A model generated the notes under the pieces. That model ran no database searches. It was not told the DNA's origin and saw only the letters and a list, made by a program, of their open reading frames with translations. Of a stretch of DNA of 64,000 bases, positions 1 through 64,000 are shown one piece after another; the first letter of the stretch is position 1; the number at the start of each line of letters is the position of its first letter. The position numbers and the translations under genes were made by a program. The stretch is from an uncultured Clostridia bacterium (lineage in GTDB: Bacteria; CAYTYR01; UBA6262): contig CAYTYR010000009.1 of NCBI GenBank assembly GCA_964441745.1, forward strand, positions 1 through 64,000, read 5' to 3'.

Positions 1-1
1 T

Positions 2-124
2 GGCGTGCCGGCTCAATATTTGCTGGCTTTGCAGGTTAAGACTTTTGAGCCGGCAAAGTGCCCCTGGTGTAAGGAAGGGCTGCCGTTCTTTAAACCAGGC
101 TCACGAAGTACGACAAAAAGTTAA
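2..124 (+). CDS. pyrE: orotate phosphoribosyltransferase, 3' end (truncated by window)
   Basis: Frame 2 reads GVPAQYLLALQVKTFEPAKCPWCKEGLPFFKPGSRSTTKS*. The CPxC...KPGSR tail is typical of one PyrE subgroup, and it sits in a nucleotide-biosynthesis context. Confidence 0.75.
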   Translation, partial: GVPAQYLLALQVKTFEPAKCPWCKEGLPFFKPGSRSTTKS

Positions 125-127
125 CGG

Positions 128-210
128 CAGTTTTAAGTTTCCCCCAGCTGATTTGTCCTAAGGGACAAATCAAAGATGCGGGGACAGGTAAGTTTTGAAA
201 ACTAAAAATT
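128..210. repeat. AGTTTTA heptamer array interrupted by a 48-nt hairpin element
   Basis: Removing 141-188 gives cagttttaagttttaagttttg. The insert has the stem TGATTTGTCC-taag-GGACAAATCA (149-172) and ends in CAGG. Confidence 0.7.
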
Positions 211-231
211 GTTTTTCAAGAGGAGAAGGAA

Positions 232-1218
232 TTGGATTATCGTAAAGCAGGAGTGAACATCGACGCGGGTGAAAGACTGGTGGAAATGATCAAGCCATTA
301 GCTAGAGCCACAAGAAGGCCTGAGGTTATAGCTGATATCGGCGGGTTCAGCGCTTTATTTGACGGGTCGTTCAAAAATTACAAACACCCGGCGCTGGTTT
401 CTTCAACTGACGGAGTTGGCACTAAACTAAAACTGGCTTTTTTATTGAACAAACATAATACCGTAGGCATAGACCTGGTAGCCATGAGCGTCAATGATAT
501 TATCACCTGCGGCGCGGAACCGCTGTTCTTCCTGGATTATTTTGCCTGTGGTAAATTAGAACCGAAAATTGCTGCCAAGGTTATCGGCGGAATCACGGCC
601 GGATGTCAGCAGGCGCACTGCGCCTTGATTGGCGGGGAAACAGCTGAAATGCCGGGATTTTATCCCGCCGGTGAATATGATCTTGCCGGTTTTGTAGTCG
701 GAGTAGTTGATAAAAGCAAAATTATCGATGGCTCTAAAATAAAGCCGGGTGATATTGTTATGGGCCTGCCCTCCAGTGGACCGCATTCCAATGGCTATTC
801 CCTGATCAGAAAAGTATTCAATAATGCCGAATTAAAGAAATATCAGAAAGAGTTATTTGCACCTACGAAAATATATGTCCGTGAAGTTCTGAACGCTGTA
901 CGCTGTTTACCGAACGCTGTTAAAGGCATTGCCCATATAACTGGTGGCGGCGTCCTGGACAACATACCCCGTATTTTGCCAGATAATTGTCAGGTGACCA
1001 TTCGGGAAGGAAGCTGGAAGATACCTTCAATATTTATGACCATGCAGGAAAAAGGTAAGATCCCGTTTAAGGAAATGTACCGTACCTTTAATATGGGACT
1101 GGGGTTGGTCCTGATCGTTGCCAAACAAGATGTTTCCCGCCTCAAGACATTGCTAAAAGGCTCAGTCATCATTGGGCAGGTTGCTAAAGGCAATAAAGAA
1201 GAGGTAAGAATAATTTGA
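232..1218 (+). CDS. purM: phosphoribosylformylglycinamidine cyclo-ligase (AIR synthetase)
   Basis: DYRKAGVNI, TDGVGTK, GGETAEMPG, HSNGYSL and HITGGG motifs; TTG start after GGAG. Confidence 0.97.
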   Translation: MDYRKAGVNIDAGERLVEMIKPLARATRRPEVIADIGGFSALFDGSFKNYKHPALVSSTDGVGTKLKLAFLLNKHNTVGIDLVAMSVNDIITCGAEPLFFLDYFACGKLEPKIAAKVIGGITAGCQQAHCALIGGETAEMPGFYPAGEYDLAGFVVGVVDKSKIIDGSKIKPGDIVMGLPSSGPHSNGYSLIRKVFNNAELKKYQKELFAPTKIYVREVLNAVRCLPNAVKGIAHITGGGVLDNIPRILPDNCQVTIREGSWKIPSIFMTMQEKGKIPFKEMYRTFNMGLGLVLIVAKQDVSRLKTLLKGSVIIGQVAKGNKEEVRII

Positions 1219-1847
1219 AAAACATGCCTTTAAAAATAGGAGTGCTGGTTTCCGGAGGCGGCAGTAATTTGCAGGCTATCATAGATGCTGTCCGCCGGAA
1301 AAAAGTAAAAGCTGAGATCAGCATTGTTATTAGTAATAAAGCTGACGCCTACGCGCTGACCCGGGCGGGTAAGTACAAGATACCAACTTTATATATTGAT
1401 CCTAATAATTATCCTGACCGGGAAGCATATACCCGCGCTATTACCGATGAGCTAAAACAAAGAGGAGTAGGATTAGTATGCCTGGCCGGATTTATGAGCA
1501 TACTTACTCCGTATTTTGTCAAGAATTTCGCTTTACAGGCGATGAATATTCATCCTGCTTTACTGCCAGCTTTCGGCGGAGCAGGCATGTATGGCCATCA
1601 TGTTCATGAAGCAGTATTGAAATCAGGGGCAAAGTATTCTGGCTGCACCGTACATTTTGTAGACGAAGGGTGCGACACCGGACCGGTCATCGTTCAAGAG
1701 GTCGTTCCAGTAAAAGATGATGATACAGCTGATACCCTCGCCAAGCGTATCTTAAATATTGAGCATAAATTATATCCGCTGGCAATTAAGTATTTTGCTG
1801 AAGGCAAACTGCACGTAGTCGGCAAAAGAGTTTGGTTAAATAAATAA
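1215..1847 (+). CDS. purN: phosphoribosylglycinamide formyltransferase
   Basis: SGGGSNLQA, LAGFM, NIHPALLP and GCTVHFVDEGCDTGP motifs. Confidence 0.97.
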   Translation: MKNMPLKIGVLVSGGGSNLQAIIDAVRRKKVKAEISIVISNKADAYALTRAGKYKIPTLYIDPNNYPDREAYTRAITDELKQRGVGLVCLAGFMSILTPYFVKNFALQAMNIHPALLPAFGGAGMYGHHVHEAVLKSGAKYSGCTVHFVDEGCDTGPVIVQEVVPVKDDDTADTLAKRILNIEHKLYPLAIKYFAEGKLHVVGKRVWLNK

Positions 1848-3373
1848 TGAAATACTCACTGACTAAAAAACTAATTGTGACCTTATTGTTTCTGGCGCTG
1901 ATACCATTGATCATGGTTTCTTTTATTGCGATAGCTGATTTAAATAAGGTTTTTAAATTATTCAGTTTAAATACGGAAGCGGTCCAGCAAAATAATTATC
2001 AGGAATCAAAAAGAATTATCGAAGGGCTGGCTCAGCAGAATGTTAAGGAAATATCAGCTCATGTCGCCCAGGAAATTGAGCTTTATCTGGCGGCACACCC
2101 AAAGTTAAGTATGGCCGATTTGCAGCAACAAAAGAATTTTGAAAGAATCGCCTTGCAAAAAATAGGTGAAAACGGTTATACTGCTATATATGAGATACTT
2201 GGCGGCATCAACCGCTTTCATCCAAATGCAAAAATGGAAAATAAAAGTTATCTTGAGTTAAGCCAGGAGCTTCCGGAATTTGGAAACCTGATCCGGGAAC
2301 ATGTATCTGCTGGAGGAAAAGAGCTAGGCGGTTTTTATAGCTGGCGCGGGCAAAACGGCGAGATTAGAAAGAAATATATGTACTTGCGCGCAATTAATCT
2401 AAAAACAGCAGATCAGGTACAGCTTGGAGTAGCTGCCACTGCTTATGTAGATGAATATTCCATTATTATGACGGCCATAAATGCTCGGACCCAGAAAGTT
2501 TTACAGCAAACTCAAAAAGATTCACGAAAGATAATTAGTTCTATTTACCAACGCAATATTATAATTCTGTTGTCTCTGATCGTTGTCTTGGCCCTGGTTA
2601 TTTTGCTCTTTATCAAGCAATCCATCAAGCCGATCCGGCAGCTGATCGAAGAAATGAACAGTTTTTCCAGCGGTAATAAAGATATCGTTGTTAACATCAG
2701 CGCGCAGGATGAAATAGGACAGCTGGCCAGATCCTTTGCTGTCATGACCAATAAATTACTGGTTGAAGAATCAAAAACAAAAGAAGTTTATCTGGGCATG
2801 ATCGCTACTTTGGCCAAGGCCCTGGAAACAAAAGATGCTTATACTTCCGGACATACGGAAAGGGTTACTGAATACGCGGTTAAAATCGCCGAGTATATGG
2901 GGCTGAAATCAGAAGAAATTGAAGTGATCCACAAAGCATCGCTGATCCATGACATCGGCAAGATTGGTATCAAGTCGGAGATCCTGAATAAAAAGGAAAC
3001 CCTGAACGAAGAGGATTGGAAAGTGATCAAGACGCATCCGATCATGGGTATAAATATCCTGAGCCCGATGAAGATCCTGGGAAACATCTTGCCAATAATC
3101 AGATATCACCATGAGCGCTTTGACGGGACCGGATATCCCGAGGGATTATCCAGCGAAGAAATCCCGCTGGGAGCGAGGATTCTTTCCGTAGCTGATAGCT
3201 ATGATGCCATGACTAGCGACAGGCCATATCATGAAAGATTTCCTATCGGCATGGCGATCGCTGAGATCGAGAGAAATTCAGGCGCTCAATTTGATCCGGA
3301 CGTTGTCTCAGCCTTATTGGCTGTATTGAAAGAAGAAGAAGAAGAAGAAGAAGAAAATAAAAGAAAAGCTTGA
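1847..3373 (+). CDS. membrane sensor with Cache-like extracytoplasmic domain, HAMP and HD-GYP phosphodiesterase domain
   Basis: Two TM segments, HAMP (DEIGQLARSF), HTERV...HDIGKIG...HHERFDGTGYP; TAATG overlap with purN. Confidence 0.9.
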   Translation: MKYSLTKKLIVTLLFLALIPLIMVSFIAIADLNKVFKLFSLNTEAVQQNNYQESKRIIEGLAQQNVKEISAHVAQEIELYLAAHPKLSMADLQQQKNFERIALQKIGENGYTAIYEILGGINRFHPNAKMENKSYLELSQELPEFGNLIREHVSAGGKELGGFYSWRGQNGEIRKKYMYLRAINLKTADQVQLGVAATAYVDEYSIIMTAINARTQKVLQQTQKDSRKIISSIYQRNIIILLSLIVVLALVILLFIKQSIKPIRQLIEEMNSFSSGNKDIVVNISAQDEIGQLARSFAVMTNKLLVEESKTKEVYLGMIATLAKALETKDAYTSGHTERVTEYAVKIAEYMGLKSEEIEVIHKASLIHDIGKIGIKSEILNKKETLNEEDWKVIKTHPIMGINILSPMKILGNILPIIRYHHERFDGTGYPEGLSSEEIPLGARILSVADSYDAMTSDRPYHERFPIGMAIAEIERNSGAQFDPDVVSALLAVLKEEEEEEEENKRKA

Positions 3374-3390
3374 AGAAGGGGGGGATGATA

Positions 3391-3438
3391 ATGGCAAAGA
3401 AAAAGAAAAAAGTCGCCAAGAAGAAAAAGAAAAAATAG
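3391..3438 (+). CDS. putative 15-aa lysine-rich peptide MAKKKKKVAKKKKKK
   Basis: G-rich SD-like AAGGGGGGG upstream, ATG GCA start, mixed AAG/AAA codons, TAG stop. Confidence 0.5.
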   Translation: MAKKKKKVAKKKKKK

Positions 3439-3583
3439 TTTCTTGCTAGTCATCCACGAATGATTTAGAAATCAGTGGCCACTGATTAGTTAATTGCATA
3501 GTGAATTAACTCAATTTAGAAATAAATACTTTCTAAGTAAAAGTGTTTTATTGTCTAATGATATAAAATAGAAGGATTTGTCT

Positions 3584-5149
3584 ATGACTAAAATAAAACG
3601 AGCTCTCATTAGTGTAAGCGACAAGACCGGGCTGGATACTCTCGCCCGGACTTTGCAGAAGTTAGAAGTAGAAATATTATCTACAGGCGGCACTTCTAAA
3701 TATCTAAAGGAACAAGGAATTGCTGTCAAAGATGTCAGCGATTTTACCGGTTTTGCCGAGATGCTGGATGGCCGGGTTAAAACATTGCATCCAAAAATAC
3801 ATGGCGGATTATTAGCTTTACGCAAAAATGCAGATCACCAGGCCCAAGTCAAAAAACATGGACTTGAATATATAGATTTAGTCGTAGTGAACCTGTACCC
3901 TTTTGAAAAAACATTGATCAAGCCAAATGTCACTAAGGAAGAGATCATTGAAAACATTGACATCGGCGGACCGGCGATGCTTCGTTCAGCAGCTAAAAAT
4001 TACCAGGACGTTGCAGTCATTTGCGATCCCCTTGATTATGAACTTATGATCAAAGAACTAAATGAAAATAATGGCGAGATCTCTTTACCCTTAAAAGAAA
4101 AATTAGCGGGCAAGGTTTTTACGCATACGGCAGGCTATGATGCCATTATTAGTAATTATTTTGCGCAACAGCCAGGACAGGAAGGGACACTGATACCAGA
4201 CACCTTACTGCTGAAACTGGCCAAGGTGCAATCACTGCGCTATGGGGAAAATCCGCATCAGCCAGCGGCTTTATACAGGCAAGCTGGCCGGCAGAACCCT
4301 AAAGACCTGGTTAATCTTAAACAAATGCACGGCAAGGAATTATCATTTAATAACCTGCTCGATCTGGAAGCAGCCTGGAATATAGTCAAGGATTTTGGAA
4401 CCGAGAAGGTCGCCGTTATCGTCAAACATAATAATCCCTGCGGTGTAGGCAAAGGCGATACTTTACTGGAATCCTACCAGCGGGCTTTGGCTTGCGATCC
4501 AGTCAGCGCCTATGGCGGTATTGTCGCCACCAGTTTTACGATAGACGCAGATACTGCCCGGGAAATGGGGAAACTGTTTTTAGAATTAACTATTGCTCCG
4601 GCTTATACCGAAGAAGCCTTGAAAGCGCTTAAAGAAAAGAAGAACCTGCGGATCATTGAGTTGCCGCTGTCAAAATTACCGTCGGCTGATCTTGATTTCA
4701 AGAAGATCACTGGCGGATTCCTGGTCCAGGAAAAGGATATATTAAGAAATATAGCGGACCTGAAAGTGGTCACGAAACGCAATCCGACAGAAGAAGAAAT
4801 GTCCGCGCTTATTTTTGCCTGGATCGTTTGCAAGAATGTTAAATCCAATGCCATTGTTTATGCCACCAAAGACCAGACCATCGGTATCGGCGGCGGGCAG
4901 ACCAGCCGGGTTGATTCCAGCGAGATCGCGGTCCTGAAAGCGCAAAAGCATGGTCTGAACACCAAGGGCACGGTCCTGGCCAGCGATGCTTTTTTCCCGT
5001 TCCGTGACGGCGTAGATGCGGCAGCCAAAGCCGGCGCGACTGCCGTCATCCAGCCTGGTGGTTCAGTGCGTGATGAGGAAGTGATCCAGGCTTGTAATGA
5101 AAATAATATCGCCATGGTCTTTACGGGAGTACGGCATTTCAAACATTAG
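3584..5149 (+). CDS. purH: bifunctional AICAR transformylase / IMP cyclohydrolase
   Basis: [47 protein letters not shown] and RHFKH motifs. Confidence 0.98.
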
Positions 5150-5159
5150 CAATAGAAAG

Positions 5160-5237
5160 CGCTTATGGCTAATGGCTTATAGCAAATAGCAAGAGCTTGA
5201 AGCTTTTGCCATATGCAATAAGCTATATGCTATATGC
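5160..5237. repeat. inverted pair of degenerate heptamer arrays (GCTTATR / GCTATAT)
   Basis: gcttatg gctaatg gcttata gcaaata ... gccatat gcaataa gctatat gctatat. Confidence 0.75.
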
Positions 5238-5251
5238 GAATTGAGGTTCAG

Positions 5252-5698
5252 ATGCGGCCGACCTGGGACCAGTATTTTATGCAAATAGCCAATATCATCG
5301 CTACTCGTTCTACCTGCTTACGGCGGAGCGTCGGCGCTGTTTTGGTTAAAAATAAACGTATTATCGCTACTGGATATAATGGCACGTTGACTAAACTGCC
5401 GCATTGCAAGATCACCGGCTGCCTCAGGGATAAACAGAAGATTCCATCTGGCCAGCGACAGGAATTGTGCCGGGGCATGCATGCTGAGGCTAATGCCTTA
5501 TTATTTGCTTCCACCTCTGGCATAGATATGCATAATGCGACGCTCTATTCAACCAACCAGCCTTGCGTGTCCTGCGCTAAAATGATCATCCAGGCTGGCA
5601 TTAAAAGAGTACTTTTTGAAGGAACATATCCTGACCAGCTGGCGCTTAAATTATTTAAAGAAGCTAAGGTGAAATTAGTTAAATTTAAAAAGCTTTAA
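5252..5698 (+). CDS. dCMP deaminase / ComEB-like zinc deaminase
   Basis: RPTWDQYFM, STCLRRSVGA, HAEANA and PCVSC motifs; ATG 5252 follows GAGG. Confidence 0.9.
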   Translation: MRPTWDQYFMQIANIIATRSTCLRRSVGAVLVKNKRIIATGYNGTLTKLPHCKITGCLRDKQKIPSGQRQELCRGMHAEANALLFASTSGIDMHNATLYSTNQPCVSCAKMIIQAGIKRVLFEGTYPDQLALKLFKEAKVKLVKFKKL

Positions 5699-5701
5699 GT
5701 T

Positions 5702-5737
5702 TCCGCCTTTAAGCTTGGCGGATCCGCCTCTGGCGGA
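5702..5737. repeat. tandem GC-rich palindromes TCCGCC-N9-GGCGGA and TCCGCC-TCT-GGCGGA
   Basis: Read directly; related copies at 63687-63701 and 27800-27814. Confidence 0.75.
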
Positions 5738-5784
5738 AAAACTTTCAACTTAACACTTAAAACTGTATTTTAAAAGGAGTTAAC

Positions 5785-7077
5785 ATGATTCCCAGGTATT
5801 CTACTCCGGAACTGGCCCAGATCTGGACTGATGAAAGCAAATTCCAAAAAATGCTGGAAATAGAGATCCTGGCTTGTGAAGCTATGGCCAAGATCGGCAA
5901 AATACCAGCAAGCGCCCCGGCAGTGATCAGGAAGAAAGCCAGGATCGATGTCAAGCGCATTAAAAAAATCGAAGATGTCACCCGGCATGACGTTATTGCT
6001 TTCCTGACCCAATTGGAAGAGGTAGTGGGGCCGGAAGCCAAATATATTCATAAAGGACTGACTTCTTCTGATGTCCTGGATACCGCCTTGAGCCTGCAAA
6101 TGAGAGAAAGCCTGGAGATCATCCTGGCTGACCTCGTCGCCTTGGCCGCGGTATTGAAGAAAAAAGCCAAAAAATACAAAAATACTTTAATGGTCGGCCG
6201 GACCCATGGCATATATGCTGAACCGATCACTTTTGGATTTAAAATAGCCCTGTGGTATGCTGAAACCTTGCGTAACATCGAAAGGGTCAGGCAGCTCATG
6301 CCCGTGATCAGCGTCGGCAAGATCAGCGGCGCGGTAGGCACTTATGCCAATGTAGACCCGAGAGTGGAAGCGTATGTCTGCCAGAAATTAAAATTTAAAC
6401 CAGCTCCGGTTTCTACGCAGGTTTTACAGCGTGACCGTCACGCCCAATATGTAACAACGTTGGCGATCTGCGCCGCCACGATCGAAAAGATCGCGACTGA
6501 AATACGTAATTTACAGCGCAGTGAAATCCGTGAGGCAGAGGAATTCTTTGCTAAAGGCCAGAAAGGGTCCAGCGCGATGCCGCACAAGCGCAATCCCATC
6601 ACCTGTGAGCAACTCTGCGGTTTGGCGCGCATTATCAGGGCCAACACTGTCCCGGCATTGGAAAATGTGGCTCTCTGGCATGAACGCGATATCAGCCATT
6701 CTTCGGTAGAACGGGTAATTTTGCCTGATAGTTCTATCCTGATGGATTATATGCTGAAAAAGACCATCAAGATCATGGAAAACCTGCTGGTTTACCCTGA
6801 GAATATGCTGGAAAACCTGGAGAAAACCAAAGGCCTGATCTTTTCCCAGCAGGTATTGCTTAATTTAATTGACAAAGGTATAGACCGGCAACAGGCTTAC
6901 GTTGTCGTCCAGCGCAATGCTATGCGGGTCTGGCAGGAAAAGGGCGCCTTCCTGGACTACCTGAAGGAAGACGCTGACTTGCAGCAATACTTTTCACCGG
7001 CTGAGATAGCCGCACTTTTCGATTATAATTACCACTTGAAGAACATTGATCAGATATTTAAGAGACTCAAGATATAA
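5785..7077 (+). CDS. purB: adenylosuccinate lyase
   Basis: MIPRY, TRHDV, GRTHG and the GSSAMPHKRNP signature. Confidence 0.98.
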   Translation: MIPRYSTPELAQIWTDESKFQKMLEIEILACEAMAKIGKIPASAPAVIRKKARIDVKRIKKIEDVTRHDVIAFLTQLEEVVGPEAKYIHKGLTSSDVLDTALSLQMRESLEIILADLVALAAVLKKKAKKYKNTLMVGRTHGIYAEPITFGFKIALWYAETLRNIERVRQLMPVISVGKISGAVGTYANVDPRVEAYVCQKLKFKPAPVSTQVLQRDRHAQYVTTLAICAATIEKIATEIRNLQRSEIREAEEFFAKGQKGSSAMPHKRNPITCEQLCGLARIIRANTVPALENVALWHERDISHSSVERVILPDSSILMDYMLKKTIKIMENLLVYPENMLENLEKTKGLIFSQQVLLNLIDKGIDRQQAYVVVQRNAMRVWQEKGAFLDYLKEDADLQQYFSPAEIAALFDYNYHLKNIDQIFKRLKI

Positions 7078-7089
7078 AAATACAGAATA

Positions 7090-7195
7090 AGGTGAAGGGT
7101 GTAGAAGTAGGTGTAGAAGTAAGTCTATAGTAAATAGATTAGAGCCTAACACCCACGCCCTAAGACCAAACTTACTTCCAAAACTTACACCTAAT
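7090..7195. repeat. family B intergenic element (GGTGTAGAAGTA arm and inverted CTTACTTCC arm)
   Basis: Similar copies at about 8533, 27143, 37049 and 42850. Confidence 0.75.
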
Positions 7196-7233
7196 AACTG
7201 CTATTTTACTTACTGTATTCTAAGGAGACTAAC

Positions 7234-8532
7234 ATGCCATGTTTGGTGATCGTAGGAGCCCAGTGGGGAGATGAAGGCAAAGGGAAGATCGTTCATCTCT
7301 TAAGTCAGTACGCTGATTTTATTTGCCGTTTCCAGGGAGGCAATAATGCCGGACATACCGTTGTTTTTGACGGAAACGTCTATGTCCTGCATCTGGTACC
7401 CTCAGGCATTCTGCAACCGCATAAGAAATGCATTATCGGCAACGGGGTGGTAGTTGATCCCGAAGCTTTGCTGACCGAGCTTAATTTCGTAAAATCTAAA
7501 AATATGACGACCCGTAACCGTCTCTATATCAGTGACCTGAGCCATATTACCTTGCCGTACCATCGTCTGATGGACAGTCTCGGCGAGGAAACCCTGGGTA
7601 AACAAAAGATCGGCACAACCAAGAGAGGCATTGGCCCTACTTACTCGGATAAAGTTGCCAGGCGCGGTATCCGCATGTCTGATTTTCTGGACAAGGAAAC
7701 ATTTTATAAGCTACTTAAGGATAACCTCAAAAGGAATAATGATGTCCTGGTCAATGTTTATAAACAGAAAAAGTTGTCCCTGGAAGTTTTGTACCGGGAG
7801 TATATGAAGATAGCGGCCAAGATCCGACCGTACGTTACTGATACCACGGTCATGGTGAACAAAGCCCTGGATGAAGGCAAGAACGTTCTTATTGAGAGTG
7901 CGCAGGGCACCATGTTGGACCTGGACTTCGGAACTTATCCCTATGTCACCAGTTCCAATCCTATTTCCGGTGGAGCCTGCACCGGCCTGGGAATACCGCC
8001 GCACAGGATTGAGCAAGTTCTGGGTATTTGCAAAGCTTATACTACCCGTGTTGGGGAAGGGCCCTTCCCGACAGAATTAAAAGATGTCACTGGTGATTAC
8101 CTGCGAAAAAAGGGCGGGGAGTTTGGCGCAACCACCGGCCGTCCACGCAGATGCGGTTGGTTTGATGCCTTAGTAGTAAGGCATGCTTCCAGGATCAACG
8201 GCTTTACCGGATTAGCCTTGACCAAACTTGATGTTTTAGACGACCTGGACATTATCAAGATTTGTACCGGCTACAAATATAAAGGAAAAATATTAAGGGA
8301 ATTTCCCCATAACCGTCGGATGCTGGAAGAAGTACAGCCAGTATACAAGCAAATGCCTGGTTGGAAAACCAGCACCAGCCACTTGAAGAAATATTCCGAC
8401 CTGCCGCTCAATGCCAAGCGTTATATGCATGAATTGGAAAAGCTGGTGGGCGTGAAGATCGCGATCTTGTCCTTAGGCAAAGACAAATATGAAACTATCG
8501 TCTTAGATAAAAATATAACTAAGTTTAAATAG
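7234..8532 (+). CDS. purA: adenylosuccinate synthetase
   Basis: GAQWGDEGKGK, GGNNAGHT, GTTKRGIGP and GATTGRPRRCGW motifs. Confidence 0.98.
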   Translation: MPCLVIVGAQWGDEGKGKIVHLLSQYADFICRFQGGNNAGHTVVFDGNVYVLHLVPSGILQPHKKCIIGNGVVVDPEALLTELNFVKSKNMTTRNRLYISDLSHITLPYHRLMDSLGEETLGKQKIGTTKRGIGPTYSDKVARRGIRMSDFLDKETFYKLLKDNLKRNNDVLVNVYKQKKLSLEVLYREYMKIAAKIRPYVTDTTVMVNKALDEGKNVLIESAQGTMLDLDFGTYPYVTSSNPISGGACTGLGIPPHRIEQVLGICKAYTTRVGEGPFPTELKDVTGDYLRKKGGEFGATTGRPRRCGWFDALVVRHASRINGFTGLALTKLDVLDDLDIIKICTGYKYKGKILREFPHNRRMLEEVQPVYKQMPGWKTSTSHLKKYSDLPLNAKRYMHELEKLVGVKIAILSLGKDKYETIVLDKNITKFK

Positions 8533-8642
8533 AAGTCATAGGGTGAAAGTTGTAGAGGTAGGTATGGAAGTAGGTCTGAAGTCTTTGGTTTAGAGCCTGT
8601 TTGTTTGAATCGGTGTAATCTGTATTTGTAATCTGTGTAATC
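8533..8642. repeat. family B arm followed by family C (AATCKGTGTAATC x2)
   Basis: ggtatggaagtaggtctgaagtctttggttta; aatcggtgtaatc at 8608-8620 and aatctgtgtaatc at 8630-8642. Confidence 0.7.
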
Positions 8643-8662
8643 GTAGTAAAAAAGGAGCAATC

Positions 8663-9775
8663 ATGACCAAAGCGGTACTGGTCCTGGAAGACGGGACAGT
8701 CTTTCAAGGGTCGAGTTTCGGCGCTGAGGGCGAGTGCTACGGTGAAGTAGTTTTTAATACGTCCATGACCGGCTACCAGGAGATCATCACTGATCCGTCA
8801 TACAAAGGGCAGATCGTGACCATGACCTATCCAGAAATAGGCAACTATGGCGTCAATCTGGAAGATAAGGAATCCCGTAAGGTATTTCTCGAGGGATTGG
8901 TCGTTAAAGAATATTCAAAAATTTATTCTAATTGGCGGGCCAGAGAATCACTGAGCGATTACCTGAAACAAAATAATGTCCCGGGCATAGAAGGTGTTGA
9001 CACCAGAAAACTGACTAAGCTGTTACGCACCAAAGGAGCGATGAAAGCCATAATCTCCACGATCCAGTTCGAGCCAAAGGAGCTACTCAAGAAAGTGAAA
9101 GAATCTCCCGGTCTGCTGGGACGGGACCTGGTCAGGGCAGTGACCAACTCGGAGATTTATGAGTGGCAGACGCGGCCCCAGGATTGGATTACTGTTCCAG
9201 CCGTCAAAAAATTTAAAGTTATCGCGATAGATTGCGGCGTCAAATATAATATCCTGCGCTTATTAGAAAATATCGGTTGTGAAGTAACTGTCGTTCCCGC
9301 CCAAACTCCCGCGGCAACCATACTGTCAAAAAATCCTGATGGCATTTTCCTTTCCAACGGCCCCGGTGATCCTGAACCTTTAAACTATGTGATCGAAACA
9401 GTGCGGCAACTGCTCGGTAAAAAACCGATCTTCGGCATTTGCCTGGGACATCAGCTACTGGGACTAGCCCTGGGAGGGAAAACCTATAAACTCAAATTCG
9501 GGCATCATGGGGCAAATCATCCGGTCATGCATCATGCTACTGGCAGTGTCGAGATCACTGCCCAGAACCACGGTTTCTGCGTCGACATAAATTCCCTCAA
9601 TAAAGAAGATATCGAGGTCACACATACAAACCTGAATGACCAAACCAATGAGGGTTTCCGTCATAAAAAATACCCGGCATTCTGTGTGCAATATCACCCG
9701 GAATCTTCGCCCGGGCCGCATGACTCGCGCTATTTGTTTGATGAATTCCTAAAGCTTATGGAGCAGCATAAATAA
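8663..9775 (+). CDS. carA: carbamoyl-phosphate synthase small subunit
   Basis: GEVVFNTSMTGYQE, SNGPGDP, GICLGHQ and QYHPESSPGP motifs. Confidence 0.98.
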   Translation: MTKAVLVLEDGTVFQGSSFGAEGECYGEVVFNTSMTGYQEIITDPSYKGQIVTMTYPEIGNYGVNLEDKESRKVFLEGLVVKEYSKIYSNWRARESLSDYLKQNNVPGIEGVDTRKLTKLLRTKGAMKAIISTIQFEPKELLKKVKESPGLLGRDLVRAVTNSEIYEWQTRPQDWITVPAVKKFKVIAIDCGVKYNILRLLENIGCEVTVVPAQTPAATILSKNPDGIFLSNGPGDPEPLNYVIETVRQLLGKKPIFGICLGHQLLGLALGGKTYKLKFGHHGANHPVMHHATGSVEITAQNHGFCVDINSLNKEDIEVTHTNLNDQTNEGFRHKKYPAFCVQYHPESSPGPHDSRYLFDEFLKLMEQHK

Positions 9776-9787
9776 TACAAGAAATAA

Positions 9788-9911
9788 ATCCTAAATTCTA
9801 ATATCAAAATACTAAACAATATCTAATTTTCAAATAATGAAACTAATAGTTTAGAAGTTTTGAATTTAGAGTTTGATTATTGTTTAGAATTTAGAACTTA
9901 GAATTTAGAAA
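9788..9911. repeat. family D inverted heptamer arrays (CTAAWHW / TTTAGAA)
   Basis: ctaaatt ctaatat caaaata ctaaaca ... tttagaa tttagaa cttagaa tttagaa. Confidence 0.75.
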
Positions 9912-9922
9912 TTGGAGCATAC

Positions 9923-12900
9923 ATGCCAAAAAGACAGGATATTCATAAAGTATTGATCATTGGTTCAGGTCCGATCATTATCGGGCAAGCCTGCGAATTT
10001 GACTATTCCGGTACCCAGGCCTGCAAAGCTTTAAGAGAAGAAGGTTATGAAGTAGTTCTAGTAAATTCCAACCCGGCTACGATCATGACTGACCCGGGAA
10101 CAGCTGACCAAACCTATATCGAACCATTAACCCTGGAAAGCATCGAAAAGATCATTGAAAAAGAACGCCCTGACGCCTTATTACCGAATTTAGGCGGCCA
10201 AACCGGCCTGAATATGGCAGCCAGCCTGCACAAAGCCGGTATCCTGGATAAGTACAAAGTACAAATAATAGGGGTTAAAGCTGACGCAATTGAACGGGGT
10301 GAGGACCGGATCATTTTTAAGGAAACCATGCAGCGTCTGGATATATCTGTTCCTGTTTCCGAACCCTGTTATTCAGTAGAAGAAGCGGAAAAGATCGCTG
10401 AACGTTTAAAATATCCTGTTGTCCTGCGCCCGGCCTATACTATGGGCGGCACTGGCGGGGGTATTGTCTATAATGTGGAAGAGCTAAGAGAGGTAACAGC
10501 GCGCGGCCTGCTGGCCAGCTTGATCCATCAGGTACTGGTAGAAGAATCAGTCCTGGGCTGGGAAGAACTGGAATTGGAAGTTGTGCGAGATGATAAGGGC
10601 CAAAAAATAACAGTTTGCTTTATTGAAAATATTGATGCTATGGGAGTTCATACCGGTGATAGTTTCTGTGCCGCTCCGATGCTCACTGTCCCTGAAGCCT
10701 TGCAAAAAAGAATGCAGGATATGTCCTATAAGATCGTCGACGCGATCGGAGTTATCGGCGGCACCAATGTCCAGTTCGCCCATAATCCCAAGGATGACCG
10801 TTTGGTCGTCATCGAAATTAATCCCCGCACATCTCGTTCTTCGGCCCTGGCCTCCAAAGCCACAGGATTCCCCATCGCCCGTATTTCCACGAAACTGGCC
10901 AGCGGTATTACCATGGATGAAATTCCCTATTGGCGCAAGGGTACGCTGGATAAGTATGAACCATGGGGGAATTATGTTGTTATTAAATTTGCCCGTTGGG
11001 CTTTTGAAAAATTTCCCCAGGCCAAAGACCTGCTGGGCACCCAGATGAAAGCAGTGGGCGAAGTAATGTCCATCGGCAAAACTTTCAAGGAAGCCTTCCA
11101 GAAAGCTATCCGTTCCCTGGAAACAGGACGCTATGGCTTAGGAGGAGCTAAAGATTTTAAAGATCTCTCTTTGGACCAGCTGCAGGCCAGATTATCCCAA
11201 CCGTCCAGTGAAAGAGTCTTCTTGATGTATGAAGCCCTGCGCCAGGGGATGACCCCGGCCGAACTGCATGAGATCACCTATATCAATACCTATTTCATTA
11301 AGGAAATGCAGGAATTGGTTTTGTTCGAAGAAGAGATAGCAAAGTTCACTTTAACTGACCTGCCGAAGGATAAACTGATCAAAGCCAAGGAATGGGGTTT
11401 TGCCGATAAATATTTGGCGAAATTATTTAAAGTAAAAGAAATAGAAGTAAGGAAAAAGCGGCTGGCGGCCGGCAAAATATGCCGCTACGAAGCAGTCCCG
11501 GTCAGCGGCGTAGAGAATGCCGCCTATTATTACTCTACGTATTCTCCTGGCAAAGATGATGTCCCGGTATCAAAAAAGAAGAAGATCATGATCCTGGGAG
11601 GCGGTCCCAATCGTATCGGCCAGGGTATTGAATTTGATTATACGTGCGTACACGCCGCTTTTGCCCTGCGGGATGAAGGATATGAATCGATCATGGTCAA
11701 CTGTAATCCGGAAACTGTTTCTACCGACTATGATACCTCCAATAAACTTTATTTTGAGCCTTTGACCGTAGAAGATGTCTTAGCTATTTATGACAAGGAA
11801 AAACCAGAAGGCGTGATCGTCCAATTTGGCGGGCAAACGCCTCTTAATATCGCCCAGGAATTAAAAGATAACGGTGTCAAGATCCTGGGTACCACCCCGG
11901 AAAGCATCAGGCTCGCTGAGGACCGTGAATACTTCCGGGAAAAAATAATCGCCTTGAATATCCCCCAGCCGGAAAGCGGGACAGCACGTTCCCTGGAAGA
12001 AGCCCTGGCGATAGCAAATAAGATCGGTTATCCACTGATCGTACGACCGTCATTTGTCTTAGGCGGAAGGGGCATGGAAATTATTTACGAAGAAGAGCGG
12101 CTGAAAAAATATGCTACAGAAGCCATCAATGTCAGCCCGGAATATCCCATGCTGATCGACCGCTTCCTGGAGCAGGCTCTGGAAACAGAAGTAGACGCTT
12201 TGTGCGACGGCCAGGATACTTTTGTGGCGTCAGTGATGGAGCATATAGAATATGCCGGTGTCCATTCCGGTGACTCGGCGTGCGCCATACCGCCGCGCAC
12301 GATCAAGGAGAAACACCTGCAAACTATCGAACTATACACTAAACAGATCGCTGAAGAGCTTAAGGTGATCGGTTTGATCAATATCCAGTTTGCTATCGGT
12401 AACGATCAGGTTTATATTTTGGAAGCTAATCCCCGGGCGTCCAGGACCGTGCCCCTGGTCTCCAAGATCGCCGGCATTCAAACCGCGCATATCGCAACCC
12501 AGTTGATGCTGGGTAAAAAGCTTAAAGATTTTCCGGAGCTGAAAAAACGCAAGCTTCCCTATGTCGGGGTAAAAGAAGCTGTTTTCCCGTTCAACATGTT
12601 CCCGGAAGTAGATCCGATACTCGGCCCGGAAATGAGATCCACTGGGGAAGTGCTGGGTATTGCCAATACTTTTGGCCTGGCTTTTTATAAAGCCCAGGCC
12701 GCAACCGGCACAGAGTTGCCGGTGGAAGGGAATGTGCTGCTGACCGTAGCGGACAAGGACAAAAAAGCCTTGCTGCCCCTGGCCAGGAAACTGAAAGAAC
12801 TAGGGTTTAATATTCTGGCCACGGAAAATACCAGCAAGTTCCTGCTGGAAAATGGTATCGAAAATAACGAGATCAAAAAAATCAATGCCGGCCGTCCCAA

Positions 12901-13129
12901 TATTGCTGACGCCATAAAAAACCGGGAAATCCATATGATCATCAACACGCCTTTGGGAAAATCCAGTAAGGACGACGACAGTTTTATCAGGATCATGGCT
13001 ATCCAGCACAAGGTTCCTTATGTTACTTCCATCACTGCGGCTAATGCCAGTGTAGAGGGAATGGAAGCAGCCAAAAATAACAAAATGGCGCCAAAATCTT
13101 TGCAAGATTATTATAAGGATCTTAAATAA
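9923..13129 (+). CDS. carB: carbamoyl-phosphate synthase large subunit, paralogue 1
   Basis: [18 protein letters not shown], two ATP-grasp halves and a C-terminal MGS domain; 1068 aa. Confidence 0.97.
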   Translation: MPKRQDIHKVLIIGSGPIIIGQACEFDYSGTQACKALREEGYEVVLVNSNPATIMTDPGTADQTYIEPLTLESIEKIIEKERPDALLPNLGGQTGLNMAASLHKAGILDKYKVQIIGVKADAIERGEDRIIFKETMQRLDISVPVSEPCYSVEEAEKIAERLKYPVVLRPAYTMGGTGGGIVYNVEELREVTARGLLASLIHQVLVEESVLGWEELELEVVRDDKGQKITVCFIENIDAMGVHTGDSFCAAPMLTVPEALQKRMQDMSYKIVDAIGVIGGTNVQFAHNPKDDRLVVIEINPRTSRSSALASKATGFPIARISTKLASGITMDEIPYWRKGTLDKYEPWGNYVVIKFARWAFEKFPQAKDLLGTQMKAVGEVMSIGKTFKEAFQKAIRSLETGRYGLGGAKDFKDLSLDQLQARLSQPSSERVFLMYEALRQGMTPAELHEITYINTYFIKEMQELVLFEEEIAKFTLTDLPKDKLIKAKEWGFADKYLAKLFKVKEIEVRKKRLAAGKICRYEAVPVSGVENAAYYYSTYSPGKDDVPVSKKKKIMILGGGPNRIGQGIEFDYTCVHAAFALRDEGYESIMVNCNPETVSTDYDTSNKLYFEPLTVEDVLAIYDKEKPEGVIVQFGGQTPLNIAQELKDNGVKILGTTPESIRLAEDREYFREKIIALNIPQPESGTARSLEEALAIANKIGYPLIVRPSFVLGGRGMEIIYEEERLKKYATEAINVSPEYPMLIDRFLEQALETEVDALCDGQDTFVASVMEHIEYAGVHSGDSACAIPPRTIKEKHLQTIELYTKQIAEELKVIGLINIQFAIGNDQVYILEANPRASRTVPLVSKIAGIQTAHIATQLMLGKKLKDFPELKKRKLPYVGVKEAVFPFNMFPEVDPILGPEMRSTGEVLGIANTFGLAFYKAQAATGTELPVEGNVLLTVADKDKKALLPLARKLKELGFNILATENTSKFLLENGIENNEIKKINAGRPNIADAIKNREIHMIINTPLGKSSKDDDSFIRIMAIQHKVPYVTSITAANASVEGMEAAKNNKMAPKSLQDYYKDLK

Positions 13130-13143
13130 TATAAAGGAAGATC

Positions 13144-16100
13144 ATGCCTAAAAGAGAAGATTTAAAAAAGATCATGCTTATCGGTTCCGGCCCGATCGTC
13201 ATCGGCCAAGCTTGTGAATTCGATTATTCCGGTACGCAGGCCTGCAAGGCGCTCAAAGAAGAGGGCTATGAAATCATCCTGGTAAATTCTAATCCAGCAA
13301 CGATCATGACTGATCCGCAGATCAGCGACCGTACCTATATTGAACCGCTGACCGTAGAAGTGCTGGAAAAGATCATTGCCAAAGAAAGGCCTGATGCTTT
13401 ATTGCCGACTATCGGCGGGCAGACAGCCTTGAATCTGACGGTAGCTCTGGTCGAAAAAGGGATTATTGACAAGTATAAGGTCGAACTCATCGGGGCGAAT
13501 TTTGAAGCTATCAAGCGCGCTGAAGACCGCAGTATGTTCAAACGCACCATGCAGGATATTGGCATGGACCTGCCGCGCAGCGGCTATGCTCACAATTTGA
13601 CCGAATCCCTGGAAATAGCCAAGCAAGTCGGCTTTCCGCTCGTGATCAGACCTTCATTTACCTTGGGAGGCACTGGCGGCAGCATTGCCTATAATATAGA
13701 AGAATTTATGGACCTGGTAACTTTTGCCCTTGAGCACAGCCCGGTCAGTGAAGTGCTGATTGAAGAATCAGTCCTGGGTTGGAAAGAATTCGAACTCGAA
13801 GTGATGAGAGACAAAAAAGATAATGTGGTTATTGTCTGCTCGATAGAAAACTTTGACCCGATGGGTATACATACCGGCGACAGCATAACTGTAGCGCCGG
13901 CCCAAACCTTAAGCGACAAAGAATACCAGAAGATGCGCGACGCGGCAGTCAAAATTATCAGGGCTATCGGCGTAGACACCGGGGGCAGTAATATACAGTT
14001 CGGGCTAAATCCTTTAACCGGCAGGATGGTGGTCATTGAAATGAATCCGCGGGTTTCCCGTTCTTCAGCGCTGGCGTCAAAAGCTACTGGTTTCCCGATC
14101 GCCAAAATCGCGGCCAAGCTGGCAGTAGGGTATACGCTTGATGAAATTCCCAATGACATTACCAAAAAAACTCCGGCTTGTTTCGAACCATCGATAGATT
14201 ATGTAGTCACTAAAATTCCCAGGTTTGCTTTTGAAAAATTTGCCGGCGCGGATGCGCGGCTGGGAATCTCCATGAAAAGCGTCGGGGAAGTAATGGCCAT
14301 TGGCCGGACCTTCAAAGAATCATTGCAGAAAGCTATCCGCGGCCTGGAGATCGGCCGTCACGGTCTGGGTAACGACAATCATGCCCTGGAAAAAGAAATC
14401 AAGACCGCCTTGAAATCAACTGAACGCCGTGAGGACATGCTGGATAAAATAAAACATTTTATTAAACAGCCTACGAGCGAAAGGATCTTTTTCATTAAAT
14501 ATGCTTTACAGAATGGCTTCCCGGTCGCTGATATAGCGCTGGCCAGCTCGATCGACCCCTGGTTTATCTATAATATTAAGGAGTTGTGCGATTTTGAAAT
14601 GACCCTGCGTCATGCAAATTTTATTAAACAAAAGAAGCCACAGCAGTTAGCGTTATTATCGCAGGCCAAGAAACTGGGATATTCTGATTATCAGTTAGCT
14701 GAATTATTATCAGTCAAAGAAAGCATGATCACCCGGTTGCGTCAGAAAAACAATCTATATCCCTGTTACAAACTGGTTGATACCTGCGCCGCTGAATTCC
14801 AGGCTTATACTCCTTACTATTATTCCACTTATGAAACAGAAGATGAAAAGACAGAGCAGAAATCAAAGAAAAAGAAGATCATGATCCTGGGCGGGGGACC
14901 GAATCGCATCGGACAAGGCATTGAATTTGATTATTGCTGCGTCCATGCCGCTTTTGCCCTGGAAGATATGGGTTACGAAACGATCATGGTTAATTGTAAT
15001 CCGGAAACTGTTTCTACCGATTATGATACCAGCGATCGCCTTTATTTTGAACCAGTGACGCTGGAAGATGTCTTGAATATTAATTACCGTGAAAAGCCGG
15101 ATGGGGTTATAGTGCAGTTTGGCGGGCAGACACCCTTGAATTTGGCGCTGGCTTTAAAAAAGAATGGGGTCAAGATCATTGGTACTTCACCTGACAACAT
15201 TGACCTGGCTGAAGACCGTAAACGTTTCGGTCGTCTGCTTAATAAACTAAAGATCCCGCAAGCGGAAAATGGCGCCGCCATGAGCTTCAGTGAAGCTAAA
15301 ACAATTGCCGCCAAGATCGGTTATCCGGTCATGGTACGGCCCAGCTATGTGCTCGGCGGCCGGGCGATGGAAATAGTTTATGAAGAACCCAGCCTCGAAA
15401 ATTATATCCGTAAAGCCAAAGACATTTCGCCTAAGCATCCGATACTGATCGATAAATTCCTGTCTGATGCTATTGAAGTTGATTGTGACGCGATATCAGA
15501 CGGTAAAGACGTCTATATTGGCGGCATCATGGAGCATATTGAAGAGGCGGGTATCCACTCGGGGGACAGTGCCTGCGCTTTACCGCCATACACGCTGACC
15601 GCGGAGCAAATTGAAACGATCAGGAATTACACCACCAAACTGGCCAGATCATTACAGGTGATCGGCCTGCTTAATATTCAGTACGCTATTAAGGATAATA
15701 TTATTTACGTCCTCGAAGTGAATCCACGCGCTTCGCGCACCGTACCTTTTGTCAGTAAAGCTACGGGAATACCTTTAGCTAAAATTGCCGCCGCCTGTAT
15801 GGTCGGCAAAAAATTGAAAGACCTGGATCTGCCACTAGCGGGAAAAACCATGACCTATACCGCGGTAAAAGAAGCGGTCCTCCCTTTTATCAAATTCCCC
15901 GGAATAGACAGCATCCTGGGCCCGGAGATGAAATCTACCGGAGAAGTGATGGGTATCGATGCTAATTTCGGATTGGCTTTTGCCAAGTCCCAAATGGCTG
16001 CCGGTAGTTCACTGCCCTTATCAGGAAATGTCTTTCTCAGTGTCAATGACCGGGATAAGCAACGGATCGCTCCAGTCGCCAAAAAATTACTGGATCTTGG

Positions 16101-16413
16101 TTTTAAAATTATTTCTACACGCAAAACCTGCGCCTACCTGAAAAACCAGGGATTTGACGTAGAAGAAGTAGCCAAAATAGGGGAAGGCCGTCCGGACATG
16201 GTTGATATTATTAAGAATAAGCAGGTTGACCTGATTATCAATACCCCCAAAGGAACCCGTTCACGCAGCGATGGCTATGTTATCCGTCAAAATGCGCTGA
16301 TCCATAACGTCCCGTTCATTACCACCTTTTTCGGGGCCGAAGCAGCTGTCGACGGGATTGTGGCATTGCGCACCCAGGGTATAACCGTAAAACCACTGCA
16401 GGAATATTATTAA
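13144..16413 (+). CDS. carB: carbamoyl-phosphate synthase large subunit, paralogue 2
   Basis: [36 protein letters not shown] and [10 protein letters not shown] motifs; 1089 aa. Confidence 0.97.
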
Positions 16414-16492
16414 TAGCGGATAGCGGGTAGCGGTAAGCGTATAGAAATGCTGAAAGAATTACTTTACGCTATACGCTAAACGCTTTACGCTA
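16414..16492. repeat. family A inverted heptamer arrays (TAGCGKN / CTWWACG)
   Basis: tagcgga tagcggg tagcggt aagcgta tag ... ctttacg ctatacg ctaaacg ctttacg cta. Confidence 0.85.
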
Positions 16493-16507
16493 ATTCCAGA
16501 GGTTAAA

Positions 16508-19135
16508 ATGAAATCAAATGAGATCCGCCAGAAATACCTGGATTTTTTTGTGGCCAAAAAGCATCACCTGGCCAAAAGCGACGGCCTGGTGCCTTCCAGC
16601 GACCCGACCTTACTCTTCACCAGCGCCGGTATGGTGCAATTTAAAAATATGTTCCAGGGGAAAACCAAGCTGACTTATACCCGGGCTGTCAGCTGCCAAA
16701 AATGTTTTCGTACGAATGATATAGAGAGAGTAGGGCATACCGCGCGCCATCATACTTTTTTTGAAATGCTGGGTAATTTTTCCTTCGGTGACTATTTTAA
16801 GAAAGACGCTATTCACTGGGCCTGGGAATTTTTGACTAAAACAGTAAATCTCCCGCCTGATAAATTATGGGTGACTATTTATCAGGATGATGATGAAGCT
16901 GCTCAGATCTGGCAATCCCTGGTCAAACCTGACCGGATCATTCGCCTGGGGAAAGAATCTAATTTCTGGGAAATGGGCGAAACAGGACCATGCGGTCCCT
17001 GTTCCGAAATACTGTATGACCAGGGAGAAAAAGCAGGCTGCGGCAAGCCAGAATGCCGGCCGGGATGTGATTGTGACCGTTACCTGGAAGTATGGAACCT
17101 CGTTTTTACCCAGTTTGACCGTGACAAAAATGGCCGCCTGACCCCTTTGCCGCAGAAGAATATTGATACTGGCATGGGCCTGGAAAGATTAACCGCTGTG
17201 GTTCAAGGTGTATCCTCAAACTTTGACACTGACCTGTTTCGTCCGATCATCCAAACAACGGCTGACCTGGCCGGAGTCGAATACCGCCGGGAAGAGAAAA
17301 TTGACCGTTACTTAAAAGTGATCGCTGACCATATCCGGGGGATCACCTTCCTCTGCAGTGAAGGGATCCTGCCGTCTAATGAAGGACGAGGATATGTACT
17401 GCGCCGGCTCATCAGGCGGGCTCACCGTTATGGCAAATTACTTAATATTAATGATGCCTTTTTACATACGCTGGCGGGAGTAGTCATTGATTCGATGAAA
17501 GGCCACTATCCAGAACTGGCCGACGCTAAAGAACATACCTATAATATTATCATTAACGAAGAAAAGAAATTCCAGCAAACACTGGAGCAAGGACTGACCA
17601 TCCTGGAAGAGATCATCGGAGAGCTTAAAAAAAGCGGCAACACCATGATCAGCGGTAAAATTGTTTTTCAACTTTATGATACTTATGGATTCCCGGCAGA
17701 CATGACCAAAGAAATAGCTGCTGAACAAGGTTTTCAAATAGACGAAAAAGAATTTACGGCGGAAATGGAACAGCAAAAAGAAAAAGCCAGGTCAGCCTGG
17801 AAAGGCTCCGGAGCAGAAGACCTTTCCTTTTATACTCTGCTCCATAAGGAAACCGGAGATACTATTTTCAGTGGCTATGATGAATACAATACCCAAAGTA
17901 AGATCCTGGCCTTAGTACTAGATAAAAAGCAAACGACCCAGGCCGGGGCTGGAGATATAGTCCAGGTAATACTGGCAAAAACGCCATGTTATGGGGAAAC
18001 CGGAGGCCAGACCGGCGATACAGGAAAGATCACCAAGCCGGAAGGGGAGATCATCATTGACCACACTATCCGGCCAATCCCGGGACTGATCGTGCATGAG
18101 GGTAAAATAAACAAGGGGACTTTTGCTAAAAATGACGAGGTTAATATATTTGTAGACGTAGAACGGCGTAATAATATCGCCCGCAACCATACTGCCACGC
18201 ATTTATTACAGGCGGCCTTAAGAAAAACCCTGGGCCATCATATAACCCAGGCTGGCTCCCTGGTCGAACCTGAAAGGCTGCGTTTCGATTTCACCCACAA
18301 CCAGTTTTTGGCGGCCCAGGAATTGTTTGTTTTAGAAGACCTGGTTAACGCTAATATCCGGGCTAACCTGCAGGTAATGGTCACGGAAACATCCCCAGAT
18401 GAAGCCAAGAAAAAAGGAGCCATGGCTCTCTTTGGTGAAAAATACGGGGAGAAAGTCCGTCTGGTCGAAGTAACCGGTGCCAGCATGGAACTATGCGGCG
18501 GGACCCATTGCCATACCAGCGGTGAAATCGGATTATTTAAAATCGTCTCAGAATCCAGCATTGCCCAGGGGGTACGCCGCATTGAAGCGGTAACCGGACA
18601 GGAAGCAATCAGGTTCCTGCATCAACAGGAACAATTGATCACCGATCTTGAACAAATCCTTAAAACCAGCGCCAGTGAATTAACCAACAGGGTTGGTAAA
18701 TTATTAGAGCAGTTAAAAACCCTGCAAAAAGACCTGCAACGGCAAAAATCAAAAACAGTGTCTCTTAAAAGCCATGATCTGACAGGTGAAGTTAAGAAAA
18801 TAAATGGTATTTCATTCTTAGCCAAGAGCTTCCCTGAAGCCGATGCCGAAGACTTACGTAAGATAGGGGACCAGTTAAAGAACAGCCTGAAAAGCGGGGT
18901 TTTCATTCTGGGAGGCCTCAAAAATGGCAAAATAGCCCTTATTTGCATGGTCACCGCTGATCTGACCGCTAAGGGCCTGCATGCCGGGAAAATCATCAAG
19001 GAAGTCTCTACCATTGTAGGTGGTAGTGGCGGGGGCCGGGCTGACCTGGCCCAGGCTGGCGGAAAAGAACCTGATAAATTAGATGAAGCTATCTCAAAAA
19101 GCGTTGATATTATTAGCAAATACAAATTATCTTAA
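16508..19135 (+). CDS. alaS: alanine--tRNA ligase
   Basis: DPTLLFTSAGM, HHTFFEMLGNFSFGDYFK, DTGMGLER, editing HTATH and ELCGGTH, and C-terminal GGG motifs. Confidence 0.98.
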   Translation: MKSNEIRQKYLDFFVAKKHHLAKSDGLVPSSDPTLLFTSAGMVQFKNMFQGKTKLTYTRAVSCQKCFRTNDIERVGHTARHHTFFEMLGNFSFGDYFKKDAIHWAWEFLTKTVNLPPDKLWVTIYQDDDEAAQIWQSLVKPDRIIRLGKESNFWEMGETGPCGPCSEILYDQGEKAGCGKPECRPGCDCDRYLEVWNLVFTQFDRDKNGRLTPLPQKNIDTGMGLERLTAVVQGVSSNFDTDLFRPIIQTTADLAGVEYRREEKIDRYLKVIADHIRGITFLCSEGILPSNEGRGYVLRRLIRRAHRYGKLLNINDAFLHTLAGVVIDSMKGHYPELADAKEHTYNIIINEEKKFQQTLEQGLTILEEIIGELKKSGNTMISGKIVFQLYDTYGFPADMTKEIAAEQGFQIDEKEFTAEMEQQKEKARSAWKGSGAEDLSFYTLLHKETGDTIFSGYDEYNTQSKILALVLDKKQTTQAGAGDIVQVILAKTPCYGETGGQTGDTGKITKPEGEIIIDHTIRPIPGLIVHEGKINKGTFAKNDEVNIFVDVERRNNIARNHTATHLLQAALRKTLGHHITQAGSLVEPERLRFDFTHNQFLAAQELFVLEDLVNANIRANLQVMVTETSPDEAKKKGAMALFGEKYGEKVRLVEVTGASMELCGGTHCHTSGEIGLFKIVSESSIAQGVRRIEAVTGQEAIRFLHQQEQLITDLEQILKTSASELTNRVGKLLEQLKTLQKDLQRQKSKTVSLKSHDLTGEVKKINGISFLAKSFPEADAEDLRKIGDQLKNSLKSGVFILGGLKNGKIALICMVTADLTAKGLHAGKIIKEVSTIVGGSGGGRADLAQAGGKEPDKLDEAISKSVDIISKYKLS

Positions 19136-19168
19136 TAATATACTTTAATAGAAAGAAACGTTGAAAAT

Positions 19169-21121
19169 ATGCCCTATAAGCAACCCCGTCCCATAAGTAA
19201 GATCAAGCGTAACCAGCCCTCTAGGAGAAAGAAGAGCCCTAAGCTTCCGCTGCATTTCATCACTATCCTTACTATCATTATCTTGATTATAGTAGCTATA
19301 ACCTCTATCCATTCTTACTATTATTATTACCGTAATCAGTCTGCCACGCTTAAAACGTACCAGAAGAAATATCGCCATTTTGAGCTAGTGAAGTTTGGCT
19401 TTGACTCCCGGGATAAATCCCTGGATAAAATGAATTTACTGGTATTTGTTGAAAGAAATAATAAGCCAATTGATTCTGTTGGCGGTAAAAAAGCGGCCCT
19501 ATTAAAATACAATCCGCGCTTACATATTTATGAAGCTGCCTGGCCAATACCCTGGAATGCGCCTGATGGCTTTTATACGGCTAAATTAAGTATCCCCAGA
19601 AAGAAGGGACAAGCCCGTATCTTAACTGTTAAATTTGAAATTGAAAGACTCAAGCCGGCAGCTATTAAACCAGGAATGGGAGTATTGACCCTGGAAAGCT
19701 CAGCTATGATGGAGACAGCAAAAATAAAAAATCCTGATGGCAATATTGGCAACTGGGAAAACATTTTTGATTGGGCTGACTATTTAACCGCTGACACTGT
19801 CTGGTATCTGGCTGGTCAAACTGCCAGCTGGGGAGCCAGGATCGATAGTAATTCACCATGGATACAATCAAATATTAATTTTGTTCCAAAGTTTGCCAAA
19901 GCGGCTCATGCCAAGGGCCTGAGATTCGGAGCCTGGGTGGCTTGTTTCCTGACTTTCGGAGATACCATTAACAAAGCTAACTACCAATTTGCTTACAACT
20001 ATAACAGTTCAGCCAGAACCTGCGTACCTACCAGATCAATATCAATCGGTGATCAAAAACGACGCACCGATATAATCAAACTGCTTACGCGGCTGGCCAA
20101 TACACCAAATGTCGATTATATCGGCCTGGACTACATCCGCAATGCTATCGGCGGATATGAAATGGTAGACAAATTTGTGGCGGACATGAATCCTGAGCTG
20201 CCGGCAAACTGGGGCAAATTGGAAAAAATGGGCCGGATGTGCTGGTTGGGCAAAGAGATCCAGAAGCGGCAAAAAATGAACCTGGTTGACCAATGGAACT
20301 GGTGGCGGGCCCATTATGTAGCCACCATGGTAAAAGAAATTATTGCCAAGGTTAATACCAAAAAACCCTTATGGTGTTTTACCTTAAGCTGGGAAAAGGG
20401 CTGGCAGCATGGACAGGATCCGATCATGATGAATGACGCAGGTGCGGCTATTGATGCGGTCATGCTGTATGAATGTGACCGGGGGCAATTTAATGACCTG
20501 CTCAAAGGCTGGAATCGCTATGTCGGTAAAAACCAGGTCAATCTTTTTGGCGGCGATGTCGTTGACTGGAACCTTCACCAGTTTACGGTCAATCCTCCCG
20601 GCCCGCAGGAATTCTATGACCGCATGATCTTAGCTAATCGGAAAATGTCTGGAGACGGAAGGAACAAAGGAATGTTCTGGCACGACCTGGCGCGGGGCCT
20701 GTGGGGCAGATTGGGACCTTACAATGTTAATGAATGGGCCATCGCCGGCGCTGCTTCTTTTACCGCGTTAAGATATGATTGGGGCTTGCTGGACATTGCG
20801 CTCAATCTGGAGACACCTGATAAATTGATCACTGGTAAAAACCAGGTGATACCAGTTAAAGTAAAGAATATTTCTAGCGCCACTCAACGCAACATTAAAA
20901 TATCTTCCCTGTCGGTTCCCTACATGAATTGCCTTGGCGTAAAGGAACAAGTGATTAATAAACTAGCTCCTGGAGAGACGAGGGATATACCCTTTACTTT
21001 AAGTGCCAGGGGAACTGACTCTGCCCGCGCTAACCAGAATATGATCGCCTTTTCCTGTACCTGGGATTCCCTGGCCCAATATCACAAGGCAGTTACTTTT
21101 AAATACCTCAAAGTAGAATAG
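19169..21121 (+). CDS. membrane-anchored hypothetical protein, possible glycoside-hydrolase-like TIM barrel with C-terminal Ig-like domain
   Basis: Basic N-terminus, single TM segment, DYIGLDYIR motif reminiscent of GH-like barrels, beta-rich C-terminus. Confidence 0.55.
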   Translation: MPYKQPRPISKIKRNQPSRRKKSPKLPLHFITILTIIILIIVAITSIHSYYYYYRNQSATLKTYQKKYRHFELVKFGFDSRDKSLDKMNLLVFVERNNKPIDSVGGKKAALLKYNPRLHIYEAAWPIPWNAPDGFYTAKLSIPRKKGQARILTVKFEIERLKPAAIKPGMGVLTLESSAMMETAKIKNPDGNIGNWENIFDWADYLTADTVWYLAGQTASWGARIDSNSPWIQSNINFVPKFAKAAHAKGLRFGAWVACFLTFGDTINKANYQFAYNYNSSARTCVPTRSISIGDQKRRTDIIKLLTRLANTPNVDYIGLDYIRNAIGGYEMVDKFVADMNPELPANWGKLEKMGRMCWLGKEIQKRQKMNLVDQWNWWRAHYVATMVKEIIAKVNTKKPLWCFTLSWEKGWQHGQDPIMMNDAGAAIDAVMLYECDRGQFNDLLKGWNRYVGKNQVNLFGGDVVDWNLHQFTVNPPGPQEFYDRMILANRKMSGDGRNKGMFWHDLARGLWGRLGPYNVNEWAIAGAASFTALRYDWGLLDIALNLETPDKLITGKNQVIPVKVKNISSATQRNIKISSLSVPYMNCLGVKEQVINKLAPGETRDIPFTLSARGTDSARANQNMIAFSCTWDSLAQYHKAVTFKYLKVE

Positions 21122-21200
21122 GATTGCTTTTTCCGGCGGGTTGTGATAAAAGAATAAAATCAGCCAGCTTGATATTTATCATTTTATGGCAGGAGGAAAT

Positions 21201-21362
21201 ATGTCAACTAAAAATGGTTTGACTACCGACGGTATCAAAAAAAGATTAGACCAGCTGGAAATTGATATTGTCTTGAAGCAGCTGGAGCTGGTAGAACTGC
21301 AAAAAAGAAAAGGCGAATTACAGCTGCTGCTTTTGCACAAAAAAAACAATATCGAAGAATAA
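21201..21362 (+). CDS. small coiled-coil hypothetical protein (53 aa, below ORF-track cutoff)
   Basis: AGGAGG SD then MSTKNGLTTDGIKKRLDQLEIDIVLKQLELVELQKRKGELQLLLLHKKNNIEE*. Confidence 0.7.
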   Translation: MSTKNGLTTDGIKKRLDQLEIDIVLKQLELVELQKRKGELQLLLLHKKNNIEE

Positions 21363-21394
21363 TAAGCACGCTAATATAATAAGGAGCATGATCT

Positions 21395-22354
21395 ATGGAT
21401 AGAAAGACGTTGTTTACCTATGCCTTACTGGCTTTGTGCGGTCTCTCCGTCCTCTTGGGACTAGTACTGGTTTTTAAACAGTCTCCTGTTTCAGCAGGAA
21501 AGGAATCAGGCAAACTGGAATTACCTTCTCTCGGTAAGGATGGTATTGCTATTGTCTACATTTACGGCGAAATATTTGTGGAGCGCCAGTATTCCATGTT
21601 TCCCGGGTTTCTCTCCGGGTCAGACGCGATCGTTGATCGTCTCCGGAAGATCGATAAGAACAAGAACGTCAAAGCAGTGGTTTTAAGGATTAATTCCCCA
21701 GGTGGCAGCACTGGCGCCAGCCAGGAGATCTATGAAGAAGTGAATAAACTGCGCCAGCACGGCAAAAAGATAGTTGTTTCCATGGGTGATGTTGGCGCTA
21801 GCGGAGCTTACTATATTGCCTGTGCCGCGGACAAGATAGTTGCTAATCCTTCAACTATTACCGGCAGTATCGGCGTAATCTTTAATTTTGGCAATATGCA
21901 GGAACTTTTCAAAAAAATTGGCGTAAAAATGGAAGTGGTCAAGAGCGGTAAATCCAAGGATATTGGCGCTTATTGGCGTTCACCTGATGAATCAGAGAAA
22001 CAGCTGCTGCAGGGCTTGATCGATAATAGTTATGAACAGTTTATTAAAGTGATCGTCGCTGGCCGGAAGATGACCTATGAGCAGGTGAAACAGCTGGCCG
22101 ATGGTTCTATCTTTACGGGTGAACAAGCCATGAATAAAGGCTTGGTCGACCAATTAGGCAATCTTCCTGACGCAATCCAGGCTGCAGCAGACCTGGCCGG
22201 ATTAAAAGGGGAGCCTTATATAATCAAAGATTATTCGCCGATGGAAAAAGTATTTGAAATGTTTGGCGGCCGTAAAACTGATGAGAACACCCTGACCCAG
22301 GTAACCAGGGTCTTGGATAAAAGCGATACGCGGCTAGCTTATTTAATGGAGTAG
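21395..22354 (+). CDS. sppA: signal peptide peptidase, 36K type
   Basis: RINSPGG, ASGAYYIA, TGSIGV and KSGKSKD motifs. Confidence 0.93.
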   Translation: MDRKTLFTYALLALCGLSVLLGLVLVFKQSPVSAGKESGKLELPSLGKDGIAIVYIYGEIFVERQYSMFPGFLSGSDAIVDRLRKIDKNKNVKAVVLRINSPGGSTGASQEIYEEVNKLRQHGKKIVVSMGDVGASGAYYIACAADKIVANPSTITGSIGVIFNFGNMQELFKKIGVKMEVVKSGKSKDIGAYWRSPDESEKQLLQGLIDNSYEQFIKVIVAGRKMTYEQVKQLADGSIFTGEQAMNKGLVDQLGNLPDAIQAAADLAGLKGEPYIIKDYSPMEKVFEMFGGRKTDENTLTQVTRVLDKSDTRLAYLME

Positions 22355-22357
22355 AAA

Positions 22358-22933
22358 ATGGAAAGATTGGCAATAATTTCTAAAATAATCACCGACCCGG
22401 AGCAGGGTTTCAACGAACTCTTGGTCTCTCATAAGCCGCTTTGGTTTTCTTTTTGGATAGTGATTATCAGTTTATTTTTTCAAAGCGTAGCGGGACTGTT
22501 AATCGATAATAGCGACTCGATGCAAGTCACTGGTATGCTTACGGTTGGTTACCTGGCCAAGCTTTTTGCCTTTGTCGTTTTCTGGGTAATCATGACATCT
22601 TTGTTTAGTTCTATTATTTCCTGGTTTAAAAAAGAAGGAAACATTAATCAATTATTTGTCCTTTTTGGCGCCAGCCTCTTGCCGCTGATCTTTCTGCCAG
22701 CTGGAGCTATCTTAAGTAAAGGATTAGGCGCCAGCAGTAATAATATCTACATTTTGACCTATCTGTTTATTGCTATTTGGATTCTGACCCTGCAAGTGAA
22801 AAGCCTCAAGATCATTTATCAGTTGACAACTGGGAAAGCAATCTTGGTGTATTTTATTCCATTTATCTCCACTTTTTTCATATTTACCATTTCCCTCATC
22901 CTGACTGTCATTCTTATCTACTTAAAATTCTAA
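22358..22933 (+). CDS. Yip1-family membrane protein
   Basis: IITDPEQGF N-terminal motif and about five TM helices. Confidence 0.7.
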   Translation: MERLAIISKIITDPEQGFNELLVSHKPLWFSFWIVIISLFFQSVAGLLIDNSDSMQVTGMLTVGYLAKLFAFVVFWVIMTSLFSSIISWFKKEGNINQLFVLFGASLLPLIFLPAGAILSKGLGASSNNIYILTYLFIAIWILTLQVKSLKIIYQLTTGKAILVYFIPFISTFFIFTISLILTVILIYLKF

Positions 22934-23850
22934 TGCTTACATTTACTCCTTCCTACCTGAAACTGCAGAGTGGAATCCTAACTAAACGCATCAAACAGGC
23001 TTACCGGCAGCTCGAAAGCTGTGACCTCTGCCCGCGGGATTGCCAAATCAACCGGTTAGAGGATGCTCATGGTTTCTGCCAAGCTGGGCTGGCTCCTGAG
23101 ATCGCTTCTTTTAATGCTCATTTTGGCGAAGAACCGCCGATTAGCGGCACGGCCGGATCAGGGACGATATTTTTTACCCATTGCAACCTGCGCTGTGCCT
23201 TTTGTCAGAATTATCCCATCAGCCAATTTGGCAACGGAACCGCAGTCCCAGTCGAAGAACTTGTCCGGATCATGCTTTTCCTGCAAAGCAAAAAATGCCA
23301 CAATGTCAACCTGGTAACAGGGACTATTTATATCCCGCAAATCCTGGCCGCATTGGAAAAAGCTATTGAAAAAGGATTTCATTTGCCATTGGTTTATAAC
23401 TGCGGCGGCTATGAAAGCCTGGCAACGCTCCAACTGCTGGATGGCATTATAGATATTTACCTGCCTGACGCCAAATATAGCGATAATGCCCTGGCTGAAA
23501 AATATTCCCAGGCCCCTCATTATTGGGAGATTAACCAAGCCGCATTGCTGGAGATGCATCGCCAAGTCGGGGACCTGCAGTTTGATGCAGGCGGGATTGC
23601 CAGACGGGGATTGCTGATCAGGCATCTAGTGTTACCGGAGAATATTTCCGGCAGTTTAAAAATATTGGAATTTATAGCTGGGAAGATCAGCGATCAGGCT
23701 TACCTGAGTATAATGAGCCAATATACACCCCGGCACCTGGCTTGCGGCATTCCAGAATTAAACCGGCAGATTACGGAACAGGAATATGCGCTAGTCATTA
23801 ATAAACTTAAACAGCTTAATTTGAATAATGGCTGGGTGCAAGAGATTTAG
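22933..23850 (+). CDS. radical SAM protein (PflX-like)
   Basis: CDLCPRDC, HFGEEPPISG, CNLRCAFCQN and DIYLPDAKY motifs; ATG overlaps the upstream TAA. Confidence 0.9.
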   Translation: MLTFTPSYLKLQSGILTKRIKQAYRQLESCDLCPRDCQINRLEDAHGFCQAGLAPEIASFNAHFGEEPPISGTAGSGTIFFTHCNLRCAFCQNYPISQFGNGTAVPVEELVRIMLFLQSKKCHNVNLVTGTIYIPQILAALEKAIEKGFHLPLVYNCGGYESLATLQLLDGIIDIYLPDAKYSDNALAEKYSQAPHYWEINQAALLEMHRQVGDLQFDAGGIARRGLLIRHLVLPENISGSLKILEFIAGKISDQAYLSIMSQYTPRHLACGIPELNRQITEQEYALVINKLKQLNLNNGWVQEI

Positions 23851-23918
23851 AAACAACATTGCGTACTATTGACTTTACAGAACAAATGAGCTACAATTTT
23901 GGGCACAGGGAGCTATAC

Positions 23919-24728
23919 ATGTCCAGAAAAACAGTGTATGCCGGTACCTGGTATCCAGGTACTGAAGATAGTATTATTAAAACCATTGATACTTTCCTGC
24001 CAAATAAAAAAGTTACTTCCCGTAAAGCCATCGGCATCATAGTTCCGCATGCTGGTTGGCTGTATTCCGGGAAAATAGCCGCCCAGGTTTTTGCCAGTAC
24101 TAAGATCCCTGGGACTATTGTCATGATCGGTCCAAACCATACTGGCCGGGGATATATGGTTTCTTTGGCTGATAACGATGCCTGGAATACGCCCTGTGGG
24201 CCGGTCAGTCTGGACATTGATCTGGGTAAGAGGATAACTGAATTATGCGGCGGCACTGTCTCGCTGGATAATAGCGCTCATGCCCAGGAACATTCCCTGG
24301 AAATTCAACTGCCTTTTCTCCAATATTTCCGTAAAGATCTAAAGATCGTGCCTATTATCCTGGGCACCCAGTCCCAGGAAATATGCCGCATCCTGGGAGA
24401 AGGGATTGCCAGCGCGATCAAGGAAAGCAAAAAAGAAGTACTAATACTGGCCTCATCAGACATGACTCACTATGAAAGTCTCGCTGCTGCCAAGAAAAAA
24501 GACACTTTAGCGATCAATGATATACTGGCTCTGCAACCTAATAAATTATTACAAACAGTCAGCGAAAATAACATCAGCATGTGTGGTGTTGCGCCCACAG
24601 CCGTAATGTTATATGCGGCTAAATCCCTCGGAGCTGCCAGCGCCGAATTGGTTAGCTATGATACCAGCGGCGCAGTTACCGGCGACAATAATGAAGTAGT
24701 GGGATACGCCGGCATAATCGTAACCTAA
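23919..24728 (+). CDS. amrB: MEMO1-family protein (AmmeMemoRadiSam protein B)
   Basis: PHAGWLYSG, GPNHTG, EHSLEIQLPF, SSDMTHY, SMCG and VVGYAG motifs. Confidence 0.92.
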   Translation: MSRKTVYAGTWYPGTEDSIIKTIDTFLPNKKVTSRKAIGIIVPHAGWLYSGKIAAQVFASTKIPGTIVMIGPNHTGRGYMVSLADNDAWNTPCGPVSLDIDLGKRITELCGGTVSLDNSAHAQEHSLEIQLPFLQYFRKDLKIVPIILGTQSQEICRILGEGIASAIKESKKEVLILASSDMTHYESLAAAKKKDTLAINDILALQPNKLLQTVSENNISMCGVAPTAVMLYAAKSLGAASAELVSYDTSGAVTGDNNEVVGYAGIIVT

Positions 24729-24836
24729 ATGCTAAATTACAAATTACTCGCTTCGCTAATTCGAAGTTATGGTATAAAAACCACAATTTAGCATAAGTCC
24801 CGATAAATCGGGACGATAGAATTTAGAATTTGTAAT
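24726..24836. repeat. family D arrays with embedded palindrome GTCCCGATAAATCGGGAC
   Basis: ctaaatg ctaaatt acaaatt ... tagaatt tagaatt tgtaatt; 18-nt palindrome at 24797-24814. Confidence 0.65.
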
Positions 24837-24855
24837 TGATTTTATTGGAGGATTA

Positions 24856-25875
24856 ATGACCGAAATTAGAAAAGATCCCTTTACTGAACAATGGATCATC
24901 ACTGGTACTGAAAAAGAACAAGAGTTCTTTACCTCACTTGCTTCCCAGGAAAAAACAGAGTGGAAGGTTTGTCCCTTCTGCCCTGGAAATGAAAAAGTCA
25001 GCGGCAAAGAAATATTTGCCTTAAGAACCCCTGGCACTTCCGCAGACACCCCGGGATGGGAAGTACGGGTGATCGTCTCCAAACAAGCTGCCCTGCAAAT
25101 AGAAACTGATCCGGACCGCCGGGCGGAAGGCATGTATGATCTCATGAGCAATGTCGGTGCGCATGAAGTAATTATTGAAACTCCGGAACACGTCAAGAAT
25201 TTGTCTAATCTTACGGTTGAACAAATAGAAAAAGTATTCAGCACCTACCAGTCCAGGATGCGCGATCTGGAAGGGGACCGCCGTTTTAAATATGCCTTGA
25301 TCTTTAAAAATCAGCGCAAGAGCAGTAAATACCGTCTTTCCCATGCTCACTCGCAACTGGTCGCCTTGCCTATTACTCCTAAAACAATTAAAGATGAGCT
25401 GCATCATGCCCGTGAGTATTACGGCTTTAAGGACCGTTGCCTTTACTGCGATGTGATCACCCAGGAGTTAAGGGAAACCAAAAGAGTAGTAGAAGAAAAT
25501 GACAGTTACGTCGCGGTTACTCCTTTTGCCAGCCGGTTCCCATTTGAAGTTTGGATCATGCCTAAAAAGCATAATTGCGATTTTCTCAAGGAATCTCCGG
25601 AGAGCCTGCTCAACCTGGCTAAAATAATGAAAAACAGCCTGTTGCGCGTCGAGAAAGTGCTGGATGATCCCCCTTTGAATTTCATGCTTCATTCTGCCCC
25701 TTACATGCGCGAACGGGAAGGGTACTGGGCCACTATTAAGGACGACTATCATTGGCATATCGAGATCACGCCCCAAGTCCTGGAATTATCCGGATTTGAA
25801 ATAGGGACCGGATCCCAGATCCAGCCTTTATTGCCTGAAGTCGCGGCCCAATTATTGCGCGAGATAAAATTATGA
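24856..25875 (+). CDS. galactose-1-phosphate uridylyltransferase-like protein (divergent)
   Basis: CPFCPGNE, HEVIIETPEH, HAHSQ, CLYCD and YHWHIEI motifs. Confidence 0.8.
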   Translation: MTEIRKDPFTEQWIITGTEKEQEFFTSLASQEKTEWKVCPFCPGNEKVSGKEIFALRTPGTSADTPGWEVRVIVSKQAALQIETDPDRRAEGMYDLMSNVGAHEVIIETPEHVKNLSNLTVEQIEKVFSTYQSRMRDLEGDRRFKYALIFKNQRKSSKYRLSHAHSQLVALPITPKTIKDELHHAREYYGFKDRCLYCDVITQELRETKRVVEENDSYVAVTPFASRFPFEVWIMPKKHNCDFLKESPESLLNLAKIMKNSLLRVEKVLDDPPLNFMLHSAPYMREREGYWATIKDDYHWHIEITPQVLELSGFEIGTGSQIQPLLPEVAAQLLREIKL

Positions 25876-26486
25876 TGGCTGAGCTCTACTTTTTTATCAA
25901 ACCTTATTTGCTTAGTTTTATTCCTATCTTCGTGGCGATTGATATTGTCGGCATCCTGCCTATTTTCCTCGGCTTGACCACCGGGATGACCGCTGAAGAG
26001 AAGCATAAAAGTATAATTGAATCCCTGATCACCGCTACGACCATTGCCATTATCTTTATCCTGATCGGCAAATTACTCTTCCTGATTATGGGCATCACCA
26101 TCGCCGACTTCAAGATCGGAGGAGGCATCCTCCTGCTGATATTATCGGTTAATTTATTGCTGCCAGGAGTTTCTTCCACCCGGGAAAAGCAATACCAGGA
26201 TGCCGGTGTCTTTCCTATCGGGACTCCCCTGATCGCCGGTCCGGCTCTGCTCACCACATCGTTAGTCCTGATCGATTCGTTCGGGATGTTCCCGACCTTC
26301 ATTTCATTGATCCTGAATATACTTATTTCCTGGATCATTCTGGCCAACAGTGAGCGGATCTCCCGGCTGATCGGTCTAAATGGGATGAGGGCCTTTTCCA
26401 AAGTAGCGGATATTTTCCTGACCGCCATCGCGGTAATGATGATCCGCAGCGGCATACAAGAAGCGTACAAACTATTTTTCAAATAA
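25872..26486 (+). CDS. MarC-family membrane protein
   Basis: FKIGGGILL and FPIGTPLIAGP motifs; six TM segments. Confidence 0.9.
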   Translation: MMAELYFFIKPYLLSFIPIFVAIDIVGILPIFLGLTTGMTAEEKHKSIIESLITATTIAIIFILIGKLLFLIMGITIADFKIGGGILLLILSVNLLLPGVSSTREKQYQDAGVFPIGTPLIAGPALLTTSLVLIDSFGMFPTFISLILNILISWIILANSERISRLIGLNGMRAFSKVADIFLTAIAVMMIRSGIQEAYKLFFK

Positions 26487-26492
26487 CTTCCT

Positions 26493-27140
26493 ATGAAAAA
26501 AATAACCCTCCAGCAAATGCGGGCAATAGACGATCAAACCATTAATACCTATGGTATCCCAGCCCAGGTGCTAATGGATCACGCCGGCAAAGCAGTAGCT
26601 GATGAAACCCTTAAACTGTTGACCAAGAAAAATAAAAAGATAGCCATCTTCTGCGGTTCCGGCAATAATGGCGGCGATGGATTGGTCGCTGCCCGCTGGC
26701 TTTATCATTATGGGGAAAGAGTAGAAGTGTTTTTTGTCGGTAGCTTGGATCAGGCCAGCCTGGAAACCCGCCTTAATTTCGCGGTCATCGAAAATCTGCA
26801 TATTCCCGTGCAAAAAGTCCAGGACAATTGGCCCTTTTTAAAAGAGCAGATCAGTTATTTCCATGTAGTCATAGATGCTTTATTGGGCACCGGCAGCCAC
26901 GGCCCGATCCTGGGATTATATAAAAATATTATTGACGATTTGAATCAAAGTGGTGTAAAAATAATAAGCATTGATATACCCAGCGGTCTGAATGCTGATA
27001 CCGGGCAATCCCTGGGGACCTGTATCTCAGCTGTAGTAACTGTGACTCTTGGCTTTCCTAAAATAGGTTTTGGACAGACTGCTGCGAAAAAATACACTGG
27101 CAAAGTAGTCGTTGCCGACATCGGCTTAATAGATAAGTAA
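26493..27140 (+). CDS. nnrE: NAD(P)H-hydrate epimerase (stand-alone YjeF_N)
   Basis: CGSGNNGGDG, DALLGTG, DIPSG and VADIG motifs. Confidence 0.92.
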   Translation: MKKITLQQMRAIDDQTINTYGIPAQVLMDHAGKAVADETLKLLTKKNKKIAIFCGSGNNGGDGLVAARWLYHYGERVEVFFVGSLDQASLETRLNFAVIENLHIPVQKVQDNWPFLKEQISYFHVVIDALLGTGSHGPILGLYKNIIDDLNQSGVKIISIDIPSGLNADTGQSLGTCISAVVTVTLGFPKIGFGQTAAKKYTGKVVVADIGLIDK

Positions 27141-27142
27141 AA

Positions 27143-27250
27143 GGTGTAGGTTATGGAAGTAGGTATGGAAGTAAGTAGTAAGTCTTTGGTTTAAACCCAA
27201 TCCCTAAGACTAATAACTATACTTACATCTACACCTTAAAACTAATACCT
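27143..27250. repeat. family B intergenic element
   Basis: ggtgtaggttatggaagtaggtatggaagtaagt...cctaagac...acttacatctacacct. Confidence 0.75.
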
Positions 27251-27268
27251 GTAAAACAGGAGGGAATC

Positions 27269-27757
27269 ATGATCCAGGACCTGACTTCTCTTTTTAGCAA
27301 GACTGCGTCTCATATCATTGCCGGGGTGATCAAAAGCGGCGGTATAGTCGGAGGAGTGAAGATCAGCGGAGCTAATGGCGTGCTCATAGACAATGACCGG
27401 CTGAGCAACCAGGTACAAAAAGAAATTATGGACAAAGCCGGGGTTAAAGGTTTTATTTCTACTGATGAACTGCCGCAATATGGTATCAACGCCGATGATA
27501 AGAAGAAGATCCTGTCTGCCTGTAAAGCTACAAATAAAGATGTGGTAGTGATGATCGCTGACCAAAAAGACAATACCCTGGCCGCGTTAAAGATCATTGC
27601 CGACATGCTCTCCGGCAAAACGAAAAAAGCCACACCTAAAACCAAGAATAAAGCAGTCAAGAAAACTAAAAAAACAGCAAAAGTCAAGAAAACTGCCAAG
27701 CCGAAAAAGTCTAAAAAACCTGCCGCTAAAAAGAAAGTTAAAAAAAGGAATAAATAA
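27269..27757 (+). CDS. stand-alone GatE-type GAD/insertion domain with Lys/Ala-rich tail
   Basis: DLTSLFSKTAS...AGVKGFISTDELPQYGI...DVVVMIAD resembles the GatE insertion domain; the last ~45 aa are histone-H1-like. Confidence 0.65.
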   Translation: MIQDLTSLFSKTASHIIAGVIKSGGIVGGVKISGANGVLIDNDRLSNQVQKEIMDKAGVKGFISTDELPQYGINADDKKKILSACKATNKDVVVMIADQKDNTLAALKIIADMLSGKTKKATPKTKNKAVKKTKKTAKVKKTAKPKKSKKPAAKKKVKKRNK

Positions 27758-27968
27758 AATCAGCTTGACAATTTATTATTTTGTGTTATTTTCTTATTAC
27801 CTGCCAGAGGCAGGCCAAATTCTCCTTACAATCTAATAGTAAATAAAAAAGCCGCGGACCAGCAATAAGTTATGGTTTTTACATAATTAATTATTGCTTT
27901 AACCGGGGCTAGCAAAGAACCGGTTTTTTTATTTATTCTTAACATTAGATTAACATAAGGAGAAGCTC

Positions 27969-30893
27969 ATGAACTTAAAGAAAGCCACGATACTTGCCAT
28001 TATCTTAGGAACTCTGCTTAAGGTCAATACCCTCCTGGCGGCTACAGCGCATGATTGGCTGGCCGCGCAACAAAATAACACCACTGGACTTGTAGATAGT
28101 TTTGAAGGTGATAATTCCACGGTAGGGTACACCTATGACCAGGCGTGCGCTATTATTGCTTTCACCTGCGAAAATGACCTGGTGCGGGCCAAGAAAGTTT
28201 TAGACGCCATGATGCCCTTGCAATTCGCCGAAGGCAGCTGGTCCAACGGTCATTATACTGATACTGCTACCCGTACTTCTACCTGGCGGCGCAGCGGAGA
28301 AACCCTGTGGATGATGCTGGCGATCAACTATTATACCCGCAAAACCGGCGATACCACTTATGTCAATGCCTGCCAGAAAGCTGCTGACTGGCTCATTACC
28401 CTGCAGGAAACCAATATGGCTGATGCGCGCTATGGCTCTATTTACGGCGGGTTGACCGATGTCGGGGCCAGGGAGACTTGGACCAGCACCGAACATAACT
28501 ATGACGCTTACTCTGCTTTTTATTATCTTGGTGAAATCCTGAACAACCAGTATTATAAAGATAAAGCCCAGTTAGTCTATAACTGGCTGGTCAATAAAAT
28601 GTGGGACAATACAGCCGGCAGATTTTATACCGGCCATAATGATTATAGTACTTACCTTGATCCGCAAAGCTGGAGCATCGTAGCTATCGGCAAGACCGGT
28701 CCCGCTGGACAGGATTTCAGCCGTTCTATTTCCTTTGCTTATAATACCATGCGCCTGACCAGGACTTATAACAGCCAGACAATTGAAGGCTTTGATTACG
28801 ACGGGACAATTGCTTATCCCGGCGGCGGTGTCTGGTTTGAAGGCACAGAACAAATGGCGCTGACCTACGAGACACTAGGAGACATGACTAAAGCAAATTA
28901 TTTCCATAGCCAGACGGCAAAAGCCCAATCTGCTAATGGTGGTGTATTGTGCGCCGTTGGGGATGGGGGAGACTACTGGCCAACCAATTTCCAGCATAAT
29001 GCCGTAGCCACTACTAGTTGGTATATTTTCTGCTCACAATCACCCAGAGTAAATCCTTTTAAACCACCAGTAACCACTGCCGATACGACTGCACCGGTTC
29101 TTTCCGGTATAGCTAGTTCCAATATTACCACCACCGGAGCAAATATAACCTGGACAACGAATGAAGCCAGTAATACCCAGGTTGAGTATGGCTTAACCGC
29201 CAGCTACGGTAATAACTCAACCTTGAACTCCAGCTTGATCACCAGCCACAGCGTGGTCCTGTCTGGATTGACTGCCAGTACCTTGTATCACTATCGGGTT
29301 AAATCCAGGGATGCAGCCGGCAATTTAGCCACCAGCGCTGATTATTCGTTCACTACAGGAACTACTGCGCCCCAAACTAAAAACTACGCGCCAACTGCTA
29401 TTTCCGTGACCCAGGGAACAGGGCAGGGGACCTATGCAAATTTGGCGGTCGATGATAGCTCTTACTTTAGTAACAATGCCATGCAAAATGGCACTTTGTT
29501 CTATACTGATTGGTATGTCCAAACATATATCACCGATGCCCCGGCTACAGTGACTAAACTTGTTTTCACTTTCAACGGACACTATACTTCTACACAAGCA
29601 CAAAGTTTGTCTGCCTATAACTTTACGACCAGCGCTTGGGACTTAATCAATTCTACGACCGTAGGAACTACTGATCAGACTATTGCCGTCACCTTAACTA
29701 CTAATCTTACTAATTATGTCTCCAGCGCCGGAGAGATCCGTTTGCGTATTTATGCCGAACGCACCAGCAACGTCTGCTGTTATGCTGATTACATCAATTT
29801 CTCAGTTGAAATAAACGGTACTGTTGACACCACTGCACCGGTCTTTTCCAGTATTGCCAGTTCCGGTATTACGACTACTGGAGCCGTAATTTCCTGGACT
29901 ACGAATGAAGCCAGCAATACCCAAGTGGAATATGGCTTGACCACTAGCTACGGTACCAGTTCAACGCTGAATACCAGCCTGGTCAACAATCATAGCGTTA
30001 CCTTGTCTGGATTGACAGCTAATACTCTTTATCATTATCGCGTCAAGTCCAAAGATGTGGCCGGCAATTTAGCCACCAGCGCTGATTATTCGTTCACTAC
30101 AGTCGCTTTACCGACCGGCAAGAGCTATACGCCGACCGGGATCACCATAACCAGGGGTACAGTTTCTGGCAATTATACTTATCTGAATAACAATGACGGA
30201 GCCTATCTGACAATTACCGGGACAAAGTCAGGAACAACCTATGCCACAGACTGGTACGCTAAAACAGTTATTGCCGAAGCTCGCAGTAAAGTGACTAAAC
30301 TAACCATCACCTATGACGGCCGTTTGAACCGGTCCGCTTACCAGAATCTATACCTCTACAATTTTGTCACCAGTGTCTGGGCCAGGATGGATTACCGTCT
30401 AATCAGCACAACTGATAAAACCATTACTATAACCACCAATGCTATCGCCAGCTATATTTCCTCAAGCGGTGAGATATGTTTGCGTTCCTACGTTGCCAGC
30501 AGCGGCAATTTGACCAATTATGCCGACCAGGTGAAATTTAGTGTTGAATTTAACACTGCTGTGGCTGCGGTGCAAAATATAGATGAAGACGCGCCGGCGG
30601 TACCAGGCAACGGTGAAGTAAAATTGTACAATAACGTTTTCAATCCAGCTAAAGGTGAAAGCGCCATGATCGACTATACTATTGAAAATGACGGCCAAGT
30701 CACGGTCAAATTGTACAATATTGTCGGGGAATTAGTAAGGACCTTGGTTGATGAAAGCAGGCCGGCTGGTAATTATACCGAATCCTGGAACGGCCAGAAT
30801 GATTCCAATGAGACGGTCGCCAGCGGCGTTTATTTATGTTTCATCGAAGCGCCAGGGATTAAAGTGATTAAAAAGACCGCCGTAATTAAGTAA
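27969..30893 (+). CDS. secreted multidomain protein: (alpha/alpha)6 glycoside-hydrolase-like domain, two FN3 + beta-sandwich repeats, FlgD-Ig C-terminal domain
   Basis: Signal peptide; YTYDQA, STEHN, LDPQSW and WFEGT motifs; duplicated WTTNEASNTQVEYG...YHYRVKS; YNIVGELVRTL...WNGQND...VASGVY. Confidence 0.75.
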   Translation: MNLKKATILAIILGTLLKVNTLLAATAHDWLAAQQNNTTGLVDSFEGDNSTVGYTYDQACAIIAFTCENDLVRAKKVLDAMMPLQFAEGSWSNGHYTDTATRTSTWRRSGETLWMMLAINYYTRKTGDTTYVNACQKAADWLITLQETNMADARYGSIYGGLTDVGARETWTSTEHNYDAYSAFYYLGEILNNQYYKDKAQLVYNWLVNKMWDNTAGRFYTGHNDYSTYLDPQSWSIVAIGKTGPAGQDFSRSISFAYNTMRLTRTYNSQTIEGFDYDGTIAYPGGGVWFEGTEQMALTYETLGDMTKANYFHSQTAKAQSANGGVLCAVGDGGDYWPTNFQHNAVATTSWYIFCSQSPRVNPFKPPVTTADTTAPVLSGIASSNITTTGANITWTTNEASNTQVEYGLTASYGNNSTLNSSLITSHSVVLSGLTASTLYHYRVKSRDAAGNLATSADYSFTTGTTAPQTKNYAPTAISVTQGTGQGTYANLAVDDSSYFSNNAMQNGTLFYTDWYVQTYITDAPATVTKLVFTFNGHYTSTQAQSLSAYNFTTSAWDLINSTTVGTTDQTIAVTLTTNLTNYVSSAGEIRLRIYAERTSNVCCYADYINFSVEINGTVDTTAPVFSSIASSGITTTGAVISWTTNEASNTQVEYGLTTSYGTSSTLNTSLVNNHSVTLSGLTANTLYHYRVKSKDVAGNLATSADYSFTTVALPTGKSYTPTGITITRGTVSGNYTYLNNNDGAYLTITGTKSGTTYATDWYAKTVIAEARSKVTKLTITYDGRLNRSAYQNLYLYNFVTSVWARMDYRLISTTDKTITITTNAIASYISSSGEICLRSYVASSGNLTNYADQVKFSVEFNTAVAAVQNIDEDAPAVPGNGEVKLYNNVFNPAKGESAMIDYTIENDGQVTVKLYNIVGELVRTLVDESRPAGNYTESWNGQNDSNETVASGVYLCFIEAPGIKVIKKTAVIK

Positions 30894-31026
30894 TATTCGA
30901 AACATTAGCTATAATTCGCGTAATTAGGGTATGTCCATGAGTAAAAAACAATTAGCCAGGAAAAGCAAGATAATTAAAACCCAAAAACAGGGCAAGAGAA
31001 ATATGACTGCCCAAGAGGAAAATAAA

Positions 31027-31932
31027 ATGAAAATAATTAAAACCATCAGTATCCTATTTCATCTTCTGTTGATAGCCAACCTGGCCTTGGCCGGAGCTGG
31101 CACGACTGGGGGAGTGATTTTGAAGGAATCCCTGGGTGCGCGCAGTCTGGCCATGGGCGATGCGTTCACTGCCGTAGCCAGCGGCCCGGAAACCATCTTC
31201 TGGAACCCGGCGGGACTTGGTACGATGAATAATGCTGAAGTTAGCGCCATGTACTTCAAGGAGATCGCCGATATGGGTTTAATGTCCATTCAGTATGCCC
31301 AGCCCTTGGCTGAATACGGCACTGCCGGTATAGCCATCGAAAGTTTCTCTGCCGGCGAGATGGAACTCAATTACCTGGATGGCACTTCTAAATCAGTCAA
31401 GGCCCAGCAGGATTTTGTCGTGAATTTGGCCTATGGCAAAGAAGTTCTCGAAAAATTTTCAGCCGGCGCCAACCTGAAATATCTCAGCAGTACCTTGGCT
31501 GAGGCTGAATCAGCCAGTACTGTGGCTATTGACGTGGGATGTTTATACCGGTTACCGCAGATAGAGGGGGTATCCTTAGGACTCGCACTGCAGAACATTG
31601 GCGGCGGGATGAAGTATATCGAAGAAGAAGACCCGTTATCCTTTACCATCAGGGCCGGGGCTGCCTATACCAAGGCTCTGCCGAACAATGCCTTGACTGT
31701 CTCTGGAGACCTCAGCAAACCCCAAGAACTATCCACCCGGTTCAACCTGGGAGCTGAATATGTCTACAACCAGGTCATGGCTATCCGTGCCGGTTACAAG
31801 TTCGGCTATGATGTTGATACCTTTACCGCCGGCTTCGGCATGAAGATCAGCCGCTACAACCTGGATTACGCCTTCGCTCCGAAAGGGGACCTCGGCGATA
31901 ATCATCGGATATCCCTGGGTGTAAAGTTCTAG
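31027..31932 (+). CDS. PorV/PorQ-like (UPF0164) outer-membrane barrel protein
   Basis: GARSLAMGDAFTA...FWNPAGL and a C-terminal HRISLGVKF beta-signal; likely start 31027 after GAGGA. Confidence 0.85.
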   Translation: MKIIKTISILFHLLLIANLALAGAGTTGGVILKESLGARSLAMGDAFTAVASGPETIFWNPAGLGTMNNAEVSAMYFKEIADMGLMSIQYAQPLAEYGTAGIAIESFSAGEMELNYLDGTSKSVKAQQDFVVNLAYGKEVLEKFSAGANLKYLSSTLAEAESASTVAIDVGCLYRLPQIEGVSLGLALQNIGGGMKYIEEEDPLSFTIRAGAAYTKALPNNALTVSGDLSKPQELSTRFNLGAEYVYNQVMAIRAGYKFGYDVDTFTAGFGMKISRYNLDYAFAPKGDLGDNHRISLGVKF

Positions 31933-31981
31933 CATGAATACCTGGAAATAGTCCACCGCAGTAATAATTATCTAAAACCTG

Positions 31982-32012
31982 AGCACGGGAATATTCTTCC
32001 CGTGCTTTTTTT
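31982..32012 (+). terminator. intrinsic terminator
   Basis: AGCACGGGAA-tattc-TTCCCGTGCT followed by a T run. Confidence 0.9.
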
Positions 32013-32026
32013 ATTTGCCTTTTTGC

Positions 32027-32055
32027 TTGATTTTTGTGGTGATAATACCTATAAT
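32027..32055 (+). promoter_or_regulatory. sigma70-type promoter
   Basis: TTGATT-17bp-TATAAT, 8 nt before ATG 32064. Confidence 0.6.
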
Positions 32056-32063
32056 AATTAAAT

Positions 32064-33395
32064 ATGAAAATGAAATTAATTTTTACTACGCTACTAATTA
32101 TTCTGCTCATTCCTGTTTCTCTAATTGCGGACGATCTCTTCGCTGGCTTAGAACAGCATCATCTTGATAATGGCATGACTGTGCTGTTATTGCCAGACAC
32201 AGCCAAGCCCATTGTTTCAGTCCAGATCTGGCTCAAGACAGGCGTATTGAATGAAACGCCGGAGAACAACGGCATCTCCCATTTTATCGAGCATATGCTG
32301 TTCAAGGGCACTGCCACCAGGCCAGTCAATTCCATCCAACGGGCAGTAGAATCAAAAGGCGGGATGCTCAACGGAGCAACCGGCAAAGATTTTACCTATT
32401 ACTATATCAATGTGCCCAGTGATTACTGGTATGAAGCAGTCAGTATCCTCGCGGATATGGTCCAGAATGCCAGTTTCAACGCCATTGAATTAGAAAAAGA
32501 ACGGCTGGTCGTACTTGAAGAGATCCAGAGGCAGAATGATGAACCGCATGCCTATCTCTGGAATAAGTTCAATGAAGCTATCTTTAAACAATCTGCATAC
32601 CGCTTGCCAACACTGGGGACCACCGACAATATTAAGTCTTTCAGCCGGGAAACGTTACTGCAGTTCTACGCTAAAAACTATAAGCCCGTGAATATGACCG
32701 TGATCTTATCCGGTGATTTTCCCCAAGAGGAAGCGCTGGAAAAGGTCAAAGAATTATTCCCGGTTTCTGTTAATGCCAAGCCCGTCGTCAAAAAAACCTC
32801 ACCAGTCATAATAGAGTCCTACGACGATCCTTTTCCCCATAAGATCGAATTACCGTTCAAAGTCAACCTGGTTTACCATGTGATCGGATTCCTGGGACCG
32901 GCTATTAACAGCAAAGACCAATATGCCCTGGATCTTTTGTCGGTAATGTTAGGGCAAGGCCGTTCCAGCCGCCTGAATGAATCCCTGCGCGAGGAAAAGC
33001 AATTGGTATACAATATCAGCAGTAGTTTTATGAGCCAGAGAGGGAACGGCATTTTTCTGGTCGACTCCATCTATCCGCCTAATCGGATCCCGGAAGTGAC
33101 CAACGCCATTACCGCGGAGATCAGCAGGTTTAGGATTGCTGAAGTGAGCGATGAAGAAATGGCAAAAGCTAAACAGATGCTGGTGGCAGGTTTTATACTG
33201 GATAATCAAACATCGGCCGATAAAGCCAATACCTTAGGGTACTACGCCAGCATCGCTAAAGTACCATATGCCTTGAAATACCTGGAGGAGATCAACAGCG
33301 TATCGAAAGAAGATATAACCCGGGTAGCCAAGAAGTATTTGGGGTATAATTACACCTCCCTATTATTACTGCCGGAAATGAGGGGAAATAATTGA
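32064..33395 (+). CDS. M16 zinc peptidase, catalytic subunit
   Basis: Signal peptide, HFIEHMLFKGT (HxxEH) and SSRL motifs. Confidence 0.92.
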   Translation: MKMKLIFTTLLIILLIPVSLIADDLFAGLEQHHLDNGMTVLLLPDTAKPIVSVQIWLKTGVLNETPENNGISHFIEHMLFKGTATRPVNSIQRAVESKGGMLNGATGKDFTYYYINVPSDYWYEAVSILADMVQNASFNAIELEKERLVVLEEIQRQNDEPHAYLWNKFNEAIFKQSAYRLPTLGTTDNIKSFSRETLLQFYAKNYKPVNMTVILSGDFPQEEALEKVKELFPVSVNAKPVVKKTSPVIIESYDDPFPHKIELPFKVNLVYHVIGFLGPAINSKDQYALDLLSVMLGQGRSSRLNESLREEKQLVYNISSSFMSQRGNGIFLVDSIYPPNRIPEVTNAITAEISRFRIAEVSDEEMAKAKQMLVAGFILDNQTSADKANTLGYYASIAKVPYALKYLEEINSVSKEDITRVAKKYLGYNYTSLLLLPEMRGNN

Positions 33396-34732
33396 AACAG
33401 TTTCTATCCTTCTTTTTACTGATTATGCTTCTGGGCCAGCCGGCAATCGCGGCCACAGTTAATGCTCCGGCCAAAACTGTTTTTCCCAATGGGCTGACGC
33501 TCATTCATCAGTACGAACCAGCCAGCGAAGTGATAGCTCTGGACTTATTCGTTAAAGCCGGAGCTTTGGAAGAAGATGAAAAACAGGCTGGCATTGCCAA
33601 TTTCATTCAACAGCTTCTTTATAAAGGCACCTCTGCGCGTTCCGCCAAACAAATCGCTTTAGAGACCGAATCATTAGGCACAGCTATTATTGGCTCCTGC
33701 ACTGAAGATTATGCGCTGGTTAGCGCTGCTGTTTTTAAAAATTATTTTAAACCCCTGAGTGATGTTTTTTTTGACTGTGTTTTGAATCCGACTTTCCCCC
33801 AGGAAGAAGTTGAAAAAGAAAAAGCCAGCATACTGGCAGCCCTCCGGACACGGGAAGATTCAATCTTTACGGTCTCACTCGACCTGCTGCACGAAGAAAT
33901 GTATGGCGAACATCCCTACCATAAACCTGTGATCGGATATAAGAAGACGATACAGAATATTACCCGGAACCAGGTCATGGACTTCTACGATCAGTATTAC
34001 CGTCCGGAAAATATGATCCTGGTCATAGTCGGCAATATAGACAAAAAAAGCATTATTAAATTGTTAGAAGGATATTTTCCGGCATTGGAAACTGAATATT
34101 TACCTATGCCGGCTTTGCATGCTGCGCCAGCCAAACCAGGCCGTTTTCAGATCAAGGAAGTGACTAATGAGACCAAGTTCAAACAAGCCTATTTAATGTA
34201 CGGATACCTGGTGCCGGCTGTAGTATCCCAGGATTATCCGGTTTTCAAGATCATTTCCTCATTGCTTGGCGGGGGAATGAATTCACGGCTTTTTGTCAAT
34301 TTGCGGGAGCGGCAAGGATTGGCCTATGAGCTGGATTCTTTCTATCCATCACGTCTCTTTACCAGCACGCTGTGCATGTATCTTGGCTTAAGCGTTTTTA
34401 ACCTGGAGCAAGCACAGGAATCCATCATGAAAGAGATTGAAATACTTAAAACCGTCCCGGTCCCGGAAGAAGAATTGAATAGCGTTAAAACCTACCTGGC
34501 CGGTCAATACCTGTTGAGTCATCAGACTAACCAGAGTATCGCCTTTTACCTTGGATTTTACGAACTCTTGCAAAAGGGGTACGAATATGACAGCCAGTAT
34601 CTGGCTGACCTGAAAGCCGTCACTGCCAAAGATATAAGCCGGGTAGCCAATGCATTTTTGAACGATAACAATTTAACCAAAATCCAACTACTTCCACCGT
34701 TAGATTCACATTCTGGAGGCAAAAGTGAATAA
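33392..34732 (+). CDS. M16 peptidase, non-catalytic partner subunit
   Basis: HxxEH replaced by NFIQQ; GGGMNSRLF...LRERQGLAY present. Confidence 0.88.
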   Translation: MKQFLSFFLLIMLLGQPAIAATVNAPAKTVFPNGLTLIHQYEPASEVIALDLFVKAGALEEDEKQAGIANFIQQLLYKGTSARSAKQIALETESLGTAIIGSCTEDYALVSAAVFKNYFKPLSDVFFDCVLNPTFPQEEVEKEKASILAALRTREDSIFTVSLDLLHEEMYGEHPYHKPVIGYKKTIQNITRNQVMDFYDQYYRPENMILVIVGNIDKKSIIKLLEGYFPALETEYLPMPALHAAPAKPGRFQIKEVTNETKFKQAYLMYGYLVPAVVSQDYPVFKIISSLLGGGMNSRLFVNLRERQGLAYELDSFYPSRLFTSTLCMYLGLSVFNLEQAQESIMKEIEILKTVPVPEEELNSVKTYLAGQYLLSHQTNQSIAFYLGFYELLQKGYEYDSQYLADLKAVTAKDISRVANAFLNDNNLTKIQLLPPLDSHSGGKSE

Positions 34733-36383
34733 GAAAATAATCTTTATCCTGTTGTCTATTATTCTTATTGGCGGAGCGGTTTTTTACTTTCTCCATAATC
34801 CCAGCAAACAAATTGCTGAGCAAAAATTACCGGCAGATAATGAGCCAGCTTTCGGGGATAGTATTATTTACGGCTCTATTGGAGAACCGAGCATCTTAAA
34901 CCCGATCCTGGCCTCTGACAGTTCTTCCTTCGATATTATCGACCTGGTATATAATGGCCTGGTAAAATATGATAAAGACATTAAACTAGTCGGGGATCTG
35001 GCTGAAACATGGGACATCTCCAAAGACGGGCTGACCATTACCTTCTTTTTACGTAAAAACATTAAGTGGCATGACGGCGCTCCTTTCACGAGTGCGGATG
35101 TGCTCTTTACCTACCAGAAACTGATCGATCCCGGTATCAAAACGCCTTTTTCCAGTAATTTCCAGCTGGTATCCAAGGTAGAAGCCCCGGATCCGTACAC
35201 GGTCATTATCAGGTATAAAGAGCCCTTTGCCCCGGCCCTGGAATCATGGGGCATGGGGATCCTGCCAAAGCACATTTTAGGCACCATGAAAGCAGAAGAA
35301 TTTAATAAATGCGCCTTTAACCGTTCTCCAGTCGGGACCGGGCCATATAAATTCAAGGAATGGCTCACCGGCCAAAAAGTAGTATTGGAATCAAATCCGG
35401 ATTATTTCGAAGGCCGGCCCTATATTGATAAATATATTTACCAGATCATTCCTGACCAGTCAGTCCAGCTGCTTTCATTGAAAACCCATGCTATCGACAT
35501 GATGAGCCTAACCGCAGATATCTATATCAAGGAAACCAGCAGCCCGGAGTTCGCGCAAGGTGTCAATAGTTTCCGTTATCCGTCCTTCAGCTATACCTAT
35601 TTAGCTTATAATCTTAATAATCCGCTTTTTAAAAATACCCGCTTGACCAGGCAGGCTCTTAGTTACGCTATTAACCGCCAGGAAATTATCGACGGCACGC
35701 TGCAATCCATGGGCACTATTTGCACCGGGCCGTTCCCTAATCGCTCCTGGGCTTATAATCCTGAAGTTAAAGCCTATGATTACAATCCAGACAAGGCCAG
35801 GGCCATGCTGGCTGGCCTTGGCTGGAAAGACACCAATGGCGACGGTTACCTGGAAAGGGGCGGCAAGAAATTTGAATTCACCATCCTTACTAACCAAGGC
35901 AATAAAGAACGGGAATTAGCCGCCACCATCATCCAGGAACAGCTGAAAAAGATCGGGATCAAGGTAAACGTGCGGATATTGGAGTGGAGCACTTTGATCC
36001 ACCAATATATGGATAAAAAGAATTTTGAGGCCATACTTTTAGGCTGGAATATGACCCCTGACCCTGATTGTTTTGATATCTGGTCCTCGGAAAAGACCAA
36101 AGAAGGTGAATACAATTTTATCTCCTATAAAAATCCCCAGGTGGATATCCTGTTAAATCTTGGACGAAAAACTTTTGACCAGGCAGAACGCATGAAGATC
36201 TACCACCAGGTGCATGCGTTAATAGCTGAAGACCAGCCGTATGCTTTTCTTTATGTGCGGGATTCCCTGATCGGGGTGGATAAACGTTTCCAGGGGATCA
36301 AGGTTGAGCCTATCGGCATCGGTTATAATTTTAATAAGTGGTTTGTACCTAAAGCCCAGCAGAAATATACTCTGCAACACTAA
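34725..36383 (+). CDS. peptide ABC transporter substrate-binding protein (family 5)
   Basis: LNPILASD, DLAETW, WHDGAPFTSADV and PVGTGPY motifs. Confidence 0.92.
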   Translation: MNKKIIFILLSIILIGGAVFYFLHNPSKQIAEQKLPADNEPAFGDSIIYGSIGEPSILNPILASDSSSFDIIDLVYNGLVKYDKDIKLVGDLAETWDISKDGLTITFFLRKNIKWHDGAPFTSADVLFTYQKLIDPGIKTPFSSNFQLVSKVEAPDPYTVIIRYKEPFAPALESWGMGILPKHILGTMKAEEFNKCAFNRSPVGTGPYKFKEWLTGQKVVLESNPDYFEGRPYIDKYIYQIIPDQSVQLLSLKTHAIDMMSLTADIYIKETSSPEFAQGVNSFRYPSFSYTYLAYNLNNPLFKNTRLTRQALSYAINRQEIIDGTLQSMGTICTGPFPNRSWAYNPEVKAYDYNPDKARAMLAGLGWKDTNGDGYLERGGKKFEFTILTNQGNKERELAATIIQEQLKKIGIKVNVRILEWSTLIHQYMDKKNFEAILLGWNMTPDPDCFDIWSSEKTKEGEYNFISYKNPQVDILLNLGRKTFDQAERMKIYHQVHALIAEDQPYAFLYVRDSLIGVDKRFQGIKVEPIGIGYNFNKWFVPKAQQKYTLQH

Positions 36384-36387
36384 GGCA

Positions 36388-36510
36388 AATACTAATATCG
36401 AATATCTAAACTCTAAACAATATCAAATGTTCAAAATACAAAAGTTACAATGTTTAAGGAATTAGTATTTAGAAATTGTTTAGGATTTCGATATTAGAAT
36501 TTCGAATTTG
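36388..36510. repeat. family D inverted heptamer arrays
   Basis: ctaatat cgaatat ctaaact ctaaaca ... taggatt tcgatat tagaatt tcgaatt; similar to 9788-9911. Confidence 0.75.
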
Positions 36511-36523
36511 TAGTCAGGATATT

Positions 36524-37048
36524 ATGGGAGAGATCAGGAAAGTTAAAAAGGTAAAACTAATAGTAGGGATGATTGCCGGCCAGGAATTGCTCTTTAAGCA
36601 AGCAGTTAAACATTTTGAAAAAGCGTATGGGCCAATTGACTTTACCAGCGATATAGCGCCATTCGATAAAACATCATATTATGAGCAGGAAATGGGCCAA
36701 GGCCTGCAGCGACAGTTCATTTCGTTTAGCAAGCTGATCCTGCCGGACAAACTGGTGCAGGTCAAGAGATTCACCAATGAATTGGAATTTAAGCTGACAA
36801 AAAACAGGCAAAAACGCACTATTAATCTTGACCCGGGATATCTGGAATATGGCAAGCTGGTACTAGCTACGACCAAAGACCATCAGCACCGTCTTTACCT
36901 GGGCCAAGGAATTTTCGGGGAAGTAACCTTACGGTATAGTAATGGATCGTTTAGTCCCTGGGAATGGACTTATCCGGATTACGCCACACCAGCATATATT
37001 AATATTTTTAACCAGATCAGAAAGCTTTACCAACAGCAATTGAAGTAA
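36524..37048 (+). CDS. DUF4416-family protein
   Basis: TSYYEQEMG, RTINLDPGY, LATTK...HRLYL and WTYPDY motifs; ATG 36524. Confidence 0.85.
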   Translation: MGEIRKVKKVKLIVGMIAGQELLFKQAVKHFEKAYGPIDFTSDIAPFDKTSYYEQEMGQGLQRQFISFSKLILPDKLVQVKRFTNELEFKLTKNRQKRTINLDPGYLEYGKLVLATTKDHQHRLYLGQGIFGEVTLRYSNGSFSPWEWTYPDYATPAYINIFNQIRKLYQQQLK

Positions 37049-37150
37049 GGTGTAGGTTTTAGAAGTAGGTATGGAAGTATGTCTAAGGTACTTGGTTTGG
37101 ACCTAAGACTATAGCCAAATGGCCATACTGGCATCCACAACCTGTAACCA
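37049..37150. repeat. family B intergenic element
   Basis: ggtgtaggttttagaagtaggtatggaagtatgtct...cctaagact. Confidence 0.7.
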
Positions 37151-37176
37151 TAGACATATTCTATTAGGAGGTATAA

Positions 37177-37866
37177 GTGAAGATCGGTTTTGTGGGATTT
37201 GATTTAAAAGAAGGCAAAATAAAATACGAAGATGAACGGTTCAAGAAGATGGTGGAAAAATACGAGCCGCAAAAAGAAACCCCGTTCTTTGCCGAGTTCG
37301 TCAAAGACGAAATGCTTAACGTAGATGCTATCCTGATCAAGTATGAAAAACTGCTTGATCTGCTGATCCAGGATATAGAAAAGATCGAAGGCCGGCTGGC
37401 CAAAACCCAGGATGAAAAAGAAAAGGCCTTATTGCTGAAATGTCAGGAAGCCCTGGAACTGGAACAGCCTTTATGCAATGTCCTTTTTGACGCTGAGGAA
37501 ACCACGATCATGCGCGGCCTGGCTCCGCTCAGCTGGAAACCAACCTATGTCGCCTCTAAGCTGGAGGATACTAATTTATTTATCCAACAAGTATTGCATA
37601 AAGCCCGGATCCTCTTTTTTTACACAGTAGGGAAAAAGGAAGTCCATGCCTGGCCTTTCCGGGAAGGCAGTACGATCGTGGAATGCGCCGGCGAAATACA
37701 TACTGACCTGGCCCGCGGCTTCATCAGAGCCGACATTGTCAGCTATGAAGATCTGATGCAGTGCCATAATCTGCAGGAAGCTAAAACCAAAGGTGTAATG
37801 AAAACAGTGGGCAAGGAATATCTGACTCATGATGGCGATATTATTGAAATTAAATTTAACGTTTAA
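37177..37866 (+). CDS. short YchF-like protein (DUF933/TGS C-terminal domain, no P-loop)
   Basis: FYTVGKKEVHAW, AGEIHTDLARGFIRA and GKEYLTHDGDIIEIKFNV; no GxxxxGKS/T. Confidence 0.8.
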   Translation: MKIGFVGFDLKEGKIKYEDERFKKMVEKYEPQKETPFFAEFVKDEMLNVDAILIKYEKLLDLLIQDIEKIEGRLAKTQDEKEKALLLKCQEALELEQPLCNVLFDAEETTIMRGLAPLSWKPTYVASKLEDTNLFIQQVLHKARILFFYTVGKKEVHAWPFREGSTIVECAGEIHTDLARGFIRADIVSYEDLMQCHNLQEAKTKGVMKTVGKEYLTHDGDIIEIKFNV

Positions 37867-37873
37867 TTTTATT

Positions 37874-37904
37874 CTATACGCTAAACGCTACCCGCTATCC
37901 GCTA
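37874..37904. repeat. family A heptamer array, reverse orientation
   Basis: ctatacg ctaaacg ctacccg ctatccg cta; its reverse complement matches 16414-16444 at 29/31. Confidence 0.85.
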
Positions 37905-37920
37905 AATACGGAGGTAATAT

Positions 37921-38265
37921 ATGACTGATTGCCTGTTCTGCAAGATCATTGATAAAAAGATACCGGCTAAAATTGCCTATGAAGACGATAAAGTACTGGC
38001 TTTCCACGATATCAACCCGCAGGCCCCGATTCATATTTTAATTATCCCTAAAAAGCATATTGCCTCGGTCAGCGATTTACTTGACCAGGATAGCGCGATC
38101 ATTGGCTATCTGCATCTGATCGCCAAAAAACTGGCCAAAGAAATGAAAATTGAGGAATCAGGGTTTCGTCTGGTGATCAACAACGGGAACGATGCCGGGC
38201 AAGCTGTAGCGCACATTCATTTGCATTTGATCGGCGGCAGGTTGATGCAATGGCCCCCAGGATGA
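37921..38265 (+). CDS. HIT-family nucleotide-binding protein
   Basis: DCLFCKII, FHDINPQAP and HIHLH motifs. Confidence 0.95.
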   Translation: MTDCLFCKIIDKKIPAKIAYEDDKVLAFHDINPQAPIHILIIPKKHIASVSDLLDQDSAIIGYLHLIAKKLAKEMKIEESGFRLVINNGNDAGQAVAHIHLHLIGGRLMQWPPG

Positions 38266-38486
38266 TCATAAATATACGAGTAATACCCAGGGCCAAAAAA
38301 AACCTGGTCAAACTAGAACCAGGCCGTTTAAAGGTATATCTCACGGCTCCGCCGCAGGACGGCAAAGCCAACAAGTTATTAATTGAAGTACTGGCTGAAC
38401 ACTTTCAGGTAAAAAAGAAACAGGTCCTTATCATCCGTGGAGAAAAATCACAAGACAAGATCGTAAAAATAGCGGATAGCGTGTAG
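38262..38486 (+). CDS. DUF167 / YggU-family protein
   Basis: VIPRAK and TAPPQDGKAN motifs; ATGA overlap with the HIT gene. Confidence 0.9.
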   Translation: MIINIRVIPRAKKNLVKLEPGRLKVYLTAPPQDGKANKLLIEVLAEHFQVKKKQVLIIRGEKSQDKIVKIADSV

Positions 38487-38493
38487 CGTATAG
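38470..38493. repeat. family A heptamer array supplying the DUF167 stop codon
   Basis: tagcgga tagcgtg tagcgta tag. Confidence 0.8.
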
Positions 38494-38519
38494 AAAATAT
38501 CAGAATAAGGAGAATAGAT

Positions 38520-38981
38520 ATGCTACTAGATAAAATTGAAGCTGATTTAAAAGACGCCATGAGGGCGAAGGATACCCTTAAAACCGATACTCTCAGGATG
38601 TTCAAATCAGCTTTAAATTATTACCAGATAGAGAAACAGCTGAAGGAATTAACTGATGAAGATGCCCTGAATATCCTGCAAAAGCAAGCTAAACAGCGTA
38701 AAGAGGCAATCGCCGGTTTTGAAAGCGGCGGACGCACCGAAGCTGCGGAGAAAGAAAAAAAAGAACTAGCCATACTGGAAAATTATCTGCCCAAGCAGGC
38801 GAGTGCCGCAGAAGTCAAAAAGATCATTATTGACACTATTGCTGAAGTCGGAGCTATGAACAAGAAAGATTTTGGCAAGGTGATGAAGGCAGTGACCGGC
38901 AAACTGAAAGGACAGGCTGATGGAAAAGTTATTAGCCAGATTGTTAACGAAGAGCTGGCCAAAAAAGAAAGTTCACAATAA
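38520..38981 (+). CDS. GatB/YqeY domain protein
   Basis: DLKDAMRAKD, KQRKEAI, YLPKQ, GKVM and ADGK motifs. Confidence 0.93.
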   Translation: MLLDKIEADLKDAMRAKDTLKTDTLRMFKSALNYYQIEKQLKELTDEDALNILQKQAKQRKEAIAGFESGGRTEAAEKEKKELAILENYLPKQASAAEVKKIIIDTIAEVGAMNKKDFGKVMKAVTGKLKGQADGKVISQIVNEELAKKESSQ

Positions 38982-38996
38982 ATACTTGGAGTTAAC

Positions 38997-39980
38997 ATGC
39001 AGGAACTAAAGATATACGGAGCTGCAGTTAAAGTTATCCAGGGTGATATTACGGCCCTGACAGTTGACGCTATCGTGAACGCAGCTAATAACAAACTGGT
39101 CATGGGTGGCGGGTTAGCCGGAGTTATCCGCCAAAAGGGCGGCCAGCAGATTGAAGATGAAGCAGTCAGCAAAGGGCCAATCGAAATTGGTGCTGCTGTC
39201 GCGACTAAAGCCGGTACCCTGAAGGCCAAATATGTCATTCACGCCGTTACAGTGGGAATGCCTGCCCTCCGCAGCCTTGGCGCAGGAGGGGATTTTAAAA
39301 CCGATGAATTTAAGATCAGGGAATCCTGCAAAAATGCTTTGCTGATAGCTAATGAACTCAAGTTAAGCTCAATTGCCTTACCAGCTTTAGGTTGTGGCGT
39401 AGGCCATTTCCCGCTGGTTGGCGCGGCTAAGATCATGGCCCAGGAAACTCTCAGGCACTTACGGGAAGTTAAAACTACTTTAAAAGAGATCATCTTCTGT
39501 TTATACGACCAGAAAGCATTTGATATTTTTGAGCGGAACGCCATGGGGTACTTGGACTATATCGAGAACCAGTTGCAAAGTCCTTTTGCCACAGTCGATA
39601 CGATCATTGATATTAATGAGGCCGTGGTTCTCATTAAAAGAACGAATCCACCTTTTGGTTGGGCCATTCCCGGCGGATTTGTGGATTATGGCGAATCCTT
39701 GGAAGATGCTGCCGGGAGAGAAGCCCTGGAAGAAACTTCTCTTCAAGTGGACAATCTCCAACAGTTCCATACTTATTCAGATCCGAAACGCGATCCTCGT
39801 TTTCATACCATTTCTACGGTCTTTACTGCTACTGCCACCGGCACACCTAAAGCAGATAGCGATGCGGCAGATGTTAAATTATTCAAGGAAGAAGACCTGC
39901 CGGAGCAAATGGCCTTTGATCATCGGCAGATATTGCGTGATTACTTCAGTTCTAAAAATAGAAAAAGGACATCAGGATAG
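38997..39980 (+). CDS. macrodomain-NUDIX hydrolase fusion
   Basis: GDIT...DAIVNAAN...MGGG (macro); [28 protein letters not shown] and AFDH (NUDIX). Confidence 0.9.
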
Positions 39981-40120
39981 CAGGGGAACAGGGAGTGGAT
40001 ACCAGGAAACCAGGATATCAGGAAGTGCCTGATACCCTGACCTGTACTCCCTGTATTGATTTCGATAGAAATCAAGGGGGTATAAACTTCACCCTGATCA
40101 CCTGATTACCTGATACCCTG
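39970..40120. repeat. inverted octamer arrays (AYCAGGAW / CCTGATHM) with a 42-nt hairpin insert
   Basis: accaggaa accaggat atcaggaa ... cctgatca cctgatta cctgatac; insert at 40041-40082. Confidence 0.75.
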
Positions 40121-40132
40121 CTAAGGATCAGC

Positions 40133-41104
40133 ATGCTCAATTACCTTGCCCGCCGACTCTTATTCATGATACCTCTATTGCTGGGTATTACCATCATTAC
40201 CTTTGTCATTATCCATCTTTCCCCTGGACGTCCTACTGATGCCCTCACTTATGGTAATCCTAAGCTTGGTACTGACACCCGCACCAGGTTGGAAGCCCTG
40301 TACGGCCTGGACAAACCCTTACCAGTACAGTACTGGCACTGGCTCACCCGGTTAGTCAAACTTGATTTTGGCATTTCCTTTAACGATAACCGCCCGGTCA
40401 TGAAAAAGATCTGGGAACGCCTGCCAGCCACTATCTTGCTAAACACTCTGGCTTTATTAGTCATCTTTATCGTCGCTATTCCTTTGGGAGTATTGTCGGC
40501 AGCCAAAAGGGACACGGCTTTTGATAAAACTGTGACTGTGGCTTCATTTATTGCCTATGCCATGCCCACATTTTGGCTGGCGCTATTATTAATGATGTTG
40601 TTCGGCGTATATTGGCGCATCTTGCCGCTGGGGGGCATGTATTCGGCAAACTATGATTATTTACCAGCAGGGAAAAAAGCTTTAGACTTGCTCTGGCATT
40701 TGATCCTGCCGGTATTTGTCTCTGCTTTTGGCGGCTTTGCTTCCATTACCAGATATAGCCGCTCCCAGATGCTGGAAGTACTGAACCAGGATTATATCCG
40801 TACCGCCAGGGCCAAAGGATTACCAGAATACAAAGTGATCTACAAACACGCCTTAAGAAACGCTCTCTTGCCAATAATTACCCTGCTGGGATTATCTCTG
40901 CCGGGATTGATCGGCGGCGGCGTAATATTTGAAACGATATTTTCCTGGCCAGGCATGGGGCGTTTAGGCTGGGAAGCAGTGATGAGCCGGGATTACCCGG
41001 TCATCATGGGGGTAGGCGTCTTAAGCGCAATCCTGACCTTAGTGGGCAATTTGATAGCTGATATTATGTATGCCTACGCTGACCCCAGAATAAGGTATAA
41101 ATAG
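40133..41104 (+). CDS. peptide ABC transporter permease (OppB/DppB type)
   Basis: [24 protein letters not shown] and ADPRI motifs. Confidence 0.93.
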
Positions 41105-41111
41105 GAAAGAT

Positions 41112-41145
41112 AGTGGTAAAGTGATAGAGCGGTAGAGTAATAAAG
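41112..41145. repeat. short octamer array
   Basis: agtggtaa agtgatag agcggtag agtaataa. Confidence 0.5.
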
Positions 41146-41160
41146 ATAAAGGATAATTTT

Positions 41161-41703
41161 ATGAAAACTAAATACTATGCTCTACTTCTTACAACTCTGA
41201 TTCTGGCGATGTGGTTCGCTTTGGCGCAAGGAAAGGAGAAGAAAATGGCCATCAACCTTTTTAGCCCCTCGTTCCGAGACGGGGAAATGATACCTGATAA
41301 GCATGCTTTCAGGAAAGACAATGTTTCGCCGGCGCTGAGCTGGGACAATGTTCCGGATCAAACCAAAACCCTGGCTATTATCTGCGATGACCCGGATGCC
41401 CCGAGTATCTGGGTACACTGGGTAATTTTCAACATCCCGGCCAAAGAAAATAACTTGCCTGAAAAAATAGCTAAACAAGAGACTCTCAATAACAAAGCCC
41501 TGCAGGGAAAGAATGATTTTGGTAAAATCGGCTATGACGGGCCGGCGCCACCTAGAGGTACGCACCGCTATTTATTCAAGATCTTTGCGCTTGATACAGA
41601 ACTGCATCTTAATCCTGGAGCTTCCAAGCAGCAGCTACTGAAAGCGATGGAAGGGCATATCCTGGCGCGCGGTGAGCTCGCAGGTAAGTACGCCAGTAAA
41701 TAG
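41161..41703 (+). CDS. YbhB/YbcL (PEBP/Raf kinase inhibitor-like) protein
   Basis: DDPDAP, WVHWV, GKNDFG and YDGPAPP...HRY motifs. Confidence 0.93.
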   Translation: MKTKYYALLLTTLILAMWFALAQGKEKKMAINLFSPSFRDGEMIPDKHAFRKDNVSPALSWDNVPDQTKTLAIICDDPDAPSIWVHWVIFNIPAKENNLPEKIAKQETLNNKALQGKNDFGKIGYDGPAPPRGTHRYLFKIFALDTELHLNPGASKQQLLKAMEGHILARGELAGKYASK

Positions 41704-41738
41704 TTAAATACGAATAATAAATATAGATTAGGTAATAT

Positions 41739-42260
41739 ATGGATTTACTAAAACAAATTAAAGAGCGGCGATCGATCAGGAAATACAAAACCAGGCAAGT
41801 CCCTGATTCACTGGTCAGCCAGATACTGGAAGCCGGTCGTTGGGCGCCATCAGGATTAAACAACCAGCCCTGGCGCTTTTTAGTGGTCAAGGACACAGCC
41901 ACGAAAAACAAGCTGGCTGGATTTACCAAGTATAGCCAAATCATTAAGAACGCAAACACGGTCATCCTGGTATTCATGGATAACCAGGTCACCTACAACC
42001 GTGATAAGGACTTGATGGCTATGGGGGCCTGTATCCAGAATATGTTGTTGGCAGCTCACAGCCTGGGTCTGGGCGCTTGTTGGCTGGGAGAAATACTGAA
42101 CCATAAGAAAGCAGTATCATCCTATTTGGAATTACCGGTTGATCTTGAATTAATGGTTGTCATAAGCCTGGGCTATAGCGCTGATAAATTAAAAAAAGGA
42201 AAACGGCAGGCGCTTAAGAGTTTAATGATAAAAGGGGAGCAATCATGCCAAACGAAGTAA
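41739..42260 (+). CDS. nitroreductase-family protein
   Basis: RRSIRKY, APSGLNNQPW and LGLGACW motifs. Confidence 0.92.
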   Translation: MDLLKQIKERRSIRKYKTRQVPDSLVSQILEAGRWAPSGLNNQPWRFLVVKDTATKNKLAGFTKYSQIIKNANTVILVFMDNQVTYNRDKDLMAMGACIQNMLLAAHSLGLGACWLGEILNHKKAVSSYLELPVDLELMVVISLGYSADKLKKGKRQALKSLMIKGEQSCQTK

Positions 42261-42844
42261 TTAAAAACATTAATTACCGCCGCAGTGTCCGTTCTTTTAC
42301 CGACCAAACTGTCACCGATGATGATATTAAAACTATACTTAATGCTGCCAATAAAGCTCCTTCCGCCCACAATCAGCAATCCTGGAAATTTATTGTCATC
42401 AAAGGCAGCAAGAAAGAGCAACTGGTTGAACTGATTACCCGGAAAGCAGCAGACTTTCCCAAAGCTGCTTCTGTGCTTTTAAGACTGTCTTCCCGGGCTA
42501 TTGCCAGTGCACCGGTAGTGATCGCTATTGCCAATACCGGCGAATTGATTGAACATGGCACGAAACTATTTCAAATAGAACAAAGCCAGTCTTATGATTT
42601 TTTCCGGACGATGGAAATCCAGAGCTCTGCCGCTGCTGTAGAAAATCTTCTGCTGGCAGTCACTTCTCTGGGATTGGGCGCAGTGTGGCTAGGTATTATG
42701 TTCCTGATCAAAGATGAAGTCTTAACCCTGCTGGACGAACCAAAAGGGGAATTTATGGCTGTTATTCCTGTCGGTTATCCATCTAAGTCGTCACTGGGGC
42801 CAAATAAAAAACATCTGGATATGGTCATTAAAGAATTAAATTAA
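42245..42844 (+). CDS. nitroreductase-family protein
   Basis: RRSVRSF, APSAHNQQSW and LGLGAVW motifs. Confidence 0.92.
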   Translation: MPNEVIKNINYRRSVRSFTDQTVTDDDIKTILNAANKAPSAHNQQSWKFIVIKGSKKEQLVELITRKAADFPKAASVLLRLSSRAIASAPVVIAIANTGELIEHGTKLFQIEQSQSYDFFRTMEIQSSAAAVENLLLAVTSLGLGAVWLGIMFLIKDEVLTLLDEPKGEFMAVIPVGYPSKSSLGPNKKHLDMVIKELN

Positions 42845-42849
42845 AAATA

Positions 42850-42965
42850 GAAGTAGGGTGTTGGGTTTAGAAGTAGGTATAGTCTAAAGTCTCAGGAAGT
42901 TGGGCTTGAAGCCTTAAAACCTACATCTTACTTCCATACTTACTTCCAAGACCTACAACCTGCTT
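42850..42965. repeat. family B intergenic element
   Basis: gggtttagaagtaggtatagtctaaagtc...cttacttccatacttacttccaagacctacaacc. Confidence 0.75.
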
Positions 42966-42978
42966 CTTCGAGGTTAAG

Positions 42979-43794
42979 ATGTGGCAGAAACTAAAACATA
43001 ACCGCTTAGCTGTATCAGGCCTGGTCATTATAACCATACTGGTAGCAGTGGCCTTATTGGCGCCTAAGATCGTACCATATGAACCAACCAGCCAGAACAT
43101 CATGGAACGGCTGCAAAAGCCATCGACCAGGCATTGGTTAGGTACGGATGAACTGGGCCGGGATGTGCTCTCACGCATCATCTATGGCGCCAGGATCTCG
43201 CTTTCCGTGGGTTTTATTGCCGTGGGTATCGCTGTTATTATTGGAGTGTTTTTTGGCGCTTTAGCGGGATTTTACGGCGGCTGGATCGATTCCCTGATCA
43301 TGCGCTTTGTCGATATTATGTTTTGCTTTCCCTCATTTTTTCTCATCCTGATGATCATCGCGGTCCTGGGACCAAATATCTATAATGTGATGATCATTAT
43401 CGGCATTACCAGCTGGCCGGGTATCGCCCGGTTGGTCAGGGGAGAGATCTTATCCGTCAAAGAGAGGGAATATGTTTATTCGGCTAAAGCTATCGGCGCT
43501 TCTGACCTGAGGATAATATTCAGGCATATCCTGCCCAATGCTTTGGGACCTGTTTTGGTCGCCGCCACTCTGGGTATAGCTGACGCGATTCTGGTAGAGT
43601 CAGGATTAAGTTTTCTCGGGTTAGGCGTACAACCGCCGATGCCCAGCTGGGGCAATATCCTGACTTCAGGTAAAGACTATATTGAATCTGCCTGGTGGTT
43701 GACTTTATTCCCCGGACTGGCGATATTGGTCACGATACTATCATATAATCTGGTGGGAGAGGGTTTAAGGGAAATAATTGACCCGAAACTTTAA
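42979..43794 (+). CDS. peptide ABC transporter permease (OppC/DppC type)
   Basis: HWLGTDELGRDVLSR and LSFLGLGVQPPMPSWG motifs. Confidence 0.93.
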   Translation: MWQKLKHNRLAVSGLVIITILVAVALLAPKIVPYEPTSQNIMERLQKPSTRHWLGTDELGRDVLSRIIYGARISLSVGFIAVGIAVIIGVFFGALAGFYGGWIDSLIMRFVDIMFCFPSFFLILMIIAVLGPNIYNVMIIIGITSWPGIARLVRGEILSVKEREYVYSAKAIGASDLRIIFRHILPNALGPVLVAATLGIADAILVESGLSFLGLGVQPPMPSWGNILTSGKDYIESAWWLTLFPGLAILVTILSYNLVGEGLREIIDPKL

Positions 43795-43798
43795 ATTC

Positions 43799-43828
43799 GG
43801 CGGATAGCGTGTAGCGGATAGCGTATAG
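43799..43828. repeat. family A heptamer array
   Basis: ggcgga tagcgtg tagcgga tagcgta tag. Confidence 0.8.
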
Positions 43829-43841
43829 AAAAGGCAAATTA

Positions 43842-44813
43842 ATGCAGAATTTATTAGAGATAAATAATTTGAATGTGGAATATTATAAAGGCGGACAAAC
43901 TATTCCGGCAGTCAGGGGAGTGCGCCTTACTATCAAGCCGGGAGAGATCATCGGCCTGGTGGGAGAATCTGGCTGCGGCAAATCTACCATTGCGCTATCT
44001 ATGATGCGCCTGATTCCGCCGAAGCAGGGCAGAATTACTTCAGGACAAATCCTTTTTGCTGACCAGGATATAGTGAGTATGTCAGAAGACGAATGCCGCG
44101 ACTTTCGCGGTAATAAGATCGGGATGGTTTTCCAGGAAGCGTTTTCCAGCTTGAATCCTGTGTTCCGGGTAGGAGACCAGATCAAAGAAGCGATCATGCT
44201 TCATCATCCTGATTTTAGCAGTCAAAAAAGCAGACAAAGAGCCATTGAAGCTTTACAACTGGTCAATATCCCGCAGCCTGAAGAACGATATGACTCTTAT
44301 CCGCACCAATTATCCGGCGGCATGCAGCAACGGGCCATGTTGGCCATGGCCTTGGCCTGTCATCCTCAACTGCTGATCGCTGATGAACCGACGACGGCCC
44401 TGGATGTCACTATCCAGGCGCAAATACTGGACCTGCTGGTCAAGTTCAGGAAAGACTTGAACATGTCCATCCTGCTGATCACCCACAACCTGGCTATTGT
44501 CAGCCAGATCGCTGATGCTGTAGCTATCATGTATGCGGGAGAGATCGTGGAGCTTGGCCCGAAAGACAGAATATTTACCAATCCATTGCATCCGTACACG
44601 ATCGGCCTGCTTAACTCGGTACCGGATATTGAAACTAAAAAAGACCAGTTGTCACAGATCAGGGGCCAGATACCTGATCCCGCTGCTTTGCCAAAAGGTT
44701 GTCCGTTCCATCCGCGGTGTCCCGCAGTTATGGATTCTTGCCGGAATAGCGATCCAGTGTTAGTCGAACAAGAAAAACAGCATTTTGTACAATGTCATAA
44801 ATATCAAGGATAA
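43842..44813 (+). CDS. peptide ABC transporter ATPase (OppD/DppD type)
   Basis: GESGCGKST, LSGGMQQR, ADEPTTALD and GCPFHPRC motifs. Confidence 0.94.
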   Translation: MQNLLEINNLNVEYYKGGQTIPAVRGVRLTIKPGEIIGLVGESGCGKSTIALSMMRLIPPKQGRITSGQILFADQDIVSMSEDECRDFRGNKIGMVFQEAFSSLNPVFRVGDQIKEAIMLHHPDFSSQKSRQRAIEALQLVNIPQPEERYDSYPHQLSGGMQQRAMLAMALACHPQLLIADEPTTALDVTIQAQILDLLVKFRKDLNMSILLITHNLAIVSQIADAVAIMYAGEIVELGPKDRIFTNPLHPYTIGLLNSVPDIETKKDQLSQIRGQIPDPAALPKGCPFHPRCPAVMDSCRNSDPVLVEQEKQHFVQCHKYQG

Positions 44814-44815
44814 AA

Positions 44816-45511
44816 ATGGAAAAACATCCTATTGGATTATCAGAAAGTCATATCATCGCTATTATGAACGGCAAACGGGTACTGATCAGCACGGGAGTGC
44901 CCATCAGTGTTGGAGACACGCCGGAAATCATGATCCTGGGCCAGCGCTATGATCTGGAAAAAAAGCTCTTAGGCCTGGATATAAAACAAATAGGATCTGC
45001 CTTAAAAACAGACATTAACGCTCTTTTAGGCATGGATATATTAAGCAAATTCGTTTTTTATATTTCCCATAGTATTGAAGCCATCATTTTCAGCGATTTC
45101 TTCATCAACTTTAAAGAAGATATGCGTGAACTGCCCATTAATATGGAATTTAATTTGCCAATCGTGACTGTAAAAATGGGCGGGGTAGATGTGAATATGA
45201 CCCTGGACACTGGTTCTAAATTATCGTACCTGGACGCTAGTTTACTGGCTGGCATGAAAAATGTCGGGACTTTGGAAGTTTTTTATCCCGGCTGTGATAC
45301 CATGGTCACGGAAATATTCCATCTTCCACTTGAGCTCAGGAGCAAAACGATGGATATTCATTTTGGCATGCTGCCTGATGTCTTGCTGAAAAACTTGTCT
45401 CGGACCGGATGTGCCGGCATACTTGGATCAGAAATATTCCGTTATTTCAACATCCAATTCTGCCTGAAAAAGAGCACCCTCTGGCTGGTCGAAAAAGGCA
45501 AAGCCAGGTAA
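44816..45511 (+). CDS. two-lobed retropepsin-like (aspartyl protease fold) protein
   Basis: LDTGS...GILG in the C-lobe; ISTG...ALLG in the N-lobe. Confidence 0.6.
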   Translation: MEKHPIGLSESHIIAIMNGKRVLISTGVPISVGDTPEIMILGQRYDLEKKLLGLDIKQIGSALKTDINALLGMDILSKFVFYISHSIEAIIFSDFFINFKEDMRELPINMEFNLPIVTVKMGGVDVNMTLDTGSKLSYLDASLLAGMKNVGTLEVFYPGCDTMVTEIFHLPLELRSKTMDIHFGMLPDVLLKNLSRTGCAGILGSEIFRYFNIQFCLKKSTLWLVEKGKAR

Positions 45512-45538
45512 GAAACTTTGTTGCAGAAGGAATCTATA

Positions 45539-45781
45539 ATGTTAAAAGATCCTGGAGCAAAAAAATGGTACTGGAGAATCTCGACCCTGATAGTCGCCGT
45601 ATTATCGGTCGGACCGCTGGCTTTGCCACTTATTTGGTTCAATCCTTATCTGCGCCGTAACCAAAAGATCGTTTATTCCATCATTGTTATCGTGGTTAGC
45701 TATCTCCTGATCATGTGGACAATCAACGCTTACGATAAATATATTAAAGTATATGATGATATATTGAAGCAAATTCCCTGA
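45539..45781 (+). CDS. small two-TM hypothetical protein
   Basis: KWYW...VGPLALPLIWFNP; ATG after GAAGGA. Confidence 0.7.
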   Translation: MLKDPGAKKWYWRISTLIVAVLSVGPLALPLIWFNPYLRRNQKIVYSIIVIVVSYLLIMWTINAYDKYIKVYDDILKQIP

Positions 45782-45799
45782 CCTGGGGACAAAGGATAT

Positions 45800-46759
45800 A
45801 TGTCGGGATTATTGGAAGTCAAAAATTTAACAAAATACTACCCGGTGGAAAAGGGTGTTTTTAAGCAAACAGTCGGTATGATCAAGGCAGTGGATGGGGT
45901 CAATTTCTCTATTGCGGAAAAAGAAACCCTGGGACTGGTCGGAGAATCTGGCTGCGGTAAGACTACCTGTGGCCGGCTGGTCGCCAATTTGCTCAAGCCG
46001 ACTGCAGGGCAGGCCTTGTTTGAAGAAGAAAACATCTACTCATTCCAGGGAAAGGATCTTAATAATTTCCGTAAAAAGGCGCAAATTATCTTTCAGGACC
46101 CATTCTCATCCCTGGATCCGCGGCAGAGTATTTATGATATCATCACTGAACCGATCAGGATCCATCACCTCTATCCGCGGAAAGAGATCAATACTAAAGT
46201 AGAGGAGTTGCTGCAACTGGTTGGCTTGCCTCATGATATAGTCAAAGGTTATCCGCATCAATTGAGCGGCGGGCAGCGCCAACGCATCGGCCTGGCCAGG
46301 ATACTTTCCCTTAATCCTAAATTGATTGTAGCCGATGAACCGGTTTCTTCGCTGGATATCTCCATCCAGGCGCAGGTAATAAACCTGTTCAAAGACCTTC
46401 AGAATAAATACAGTTTAAGCTATCTATTCATCTCACATGATCTGGGAGTGGTGAAGCATATTGCCCACAAAATAGCGGTAATGTACCTGGGAAAGATCGT
46501 CGAATTGGCCGATAGTGATGAACTATTTGCCAAACCGTATCATCCTTATACTAAAATACTATTACAAAGTATTCCTTCTATTAAAACCACAAAAAATGCT
46601 ACAATAACCACAAAAGAAAATATTCAAAGCGATCTTCCGGTCAGAGGATGCGCTTTTTATACGCGGTGTATAAAAGCCGCCAACCGCTGCCGGGAGATGG
46701 AACCAATACTTGAGCCAAAAGGAGCAAAACATTTTGTCTGTTGCTGGTATCCTGAATAA
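45800..46759 (+). CDS. peptide ABC transporter ATPase (OppF/DppF type)
   Basis: KAVDGV, GESGCGKTT, FQDPFSSLDPR and LSGGQRQR motifs. Confidence 0.94.
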   Translation: MSGLLEVKNLTKYYPVEKGVFKQTVGMIKAVDGVNFSIAEKETLGLVGESGCGKTTCGRLVANLLKPTAGQALFEEENIYSFQGKDLNNFRKKAQIIFQDPFSSLDPRQSIYDIITEPIRIHHLYPRKEINTKVEELLQLVGLPHDIVKGYPHQLSGGQRQRIGLARILSLNPKLIVADEPVSSLDISIQAQVINLFKDLQNKYSLSYLFISHDLGVVKHIAHKIAVMYLGKIVELADSDELFAKPYHPYTKILLQSIPSIKTTKNATITTKENIQSDLPVRGCAFYTRCIKAANRCREMEPILEPKGAKHFVCCWYPE

Positions 46760-48233
46760 ATTAAATCATCTTAGACATCCCCATCCGTTTTACCTGGTTG
46801 GCGGCATAGTACGCGACATCCTGCTGCCGCGGGATACTAAAGACATTGACCTGGTCTGCAAAAACGCTAAAGTCCTGGCCCTTAAATTCGCCAAATCCAC
46901 CGGCGGCAGGTATTTCCCTTTGGATGAAGAAAATAAAATTTACCGCGTTGTCCTAAAGTCAGCGGTCAGCGGTCAGCGGTCAGCGGAACAGTATTGTTTT
47001 GATTTTGCGGAATTACGCGGCAATTCTATCGAAGCAGACCTGGCGCTGCGGGATTTTACGATCGATGCGATGGCTATGCAGTTAGTCAACGGTCCCGCCA
47101 CTAGGACATCGTCGGGCAAGCAGCGATCAGCAGTCAGTAGCAAAAGCATTATAGATCCATTCAACGGACAAAAAGATCTACAGAATAAAACTATCCGCAT
47201 GGTGGGTAAAGATATATATAAGGATGACCCGTTGCGCATGATGCGGGCTTTCCGGCTAGCCGCAGTATTAGGATTTAAAATAGAAAAAAATACTTTAGGG
47301 CTGATCTCCCGGCAGGCAGCATTGATCAAGAAGGTTTCACTGGAAAGAGTACGTGAAGAACTTATTAAAATATTATCCTGCCCGGAGAGCACGGCCTATA
47401 TTAAAGCCATGGATCGGCAAAAGCTATTGTCAGTCCTCATACCGGAAATCAAGAAATTAAAAAAAGCCGCCAGTAATTTCTATGGCCCAGACGGTGTTTG
47501 GCGCCATACTCTTTCCGGAATGGAATATTTAGAAACCATTATTCTTAAAATAAACAAATATATTCCCAGCTATGCGCCTAAAATAAACCAGCATCTGAAT
47601 ACCCGGGTGATTACAGATGTCCCGCGCTGGGTAACCCTGAAGGTGGCTTATCTCCTGCATGATTTCGGCAAACCAGACACAGAAACTAAAGAAGGCCGGC
47701 GCAGCAGATTCTATGGCCATGAATTAGCCAGCGCCCTTTATGCTGATATAATACTGACCCGCCTGCATTTTTCTAATAAAGAAATACACACTATTAAAAA
47801 TATTATTATGAACCACATGCGGCCTGGCAATTTATCGGCGCTGGCACAAATAACTGACAAGGCGATCTATCGCTATTTCCGTGACCTGAAAGAAGAAGGG
47901 CTGGATACCCTGATCTTATCAATTGCTGATGCCTATACCACGGAAGACACGGTGATCACCAGGAAAAAACAGGATATTTATCCTGTTAACGCTAAACAGC
48001 ATCTTAAACGGGTACGGGCTATCATTAAAAGGTATTATACGGAACATAAGCAGATAGTGCCAAAGAACCTGCTTAATGGCCACGAAATCATGACCAGGTT
48101 CAGGCTGGCCGAAGGGCCGCTGATCGGCCAGATGATCAATAATTTAAAAGAAGCCCAGGCGCAAAAACTGGTTACCAACAAAATGCAGGCGTATGAATAT
48201 TGTAAAAAAATGTTGACCGCTAAAGAAAAATAA
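46734..48233 (+). CDS. tRNA nucleotidyltransferase / poly(A) polymerase family protein with HD domain
   Basis: VGGIVRD, DIDL, RDFTIDAMA, DDPLRMMRA, ERVREE and LHDFGK motifs; TTG start after GGAG. Confidence 0.9.
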   Translation: MSVAGILNKLNHLRHPHPFYLVGGIVRDILLPRDTKDIDLVCKNAKVLALKFAKSTGGRYFPLDEENKIYRVVLKSAVSGQRSAEQYCFDFAELRGNSIEADLALRDFTIDAMAMQLVNGPATRTSSGKQRSAVSSKSIIDPFNGQKDLQNKTIRMVGKDIYKDDPLRMMRAFRLAAVLGFKIEKNTLGLISRQAALIKKVSLERVREELIKILSCPESTAYIKAMDRQKLLSVLIPEIKKLKKAASNFYGPDGVWRHTLSGMEYLETIILKINKYIPSYAPKINQHLNTRVITDVPRWVTLKVAYLLHDFGKPDTETKEGRRSRFYGHELASALYADIILTRLHFSNKEIHTIKNIIMNHMRPGNLSALAQITDKAIYRYFRDLKEEGLDTLILSIADAYTTEDTVITRKKQDIYPVNAKQHLKRVRAIIKRYYTEHKQIVPKNLLNGHEIMTRFRLAEGPLIGQMINNLKEAQAQKLVTNKMQAYEYCKKMLTAKEK

Positions 48234-48241
48234 TTTATACT
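48213..48241 (+). promoter_or_regulatory. sigma70-type promoter
   Basis: TTGACC-17bp-TATACT. Confidence 0.7.
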
Positions 48242-48497
48242 ATGGTGTAAAATTGTGGTGACAGTGAGGGTTGCCTATATTTTGAACATTCGGAAACACC
48301 CCAAGGGGTAAACCTTGTTTAATATAAACTTTGACATTAGTGTAACTGGAAGAGGATGATAGTGAGGGTTGTGACAGAAGGTTGTTTAAAGTAGCCAGTC
48401 TGCCAACCGAACGTCAGAAGGAGAAACCCGAAGGGTGTCTCCTATGAAAAGCAAGCCCTGCGCTTTGATTTGCGCAGCAAACGGCAGGGCGCAGCTT

Positions 48498-48568
48498 GCG
48501 GGTGTAGTTCAATGGTAGAATGGAAGCTTCCCAAGCTTCATACGTGGGTTCGATTCCCATCACCCGCT
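48498..48568 (+). tRNA. tRNA-Gly(CCC), CCA not encoded
   Basis: Acceptor GCGGGTG/CACCCGC, anticodon arm GAAGC-TTCCCAA-GCTTC, T arm GTGGG-TTCGATT-CCCAT. Confidence 0.96.
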
Positions 48569-48694
48569 TTTATAATCTAATAAAGGAATCGAAGCCAAGT
48601 CGAGCGCCATTGGTCCGAGCGAGACTGGCCGGCGACGGGTGAGCGGCGTGAATACGACGCGATGGAGGAGGATTCCCATCACCCGCTTTTATAA
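48552..48694 (+). repeat. 24-bp direct repeat of the tRNA 3' end (48552-48575 and 48671-48694)
   Basis: GATTCCCATCACCCGCTTTTATAA occurs twice, 119 bp apart. Confidence 0.9.
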
Positions 48695-48703
48695 AAGCAA
48701 AAA

Positions 48704-48790
48704 CAGTTATAAGTTTTGAGTTATAAATTTTAAGTTTAGGTAAAAGTATTTCACTATAATTCAAAACTCAAAATTCAAAATTTAAAACTA
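48704..48790. repeat. inverted heptamer arrays (AGTTWTR / AAAAYTC)
   Basis: agttata agttttg agttata aatttta ... aaaactc aaaattc aaaattt aaaact. Confidence 0.75.
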
Positions 48791-48807
48791 TCTCAACTGG
48801 GGGGTTA

Positions 48808-50133
48808 ATGATTCTTTCAAAACCATTTAAGACGTTTGTATTAGACACCAATGTTCTGATTCATGATCCAGAAGCGCTTTCCGTATTCGGTCACAACAAA
48901 ATATCGATCCCTTTGATCGTAATCGAAGAGTTGGACCGTTTTAAAACTTTCCACGACGAGCGCGGGCGTAATTCCCGCATTATATCCCGCTACCTGGATA
49001 AACTCCGCAAAAAAGGCAAATTAAACGAGGGCATCGAGCTGGACAATGGCGGCGTTCTCAAGATAGAGCTTGATAGCAAGATCGAACTACCGTTTGAATT
49101 CCGCAATCACAACGATGACAACCAGATACTGATGACCGCACTGGCTCTCCAAAGCAAAGGAGAAGATGTCTATTTTATTTCTAAGGACATCAACCTGCGC
49201 ATCAAAGCAGAAGCTATCGGCTTAAAGGTCCAGGATTATGAACGCTCCAAGGTAAAAATAGACGAGTTATACACTGGCTGTAAGGAAATAGCAGTAAACA
49301 GCGAACAGATCGATTCCTTTTACAAAGATAAAAAACTTAAGCTGTCTGATGATGAGCTTTTTGCCAACCAATTCACTATCCTGAAATCCAATGACGAGAA
49401 AAGCCAGTCTGCGCTTGGCAAGTATATTAAATCCACCAAAGAAATAATTCCCCTCCGCAAAGATACCCGTATCTGGGACTTGAAACCACTTAATACTGAG
49501 CAGCGTTTTGCTATCGACTTGCTGATGGATGATAATATCAAACTGGTGACCTTAGTAGGCGTAGCCGGTACTGGCAAGACTTTACTGGCCTTGGCTGCTG
49601 CCCTGCAAAAAACCGTAGAAGAAAAACTTTACCGGCGCTTCTTTGTCTTGCGCCCGATCATGCCCATGGGCCGGGATATAGGATTCCTGCCTGGGACCAA
49701 GGAAGAAAAACTGACTCAGTGGATGGGTGCCATCTATGACAACCTGGAATTCCTGATGGAAAAGGGCACAGACAAAGTCGGCGAAGAAGATACAGAATCT
49801 AAGATCCAGTATCTTACCGAAACAGGTAAAATGGAAATCGAGGCCCTCACGTATATCCGCGGCCGCAGCCTGCCGAACCAGTTCATCATCATTGATGATT
49901 CGCAAAATTTGACCCCGTCGGAAGTGAAAACAATTATCAGCCGGGCTGGCCAGGGCACAAAATTGGTCTTTACCGGTGATCCCTACCAGATCGACAATCC
50001 CTATCTCGATGCCTCATCAAATGGGTTGACGTACATCGTGGAAAAGCTTAAAGGGCAGGAAATATACGGTCATATAAATTTTACTAAAACTGAAAGGAGC
50101 CCGCTGGCGGCATTGGCGGCCCAACTGCTTTAA
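48808..50133 (+). CDS. PIN-PhoH protein (PhoH2/YlaK-like)
   Basis: VLDTNVL, EELD and SKDINLR (PIN); GVAGTGKT, YIRGRS and GDPYQIDNPYL (PhoH). Confidence 0.93.
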   Translation: MILSKPFKTFVLDTNVLIHDPEALSVFGHNKISIPLIVIEELDRFKTFHDERGRNSRIISRYLDKLRKKGKLNEGIELDNGGVLKIELDSKIELPFEFRNHNDDNQILMTALALQSKGEDVYFISKDINLRIKAEAIGLKVQDYERSKVKIDELYTGCKEIAVNSEQIDSFYKDKKLKLSDDELFANQFTILKSNDEKSQSALGKYIKSTKEIIPLRKDTRIWDLKPLNTEQRFAIDLLMDDNIKLVTLVGVAGTGKTLLALAAALQKTVEEKLYRRFFVLRPIMPMGRDIGFLPGTKEEKLTQWMGAIYDNLEFLMEKGTDKVGEEDTESKIQYLTETGKMEIEALTYIRGRSLPNQFIIIDDSQNLTPSEVKTIISRAGQGTKLVFTGDPYQIDNPYLDASSNGLTYIVEKLKGQEIYGHINFTKTERSPLAALAAQLL

Positions 50134-50972
50134 TGAAGTATATCGATTTGCATGTCCATTCCAACTTTAGCGACGGGACCCTTACCCCGCAGAGAATAGT
50201 GGAATATGCCGCTAAAAGAAAGTTAGCGGCTATAGCGTTGACTGACCACGATACTACAGACGGCGTTCCTATTGCCCAGGAGCATTCAAAGCAATTTGGT
50301 CTGGAAGTAATAGCGGGTGTAGAATTAAGCGTGGAGATGCCCAACCGCAGTGATCTGGAGCTGCATATCCTGGGCTATTACCTGGATTACCAAGATACTG
50401 CTTTCCAGGAACGGTTGAGTTTTTTCCGTAAAAAACGCCATGAACGGGCGGTAATGATGCTGGAAAAACTCCGGGACTTGAATGTCTTCCTGGACGGGAC
50501 CAAACTCCTGGAAACAACCAATGACAATGCTATCGGCCGTCTGCACTTTGCCCAGGCTCTCCTGGAAGAAGGATATGTCCATAATATCCAGGAAGCTTTC
50601 CAGCGCTATATCGGCTTTAACAAACCAGCCTATGTACCCAAGGCCAGGCTGATGCCGGAGCAGGCCATCAAAATGATCAATGATGTAGATGGCATAGCGG
50701 TCCTGGCGCATCCTTATTTTTCTGAGATCAACCGGGAGATGATCGCCTTGCTCGTCGGGTTTGGATTGAAAGGGATTGAGGTATATCACAGCCGGCACAG
50801 CAAATCTGACATCGACCGGTTCCGGCAATATGCCAGCGAATTCAATTTACTGATCACCGGCGGCAGTGATTGTCATGGGGAAATAGACAAGAATGAAGCG
50901 ATTATGGGCAATATGGATGTTCCCTTTGAATTACTGGAGAAAATGCAGGAATATAAAAAAGGCCTTTTATGA
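50133..50972 (+). CDS. PHP-domain phosphoesterase (TrpH/RNase AM-like)
   Basis: DLHVHS, LTDHD, GVELS, LAHP and TGGSDCHG motifs. Confidence 0.92.
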   Translation: MKYIDLHVHSNFSDGTLTPQRIVEYAAKRKLAAIALTDHDTTDGVPIAQEHSKQFGLEVIAGVELSVEMPNRSDLELHILGYYLDYQDTAFQERLSFFRKKRHERAVMMLEKLRDLNVFLDGTKLLETTNDNAIGRLHFAQALLEEGYVHNIQEAFQRYIGFNKPAYVPKARLMPEQAIKMINDVDGIAVLAHPYFSEINREMIALLVGFGLKGIEVYHSRHSKSDIDRFRQYASEFNLLITGGSDCHGEIDKNEAIMGNMDVPFELLEKMQEYKKGLL

Positions 50973-50991
50973 TCAAAATTGGGAGGCGGTC

Positions 50992-51372
50992 ATGTTTAAA
51001 TGGCTCAAAACGGCAAAATCAAGAAGATTAAAAAAATACAAAGAAAAAAGGACCTCCCCCCGTTTAAACACACTGGTCGATGTAGTCTATAAATTATATG
51101 ATAAAAAGGGAAACGGCATCGTTTCCTTAGCCAAAGACGTCAGTGCCTCCGGGATGAGGCTGCTGCACCAGAAAAAAGTGCAACTGGACACTTTGATGGA
51201 TATTAAGATCGACCTGCCCCAGCAAGAAGGACTGGTTTCTGCTTTGGGCAAGGTAGTTTGGTACAAGCGCAAAGGCGGTATCGGTATCAAATTCCTGATG
51301 ATCAAACCCAATGATGAGCAAAAACATCTGGATTACCTGGGAAAAAAACTGACTGATCCAAAAAACTCTTAA
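50992..51372 (+). CDS. PilZ-domain protein
   Basis: RTSPR (RxxxR) and DVSASG (DxSxxG); ATG after GGAGG. Confidence 0.85.
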   Translation: MFKWLKTAKSRRLKKYKEKRTSPRLNTLVDVVYKLYDKKGNGIVSLAKDVSASGMRLLHQKKVQLDTLMDIKIDLPQQEGLVSALGKVVWYKRKGGIGIKFLMIKPNDEQKHLDYLGKKLTDPKNS

Positions 51373-51383
51373 TAGAGGGGATT

Positions 51384-52178
51384 ATGATCTCTGCCAAAAA
51401 ATTCTGGTATCTATCTGGAGCGTTAATAATATTTAATATATTTTCGTTTTGGTTCATCCCGGAGGGGAAGATATTAACGGTTATTAGTGACCTGCTACCG
51501 ATACTCTGTGCCGTGATCGCTGTCCTGGGTATGGCTTTTGCCGTGCATAGTTTTAAATTATTTGACCAGACGAAGCTAGCCTGGATGTTATTATTAGCCG
51601 GAATGGTTTTATTTTCTGCCGCGGAAACCACCTATGCTGTACTGGAACTTTTATTACAGGTAGATGTAAATGAGGTTTTCCCAACTATAGCTGATTATTT
51701 CTGGATGGCAGGATACCTGCCTTTGATCGCCGGCTTATTATTACTGCTCTATGAATATAAAAAAAGCGGCCTGGCCTTTGGCCAGCCATGGAAGTACTTC
51801 TTTGGCTTTGCGCTGATCATTGTTTTAATTATCAAGCTCTCCTCTGTGCTTTTTATACCCATACTGCGAGATAGCGAGTTAAGCTGGCTGGCTAAACTGG
51901 CGTATCTTTATTATCCTCTTGGCGATATTTTCCTGATTTTGCCGGCAGCAATATTAGCCTACATCACCAGCCTTTTCGATAAGGGCCATATTTCCCGCCC
52001 CTGGCAGTTTATGACGCTAGGGTTTCTGGCAATGATCATCGCTGATATTTTATATTCTTTTTTTAGCTGGAACAATAACTACGGACCGGGTAATTTTATT
52101 GACGTTCTTTTCAACCTTGGTTATTTGCTGATCGGTTTAAGCGGTTTATATCAAAAACAATTAATAGAGTCGGTTTAG
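51384..52178 (+). CDS. polytopic membrane protein resembling a stand-alone sensor input domain
   Basis: About eight TM segments; FPTIADYFW...GY and LYYPLGD motifs as in N-terminal sensor modules of kinases and cyclases. Confidence 0.65.
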   Translation: MISAKKFWYLSGALIIFNIFSFWFIPEGKILTVISDLLPILCAVIAVLGMAFAVHSFKLFDQTKLAWMLLLAGMVLFSAAETTYAVLELLLQVDVNEVFPTIADYFWMAGYLPLIAGLLLLLYEYKKSGLAFGQPWKYFFGFALIIVLIIKLSSVLFIPILRDSELSWLAKLAYLYYPLGDIFLILPAAILAYITSLFDKGHISRPWQFMTLGFLAMIIADILYSFFSWNNNYGPGNFIDVLFNLGYLLIGLSGLYQKQLIESV

Positions 52179-52180
52179 CT

Positions 52181-52414
52181 ATGGTAGAAAATAAACTAGT
52201 AAAAAGAATTGAAATAGTGCTCACGCCATTACTGGGGACGCTCATGGCCTCAATTACCGTGAAAATGCAATGCGAAAAGATCGGAGTCACTCCGGAAACA
52301 TTATCTATACCGGACTTGCCGAAGCTTGGCAATGCCATTGAAAAAGCCCTGATAGTTTTTGTCGGTTCTTCTAAAGCCAAGGATGTAGCTAGCAGCATAA
52401 AAACGATTTTATAG
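52181..52414 (+). CDS. small hypothetical protein
   Basis: 77-aa ORF starting 2 nt after the upstream stop. Confidence 0.65.
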   Translation: MVENKLVKRIEIVLTPLLGTLMASITVKMQCEKIGVTPETLSIPDLPKLGNAIEKALIVFVGSSKAKDVASSIKTIL

Positions 52415-52419
52415 AAAAA

Positions 52420-52541
52420 AGTACTTCCATACAGGAGAAACCTGTGTAAATCAGGTACTGCCCCGCAACGGTGATACCCCAATTATATTGGGGTCAGTCC
52501 GATCGCCTGCATGAGTATAAGTTATAACCTTCGAGGGAAGG
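52420..52541 (+). ncRNA. cobalamin riboswitch (compact type)
   Basis: AGGAGAAACCTGTGTAAATCAGGTACTGCCCCGCAACGGTGA...AGTCCGATCGCCTGC and hairpin CCTTCGAGGGAAGG, directly upstream of btuFCDB. Confidence 0.85.
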
Positions 52542-52617
52542 GCAGGTCAAACCATAAACCTGGTAGACTCAACTTCCTATTTGCTTTAGCCTAGTTGGGT
52601 TTATTTTATTAAGGAGC

Positions 52618-52653
52618 GATTACACAGATTATGAAAAGAGATTACACAGATTT
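52618..52653. repeat. family C repeat GATTACACAGATT x2 straddling the btuF start codon
   Basis: Copies at 52618-52630 and 52640-52652. Confidence 0.8.
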
Positions 52654-53494
52654 CAAACGTAGAATATTTTTAGTAGTACTAGCGGGAATATTATTTTGCT
52701 TTAGCCTGGCGCAAGCAGGAGAGATACTGCCGCAGCGGATTATTTCCCTGGCTCCGGCTAATACCGAGATCCTGTACGCCCTTAATCTCGGAGACAAAGT
52801 AGTGGGTGTTTCTTCGTACTGCAATTATCCTCCGCAATGCGCAAAGAAGGAAAAAGTAGGGGATTTTTCCAATCCGAATATTGAAAAGATCGTAGCTTTA
52901 AAGCCAGATCTGATCCTGGCTACCGGACTGGAGCAGAATCCAGCCGTAGTTAAATTAAAAAAACTGGGCTTGACAGTGCAGGTGATCGATCCGCAGAATT
53001 TTAACCAGCTTTTTGATTCTATTACCAGGATTGGTGAGTTGACGGGAACAGGGTCAATTGCCTTTGTCCTGAACCAATCCATTAAAGCGCGTATTACCAA
53101 GTTGATGCAGGCGATAACAGCCAGGATCACCTCGCCGCCGAAAATATTTATTGAGATCTCTGTGCAGCCGCTCATGACCGCTGCCAATAATACCTTTTTA
53201 GGTGAAATGATCAATATGTTGAGAGCCATAAATGCGGCTGGGGACTTGCCTCGTCCTTACTGTCGGATCAGCGAAGAATTTGTCATTCATCAAGATCCTG
53301 ATTATATTGTTTTAACCGGTCCGCATAGCCGGAATTATTTTGTCTCAAATAAAGCCTGGAACAAGACCAAAGCAGTACGGCAAAACCATTTAATTGATGC
53401 TATTAATCCAGACTTGCTGCTGCGGCCCGGGCCGCGGCTGATCGATGGGCTGGAACAGCTGGCAGAAAAAATATATCAAATAAAGACGCGGTAA
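52631..53494 (+). CDS. btuF: cobalamin ABC transporter substrate-binding protein
   Basis: RIISLAPANTEIL, EKIVALKPDL and RPGPRL motifs; riboswitch upstream. Confidence 0.88.
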   Translation: MKRDYTDFKRRIFLVVLAGILFCFSLAQAGEILPQRIISLAPANTEILYALNLGDKVVGVSSYCNYPPQCAKKEKVGDFSNPNIEKIVALKPDLILATGLEQNPAVVKLKKLGLTVQVIDPQNFNQLFDSITRIGELTGTGSIAFVLNQSIKARITKLMQAITARITSPPKIFIEISVQPLMTAANNTFLGEMINMLRAINAAGDLPRPYCRISEEFVIHQDPDYIVLTGPHSRNYFVSNKAWNKTKAVRQNHLIDAINPDLLLRPGPRLIDGLEQLAEKIYQIKTR

Positions 53495-53495
53495 A

Positions 53496-54476
53496 ATGAA
53501 AAAGAATCAACTCCTAACGATTATATTGCTGTTTATAGGTTTGCTGCTCTTGGGCTATGTTTCCTTGTATTGGGGTGCGATCAAGATCGATCCGTTTCAA
53601 CCCCAGGATGAAGTTGGCCGCTTGATCATGTTCAGGCTGCGCCTGCCCAGGATCTTCCTGGCTATTATTGCCGGTTTCGGACTAAGCATTAGCGGAGTTG
53701 TTTTCCAAGCCCTGCTGCGCAATCCTCTGGCCGATCCTTATATTCTTGGCACATCGTCAGGAGCAGCCCTGGGCGGGGTACTGGCTATTGCGCTGGGCCT
53801 GGGTGCATCGATCTATAATATTTCTTTCAGCGCTTTCGTTTTTGCCCTGTTAACTCTATTCATCGTCTACCAATTAGCGCAGCAGAATGGGAAAATGCCG
53901 GTACAAAACCTGCTCCTGGCCGGAGTAATAGTAAATACTTTCCTCTCAGGGGTGGTCACGCTCATTATGTCCCTGAACCGCCAGGAATTATACAGTATTA
54001 TGTTCTGGATCATGGGCAGCCTCAGCCAGGCTGATAATAAAGCAATCTGGCTAGGCGGATTAACCGTTTTATTATTATCCGGCATGGTTACCTTAATGAG
54101 CCGTTATCTTAATATTATTACGTTAGGTGAAGAAAAAGCCCAATCCCTGGGCGTCCCTGTTGAATTAATGCGTAAAATTCTCTTTGTGATCGTTTCCCTG
54201 ATCATTGCCATACTGGTATCCATCTGCGGTATGATCGGTTTTGTCGGATTGATCATTCCTCATATCAGCCGGTTATTGGTCGGTCCGGATCATAAAGTCC
54301 TTTTGCCGGTTTCTGGCCTGCTCGGCGCCATCTTCCTGCTGCTCTGCGACATCCTGGCCAGGACCATAGCCATTCCCTTGGAAATCCCCATAGGAGTGAT
54401 CACCGCACTGGCCGGAGCGCCGTTCTTTTTATATTTACTCCGTCGGAAAAGAACTAATTTATTATTTGAGGAATAG
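53496..54476 (+). CDS. btuC: cobalamin ABC transporter permease (FecCD family)
   Basis: RLPR, RNPLADP, GFVGLIIPH and EIPIG motifs. Confidence 0.88.
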   Translation: MKKNQLLTIILLFIGLLLLGYVSLYWGAIKIDPFQPQDEVGRLIMFRLRLPRIFLAIIAGFGLSISGVVFQALLRNPLADPYILGTSSGAALGGVLAIALGLGASIYNISFSAFVFALLTLFIVYQLAQQNGKMPVQNLLLAGVIVNTFLSGVVTLIMSLNRQELYSIMFWIMGSLSQADNKAIWLGGLTVLLLSGMVTLMSRYLNIITLGEEKAQSLGVPVELMRKILFVIVSLIIAILVSICGMIGFVGLIIPHISRLLVGPDHKVLLPVSGLLGAIFLLLCDILARTIAIPLEIPIGVITALAGAPFFLYLLRRKRTNLLFEE

Positions 54477-54480
54477 GCCA

Positions 54481-55272
54481 ATGGGTTACCTGGATATATC
54501 CAAAATACGATTTGCGTATCGCGAGGAAATGATCCTGAAAGATATTTCTTTCAGTGTACAGCCAGGTGATTTTTTAGGAATTATCGGTCCCAATGGCAGC
54601 GGCAAATCAACTTTACTGAAGATCCTGGCCCGGCTGTTGACGGCCAAAGAAGGGAGCGTCTCGTTAAGCGGTCTCGACCTAAAACAATATCCGGTGCGCA
54701 CATTAGCTAAAAAAATAGCCTTGGTACCTGAAGAGACTTCCCTTAACTTTCCTTTTACAGTAGAAGAATTGGTGCTGATGGGCCGGTCACCGCATCTTTC
54801 TTTTTTACAACCACTGACCAATAAGGATCATCTCCAGGCCAACGAATGCATGGGAAAAACCTCGATCAGGGCTCTGGCCAGCCGCCTGGTCAATGAATTA
54901 TCCAATGGCGAACGTCAAAGAGTGTTTATCGCCCAAGCCTTGGCCCAGGAACCAGATATTTTATTACTGGATGAACCGACTGCGCATTTAGATATCAATC
55001 ACCAGATCGAGATATTCAATGTTTTAAAGAACCTGCAAGAACAGCACGGGTTAACCATCATTACCGTAACTCATGACCTTAACCTGGCCGCGCTCTATTG
55101 TAATACGCTGCTTTTATTAAAAAAAGGAGAAATCTTCAATCAAGGCACTCCCGCGCAAGTGATCACTGCGGAAAATATAAAGAAGGTGTACCAGGCCAGG
55201 GTAGCGGTACATCAGAATCAGGAGATCAATAAACTGCAAATTACCCTTATCCCTAACAACAAGGAGGACTAA
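54481..55272 (+). CDS. btuD: cobalamin ABC transporter ATPase
   Basis: GPNGSGKST, LSNGERQR, DEPTAHLD and HDLNLA motifs. Confidence 0.88.
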   Translation: MGYLDISKIRFAYREEMILKDISFSVQPGDFLGIIGPNGSGKSTLLKILARLLTAKEGSVSLSGLDLKQYPVRTLAKKIALVPEETSLNFPFTVEELVLMGRSPHLSFLQPLTNKDHLQANECMGKTSIRALASRLVNELSNGERQRVFIAQALAQEPDILLLDEPTAHLDINHQIEIFNVLKNLQEQHGLTIITVTHDLNLAALYCNTLLLLKKGEIFNQGTPAQVITAENIKKVYQARVAVHQNQEINKLQITLIPNNKED

Positions 55273-57212
55273 TGTTCAGGCAAAAAGCTATCATTATGGT
55301 AATGCTGGCACTATTGTTGGCGGCGAATATTGTAGCTGCTGAAGAAGGGGCTGAAGTTAATCTAAACATGACCGTGATTTCAGCCAGCCTGTCACCTCAG
55401 CCTGCGCGGCTCACCGGCGCTAATATCACCGTGATTAAGGCCGAGGATATTGCCGCGGCCCATACCCAGGATATCAGCCAGTTACTGAACCAGGCAGCCG
55501 GATTGGACCTGCCAAAGCAAGCCAGTTTGGGTAATGCCCAGATCTTATCCATCCGGGGAGTTCCTGGACAGCAGGTTCTGGTACTATTGGATGGTTTTCC
55601 TTTAAATTCTCCGTCACTGGGATTACCAGACTTATCCCAAATACCCCTGGAAAATATAGAGCGTATAGAGATCGTGCGCGGCGCCGGATCAGCGGTATAT
55701 GGCGCTAATGCCATCGGCGGCGTGGTCAACATTATCACTAAAAAGATTAAAGATCCGAAACCACTGACTGACATTAGTATTCTAGCCGGCAGCCATAATA
55801 CCCAGACCTACCGGTTCAGTTTTGGCGCTAAACCAGGGGATCTTGATTACTTAATTTCTGCCAGCCGTTCCTTTGCCAAGGGCTGGAGAATGAATAACGA
55901 TTTTGCTAATAATGCTTTTAGCTGGCAATTAGGGTATGACTGGCATCGCTATGGCACGATCAGCCTGCATAATCAATATTACCGGAGTTTTTTAGCACTG
56001 CCTGGTCCCTCGAATGTGCCCATTGAGAACTGGGACAATGCGTTGGAAAGGGAGGCCTCTTCACCTAATGCCCGTCAGGAAGACCGCGCTAATATTACCT
56101 ACGCAGAATATAAAGTAATTCTGGCTGATCAAACTGCGGCTAAAGTACGCACCTTTCTTAATGACACAAAACAAATCTACCGTAACACTGACTGGTCCAT
56201 AGACAACTTGCGGCGCAACCGGTCGCATGGAGCCAGTATGCAGTTTGACCTGGTTTCCGGCTGGAGCGCGGGTATAGAATACCGCCAGGATTCAGTATGG
56301 CAAAGAGATGGCAATATCCAGGCCGACACGATCAATGAGTCAGTTTTTTATCAATCCCTATATGGACAGTATCTGCGGCAACTGGGCGCCTGGATATATA
56401 CTGTTGGCGCGCGTTATGACCATCATTCCATCAGCGGCGGCCAGTTTAATCCAAGATTAAACCTGGTGTGCCTGTTAAATAGCGCCTGGAAAGCTTCATT
56501 GAATATTGCCCGCGGCTTCCGTCCACCGACTGTAAATGACCTGTTTTGGCCGCTCAACCAGGAGTCATATTTTGGCCTGACTTATATCACTGTCGGCAAT
56601 AAAAACCTGTCTGCTGAAAAAGCTATGTCCTATGATCTTGGCTTGGAAGGAAAGTTCACTGAGTCCTGCCAAGGAAAAGCTACACTGTTCTATATTGCCA
56701 GTAAGGATTTAATGCTCTGGGAACAAGAAAATGTTACTTTAACTTCGTATCGTTACTCACCGCAGAATATAGCTCAGGGTAAAAATATCGGGTTAGAAGT
56801 GGAAGCCAGCCAGGATCTGTTCCGCGTTCTGAAGCATAAACTGGTCTATACCGCCATGCAGGCACAAGGGAAAAAGGATAGTGACCAGGATTATCTTTTA
56901 CTGGCTTTCCACCCCAAACACAAGCTGTCCTACCAGCTGGACTATACGCCAAAGGAAACAGTGCAAATATCTATTCGCAACCAATTCCAGGCAGCCAGCT
57001 TTGAGCAGGTCGGTGAAAGAGGACTAAAAATCCCTTCCGCCAGTATCTGGAGCGCAGCCCTGCAAAAGAAAATAAATTCTGCTGTCTTTACTTTTAAAGC
57101 GGATAATATCCTGGATAAACGCTATGCCGTGCGGACAGACGGGTTTGGTAATTATTATCCCTTGCCCGGCAGGACCTATTGGTTCAGCTGCGACCTGCCC
57201 TTTGTAAACTAA
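55272..57212 (+). CDS. btuB: TonB-dependent receptor, probably for cobalamin
   Basis: Plug motif IERIEIVRGAGSAVYGANAIGGVVNIITK; NILDKRY...PGR near the C-terminus. Confidence 0.82.
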   Translation: MFRQKAIIMVMLALLLAANIVAAEEGAEVNLNMTVISASLSPQPARLTGANITVIKAEDIAAAHTQDISQLLNQAAGLDLPKQASLGNAQILSIRGVPGQQVLVLLDGFPLNSPSLGLPDLSQIPLENIERIEIVRGAGSAVYGANAIGGVVNIITKKIKDPKPLTDISILAGSHNTQTYRFSFGAKPGDLDYLISASRSFAKGWRMNNDFANNAFSWQLGYDWHRYGTISLHNQYYRSFLALPGPSNVPIENWDNALEREASSPNARQEDRANITYAEYKVILADQTAAKVRTFLNDTKQIYRNTDWSIDNLRRNRSHGASMQFDLVSGWSAGIEYRQDSVWQRDGNIQADTINESVFYQSLYGQYLRQLGAWIYTVGARYDHHSISGGQFNPRLNLVCLLNSAWKASLNIARGFRPPTVNDLFWPLNQESYFGLTYITVGNKNLSAEKAMSYDLGLEGKFTESCQGKATLFYIASKDLMLWEQENVTLTSYRYSPQNIAQGKNIGLEVEASQDLFRVLKHKLVYTAMQAQGKKDSDQDYLLLAFHPKHKLSYQLDYTPKETVQISIRNQFQAASFEQVGERGLKIPSASIWSAALQKKINSAVFTFKADNILDKRYAVRTDGFGNYYPLPGRTYWFSCDLPFVN

Positions 57213-57217
57213 ACTTA

Positions 57218-57331
57218 GATTACACAGATTTTAAAAGATGATTACCCGCCAAAGAGCGCCGGCGGGCGCGGCACAGATTTTATACATTTAGTTTTTAATC
57301 GGTGTAATCTCTCTTAATAATCGGTGTAATC
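57218..57331. repeat. family C inverted pair with a 27-nt hairpin insert
   Basis: gattacacagattt; gatta[57245-57271]cacagattt; then aatcggtgtaatc x2. Confidence 0.8.
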
Positions 57332-57332
57332 A

Positions 57333-57360
57333 GAGATTGTTTATTATTATAAACAATCTC
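57333..57360. other. 12-bp perfect inverted repeat (terminator or operator)
   Basis: GAGATTGTTTAT-tatt-ATAAACAATCTC. Confidence 0.55.
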
Positions 57361-57371
57361 AAGAAAAAGGC

Positions 57372-57400
57372 TTGCACAATTATTCAAATATTGTTAAAAT
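57372..57400 (+). promoter_or_regulatory. sigma70 promoter with extended -10
   Basis: TTGCAC-17bp-TAAAAT preceded by TGn, 7 nt before ATG 57408. Confidence 0.6.
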
Positions 57401-57407
57401 TATTTTT

Positions 57408-58517
57408 ATGAATAAAAAGCTGGTTACGCCATATTATTTAATTGACGAACGCAAACTAATGAAGAACCTGGAAATTATCAAATACGTCAGGGAAACTTCT
57501 GGCGCCAAATCAGTATTAGCGCTTAAATGTTTTTCCACCTGGGGCGTTTTCCCGCTCCTGAAAAAATACCTGGACGGGACCACCAGCAGCTCGCTTTATG
57601 AAGCCAGACTGGGTTTTGAAAAGTTCGGCCGGGAAGTACATGCTTATTGCGTGGGTTATTCCCGCAGCGATATAGCGGAAGTCAAGCGCTATGCCGATAA
57701 AATTATTTTTAATTCTTTGTCACAACTGAAAACATATTACCGGGAAGTAAAAAGCCTGAAGATCGGTGTCCGGGTAAATCCCCAGTTCAGTTATTCTCAT
57801 TTTGACCTGGCTGATCCGGCCCGCCGTTATTCCCGGCTTGGGGTCACTGACCTTAAAAATCTTTTTAACGCGGCTCCCAGGCTCAGCGGGGTGATGTTCC
57901 ACTTTAACTGTGAAAATGATGATTTCCGCAATTTTTCTGCTAATCTCGATTTGATCGGGAAAAAATACGCCAAGCTTTTACACCGCTTGGAATGGGTCAG
58001 TTTAGGCGGAGGGCTCTATTTCACCAAAGATGGATACCCCTTAAATAATTTTTGCCAAAAGCTTAAAGAATTCAGCGACTGCTACAATGTGCAGGTTTAC
58101 CTTGAACCAGGAGAAACAGTCATCACCAGGTCAGCTGAACTGGTGACCACAGTAGTGGATGTTGTTCATAATGGAAAAGATACCGTTATCGTCGATGCTT
58201 CTACCGAAGCGCATATGCTGGACCTGCTGATCTACCGCACGCCGGCGAAGATCGACTCTGCCGGCTCTGGCCGGTTTAGCTATATTGTTGCGGGACGTTC
58301 TTGTTTAGCCGGGGATATTTTTGGCACATACCGCTTCCAGCACAGGTTAAAACCAGGCAGCATTATCCGGATCAGCGACGCGGCAGGATACACCATGGTC
58401 AAGAAAAACTGGTTCAATGGACTGCAGATGCCTTCAATAGTAGTCAAGAGACTGAATGGCCAGCTGGACAAGGTACGTAGTTTTACCTATCAGGATTTTA
58501 TTAATAGCTTGTCGTAA
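57408..58517 (+). CDS. nspC: carboxynorspermidine/carboxyspermidine decarboxylase
   Basis: TPYYLIDE, LALKCFS, SLGGG, YLEPGE, SCLAGD and YTMVKKNWFNG motifs. Confidence 0.93.
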   Translation: MNKKLVTPYYLIDERKLMKNLEIIKYVRETSGAKSVLALKCFSTWGVFPLLKKYLDGTTSSSLYEARLGFEKFGREVHAYCVGYSRSDIAEVKRYADKIIFNSLSQLKTYYREVKSLKIGVRVNPQFSYSHFDLADPARRYSRLGVTDLKNLFNAAPRLSGVMFHFNCENDDFRNFSANLDLIGKKYAKLLHRLEWVSLGGGLYFTKDGYPLNNFCQKLKEFSDCYNVQVYLEPGETVITRSAELVTTVVDVVHNGKDTVIVDASTEAHMLDLLIYRTPAKIDSAGSGRFSYIVAGRSCLAGDIFGTYRFQHRLKPGSIIRISDAAGYTMVKKNWFNGLQMPSIVVKRLNGQLDKVRSFTYQDFINSLS

Positions 58518-58554
58518 CGGATCACACAAACATCGCTTGGGAGAGGACAGGGTA

Positions 58555-59787
58555 ATGAAAAAAAAGAAAAACGTGCTGATCATCGGGGCCGGAGGAGTAG
58601 CCCACGTAGTCGCGCACAAATGTGCCCAGAACAATGATATCCTGGGTGATATTTGCCTGGCTTCCAGGACCCAGCGCAAAGCTGACAAGATCATCGACAG
58701 CATTAAAAAGAAAAATAATCTTAAAGATAAAACCAAGCAGCTGTATAGCCGACAGATAGACGCGATGGATATACCCGCTATGGTCAACCTGATCAAAGAA
58801 ACTAACTCCCAGATCGTCATTAACGTGGGAATAACTTTTATTAATATGTCCGTGCTGGAAGCCTGTATCCAGGCGGGTGTTGTGTATATGGACACAGCCA
58901 TTCATGAAGAACCCGGTAAAGTATGTGAAGACCCACCTTGGTATGCCAACCACGAATGGAAGCTGAAGGACCGCTGCCGGGAGAATGGTATTACTGCTAT
59001 TCTTGGTATAGGATTTGATCCAGGGGTAGTAAACGCCTATTGCGCTTACGCGGTGAAGCATCTCTTCGACACCATCGATATTATTGACATCCTGGATGTG
59101 AATGCCGGCAATCACGGCAAATATTTTGCCACTAATTTCGACCCGGAAATAAATTTCCGGGAATTCAAGAAAGTCTGGACCTGGATCGACCGGAAATGGG
59201 TAGAGAAGAAAGTCCATACTAAAAAGATGGTGTATGAGTTCCCGATTGTCGGCAAGCAAACCGTTTACCTGACCGGGCATGATGAATTACATTCTTTGTC
59301 GCAGAATATCGACGCCAACACGATCAGGTTCTGGATGGGCTTCAGTGACCATTACATCAATGTTTTCACGGTCCTGAGCAAGTTAGGATTATTATCAGAG
59401 AAAACCGTCAAAACAGCGGAAGGCGTCGAAGTTGTGCCGCTCAAAGTGGTCAAAACTGTCCTGCCTGATCCCGGCTCATTAGCGCCCAACTATACGGGAA
59501 AAACCTGCATCGGGAACCTGATCAAAGGCACTAAGAGCGATGTGCCTAAAGAAGTATTTATTTATAACATTTGCGATCATGCTGAATGCTATAAGGAAGT
59601 GGAATCACAAGCGATCAGTTATACTGCCGGAGTGCCGCCGGTAGCCGCAGCCATCCTGGTAGCCAAGGGCACCTGGGATGTCAAAACCATGGTCAATGTT
59701 GAAGAATTGGATCCTGATCCGTTCATTGAACTGCTGGACAAAATGGGACTGCCAACAGAGATCCAGGAAACACCCGCGGCTGTGTAA
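58555..59787 (+). CDS. carboxynorspermidine/carboxyspermidine dehydrogenase (saccharopine dehydrogenase family)
   Basis: IIGAGGVA, GFDPGV, FATNFDPEIN and QAISYTAGVP motifs; adjacent to nspC. Confidence 0.92.
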   Translation: MKKKKNVLIIGAGGVAHVVAHKCAQNNDILGDICLASRTQRKADKIIDSIKKKNNLKDKTKQLYSRQIDAMDIPAMVNLIKETNSQIVINVGITFINMSVLEACIQAGVVYMDTAIHEEPGKVCEDPPWYANHEWKLKDRCRENGITAILGIGFDPGVVNAYCAYAVKHLFDTIDIIDILDVNAGNHGKYFATNFDPEINFREFKKVWTWIDRKWVEKKVHTKKMVYEFPIVGKQTVYLTGHDELHSLSQNIDANTIRFWMGFSDHYINVFTVLSKLGLLSEKTVKTAEGVEVVPLKVVKTVLPDPGSLAPNYTGKTCIGNLIKGTKSDVPKEVFIYNICDHAECYKEVESQAISYTAGVPPVAAAILVAKGTWDVKTMVNVEELDPDPFIELLDKMGLPTEIQETPAAV

Positions 59788-59790
59788 ATA

Positions 59791-59820
59791 AGCGGATAGC
59801 GTATAGCGGATAGCGTATAG
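59791..59820. repeat. family A heptamer array
   Basis: agcgga tagcgta tagcgga tagcgta tag. Confidence 0.8.
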
Positions 59821-59949
59821 TAAAAAACTAAAAAGATATTTTATTTAAATAATTCTTGACAATTTTTGGTAAGTATTATAGATTAACAACCACGATAATA
59901 AATCCATAGCGCAGTGTAAAAATTATTTAAAAACAGAGGTAAGACTTAG

Positions 59950-61404
59950 TTGGACCCAGAACAATCGCGAACGCCATTATTTGACACCGTCCTCGCGCAT
60001 GCTAAAAAGAGGATGGTTTCTTTTCATACGCCGGGCCATAAGAATGGTAAGAGCATTGACCAGCGTTTCCGCAATTTTGTGGGACGCAACATTTTTTATA
60101 TGGATGTCACGGTCTTTAACGAAGTAGATTCACTCCATGACCCTCACCATTGCATCAAGCAGGCTCAGAGCCTGGCGGCCAAGGCTTATGATGCGGACAG
60201 GGCGTTCTTTCTAATTAATGGCTCAACCGTAGGGAATCAGGCCATGATTCTGACCGCCTGCAACACTTTTGACGAGATCATCCTGCCGCGCAATACCCAT
60301 AAGTCAATTATCGGCGGCATTATCCTGGCCGGAGCCACTCCCCGTTATATTCAGCCGGTGATCGACCGCAATAACAATATAGTTTACAACGTATCGCCGG
60401 AACAAGTAGAAGACGCGATCAAGCGTTACCCTAAAGCCAAAGCAGTCATTATTACCAACCCGACCTATCACGGTATCTCTACCAACCTGGAAGGGATCGC
60501 GGAAGTAGTTCATAAGTACGATAAGATACTGCTGGTGGATGAGGCCCATGGACCGCATTTCAAGTTTTCGCCGCGGCTGCCGATCAGCGCCATTGATGCC
60601 GGCGCCGATATGTGCGTGCAAAGCACGCATAAGATACTTTCCGGGATGAGCCAGGGATCATTGTTATTGGTCAAGGGCAAACGTGTAGACCCGCATCGGG
60701 TCAAGAGAATCGTCTCAGTACTGCAAACTACCAGCCCCAGCTATTTCATCCTGGGTTCAATAGACCTGGCCCGGATGCAGATGGCCACCAAGGGCGAAGC
60801 AATACTGGATAAGCTCATTGATATGTGCGAAGAAGGCCGCCGGCAGATCAACAAGATCGAACATATTGCCTGCCTGAGGCAGGAAGACCTGCTGCCAGGA
60901 TTCCAGCTGGATCCGACCAAAATCACGGTAATGCTGGGACAATCCGGATTAAGCGGCTACGATGTTTCCACGCTTTTTAATGAAAAATACAACTTGCAGG
61001 TAGATTATGAAGATCTTTATAATATCATCGCCATCAGCGGCGTAGGGACGTCAAAACAGGATATCAAGCAGCTAGTTTTCGCGTTGCAGGATATTTGTGC
61101 CAAATACGCCAAGCAGAAAGTGATCAAAGCGCTGCCGCCTTTATCTTTTGCCACAGAAATGGTGATTAACCCGATGCAAGCCCTGGAAATGGGCATGAAA
61201 AGGGTACCCATAGAAAAAGCAGTTGGCAGGATCAGCGCGCACATTCTATCACCGTATCCACCAGGAATACCGGTGCTGATACCAGGAGAACGTATCACCC
61301 GTGAGGTTTGCGACTACCTGCAGGAATTAGTCAAAATGGGTATTCGCGTCAGCGGGCAGGAAGGCCATACGCTTAAAACTCTTAAAGTAGTACAGGAATC
61401 ATGA
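59950..61404 (+). CDS. Orn/Lys/Arg decarboxylase (fold-type I PLP), probably arginine decarboxylase
   Basis: FHTPGHK, NGST, DEAHG, QSTHK, TTSPSY and PYPPGIP motifs; polyamine context. Confidence 0.9.
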   Translation: MDPEQSRTPLFDTVLAHAKKRMVSFHTPGHKNGKSIDQRFRNFVGRNIFYMDVTVFNEVDSLHDPHHCIKQAQSLAAKAYDADRAFFLINGSTVGNQAMILTACNTFDEIILPRNTHKSIIGGIILAGATPRYIQPVIDRNNNIVYNVSPEQVEDAIKRYPKAKAVIITNPTYHGISTNLEGIAEVVHKYDKILLVDEAHGPHFKFSPRLPISAIDAGADMCVQSTHKILSGMSQGSLLLVKGKRVDPHRVKRIVSVLQTTSPSYFILGSIDLARMQMATKGEAILDKLIDMCEEGRRQINKIEHIACLRQEDLLPGFQLDPTKITVMLGQSGLSGYDVSTLFNEKYNLQVDYEDLYNIIAISGVGTSKQDIKQLVFALQDICAKYAKQKVIKALPPLSFATEMVINPMQALEMGMKRVPIEKAVGRISAHILSPYPPGIPVLIPGERITREVCDYLQELVKMGIRVSGQEGHTLKTLKVVQES

Positions 61405-61880
61405 CCAAAAAACGCAAAAAGAAAATAATCAGGCGGTTTCAAGCGACGCGATATCGCGAAACCTTTATCTTCAAAAATTTCATCTTTTTGGCTCTTTTGA
61501 CTTTTAGCGTCATTTTCCTGCTATATGGTCTGAAAAACTACCGGGAAATAGACAATTATGCCCTGGTTGGTTCAAAAGAAATAGCCGGCGATGTGACCGG
61601 GATGAGAGTAAGACTGCTGAATTCCAGCGGGGAAGCAGACCTGACCGAACTCTTGGCAACCAAGTTGAAGGAACAGGGGATCACACCGGTGATCGAAAAA
61701 ATACCCGGGCAGTATTCCCCAACGCCGACCATGGTCATTAACCGCTCCGGAGATTCCGAAAAAATCGCCAAACTGGCCAGCATTATCGGTTGTACTAATA
61801 TTGTGGCCAAAGTTGAACACAATGATATCGTTGATGCCGTTATTATTATCGGCAAAGACCTGCGCATCTTAAGAAAGTAA
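61401..61880 (+). CDS. LytR C-terminal domain membrane protein
   Basis: TM segment, then VRLLNSSG...LA..L and IIIGKD. Confidence 0.8.
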   Translation: MTKKRKKKIIRRFQATRYRETFIFKNFIFLALLTFSVIFLLYGLKNYREIDNYALVGSKEIAGDVTGMRVRLLNSSGEADLTELLATKLKEQGITPVIEKIPGQYSPTPTMVINRSGDSEKIAKLASIIGCTNIVAKVEHNDIVDAVIIIGKDLRILRK

Positions 61881-61899
61881 AAATTAAGGAGGAAGTATT

Positions 61900-62247
61900 A
61901 TGAACACAAAAGAATTAAGCACTTTCAAAGAATTGCTTTTGGCCAAGAAAGAAAGTATTTTAAAATCAATCAAAAACACTAAAGAAGAAGGCACGGACTA
62001 TACCACCACTGAAGTGGGAGATTCAGTAGATATAGCTTCCAATTCCTATGAACGCGAAGTTTTATTTGAATTGAGCGACAACGAAAGAAAACAACTGGCT
62101 GACATTGATATTGCCCTGAAAAAGATCGAAGACAAGGATTTCGGCACCTGCGATGACTGCGGCGGCAAGATCAGCCTAGAACGGCTGGAAGCAGTACCAA
62201 CAGCCACGCTCTGCATCAACTGCCAGACCAAGAAAGATTCAAAGTAA
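61900..62247 (+). CDS. DksA/TraR C4 zinc-finger protein
   Basis: DSVDIA, GTCDDCG...ERLEAVP...CINCQ. Confidence 0.92.
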   Translation: MNTKELSTFKELLLAKKESILKSIKNTKEEGTDYTTTEVGDSVDIASNSYEREVLFELSDNERKQLADIDIALKKIEDKDFGTCDDCGGKISLERLEAVPTATLCINCQTKKDSK

Positions 62248-62269
62248 CTCCCCTCTGAAGGGAGCGGTA

Positions 62270-63352
62270 ATGCCTAATATTCTCATCGTCAGCTTAGGGC
62301 TTATATTAATTGTTCTCCTGGCAGCTATGGTATTTTTACTCTATAAAGCCAGGAAACCAGCCGCCGACCAGTCTATTCCCTTGCTCCAGCAGCAACTCTC
62401 CCAAATTTCCGAGCAGCTCAATAACCAGATCAATACCATCTCTACCCAGGTCAACCAGCGGCTTTTTGAAAGCTCCAAGATCCTGCAGGAAACCAACCAA
62501 AGTATCGGTAACCGCCTTGATTCCACCGCCCAGATCATCAGCCGGGTAGATTCGAGCCTGGGCAAGCTTTATGAATCAAACCAGCAGATCTTCACGGTCG
62601 GCAAGGATATCTCCAAGCTGAGCGACCTGTTGCGGGCGCCTTCTTTCCGGGGCGGCATAGGGGAGCTGATGCTGGAAAATCTCTTGCATGACATTCTCCC
62701 GGTGCAGAATTATGAGCTGAAACATAAGTTCAAGAACGGCCAGCAGGTTGATGCCGTCATTTTGCTGGGAGATAAGCTGGTGCCGGTCGATTCCAAGTTT
62801 CCGTACGAGAATTTCAAGAAAGTCATGGAATGCGCATCCGAGCCGGAAAAGAACAGGTTTAAAAAGGATTTCTACCGTGATGTCAAGAATCATATAGATA
62901 AGATAGCTTCTTCCTACATTTTACCGGAAGAAGGGACCTTTGATTTCGCTTTAATGTATATTCCCGCTGAAAATGTTTATTATGAAACCATCATTAAAGA
63001 CGACGGACTGCCAGCTGCTAATGAAGACAAAACCATTTATAATTATGCCCGGCAAAAGAAAGTGGTGCCGGTCTCGCCCAATAGCTTTTTTGCCTATCTC
63101 CAATCGATCGTTCTCGGCTTAAAAGGACTGCAGGTTGAAAAGAATGCCCAGCAGATCATTATTTACCTTAACCACCTGAGAAATGATTTTCATAAGTTCA
63201 AGGATGATTTCCGCATCGTCGGCAGCCACTTGACCAACGCCCGTAATAAATTCGAGGAATCCGAGCGCCAGATGGAAAGATTCAGCGACCGGCTGGAAAA
63301 CGCCTCCCAACCCAAACAGCTTGATTCTCCACCCCCAGAAATAACTGAATAA
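62270..63352 (+). CDS. rmuC: DNA recombination protein RmuC
   Basis: RGGIGE, VPVDSKFP, GTFDFALMYIPAE and VSPNS motifs. Confidence 0.92.
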   Translation: MPNILIVSLGLILIVLLAAMVFLLYKARKPAADQSIPLLQQQLSQISEQLNNQINTISTQVNQRLFESSKILQETNQSIGNRLDSTAQIISRVDSSLGKLYESNQQIFTVGKDISKLSDLLRAPSFRGGIGELMLENLLHDILPVQNYELKHKFKNGQQVDAVILLGDKLVPVDSKFPYENFKKVMECASEPEKNRFKKDFYRDVKNHIDKIASSYILPEEGTFDFALMYIPAENVYYETIIKDDGLPAANEDKTIYNYARQKKVVPVSPNSFFAYLQSIVLGLKGLQVEKNAQQIIIYLNHLRNDFHKFKDDFRIVGSHLTNARNKFEESERQMERFSDRLENASQPKQLDSPPPEITE

Positions 63353-63393
63353 TTCTTGACTTTAAGTTAAATTATTCCTATAATTAGTTTAAT

Positions 63394-63630
63394 ATGTTTA
63401 TGCCTAAATTATTACCGCAAGACGAAAAACAAATCGACCAAAAATTCCGCCTGGTGGCAATGCAGGAACAGCAGGACGAGGAGAAACGGATAGTTAAGGA
63501 TTACTCGTTCGTCCTGGGCCTGATCATGCTGATCATCGGATTATTGATCTATACCATGAGTATTATTTTTGGCGGAGCGATGATGGCTATGGGATTGGCA
63601 GCCATAATCTATCGTTTCTTACCATGGTAG
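63394..63630 (+). CDS. small two-TM hypothetical protein
   Basis: ORF 9 nt after TTGACT-17bp-TATAAT (63356-63384). Confidence 0.6.
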   Translation: MFMPKLLPQDEKQIDQKFRLVAMQEQQDEEKRIVKDYSFVLGLIMLIIGLLIYTMSIIFGGAMMAMGLAAIIYRFLPW

Positions 63631-63637
63631 TTAGAAC

Positions 63638-63723
63638 GATTAACCAGATTACTTAATTGTATTTGCTCTAATCGGTGTAATCCCTGTCCGCCTCTGGAGG
63701 AGCATTCAGAAATCGGTGTAATC
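63638..63723. repeat. family C repeats with CCTG-TCCGCCTCTGGAGGA hairpin insert
   Basis: aatcggtgtaatc at 63670-63682 and 63711-63723; insert at 63683-63701. Confidence 0.7.
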
Positions 63724-63748
63724 ATTTTCAATTAAAAAGGAGCAAACA

Positions 63749-64000
63749 ATGCCTGAAGAGAAAAGAATAAGGATCATGATGGTTGATGATTCTTCTTTTA
63801 TGCTGTCCCTGATCACTGATATGCTCAAGGGGACAGAGTTTGAGATCGTCGGCCAATGCCAGGATGGCAGCCACGCTCTGGAGTTATATGACCGCACCAA
63901 GCCGGACCTGGTCCTGCTGGATGTAGTTTTACCTGAACAGACCGGCCCGGAGATACTGGATAAGATCCTGGATATGGATACCAATGCCAAAGTAATCATG
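63749..64000 (+). CDS. CheY-like response regulator receiver (truncated by window)
   Basis: AAGGAG SD; MPEEKRIRIMMVDDSSFM...KPDLVLLDVVLP. Confidence 0.88.
   Translation, partial: MPEEKRIRIMMVDDSSFMLSLITDMLKGTEFEIVGQCQDGSHALELYDRTKPDLVLLDVVLPEQTGPEILDKILDMDTNAKVIM

Follow-up and report, generated by a model that had tools for sequence, protein, structure and literature searches.

Ultra-short palindromic modules gained and lost without target duplication in an uncultured aquatic bacterium

Throughout the genome of an uncultured aquatic bacterium, ultra-short palindromic modules of 15-50 bases are inserted. The modules fold as DNA hairpins, fall into at least five sequence families and have been gained and lost without target duplication. 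They lie in intergenic spacers, in a few genes and in spare tRNA copies. Among known elements they come nearest to the small dispersed repeats (SDR) of cyanobacteria and to the Ssn-related motifs, and the hairpins are probably mobile, SDR-like DNA modules. Since their insertion is clean, sister species differ and one palindrome is identical across phyla, they rank with the smallest mobile-looking DNA pieces known. As the best explanation overall, we tentatively favour, at somewhat under an even chance, modules that have an Ssn-type GIY-YIG nuclease as partner and spread with the help of a copy step.

Hairpin modules in the window

The window, that is, the whole stretch of 64,000 nucleotides analysed (contig CAYTYR010000009.1, positions 1 to 64,000), contains the features collected in Table 1. 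The occurrence of hairpin mini-elements was confirmed, and the nine sites listed by an earlier, sequence-only reading of this DNA all read as it had described them.

Table 1. Hairpin modules and their host elements in the window
Position	Strand	Feature	Description
141..188	+	F1 module	nested hairpin, CCCC..GGGG around GATTTGTCC..GGACAAATC, ends ACAGG (GGGGACAGG)
5702..5737	.	F2 doublet, no CAGG tail	TCCGCC-tttaagctt-GGCGGA (5702-5722) abutting TCCGCC-tct-GGCGGA (5723-5737)
24797..24814	.	low-copy hairpin, no tail	GTCCCGAT-aa-ATCGGGAC
27800..27814	.	short F3-like palindrome	CCTGCCAGAGGCAGG = CCTGCC-aga-GGCAGG, in promoter-like spacer
39261..39290	-	30-base in-frame insertion	minus strand: CCCTCC..GGAGGG + CAGG
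39981..40132	.	palindromic element, host of F5 module	arms are ATCAGG-type heptamers
40041..40082	+	F5 module	CCTGTACTCCCTGTAT + TGATTTC-gata-GAAATCA + AGGGGGTA; starts CCTG, nested hairpin
47094..47120	+	degenerate F4 module	CCCGCC-actaggacatc-GTCGGG + CAAG
57218..57230	+	intact 13-base host unit	GATTACACAGATT; further copies 57297-57309 and 57319-57331, other strand
57240..57279	+	13-mer GATTA/CACAGATT split by F4 module	module 57245-57271, CCCGCC-aaagagcgcc-GGCGGG + CGCGG
63670..63723	+	composite	13-mer 63670-63682, F2 module 63683-63701, 9-base spacer, 13-mer 63711-63723

The module at 141-188 splits an AGTTTTA heptamer tract between the end of one gene and the next gene (232), and its removal in silico leaves AGTTTTA AGTTTTA AGTTTTG. 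In the same way, removal of 57245-57271 gives an intact 13-mer, and removal of 47094-47120, which lies in a heptamer-like tract, leaves a tract with a 7-base period, so that the exact restoration of the host repeat claimed for these three sites was reproduced. Modules are rarely found inside genes, and there they are in frame, with two cases in the window: the 27-base insertion at 47094-47120 adds PATRTSSGK to the product of a CCA-adding-enzyme-like gene (46710-48233), and the one at 39261-39290, a single copy in the genome without a second match, adds 10 residues to that of a macro-domain/Nudix-like gene (38997-39980). Seven of the nine F4 copies within called ORFs are also 27 bases long.

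The doublet at 5702-5737 stands right after a stop codon, with a heptamer tract beyond it, and is repeated at 5 other loci in the genome; the composite of 63670-63723, whose footed F2 module reads CCTG + TCCGCCTCTGGAGGA (CCTG-TCCGCC-tct-GGAGGA), is found at no fewer than, that is, at least 12 loci. The hairpin at 24797-24814 has 3 genome copies, one of the others being in a GATAG-type repeat tract and one in the tRNA cluster of contig C5. Both 141-188 and 40041-40082 are central in palindromes with heptamer-repeat arms, and close relatives of the latter interrupt the anticodon of broken tRNA-Ser copies in contig C1, splitting it between positions 35 and 36.

Families, right-end motif and host sequences

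Genome-wide, 894 perfect GC-rich hairpins (stem of at least 6, loop of 3-14) were found, and their most frequent 3'-adjacent tetranucleotide was CAGG, with 69 occurrences against 11.1 expected from tetranucleotide frequency. In simulated genomes, CAGG-footed hairpins numbered 1-4 (order-1 Markov, n=10) or 6-14 (order-3, n=10), which agrees with the enrichment of foot plus hairpin that the sequence-only reading had implied. The CCTG/CAGG foot that it described is a real genome-wide feature, but not a constant one, the tail being CGCGG at 57245 and CAAG at 47094; nor is it a free tetranucleotide, since it forms the end of a right-end motif of about 10 bases. In fact, the right-end consensus of many modules is GGC(A/G)G(G/A)CAGG, a G-rich arm followed by C-AGG, and GGC[AG]G[AG]CAGG occurs 80 times versus 7 for the pattern read backwards. 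The families comprise 54 (F4), 38 (F2), 21 (F3-like), 5 (F6) and 17 (F1/F5) sites in this genome; CAGG follows 13/54 F4, 17/38 F2, 16/21 F3-like and 3/5 F6 sites, and a C[AG]C[AG]G tail is present in 24/54 F4 sites.

The lodging sites are stretches of DNA able to fold or slip, namely a dispersed unit of 13 bases, arrays of heptamers, the middle of palindromes that have heptamer arms, and the loops of broken tRNA copies. The 13-base unit, GATTACACNGATT, has 165 copies in the genome and 22-187 in congeners, the reversed pattern having 0-1, and it was restored on excision at 21 of the 54 F4 sites versus 15 of 3000 random non-ORF positions; the module at 57245-57271 is one of these 21 copies, all at the identical position of the 13-mer. 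Wherever CAGG immediately precedes the 13-mer (13/13 cases) it is the tail of a hairpin. Moreover, the tail varies with the host, being CGC[AG]G in 18/21 copies inside the 13-mer and CAGG in heptamer arrays.

Proximity to tRNA genes is a further trait: 15/54 F4, 7/38 F2 and 4/19 F1/F5 copies have a tRNA no more than 500 bases away, versus 7.1% of non-ORF bases. Broken copies of tRNA-Cys, -Ser, -Arg, -Thr and -Val bear hairpins in the D-loop, at position 26/27 or in the anticodon loop. A partial extra copy lies within 700 bases of 14 of the 42 tRNA genes, a count in which at least two are neighbouring tRNA genes that match each other.

Presence and absence in relatives

Eight sites were compared with sister species, 27800-27814 being left out because its orthologous site could not be aligned. 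Seven of them are empty in every aligned sister species and none shows a target duplication, in accordance with the clean insertion and the empty-site alleles anticipated by the earlier reading. The eighth, 5702-5737, is filled in one of four relatives (G003) and empty in G002, G004 and G006. The module at 141-188 is missing from the orthologous spacer in 4/4 congeners and 24797-24814 in 5/5 relatives, while the coding insertions correspond to a clean 30-base gap in 3/3 orthologues (39261-39290; G002, G003, G006) and a clean 27-base gap in 4/4 (47094-47120; G001, G003, G004, G006). At 57245-57271 the module is missing from the orthologous site in 4/4 relatives, G002 reading GATT-CACAGATT there, and 63683-63701 is also missing in 4/4, G004 having two 13-mers and the 9-base spacer with no hairpin. 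The hairpin at 40041 is missing in 2/2: G003 retains the flanking arms at the same site and has a hairpin-bearing copy of the 39981-40132 element at a different locus, and G002 is without the whole element. Within the source population, no variation of the sites and no recent movement was seen.

A palindrome common to many phyla

The exact F3 palindrome of 20 bases, CCTGCCTGCCGGCAGGCAGG, is common, unchanged, to many phyla and to viral contigs. Among named genomes, at least 120 stretches contain it, where by our reckoning about 0.5 would be expected by chance; 35 viral-contig stretches contain it too. The presence of an identical 20-mer in so many phyla means that convergence cannot account for it. 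Elsewhere it splits heptamers or other short repeats (e.g. L071, L117, L125, L149, L168), lies in the D-arm or the anticodon loop of a tRNA (L082, L104, L152, L166, L173) or is nested within its own copies (L085, L088, L095, L109). Among the 120 cross-phylum loci listed, neither F4 nor F2 copies with a CAGG tail were present (0/120 each).

GIY-YIG nucleases as possible partners

According to Chenal et al. (2025, PMC11893778), single-domain GIY-YIG nucleases of 94 residues cut single-stranded DNA beside their own dispersed hairpin repeat, the key binding base being the cytosine directly after the palindrome. These Ssn nuclease/hairpin pairs are resembled by small tRNA-linked GIY-YIG nucleases here, although the Neisseria NTS sequence quoted in that paper is unmatched by our hairpins. 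Two of the three small GIY-YIG genes of this genome sit at tRNA genes amid hairpins: an 80-residue one flanked by the intact tRNA-Cys gene and by a broken copy of it laden with hairpins, and a 92-residue one adjoining tRNA-Asn and an F3-like palindrome. No NCBIfam model matched these two nucleases, and their solved-structure matches were UPF0213 proteins only (30-52 bits).

Within the phylum, each of the 12 small tRNA-linked GIY-YIG loci adjoins a tRNA, and hairpins lie no farther than about 1.5 kb from 7 of the 12, versus none of 16 other GIY-YIG loci (0/7 UPF0213-type, 0/9 large). The association of GIY-YIG genes with the hairpins, which had been suggested as worth seeking, was seen but weak: across phyla, among the listed loci, such a gene lay within 300 bases of only 6/125 palindromes vs 3/125 random positions in those loci (7/120 counted by locus). 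In other phyla too (L104, L173, L185), a tRNA fragment, a palindrome, a GIY-YIG ORF and an intact tRNA follow one another in this order. The tRNA link of the hairpins may be indirect, and one tRNA neighbourhood rich in them (contig C1, about 256-258 kb) is without a nuclease gene. The tRNA-Cys nuclease gene occupies the same place in G000, G003, G004 and G005, and so looks inherited and not recently mobile. Small tRNA-linked GIY-YIG nucleases are, weakly, a better lead than an HUH mobiliser, and a nuclease of the GIY-YIG/Ssn type is a possible partner of the hairpins, a proposal held with some reserve.

In such a scheme, the hairpin would fold on single-stranded DNA, where a small single-domain Ssn-type GIY-YIG nuclease, for which the two genes in tRNA-linked cassettes are candidates, would recognise it together with the C directly 3' of it. 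A cut beside the hairpin or in an exposed loop might then lead repair to copy the hairpin-bearing sequence; among copies of one short repeat this copying would amount to gene conversion, and at new sites to an end-joining or gap-filling event. The copy step in this form is rather doubtful, and the paste step is conjecture. GIY-YIG enzymes have no known DNA-joining activity.

Alternative explanations

It may be asked if any dedicated enzyme is needed, since ordinary homologous recombination or gene conversion between the dispersed 13-mers, heptamer arrays and tRNA copies could spread and remove hairpins after a first entry. Gain and precise loss would follow naturally, and excision giving the exact host repeat, the dependence of the tail on the host, the sharing by F2 copies of the whole composite in which two 13-mers enclose hairpin and spacer, and the flank homology of F1 copies, which extends beyond the hairpin (e.g. 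C10:3043 vs C17:6220), all fit. Nevertheless, the first entry into unrelated hosts is left unexplained, the 30-base insertion at 39261 sits in unique coding sequence, and across phyla the hosts of one and the same 20-mer range from repeats of dozens of types to genes and viral contigs. Furthermore, the homology available is only 7-13 bases per unit, very short for RecA-type exchange, and recombination without a partner enzyme is considered unlikely.

The sequence-only reading had put forward a mechanism in which an HUH (Y1) nuclease of the RAYT or IS200/IS605 kind cuts single-stranded DNA at the foot and so mobilises REP-like elements in trans; this was only partly supported. Small non-coding modules that vary between relatives and lack target duplications were indeed found, and a hairpin with an adjacent short tag and no target duplication fits the architecture of REP elements and IS200/IS605 ends as also given in PMC11893778. 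The genome has 8 PF01797 matches, and 4 of 5 scanned ORFs match NF047646 (REP-associated tyrosine transposase, NCBIfam), one above the cut-off; the motif beside some RAYT-like genes includes GGGGTCAGG, similar to the F1 end GGGGACAGG. In nine genomes of the phylum, RAYT-like genes and 13-mers number 8/165, 5/187, 4/123, 4/107, 2/78, 2/22, 1/25, 0/1 and 0/0, a correlation that is weak evidence because the genomes are kin, and co-occurrence cannot discriminate between the two nuclease families because RAYT gene counts also rise with repeat load. It is the mobiliser itself that did not hold: the expected flanking of RAYT genes by the same hairpins amounts to an F4 (CAGG-family) hairpin within 2.5 kb of 2/8 RAYT-like genes, on one side only, and these genes are bracketed by different repeats of their own, an inverted GGGGTCAGGCACTGAA motif and a classical 35-base palindrome (stem ..TTCCACC / GGTGGAA.., 8 copies). 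Moreover, neither strand is clearly favoured by the hairpins with respect to the direction of genes (7 sense and 8 antisense for F2; 10 and 5 for F4 within the 13-mer), and no conserved target or preceding tetranucleotide was found 5' of the elements, where AATC, GCTG, GGGA, CTTG and TTTA all occur. Mobilisation by an HUH nuclease is accordingly judged quite improbable.

Spread through RNA, with insertion into RNA loops such as those of tRNA and copying back into DNA, a route reportedly proposed for cyanobacterial SDRs, would suit the tRNA D-loops and anticodon loops among the targets and the frequency of broken tRNA copies, but with both orientations relative to transcription and no reverse-transcriptase domain (PF00078) matched in the 98% complete genome it is most improbable.

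Equally slight is the chance that the hairpins do not move but are functional motifs, acting as terminators, as mRNA stabilisers or as sites for protein binding or RNA processing, that arise recurrently and are selected, a reading favoured by their location, mostly between co-directional genes, by F4 loops that are alike across genera, and by the F1/F5 structure, which is kept through compensatory changes, at least 8 different inner helices, all fully paired, occurring among 17 credible copies. Against it, no Rfam family matched the hairpins in the window, the sites are unconserved between sister species, the modules take both orientations relative to transcription, copies lie in frame within genes, within other repeats and within their own copies, and the identical 20-mer extends across many phyla in a way that convergence does not explain.

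Hairpin families and their common tail

The hairpins of the window are very small insertion modules of SDR-like behaviour, which come and go between species, favour DNA that is foldable or repetitive, and count one pan-bacterial member among them. The source genome comprises 2.07 Mb in 39 contigs (45% G+C, 98% complete), the window being the first 64 kb of contig C9, with every long open reading frame (ORF) on its plus strand. The intergenic spaces are dense in short repeats, namely heptamer arrays, frequently with inverted arms, and a dispersed 13-base unit, GATTACAC(A/C)GATT, referred to here as the 13-mer; the modules at 141 and 47094 lie within heptamer tracts. All nine sites of the sequence-only reading were found in the window as it had described them, and the exact restoration of the host repeat upon removal of the hairpin, which it had claimed for three of them, was reproduced in each case (see the table). 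When the window was searched against Rfam at gathering thresholds, a tRNA gene was the sole match.

The hairpins of the source genome were sorted into families F1 to F6. F4 (CCCGCC-N8-13-GGCGGG) occupies 54 sites, 24 of which carry the tail C[AG]C[AG]G, 21 of these being placed exactly between GATTA and CACAGATT of the 13-mer; at 13 sites the tail is CAGG, and the host is either a GTCAGCG-type heptamer array or GGTGA^CAGTGA (the caret marks the point of insertion), a motif found repeatedly upstream of tRNA genes. The 13-mer thus houses 21/54 F4 sites, as against 15 of 3000 random non-ORF positions, and 7-base periodic sequence houses 5/54, as against 62 of 3000. F2 (TCCGCC-NNN-GGCGGA, 38 sites, 17 with CAGG) typically forms, when tailed, a composite of 13-mer, spacer, F2-CAGG and 13-mer, and also occurs as doublets without tail, such as that at 5702-5737. 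The full form of F3 is the 20-base perfect palindrome CCTGCCTGCCGGCAGGCAGG, hereafter the 20-mer; there are 21 F3-like sites, 16 with the complete CAGG end, and their positions include the junction of GATTACACA with GATT. F6 (CCCCGAT..ATCGGGG; 5 sites, 3 with CAGG) likewise abuts GATT. F1/F5, to which the modules at 141 and 40041 belong, consists of nested hairpins of 40-50 bases which start with CCTGT and are located centrally in palindromes with heptamer arms; the 17 credible copies have at least eight different inner helices, every one fully paired. In addition, the module at 39261-39290 has the same architecture with no second copy in the genome, and that at 24797-24814 is a member of a three-copy family.

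A tail starting with C directly 3' of the palindrome is found in 37/54 F4, 17/38 F2, 16/21 F3-like and 3/5 F6 sites. A scan of the source genome for perfect GC-rich hairpins (stem of at least 6 with at least 5 G/C, loop 3-14) returned 894. With the two strands taken together, the tetranucleotide that most often follows them immediately on the 3' side is CAGG, with 69 cases against 11.1 expected from tetranucleotide frequencies. Simulated genomes contained only 1-4 (order-1 Markov, n=10) or 6-14 (order-3, n=10) hairpins with a CAGG foot, and the genome-wide enrichment on which the idea of a family depended is therefore confirmed. Moreover, the 10-mer GGC[AG]G[AG]CAGG has 80 copies in the genome and its backwards-read pattern 7; plain counts of CAGG are uninformative because the word is very common. 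In all 13 cases where CAGG directly precedes a 13-mer, it is the end of an F2 or F3 hairpin, which indicates that the tail is part of the hairpin and not of the host.

tRNA genes are preceded repeatedly, at a distance of a few hundred bases, by the longer motif GG(T/A)GA^CAG(T/C)GA(A/G)GGTTGCC. Its copy in the window is intact and four others are split at the caret by F4-CAGG, so that the window holds a paralogous empty site.

Coordinates of hairpin modules and associated features (window positions unless a contig is named; G001 to G006 are genomes of relatives)
Feature	Coordinates	Host or form	Observation
F1/F5 module	141-188	Without it: AGTTTTA AGTTTTA AGTTTTG	Missing in 4/4 relatives
F2 doublet	5702-5737		Common to source genome and G003 only
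Module of three-copy family	24797-24814		Missing in 5/5 relatives
Module	27800-27814		Orthologous site not alignable; outside the empty-site comparison
Single-copy module	39261-39290	30 bases, in macro/Nudix-like gene	Missing in 3/3 orthologues, clean in-frame gap
F1/F5 module	40041-40082		Missing in 2/2; G003: arms without hairpin; G002: entire element gone
Module	47094-47120	27 bases, in CCA-enzyme-like gene; without it: 7-base periodic tract	Missing in 4/4 orthologues, clean in-frame gap
Module	57245-57271	Without it: GATTACACAGATT	G002: GATT-CACAGATT; G001: four 13-mers, no hairpin; G004: F4 in another 13-mer, other orientation; G003: heptamer-armed element with F5 hairpin instead
Module	63683-63701		Missing in 4/4; G004: two 13-mers with 9-base spacer kept
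Heptamer-like tracts	46958-46987; 47085-47140	CCA-enzyme-like gene
GG(T/A)GA-type motif	48255-48285	Upstream of tRNA gene	Intact
GG(T/A)GA-type motif	C1:257640-257690; C2:58595-58650; C5:55020-55080; C6:68300-68350	Upstream of tRNA genes	Split by F4-CAGG
tRNA-Gly(CCC) gene	48498-48568		Sole Rfam match
Stretch after tRNA-Gly(CCC)	48569-48700		Repeat of tRNA 3' end
GIY-YIG gene locus (L066)	C5:35560-36130	80 residues	Gene 3' end contains inverted copy of tRNA-Cys 3' end
RAYT-like genes with DnaA-domain-IV-like tail (L001-L004)	C8:5300-6450; C22:25750-26860; C1:183300; C1:187180
35-base palindrome	C8:48861, 49658, 50923, 6463; C9:83273; C11:40315, 42321, 43750	AACCGTCTTTCCACC-N5-GGTGGAAAGACGGTT	8 copies, clustered

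Gain and loss among relatives

Five syntenic genomes from the genus of the source (77-85% DNA identity) and a sixth from its family (72%) were aligned with the source genome. Empty-site alleles, which the sequence-only reading expected in relatives, are indeed present: seven of the eight sites compared are vacant in every relative aligned, with no target duplication, and the eighth (5702-5737) is vacant in three of four. The window thereby holds two genes with 9-10 extra residues contributed by modules, the predicted addition being PATRTSSGK for the 27-base copy.

Within the source population, no variation was seen at module sites. Contigs of four DNA sequencing runs (X1-X4) were compared with window positions 38900-58800, and neither the contigs of X1, which may be the source, nor those of X2 differ across the two in-gene insertions, hence no polymorphism was seen. 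A contig piece of X4 over 47026-48242 shows 27 gap letters, which is the length of the 47094 module; as only the total of gap letters is tabulated, this case is not counted. All joints in this comparison fall within 13-mers and are repeat artefacts; modules of this kind break assemblies at such joints, and also make length differences between orthologous proteins.

At the level of the phylum, patterns were counted in 9 species, a class-level search returning the same 9 genomes, with 0-1 matches per genome for the reversed control. F2 with tail amounts to 17, 10, 4, 4, 1 and 1 copies per genome within the genus and to 0 outside it; F4 with CAGG declines from 13 to 2 within the genus, with 1, 1 and 0 outside. 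The 13-mer has 165, 187, 123, 107, 78, 22, 25, 1 and 0 copies in the nine species.

The CCA-enzyme-like gene contains two heptamer-like tracts, and at both places each congener has different unit sequences, the two tracts of G001 being mutually inverted. The more distant G006 has a 27-base gap in place of the first tract.

Hairpins in tRNA gene copies

Besides intergenic repeats and genes, the modules reside in broken copies of tRNA genes. Some intact tRNA-Ser genes are closely preceded by a 5' half of tRNA-Ser whose anticodon loop contains F5, inserted between positions 35 and 36. A double hairpin occupies the D-loop of broken tRNA-Arg, -Thr and -Val copies, and in two broken tRNA-Cys copies an F4 with the foot CCTG separates positions 26 and 27, with more hairpins after the anticodon. 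A partial extra copy is found within 700 bases of 14 of the 42 tRNA genes, at least two of these hits being neighbouring tRNA genes that match each other. The space within 500 bases of tRNA genes, which makes up 7.1% of non-ORF bases, is enriched in hairpins and accommodates 15/54 F4, 7/38 F2, 4/19 F1/F5 and 2/21 F3 sites. The 13-mer itself is not enriched there (7/165).

At tRNA-Gly(CCC), the last ~25 bases of the gene plus its trailer (GATTCCCATCACCCGCTTTTATAA) are repeated about 120 bases downstream. To judge from this arrangement, the intervening stretch looks like a small insertion at the 3' end of the tRNA gene, the end having been duplicated.

Distribution of the 20-base palindrome across phyla

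The exact 20-mer was found in at least 120 stretches of named genomes and in 35 stretches of viral contigs, its chance count in the genome collection being about 0.5 by our own estimate. Among the matches listed, the hosts include Patescibacteria, Bacteroidota (cultured strains included), Omnitrophota, Planctomycetota, Gamma- and Deltaproteobacteria, and Nitrospirota-type and Chloroflexi records. The identity of one module across many phyla and viral contigs points to frequent horizontal transfer.

Its contexts, again among the matches listed, are those of the window: the 20-mer interrupts heptamers and other short repeats, is located within tRNA D-arms or anticodon loops at 5 loci and is nested in its own copies at 4, and no junction consensus is visible. 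It lies inside open frames of at least 150 residues at 23 of the 125 genome sites listed and at 28 of the 42 viral sites. In one MAG whose DNA shows no detectable similarity to that of the window (L092/G031) and which has 22 copies of the 13-mer GATTACACNGATT with a pair spacing of ~21 bases as here, the 20-mer splits one 13-mer between GATTACACA and GAT, the same position as in the source genome. F4 and F2 with their tails did not accompany the 20-mer: in the 120 loci listed F4 was found in 1, tail-less TCCGCC..GGCGGA hairpins in 16, and a CAGG tail on F4- or F2-type hairpins in none. The 20-mer string has no occurrence in the literature that could be searched, subscription journals and supplements being outside its scope.

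At one locus (L152) a tRNA-like sequence seems to continue at full length past a 20-base palindrome in the D-loop. If this were the sole gene for its tRNA, the insert would need to be tolerated or removed.

Comparison with known systems

The repeats SDR1-8 of Nostocaceae are reportedly dispersed, hairpin-forming sequences of tens of bases, embedded in heptamer tandem repeats, with nested insertions and with a fold kept by compensatory changes. The modules described here behave in the same way: they are dispersed hairpins of tens of bases (54 F4, 38 F2 and 21 F3-like sites, plus F1/F5) in which compensatory changes keep the fold, they are embedded in heptamers, and they are present or absent between close relatives, with no target duplication. 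A fixed spot in a hyper-abundant motif is also common to both, F4 being located between GATTA and CACAGATT in 21 copies and SDR5 exactly between bases 3 and 4 of HIP1, according to PMC4390886 and PMC5861425, citing Elhai et al. 2008 (Genome Res 18:1484). It is also stated there that no SDR-like repeat was found outside Nostocaceae, whereas the host here belongs to a small candidate phylum of 9 species which has no close kin elsewhere and, judging by kinship, is not cyanobacterial; one of the families is spread over many phyla. Moreover, and unlike SDRs, the modules often share the C-AGG tail, some are in frame in genes or in broken tRNA copies, and a nuclease candidate is present. Therefore, they are filed as SDR-like, on the strength of their behaviour, and not as members of SDR1-8; SDR-like behaviour, earlier reported solely from Nostocaceae, is thus extended to an unrelated candidate phylum.

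MITEs have terminal inverted repeats and target-site duplications, unlike the modules, whose excision restores the host exactly with no duplication. The GC clusters of yeast mitochondria, a few tens of bases long, are mobile GC-rich palindromes in an AT-rich background and are accompanied by a short target duplication; the modules resemble them as GC-rich palindromes that insert between and inside genes, but those clusters are organellar, belong to other sequence families and have that duplication. Rickettsia palindromic elements are described in PMC10969869 as Rickettsia-only repeats of ~150 bp, in frame in unrelated protein-coding genes to which they add a peptide. This last property is shared, although the modules in genes here measure 27-30 bases and most modules are intergenic. 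A literature search on miniature or palindromic in-frame repeats and heptamer intergenic repeats returned nothing describing these modules.

Proposed movement of the modules and candidate enzymes

A more speculative reading, less probable than not, is that the hairpins locally represent a class of mobile DNA which would be pan-bacterial and, at 15-27 bases, the smallest known; it would move as snap-back single strands into exposed loops of other folded DNA, be these tRNA genes, short repeats or the hairpins themselves, and would cross phyla perhaps on phages. Their shared right end, a G-rich arm plus C-AGG, may be what is gripped by a nuclease for which no link to mobility has been published, and families F4 and F1/F5 would have arisen within this lineage, as would the 13-mer as their landing pad. 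Should modules as small as 15-27 bases really be mobile, they would set the lower size limit for mobile DNA and show a route for remodelling short repeats, tRNA gene copies and even proteins.

The partner enzyme could possibly be a GIY-YIG nuclease of the Ssn type. According to Chenal et al. 2025 (PMC11893778), SsnA, a GIY-YIG enzyme of 94 residues and one domain, binds its own hairpin, the NTS, solely in single-stranded form and cleaves a few bases upstream of it, and the base that matters most for binding is the cytosine immediately following the palindrome; 71% of homologues have at least one repeat nearby, and the authors remark on an IS-like layout of repeat, gene and repeat and on a likeness to IS200/IS605 and REP/RAYT. 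The present system agrees with Ssn (GIY-YIG, cd10448) and its NTS/SRM repeats in having a dispersed hairpin whose non-palindromic flanks are oriented and whose palindrome is followed immediately by a C (PMC11893778). Single-domain GIY-YIG genes of 80-94 residues occur here as well; they are candidate members of cd10448, and repeat copies lie near some of them. The present system differs in that the NTS sequence (CGTCATTCCCGCG..) is not that of these hairpins, that the nuclease genes here belong to cassettes which are linked to tRNA genes and include a duplicated piece of tRNA (PMC11893778 does not contain the word tRNA), that a small minority of palindromes is near such a gene, and that in-frame insertion and nesting have no counterpart in the accessible text of that paper. 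On this model, the hairpin would be recognised as single-stranded DNA by the nuclease, and the repair that follows would copy it. The parallel provides a concrete biochemical test for the partner enzyme.

As regards the genes themselves, PF01541 (GIY-YIG) has four matches in the source genome: a large protein, single copy in each of the 9 genomes of the phylum; a UPF0213-type protein (86 bits to BH0048); and two small proteins of 80 and 92 residues encoded at tRNA genes, with weaker UPF0213 structure matches (33 and 52 bits) and no match to any NCBIfam model. The first of the small genes (C5:35703-35942) has a broken tRNA-Cys laden with hairpins on one side and the intact tRNA-Cys gene on the other; the second (C1:160650-160925, minus strand) adjoins tRNA-Asn and an F3-like palindrome. 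In the phylum as a whole, 12/12 tRNA-linked small loci adjoin a tRNA gene, and a hairpin occurs within ~1.5 kb of 7/12 of them versus 0/7 UPF0213-type and 0/9 large loci, tRNA neighbourhoods being hairpin-rich anyway. The order tRNA fragment, palindrome, GIY-YIG ORF and intact tRNA recurs across phyla, but is rare: among the matches listed, a GIY-YIG ORF lies within 300 bases of the 20-mer at 7 of 120 loci and, with a broader profile, of 6/125 palindromes versus 3/125 random positions in the same loci. Literature searches for mobile palindromes with GIY-YIG at tRNA genes returned only fungal mitochondrial and unrelated papers.

The locus of the 80-residue protein has a second broken tRNA-Cys copy after the intact gene, and the GIY-YIG gene is identically placed in G003, G004 and G005. 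Elsewhere, in a Thermodesulfobacteriota MAG (L127), the 20-mer and a GIY-YIG domain are in frame within one 714-residue open frame, taken for a putative type I restriction specificity subunit.

Two other explanations have to be weighed. Enzyme-free gene conversion between host repeats is rather unlikely as the principal route, and probably plays some part whichever route prevails. Mobilisation in trans by an HUH (Y1) nuclease, as put forward in the sequence-only reading, is less probable still: Y1 genes do exist in the source genome, with 8 matches to PF01797, and 4 of the 5 RAYT-like ORFs scanned match the NCBIfam model of REP-associated tyrosine transposases, one above cut-off, but they are bracketed by repeats of their own and not by CAGG-family hairpins, an F4 copy lying within 2.5 kb of only 2 of the 8 and on one side only. 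Furthermore, no clear strand bias was observed (hairpin orientation against gene direction is 7:8 for F2 and 10:5 for F4 in the 13-mer), and no conserved 5' target was found, the 5' flanks being variable. The three closest RAYT paralogues are similar in their coding part only. Across the 9 related genomes, RAYT and GIY-YIG counts both climb with repeat load, and co-occurrence does not discriminate between them.

The same features separate the modules from the systems which Y1 enzymes serve. With REP/BIME/REPIN and RAYT they share short palindromes, a conserved adjacent tag, the lack of target duplication, many copies and the presence of Y1 genes (PMC3116915, accessible text); nevertheless, the repeats on either side of the Y1 genes are different ones, the pattern of a RAYT flanked by the REP that it mobilises is not seen for these hairpins, and CAGG hairpins are shorter (15-27 bases) and are also located inside genes and other repeats, with no clear strand bias. 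In contrast to elements of the IS200/IS605 type, there is no fixed 5' tetra- or pentanucleotide, orientation relative to gene direction shows no clear bias, and a PF07282 profile search of the source genome detected no TnpB. A PF00078 search of the same 98% complete genome detected no reverse transcriptase.

The RAYT-like genes with a DnaA-domain-IV-like tail have inverted copies of a GGGGTCAGGCACTGAA-type motif on both sides, followed by up to 5 tandem GACCCCATTGTTTA units, and some 15 solo copies of the motif exist elsewhere in the genome. A classical 35-base palindrome is positioned directly after a short RAYT-like gene, with another copy a few hundred bases off, and is therefore probably that gene's own REP.

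Follow-up and report, generated by a model that had tools for sequence, protein, structure and literature searches.

Short degenerate tandem arrays lie at about 19 of the 30 intergenic gaps longer than 40 nt in the 64-kb window (the whole stretch of DNA analysed), 12 of them as inverted pairs and seven as single arms. An arm comprises three to six degenerate 6–8-nt units in tandem, and in these units a conserved core of 4–5 nt is accompanied by two or three freely variable positions. A scan of the window identified 11 arrays of period 7, compared with 0.05 expected from shuffled sequences, and non-coding DNA, which is only 8% of the window (coding 92%), houses ten of these 11. The density of 11 arrays per 64 kb is ∼8 times that of a comparison set of 80 unrelated loci (1.3 Mb; 1.4 arrays per 64 kb). 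The original prediction of degenerate short-period arrays at many junctions, in several families and as inverted pairs, is thereby borne out, with strong arrays at or near the positions that it named for the TAGCGKN, GCTTATR, TTTAGAA, AGTTTTA and 8-nt types, and with strong arrays of family B.

Families of repeat arrays

The window contains at least six unrelated unit sequences, with unit lengths of 6, 7, 8 and 12 nt and no match to Rfam families among the elements. Four families are dispersed and multi-copy (A with six arms spread over five loci, B present at five loci, T at two and C with nine copies), while the remaining families are confined to one locus each. A given unit sequence can be met again at as many as five distinct junctions, where the ends of the arms are conserved, and polarity is constant within a family: all five copies of family B place the G/T-rich arm first, and both copies of family T, as well as the related array in another genome (L059), place the CTAAA arm first. 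The genes flanking the arrays have no common functional theme, and their GC and GC3 are ordinary, with no compositional anomaly. Features described below are on the + strand except where stated.

Family A (TAGCGKN) forms an inverted pair in the carB2–alaS gap (16414–16492; arms 16414–16444 and 16462–16492), which directly adjoins the upstream stop codon and has a predicted folding energy of −32.1 kcal/mol (z = −5.29). Its other copies are single arms. A reverse arm before HIT (37872–37906; unstructured, z = +0.50) matches the 16414 arm, 21 kb away, at 29 of 31 positions when reverse-complemented, which probably reflects recent copying. Forward arms are located at 38470–38493 (z = +0.52), where the DUF167 ORF (38250–38486) terminates within the arm, in the oppC–oppD gap (43798–43828; z = +0.79) and where the norspermidine operon ends (59790–59820; z = −0.18), the last with a promoter-like site downstream at 59856. 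HIT–DUF167 is bracketed by a reverse and then a forward arm (37872–38493).

Family B, built from 6/12-nt GTAGRW units, recurs at five junctions as an element of ∼100–110 nt, bounded by terminal inverted repeats and having a conserved loop. It is palindromic in the purB–purA gap (7090–7200; z = −3.43) and is also found after the NAD(P)H-hydrate epimerase gene (27141–27237; z = −3.97), between a DUF4416 gene and an ORF for the C-terminal part of YchF (37049–37150; z = −2.80) and before oppC (42850–42962; −44.2 kcal/mol, z = −4.15). The fifth copy, in the purA–carA gap, is a composite without a hairpin (8541–8642; z = +1.94), in which the left arm only (8541–8576) is followed by two family C 13-mers at 8608 and 8630.

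Family C had been described as a 13-nt array. The family itself is real, with nine copies at one mismatch or fewer and 11 matches at two or fewer (1.56 expected), but it is not a tandem array, as its copies are spaced by 22 nt and at one site by 41 nt. Two 13-mers in reverse orientation lie at the start of btuF (52618–52652, − strand; 13-mer match), a hairpin of one reverse and two forward 13-mers follows btuB (57218–57331; −53.3 kcal/mol, z = −7.24), and two further 13-mers, 41 nt apart, are present at 63670–63723 (13-mer match). The btuFCDB genes are bracketed by inverted family C copies at 52618–52652 and 57218–57331.

Family T (CTAAA…/…TTTAGAA) provides inverted pairs in the carA–carB gap (9786–9913; 36 nt, 83% complementary, z = −4.24) and immediately after oppA (36386–36510; arms of 42 nt, 76% complementary), and these two elements are homologous to each other. 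A 16-nt string is common to the post-oppA array and to the array after an oppA homologue in L059, with the two OppA proteins 52% identical. The arms are 41 nt apart in the window; in L059, arms of the same unit are 958 nt apart and enclose an M48 peptidase gene that is absent from the window. The opp operon is itself split by unrelated gene blocks; array elements border two of the three, and the third has no array at either border.

Among the single-locus families, a GCTTATR inverted pair occupies the gap between purH and a dCMP-deaminase-like gene (5161–5239; −30.8 kcal/mol, z = −6.45), and the 8-nt family (CAGGNNAN/CCTGATNA) has one forward and two reverse arms before oppB (39981–40125; −59.1 kcal/mol, z = −5.69). 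An AGTTWTA inverted pair lies after tRNA-Gly and before a phoH2-like gene (48705–48791; z = −1.87), and a single AAAACTT array, the reverse form of AGTTTTA, precedes purB (5738–5764; TRF period 7, 3.9 copies, 70% matches; unstructured, z = +0.52). The arrays originally listed at 128, 24726 and 41112 are present but weak: an AGTTTTA-type hairpin upstream of purM (120–215; z = −2.76) has two units per arm and a period-7 match of 0.71 over 14 nt only, a T-like pair (24733–24845; z = −4.09) has about two units per arm and two small inner hairpins, and a purine-rich single array of ∼8-nt units after oppB (41108–41152) has a period-8 match of 0.52 and a minimum free energy (MFE) of 0 kcal/mol. TRF also reports 14-nt periods with 92–100% matches at 16466, 43800, 59791 and 9884 and with an 88% match at 48705, a higher-order period which suggests that arrays grow by duplication of one or two units.

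Placement, folding and transcription signals

For 15 of the 17 elements whose distance to the preceding stop codon could be measured, the start lies 0–12 nt past that codon; of the two exceptions, one begins 39 nt after the stop and the other overlaps the end of the upstream ORF. Likewise, 15 of the 17 whose start codon could be measured end 7–33 nt ahead of it, and the Shine–Dalgarno sequence is left free in that tail. The proposed layout of stop codon, array, spacer, inverted array, Shine–Dalgarno sequence and ATG describes 12 of the 19 elements; the other seven are single arms, which use the same intergenic slot. In other loci, arrays were encountered in a divergent promoter region (L080) and within ORFs (L005, L023 and L036), the latter in other phyla.

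Nine of 25 intergenic stretches have a folding z score of −4 or below, the lowest of 40 random control windows being −3.5. The single arms (7/19) are unstructured, with MFEs of 0 to −4.6 kcal/mol and z scores of −0.18 to +0.79. Folding is stronger on the + strand than on the − strand for just eight of 13 hairpins. In the multi-copy families, the own left arm was the best partner of the right arm in none of seven hairpins, and a comparison of four family B sequences gave one compensatory pair in 25; pairing is thus not visibly maintained.

Several elements are located inside evident operons (purB–purA, carA–carB and oppC–oppD), and no promoter-like site was detected before the genes downstream of these three. 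No terminator-like call overlaps any element in the window and no element contains a T-run, in agreement with the original view that the arrays lack a U-tract and are not ordinary terminators; a canonical terminator is present at 31981–32007. The accompanying conclusions, that the arrays are not fresh slippage microsatellites and that they could be hairpins within long operons, also stand, the latter fitting the operon-internal sites and the paired elements that fold well below shuffled controls.

The window ORFs examined include no transposase, RAYT or integrase, no target-site duplication is evident at the elements, and attC-type core sites occur in none of 12 window hairpins. Genes of the TIGR02436 (four-helix-bundle) and GxxExxY types, which the original prediction tentatively linked to similar arrays elsewhere, were absent from the 54 main window ORFs and 18 further ORFs tested against Pfam, and from 79 ORFs (10 + 22 + 47) of other genomes that lie within or close to stretches carrying arrays.

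Interpretation of the arrays

We consider that the arrays are best read as dispersed intercistronic repeats of the STRR/REP type with a role in mRNA stability or processing, here in a non-cyanobacterial lineage, and give this reading as a whole a probability of about 0.5. Read-through transcription would carry the inverted arms into the polycistronic mRNA, which may then fold into a long 'beaded' stem-loop of 4–6-bp helices separated by small internal loops and lacking a U-tract. Such a stem-loop would most likely be an intercistronic stability or processing element, either a barrier to 3′ exonucleases or a site for RNase III/E, and would uncouple the decay and translation of adjacent cistrons instead of terminating transcription, with single arms possibly serving as structure-free spacers ahead of the next ribosome-binding site. 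Arms may have been copied from junction to junction by transposition or gene conversion, and would presumably be tolerated only within the short interval that separates a stop codon from the following ribosome-binding site. Enrichment, placement, dispersal, the near-identical arms 21 kb apart, the 14-nt periods, folding z scores, the lack of terminator features, position within operons, constant polarity and published precedents argue for this reading. Against it we count the lack of an RNA-specific strand signal (8/13), the lack of arm co-evolution, the non-folding single arms, the absence of a transposase, RAYT or target duplication, and the arrays in the L080 promoter region and in the L005, L023 and L036 ORFs.

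Alternatively, each array could be a row of targets for a single periodic nucleic-acid-binding protein, acting on DNA in a nucleoid or regulatory capacity or post-transcriptionally on mRNA, with inverted pairs as a by-product of two-sided binding and no function as hairpins. Conserved cores with two or three free positions, arms nearer the family consensus than their own partner (0/7), single arms in the slot of pairs, the 22-nt spacing of family C (about two helical turns) and the 16-nt string retained after oppA in L059 despite 52% OppA identity all agree with this, and similar proposals exist for the TAACTGA repeats (PMC4679880) and the paired sites of Geobacter metallireducens (PMC2700814). 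We nevertheless regard it as doubtful: at least six unrelated unit sequences per 64 kb would call for several binding proteins, no candidate protein was identified, the flanking genes share no theme and a 7-bp period drifts off one face of the helix. A further view is that the arrays are functionless debris with no dedicated mobility, built in weakly selected spacers from slippage-prone sequence and template switching at quasi-palindromes. Their degeneracy, the local duplication implied by the 14-nt period and the lack of strand asymmetry in folding and of compensatory change between arms are in keeping with it. Among long simple repeats, moreover, those with heptanucleotide units were the commonest in most prokaryotic genomes in an earlier survey cited in the introduction of PMC4679880. 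Recurrence at up to five junctions with conserved arm ends, the 29/31 match over 21 kb, a family in common with L059, the eightfold density and consistent polarity make neutral origin unlikely.

The original prediction also raised empty sites or remnants of a repeat-bounded cassette system. On this reading the arms would be recombination sites, genes between forward and reverse arms mobile cargo and short-loop hairpins empty sites. The oppA arms, 41 nt apart here and 958 nt apart around the M48 gene in L059, form a suggestive filled/empty pair, and together with the arms around HIT–DUF167, the inverted family C copies around btuFCDB, the array-bounded blocks within opp and the near-perfect complementary arms 21 kb apart they keep the idea alive. 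The window itself offers it no support, however, having no four-helix-bundle, GxxExxY, integrase or transposase gene, no attC-type core and no evident target duplication, and the flanked genes are ordinary housekeeping genes of unremarkable GC and GC3. In addition, the third block in opp has array-free borders, the reverse-then-forward order around HIT–DUF167 is not the outcome of insertion into a hairpin loop, and the filled/empty case is a single instance that could be two independent single arms; we judge cassettes quite improbable. Least probable, and in our view very unlikely, are terminators or attenuators without a U-tract, at which hairpins would halt RNA polymerase or make it pause in the intergenic gaps. 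Stable hairpins beginning right after stop codons, the family A arm at a true operon end with a promoter-like site beyond it and the termination floated for one STRR hairpin (PMC2670836) would suit them, but the arm in question is single and cannot fold, the organism possesses at least one canonical terminator, no element has a T-run or a terminator-like call, and the operon-internal elements precede genes without promoter-like sites.

Under the STRR/REP-like reading, several described systems are relevant. MITE-like palindromes (Correia/NEMIS, ERIC and RPE) are similar to family B in its length, terminal inverted repeats and conserved loop, but family B has no visible target-site duplication and its arms are made of short tandem units; Correia and ERIC transcripts are described as long stem-loops acting on mRNA via RNase III or RNase E, and RPE as inserting in frame into genes (PMC2229807). 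REP/REPIN sequences (GTAG- and CGTC-tagged palindromes associated with RAYT) are likewise short repeats that follow coding regions in gaps between genes of the same direction; they often form inverted dimers, could adopt larger structures, are plausibly transcribed and lie partly inside genes, notably those of replication and repair (PMC3733652, PMC3337134). The REP unit, however, is a 20–40-bp palindrome, whereas an arm in the window is a tandem array that is not palindromic and does not fold by itself, and the window has no RAYT. The TAACTGA heptamers of marine Beggiatoaceae, cyanobacteria and some Bacteroidetes are also intergenic, with two to six units just upstream of start codons, and have a scattered phylogenetic distribution and strain-to-strain indels in 7-nt steps; they differ in being nearly all direct (169 direct sets, one indirect), in having one dominant unit and in overlapping the ribosome-binding region that the window arrays leave free (PMC4679880).

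The class 3 multicopy sites of G. metallireducens are five tandem heptanucleotides paired on opposite strands: the units are degenerate, the inverted pairs lie at variable distance between genes of biosynthetic operons (e.g. proB–proA) and there are several classes per genome, although their authors regarded them as places where global regulators or IHF/HU bind (PMC2700814) and, as far as the main-text passages of that paper give them, their unit sequences are unrelated to ours. The cyanobacterial STRRs are 7-bp tandem intergenic units, many copies per genome, that form potential hairpins between co-transcribed genes, as in the hupS–hupL spacer of Nostoc and Anabaena, where the proposed roles are in transcript stability or translational coupling (PMC2670836); their occurrence inside an RNase P RNA gene, according to a reference title in PMC4046671, parallels the in-ORF arrays of other phyla. 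The window differs from these in its non-cyanobacterial host, its unit sequences, its 6-, 8- and 12-nt periods beside 7 and its very high density (∼19 elements per 64 kb). As to the host, the AlaS proteins nearest to that of the window carry the labels 'bacterium' or 'Elusimicrobia bacterium', and AlaS of close relatives is 70–89% identical. On this comparison, repeats like those of the window are on record from cyanobacteria, Geobacter and Beggiatoa.

Gene setting and period-7 arrays

The window has a G+C content of ∼45%, and 51 of its 52 non-overlapping ORFs, which were picked by length, lie on the + strand. The genes recognized with NCBIfam and Pfam include the housekeeping genes purM, purN, purH, purB, purA, carA and alaS, together with btuFCD-btuB, carboxynorspermidine genes, dksA and rmuC; one tRNA-Gly is also present. 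Two full-length carB paralogues (1068 and 1089 aa) are arranged in tandem at 9923–16413 with 14 nt between them. An oppA-B-C-D-F set (34725–46759, NCBIfam/Pfam) is split by unrelated genes, namely DUF4416, a ychF C-terminal ORF, HIT, DUF167, YqeY, macro-Nudix, PEBP, two nitroreductases and two unknowns. The ychF-related ORF (37177–37866, 229 aa) matches YchF over its last ∼95 residues only, which correspond to the C-terminal TGS-type domain, and lacks the GTPase domain; an element of family B (described below) is located directly upstream. The closest AlaS proteins in a large protein collection are 70–89% identical and are labelled, where a label is given, 'bacterium' or 'Elusimicrobia bacterium'. 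A cyanobacterial signature is absent from the gene content. Upstream of btuFCD-btuB, a local search returned an AdoCbl riboswitch match (52413–52552, E = 1e-7) that scores 47.5 bits against an Rfam gathering score of 50 and is probably genuine. In the tRNA-Gly(CCC) region (48498–48694), the 3′ end is repeated directly as an exact 24 nt copy (48552 and 48671). This duplication resembles a scar left by integration of an element at the tRNA gene; an AGTTWTA hairpin follows directly.

A periodicity scan identified 11 period-7 arrays in the window compared with 0.05 in shuffled sequences. Coding sequence makes up 92% of the window, yet ten of these arrays fall between genes. Applied to 1.3 Mb of unrelated loci, the scan gave 29 arrays, corresponding to 1.4 per 64 kb. 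Other families have 6, 8 and 12 nt periods. Tandem Repeats Finder lists the period-7 arrays of the original prediction, and its description of the units as degenerate is borne out when the arrays are placed in register, with a conserved core of 4–5 nt and 2–3 variable positions per unit. Most of the sites that it named are strong, while those at 128, 24726 and 41112 are weak. Tandem Repeats Finder also assigns 14 nt periods with 88–100% match within the arrays, so that these appear to grow by duplication of two-unit blocks. The sole coding period-7 array is a perfect (GTCAGCG)4 in the CCA-adding enzyme ORF (46952–46991). The segment that it encodes aligns to a solved homologue with a gap of one residue only and is therefore not an insertion; the gain or loss of one 7 nt unit at this position would shift the reading frame.

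Dispersed families, placement and folding

We refer to one tandem array of degenerate 6–8 nt units as an arm and to two inverted arms as a pair. Family A (unit TAGCGKN) comprises six arms at five loci within 64 kb, and the motif ...TAGCGTATAG ends each of its forward arms. Family B (unit GTAGRW, 6/12 nt) is palindromic, ∼100–110 nt in length, with a conserved loop; it occupies five junctions, one of them with a half copy, and the arm pairs that give it terminal inverted repeats and a stem-loop layout are kept in all four full copies. Family T (CTAAA.../...TTTAGAA) is found at two loci, after carA and after oppA. Family C was predicted to be a 13 nt tandem array, but is actually a dispersed 13-mer in nine near-exact copies, which within a cluster lie at intervals of 22 nt, or of 41 nt at one site. 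Family C 13-mers of opposite orientation (52618–52652 and 57218–57331) bracket the 4.6 kb btuFCD-btuB operon.

About 19 of the 30 gaps longer than 40 nt contain an element, in 12 cases an inverted pair (spacer length about 11–66 nt) and in seven a single arm. The element starts 0–12 nt past the upstream stop codon in 15 of 17 measurable cases; one of the remaining two starts 39 nt past the stop codon and the other begins before the DUF167 ORF has ended. The element ends 7–33 nt ahead of the start codon, again in 15 of 17 measurable cases, with a Shine–Dalgarno sequence in the remaining tail, and several elements are located inside evident operons. At 27132–27146 and 37040–37056, the first base of a family B element immediately follows a stop codon with AAG in front of it, so that the end of the gene (AAGTAA) reads like a family B unit; it may be that the element overlaps the stop codon or provides it. 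A role in providing stops in all three frames was rejected, as both alternative frames are closed within 30 nt at six of 18 junctions compared with 4.7 expected (p ≃ 0.31).

In the folding analysis, the paired elements reach energies far lower than those of shuffled controls. The fold z score is −4 or lower in nine of 25 intergenic stretches, compared with a minimum of −3.5 for 40 random windows. The stems are 'beaded', with helices of 4–6 bp and small internal loops between them, because the variable positions of the units are not complementary. All seven single arms in the window are unstructured (MFE of 0 to −4.6 kcal/mol, z of −0.18 to +0.79). The + strand is the more stable in only eight of 13 hairpins and hence gives no signal of RNA-specific selection. 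An Rfam search of every element with E values up to 0.05 produced no match.

An arm of the family A pair between carB2 and alaS (16414) matches the reverse complement of arm 37874, which is 21 kb away, at 29 of 31 positions, but its own partner at 23 of 31 only. In none of the seven hairpins of multi-copy families is the left arm of the same site the one that pairs best with the right arm, and one in 25 pairs is compensatory in family B. Together with the 14 nt periods and the lack of strand asymmetry, these results say that arms are copied from one site to another and follow the family consensus, that arrays grow locally and that selection does not visibly preserve the pairing of arms at a site.

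Arrays in other phyla

A genome scan with purA as query returned at least 80 loci at 38–55% identity. None of the loci listed has a gene order in common with the window. Families A, B and C, at up to one mismatch, are absent from the 80 loci listed save for one family C match (L046), and family T is the only family common to the window and these loci (L059). The same architecture is found among the loci listed from Omnitrophota (L059 and L077), Planctomycetia (L067 and L023), Nitrospirota (L080), Chitinophagales (L036) and Chryseobacterium (L019), the last two being Bacteroidota, and Verrucomicrobiae (L061). An array occupies the clpP-to-aminotransferase junction in both Omnitrophota (L077:4568–4711) and Planctomycetia (L067:5790–5825), and an array pair precedes the homologous class-V aminotransferase gene in Nitrospirota (L080:6768–6909); the unit sequences upstream of these three aminotransferase genes are all different. 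Inverted heptamer arrays are also located inside ORFs in three other phyla: in pabB (L036:11706–11808), with ∼36 extra residues relative to the profile, in an Lhr-type helicase (L005:6076–6378) and in recO (L023:7817–7900). These in-ORF arrays resemble both the palindromic elements that occur in frame in Rickettsia and the REPs that have been reported within repair genes.

Between two genes of the Omnitrophota locus L059 (8134–8192) are seven near-perfect CCCTAAA units, immediately preceded by a G-rich partner arm. The unit is that of the plant-type telomere repeat, a likeness that is probably coincidental. A Cloacimonadota contig (L011) has an array right after purA as well as an ORF (12314–12877) with a sub-threshold match to the REP-associated tyrosine transposase (65 versus 80 bits).

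Possible roles and relation to known repeats

The arrays are most likely to be STRR/REP-like repeats, the paired forms of which act as intercistronic RNA stem-loops; we assign this reading a probability of about 0.5. Sites of sequence-specific protein binding are possible but unlikely, and we think it less likely still that the arrays are neutral debris. That they are terminators which dispense with a U-tract is the least probable reading, as no element is followed by a T-run and the tails carry Shine–Dalgarno sequences instead. The original prediction that they are not ordinary terminators holds: no element coincides with the terminator-like calls (a G+C-rich stem followed by a U-tract), and the window does have a canonical terminator at 31981–32007, followed by a promoter-like site. 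The proposal that the arrays are cassette boundaries appears quite improbable to us. It draws on one suggestive case, in which CTCTAAA-type arrays with a 16 nt string in common follow both oppA of the window and a homologue of it in L059 (52% identical); the arms are 41 nt apart in the window compared with 958 nt in L059, where an M48 peptidase gene that is absent from the window lies between them. The remaining support is circumstantial and consists of the bracketing of HIT-DUF167 by inverted family A arms and of btuFCDB by inverted family C copies. However, the window contains no integrase, transposase, four-helix-bundle or GxxExxY genes, and one of the three blocks that split opp has no arrays at its borders. 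The attC sites of integrons have core sites RYYYAAC and GTTRRRY at the palindrome ends, and these were found in none of 12 hairpins within ∼10–14 nt either side of each element end. Furthermore, integron cassettes hold small promoterless genes, whereas the genes flanked here include carB, alaS, purA and oppA. The four-helix-bundle (TIGR02436) and GxxExxY genes that the original prediction links to similar arrays in other genomes are not there among the 54 + 18 ORFs of the window, nor do they occur among 79 ORFs located within or close to array-bearing stretches of other genomes; ORFs were named in part with NCBIfam, which lists TIGR-numbered models, and otherwise with Pfam models that presumably correspond. 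Our literature search found no paper linking such arrays to either gene or to Omnitrophota. Inspection by eye of the 10 nt flanks of 12 elements revealed no shared direct repeat that would indicate target-site duplication. A foreign origin of the flanked genes was also considered and rejected, their GC and GC3 being unremarkable.

The arrays might alternatively be joints of repeat-mediated shuffling of housekeeping genes, in which same-family arms recombine and move genes or blocks into and out of operons. We are very doubtful of this, although it would explain why opp is broken up, why inverted arms bracket HIT-DUF167 and btuFCDB and why the M48 gene lies between the L059 arms where the window has an empty hairpin. 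If true, unit families would be common to distantly related genomes and the system would amount to an analogue of a super-integron that extends over the whole chromosome and needs no integrase.

For the reading as STRR/REP-like repeats, the closest known kind is the STRR sequences of cyanobacteria. Like these, the window has tandem ∼7 nt units (ten intergenic period-7 arrays) and the same unit at many intergenic sites (five loci for family A, five for B and two for T within 64 kb). The STRR host, however, is a filamentous cyanobacterium with canonical unit sequences, and the host of the window is not a cyanobacterium. We know of no established function or origin for any heptamer-type intergenic arrays, whether from cyanobacteria, Beggiatoaceae, Bacteroidetes or Geobacter. 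Hairpins between hupS and hupL are formed by the 7 bp STRRs of cyanobacteria, for which a role in transcript stability or translational coupling has been proposed (PMC2670836). In G. metallireducens, sites of five heptanucleotides occur as pairs on opposite strands (PMC2700814), and TAACTGA repeats are known from Beggiatoaceae, cyanobacteria and Bacteroidetes (PMC4679880).

REP/REPIN elements agree with the present arrays in placement, dimer layout and intragenic copies (PMC3733652; PMC3337134), and their inverted units with a short spacer have a counterpart in the 12 inverted pairs. In contrast, the REP unit is itself an imperfect palindrome of 20–40 bp, while the arms here are not and fold no better than shuffles. 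An unpaired GTAG or CGTC tag stands at one end of REPs; GTAG occurs here inside family B and some family A units, not as a single terminal unpaired tag. No RAYT transposase, the partner of REP/REPIN, is present among the 54 + 18 window ORFs. Family B has the same layout as MITEs of the Correia/ERIC/RPE type, with terminal inverted repeats and a predicted stem-loop transcript. Effects that involve RNase III and RNase E have a precedent in Correia and ERIC, and insertion in frame has one in RPE (PMC2229807).

The window is a real and dense example, in a new lineage, of a type of bacterial repeat that is known but unexplained. Its density is unusual: 64 kb of housekeeping operons contain ∼19 elements, which represent at least six unit types. 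The presence of the same architecture across phyla suggests one general process behind the scattered reports of such repeats, and a genome this dense would be a good place to tell RNA processing, protein binding and recombination apart as that process.
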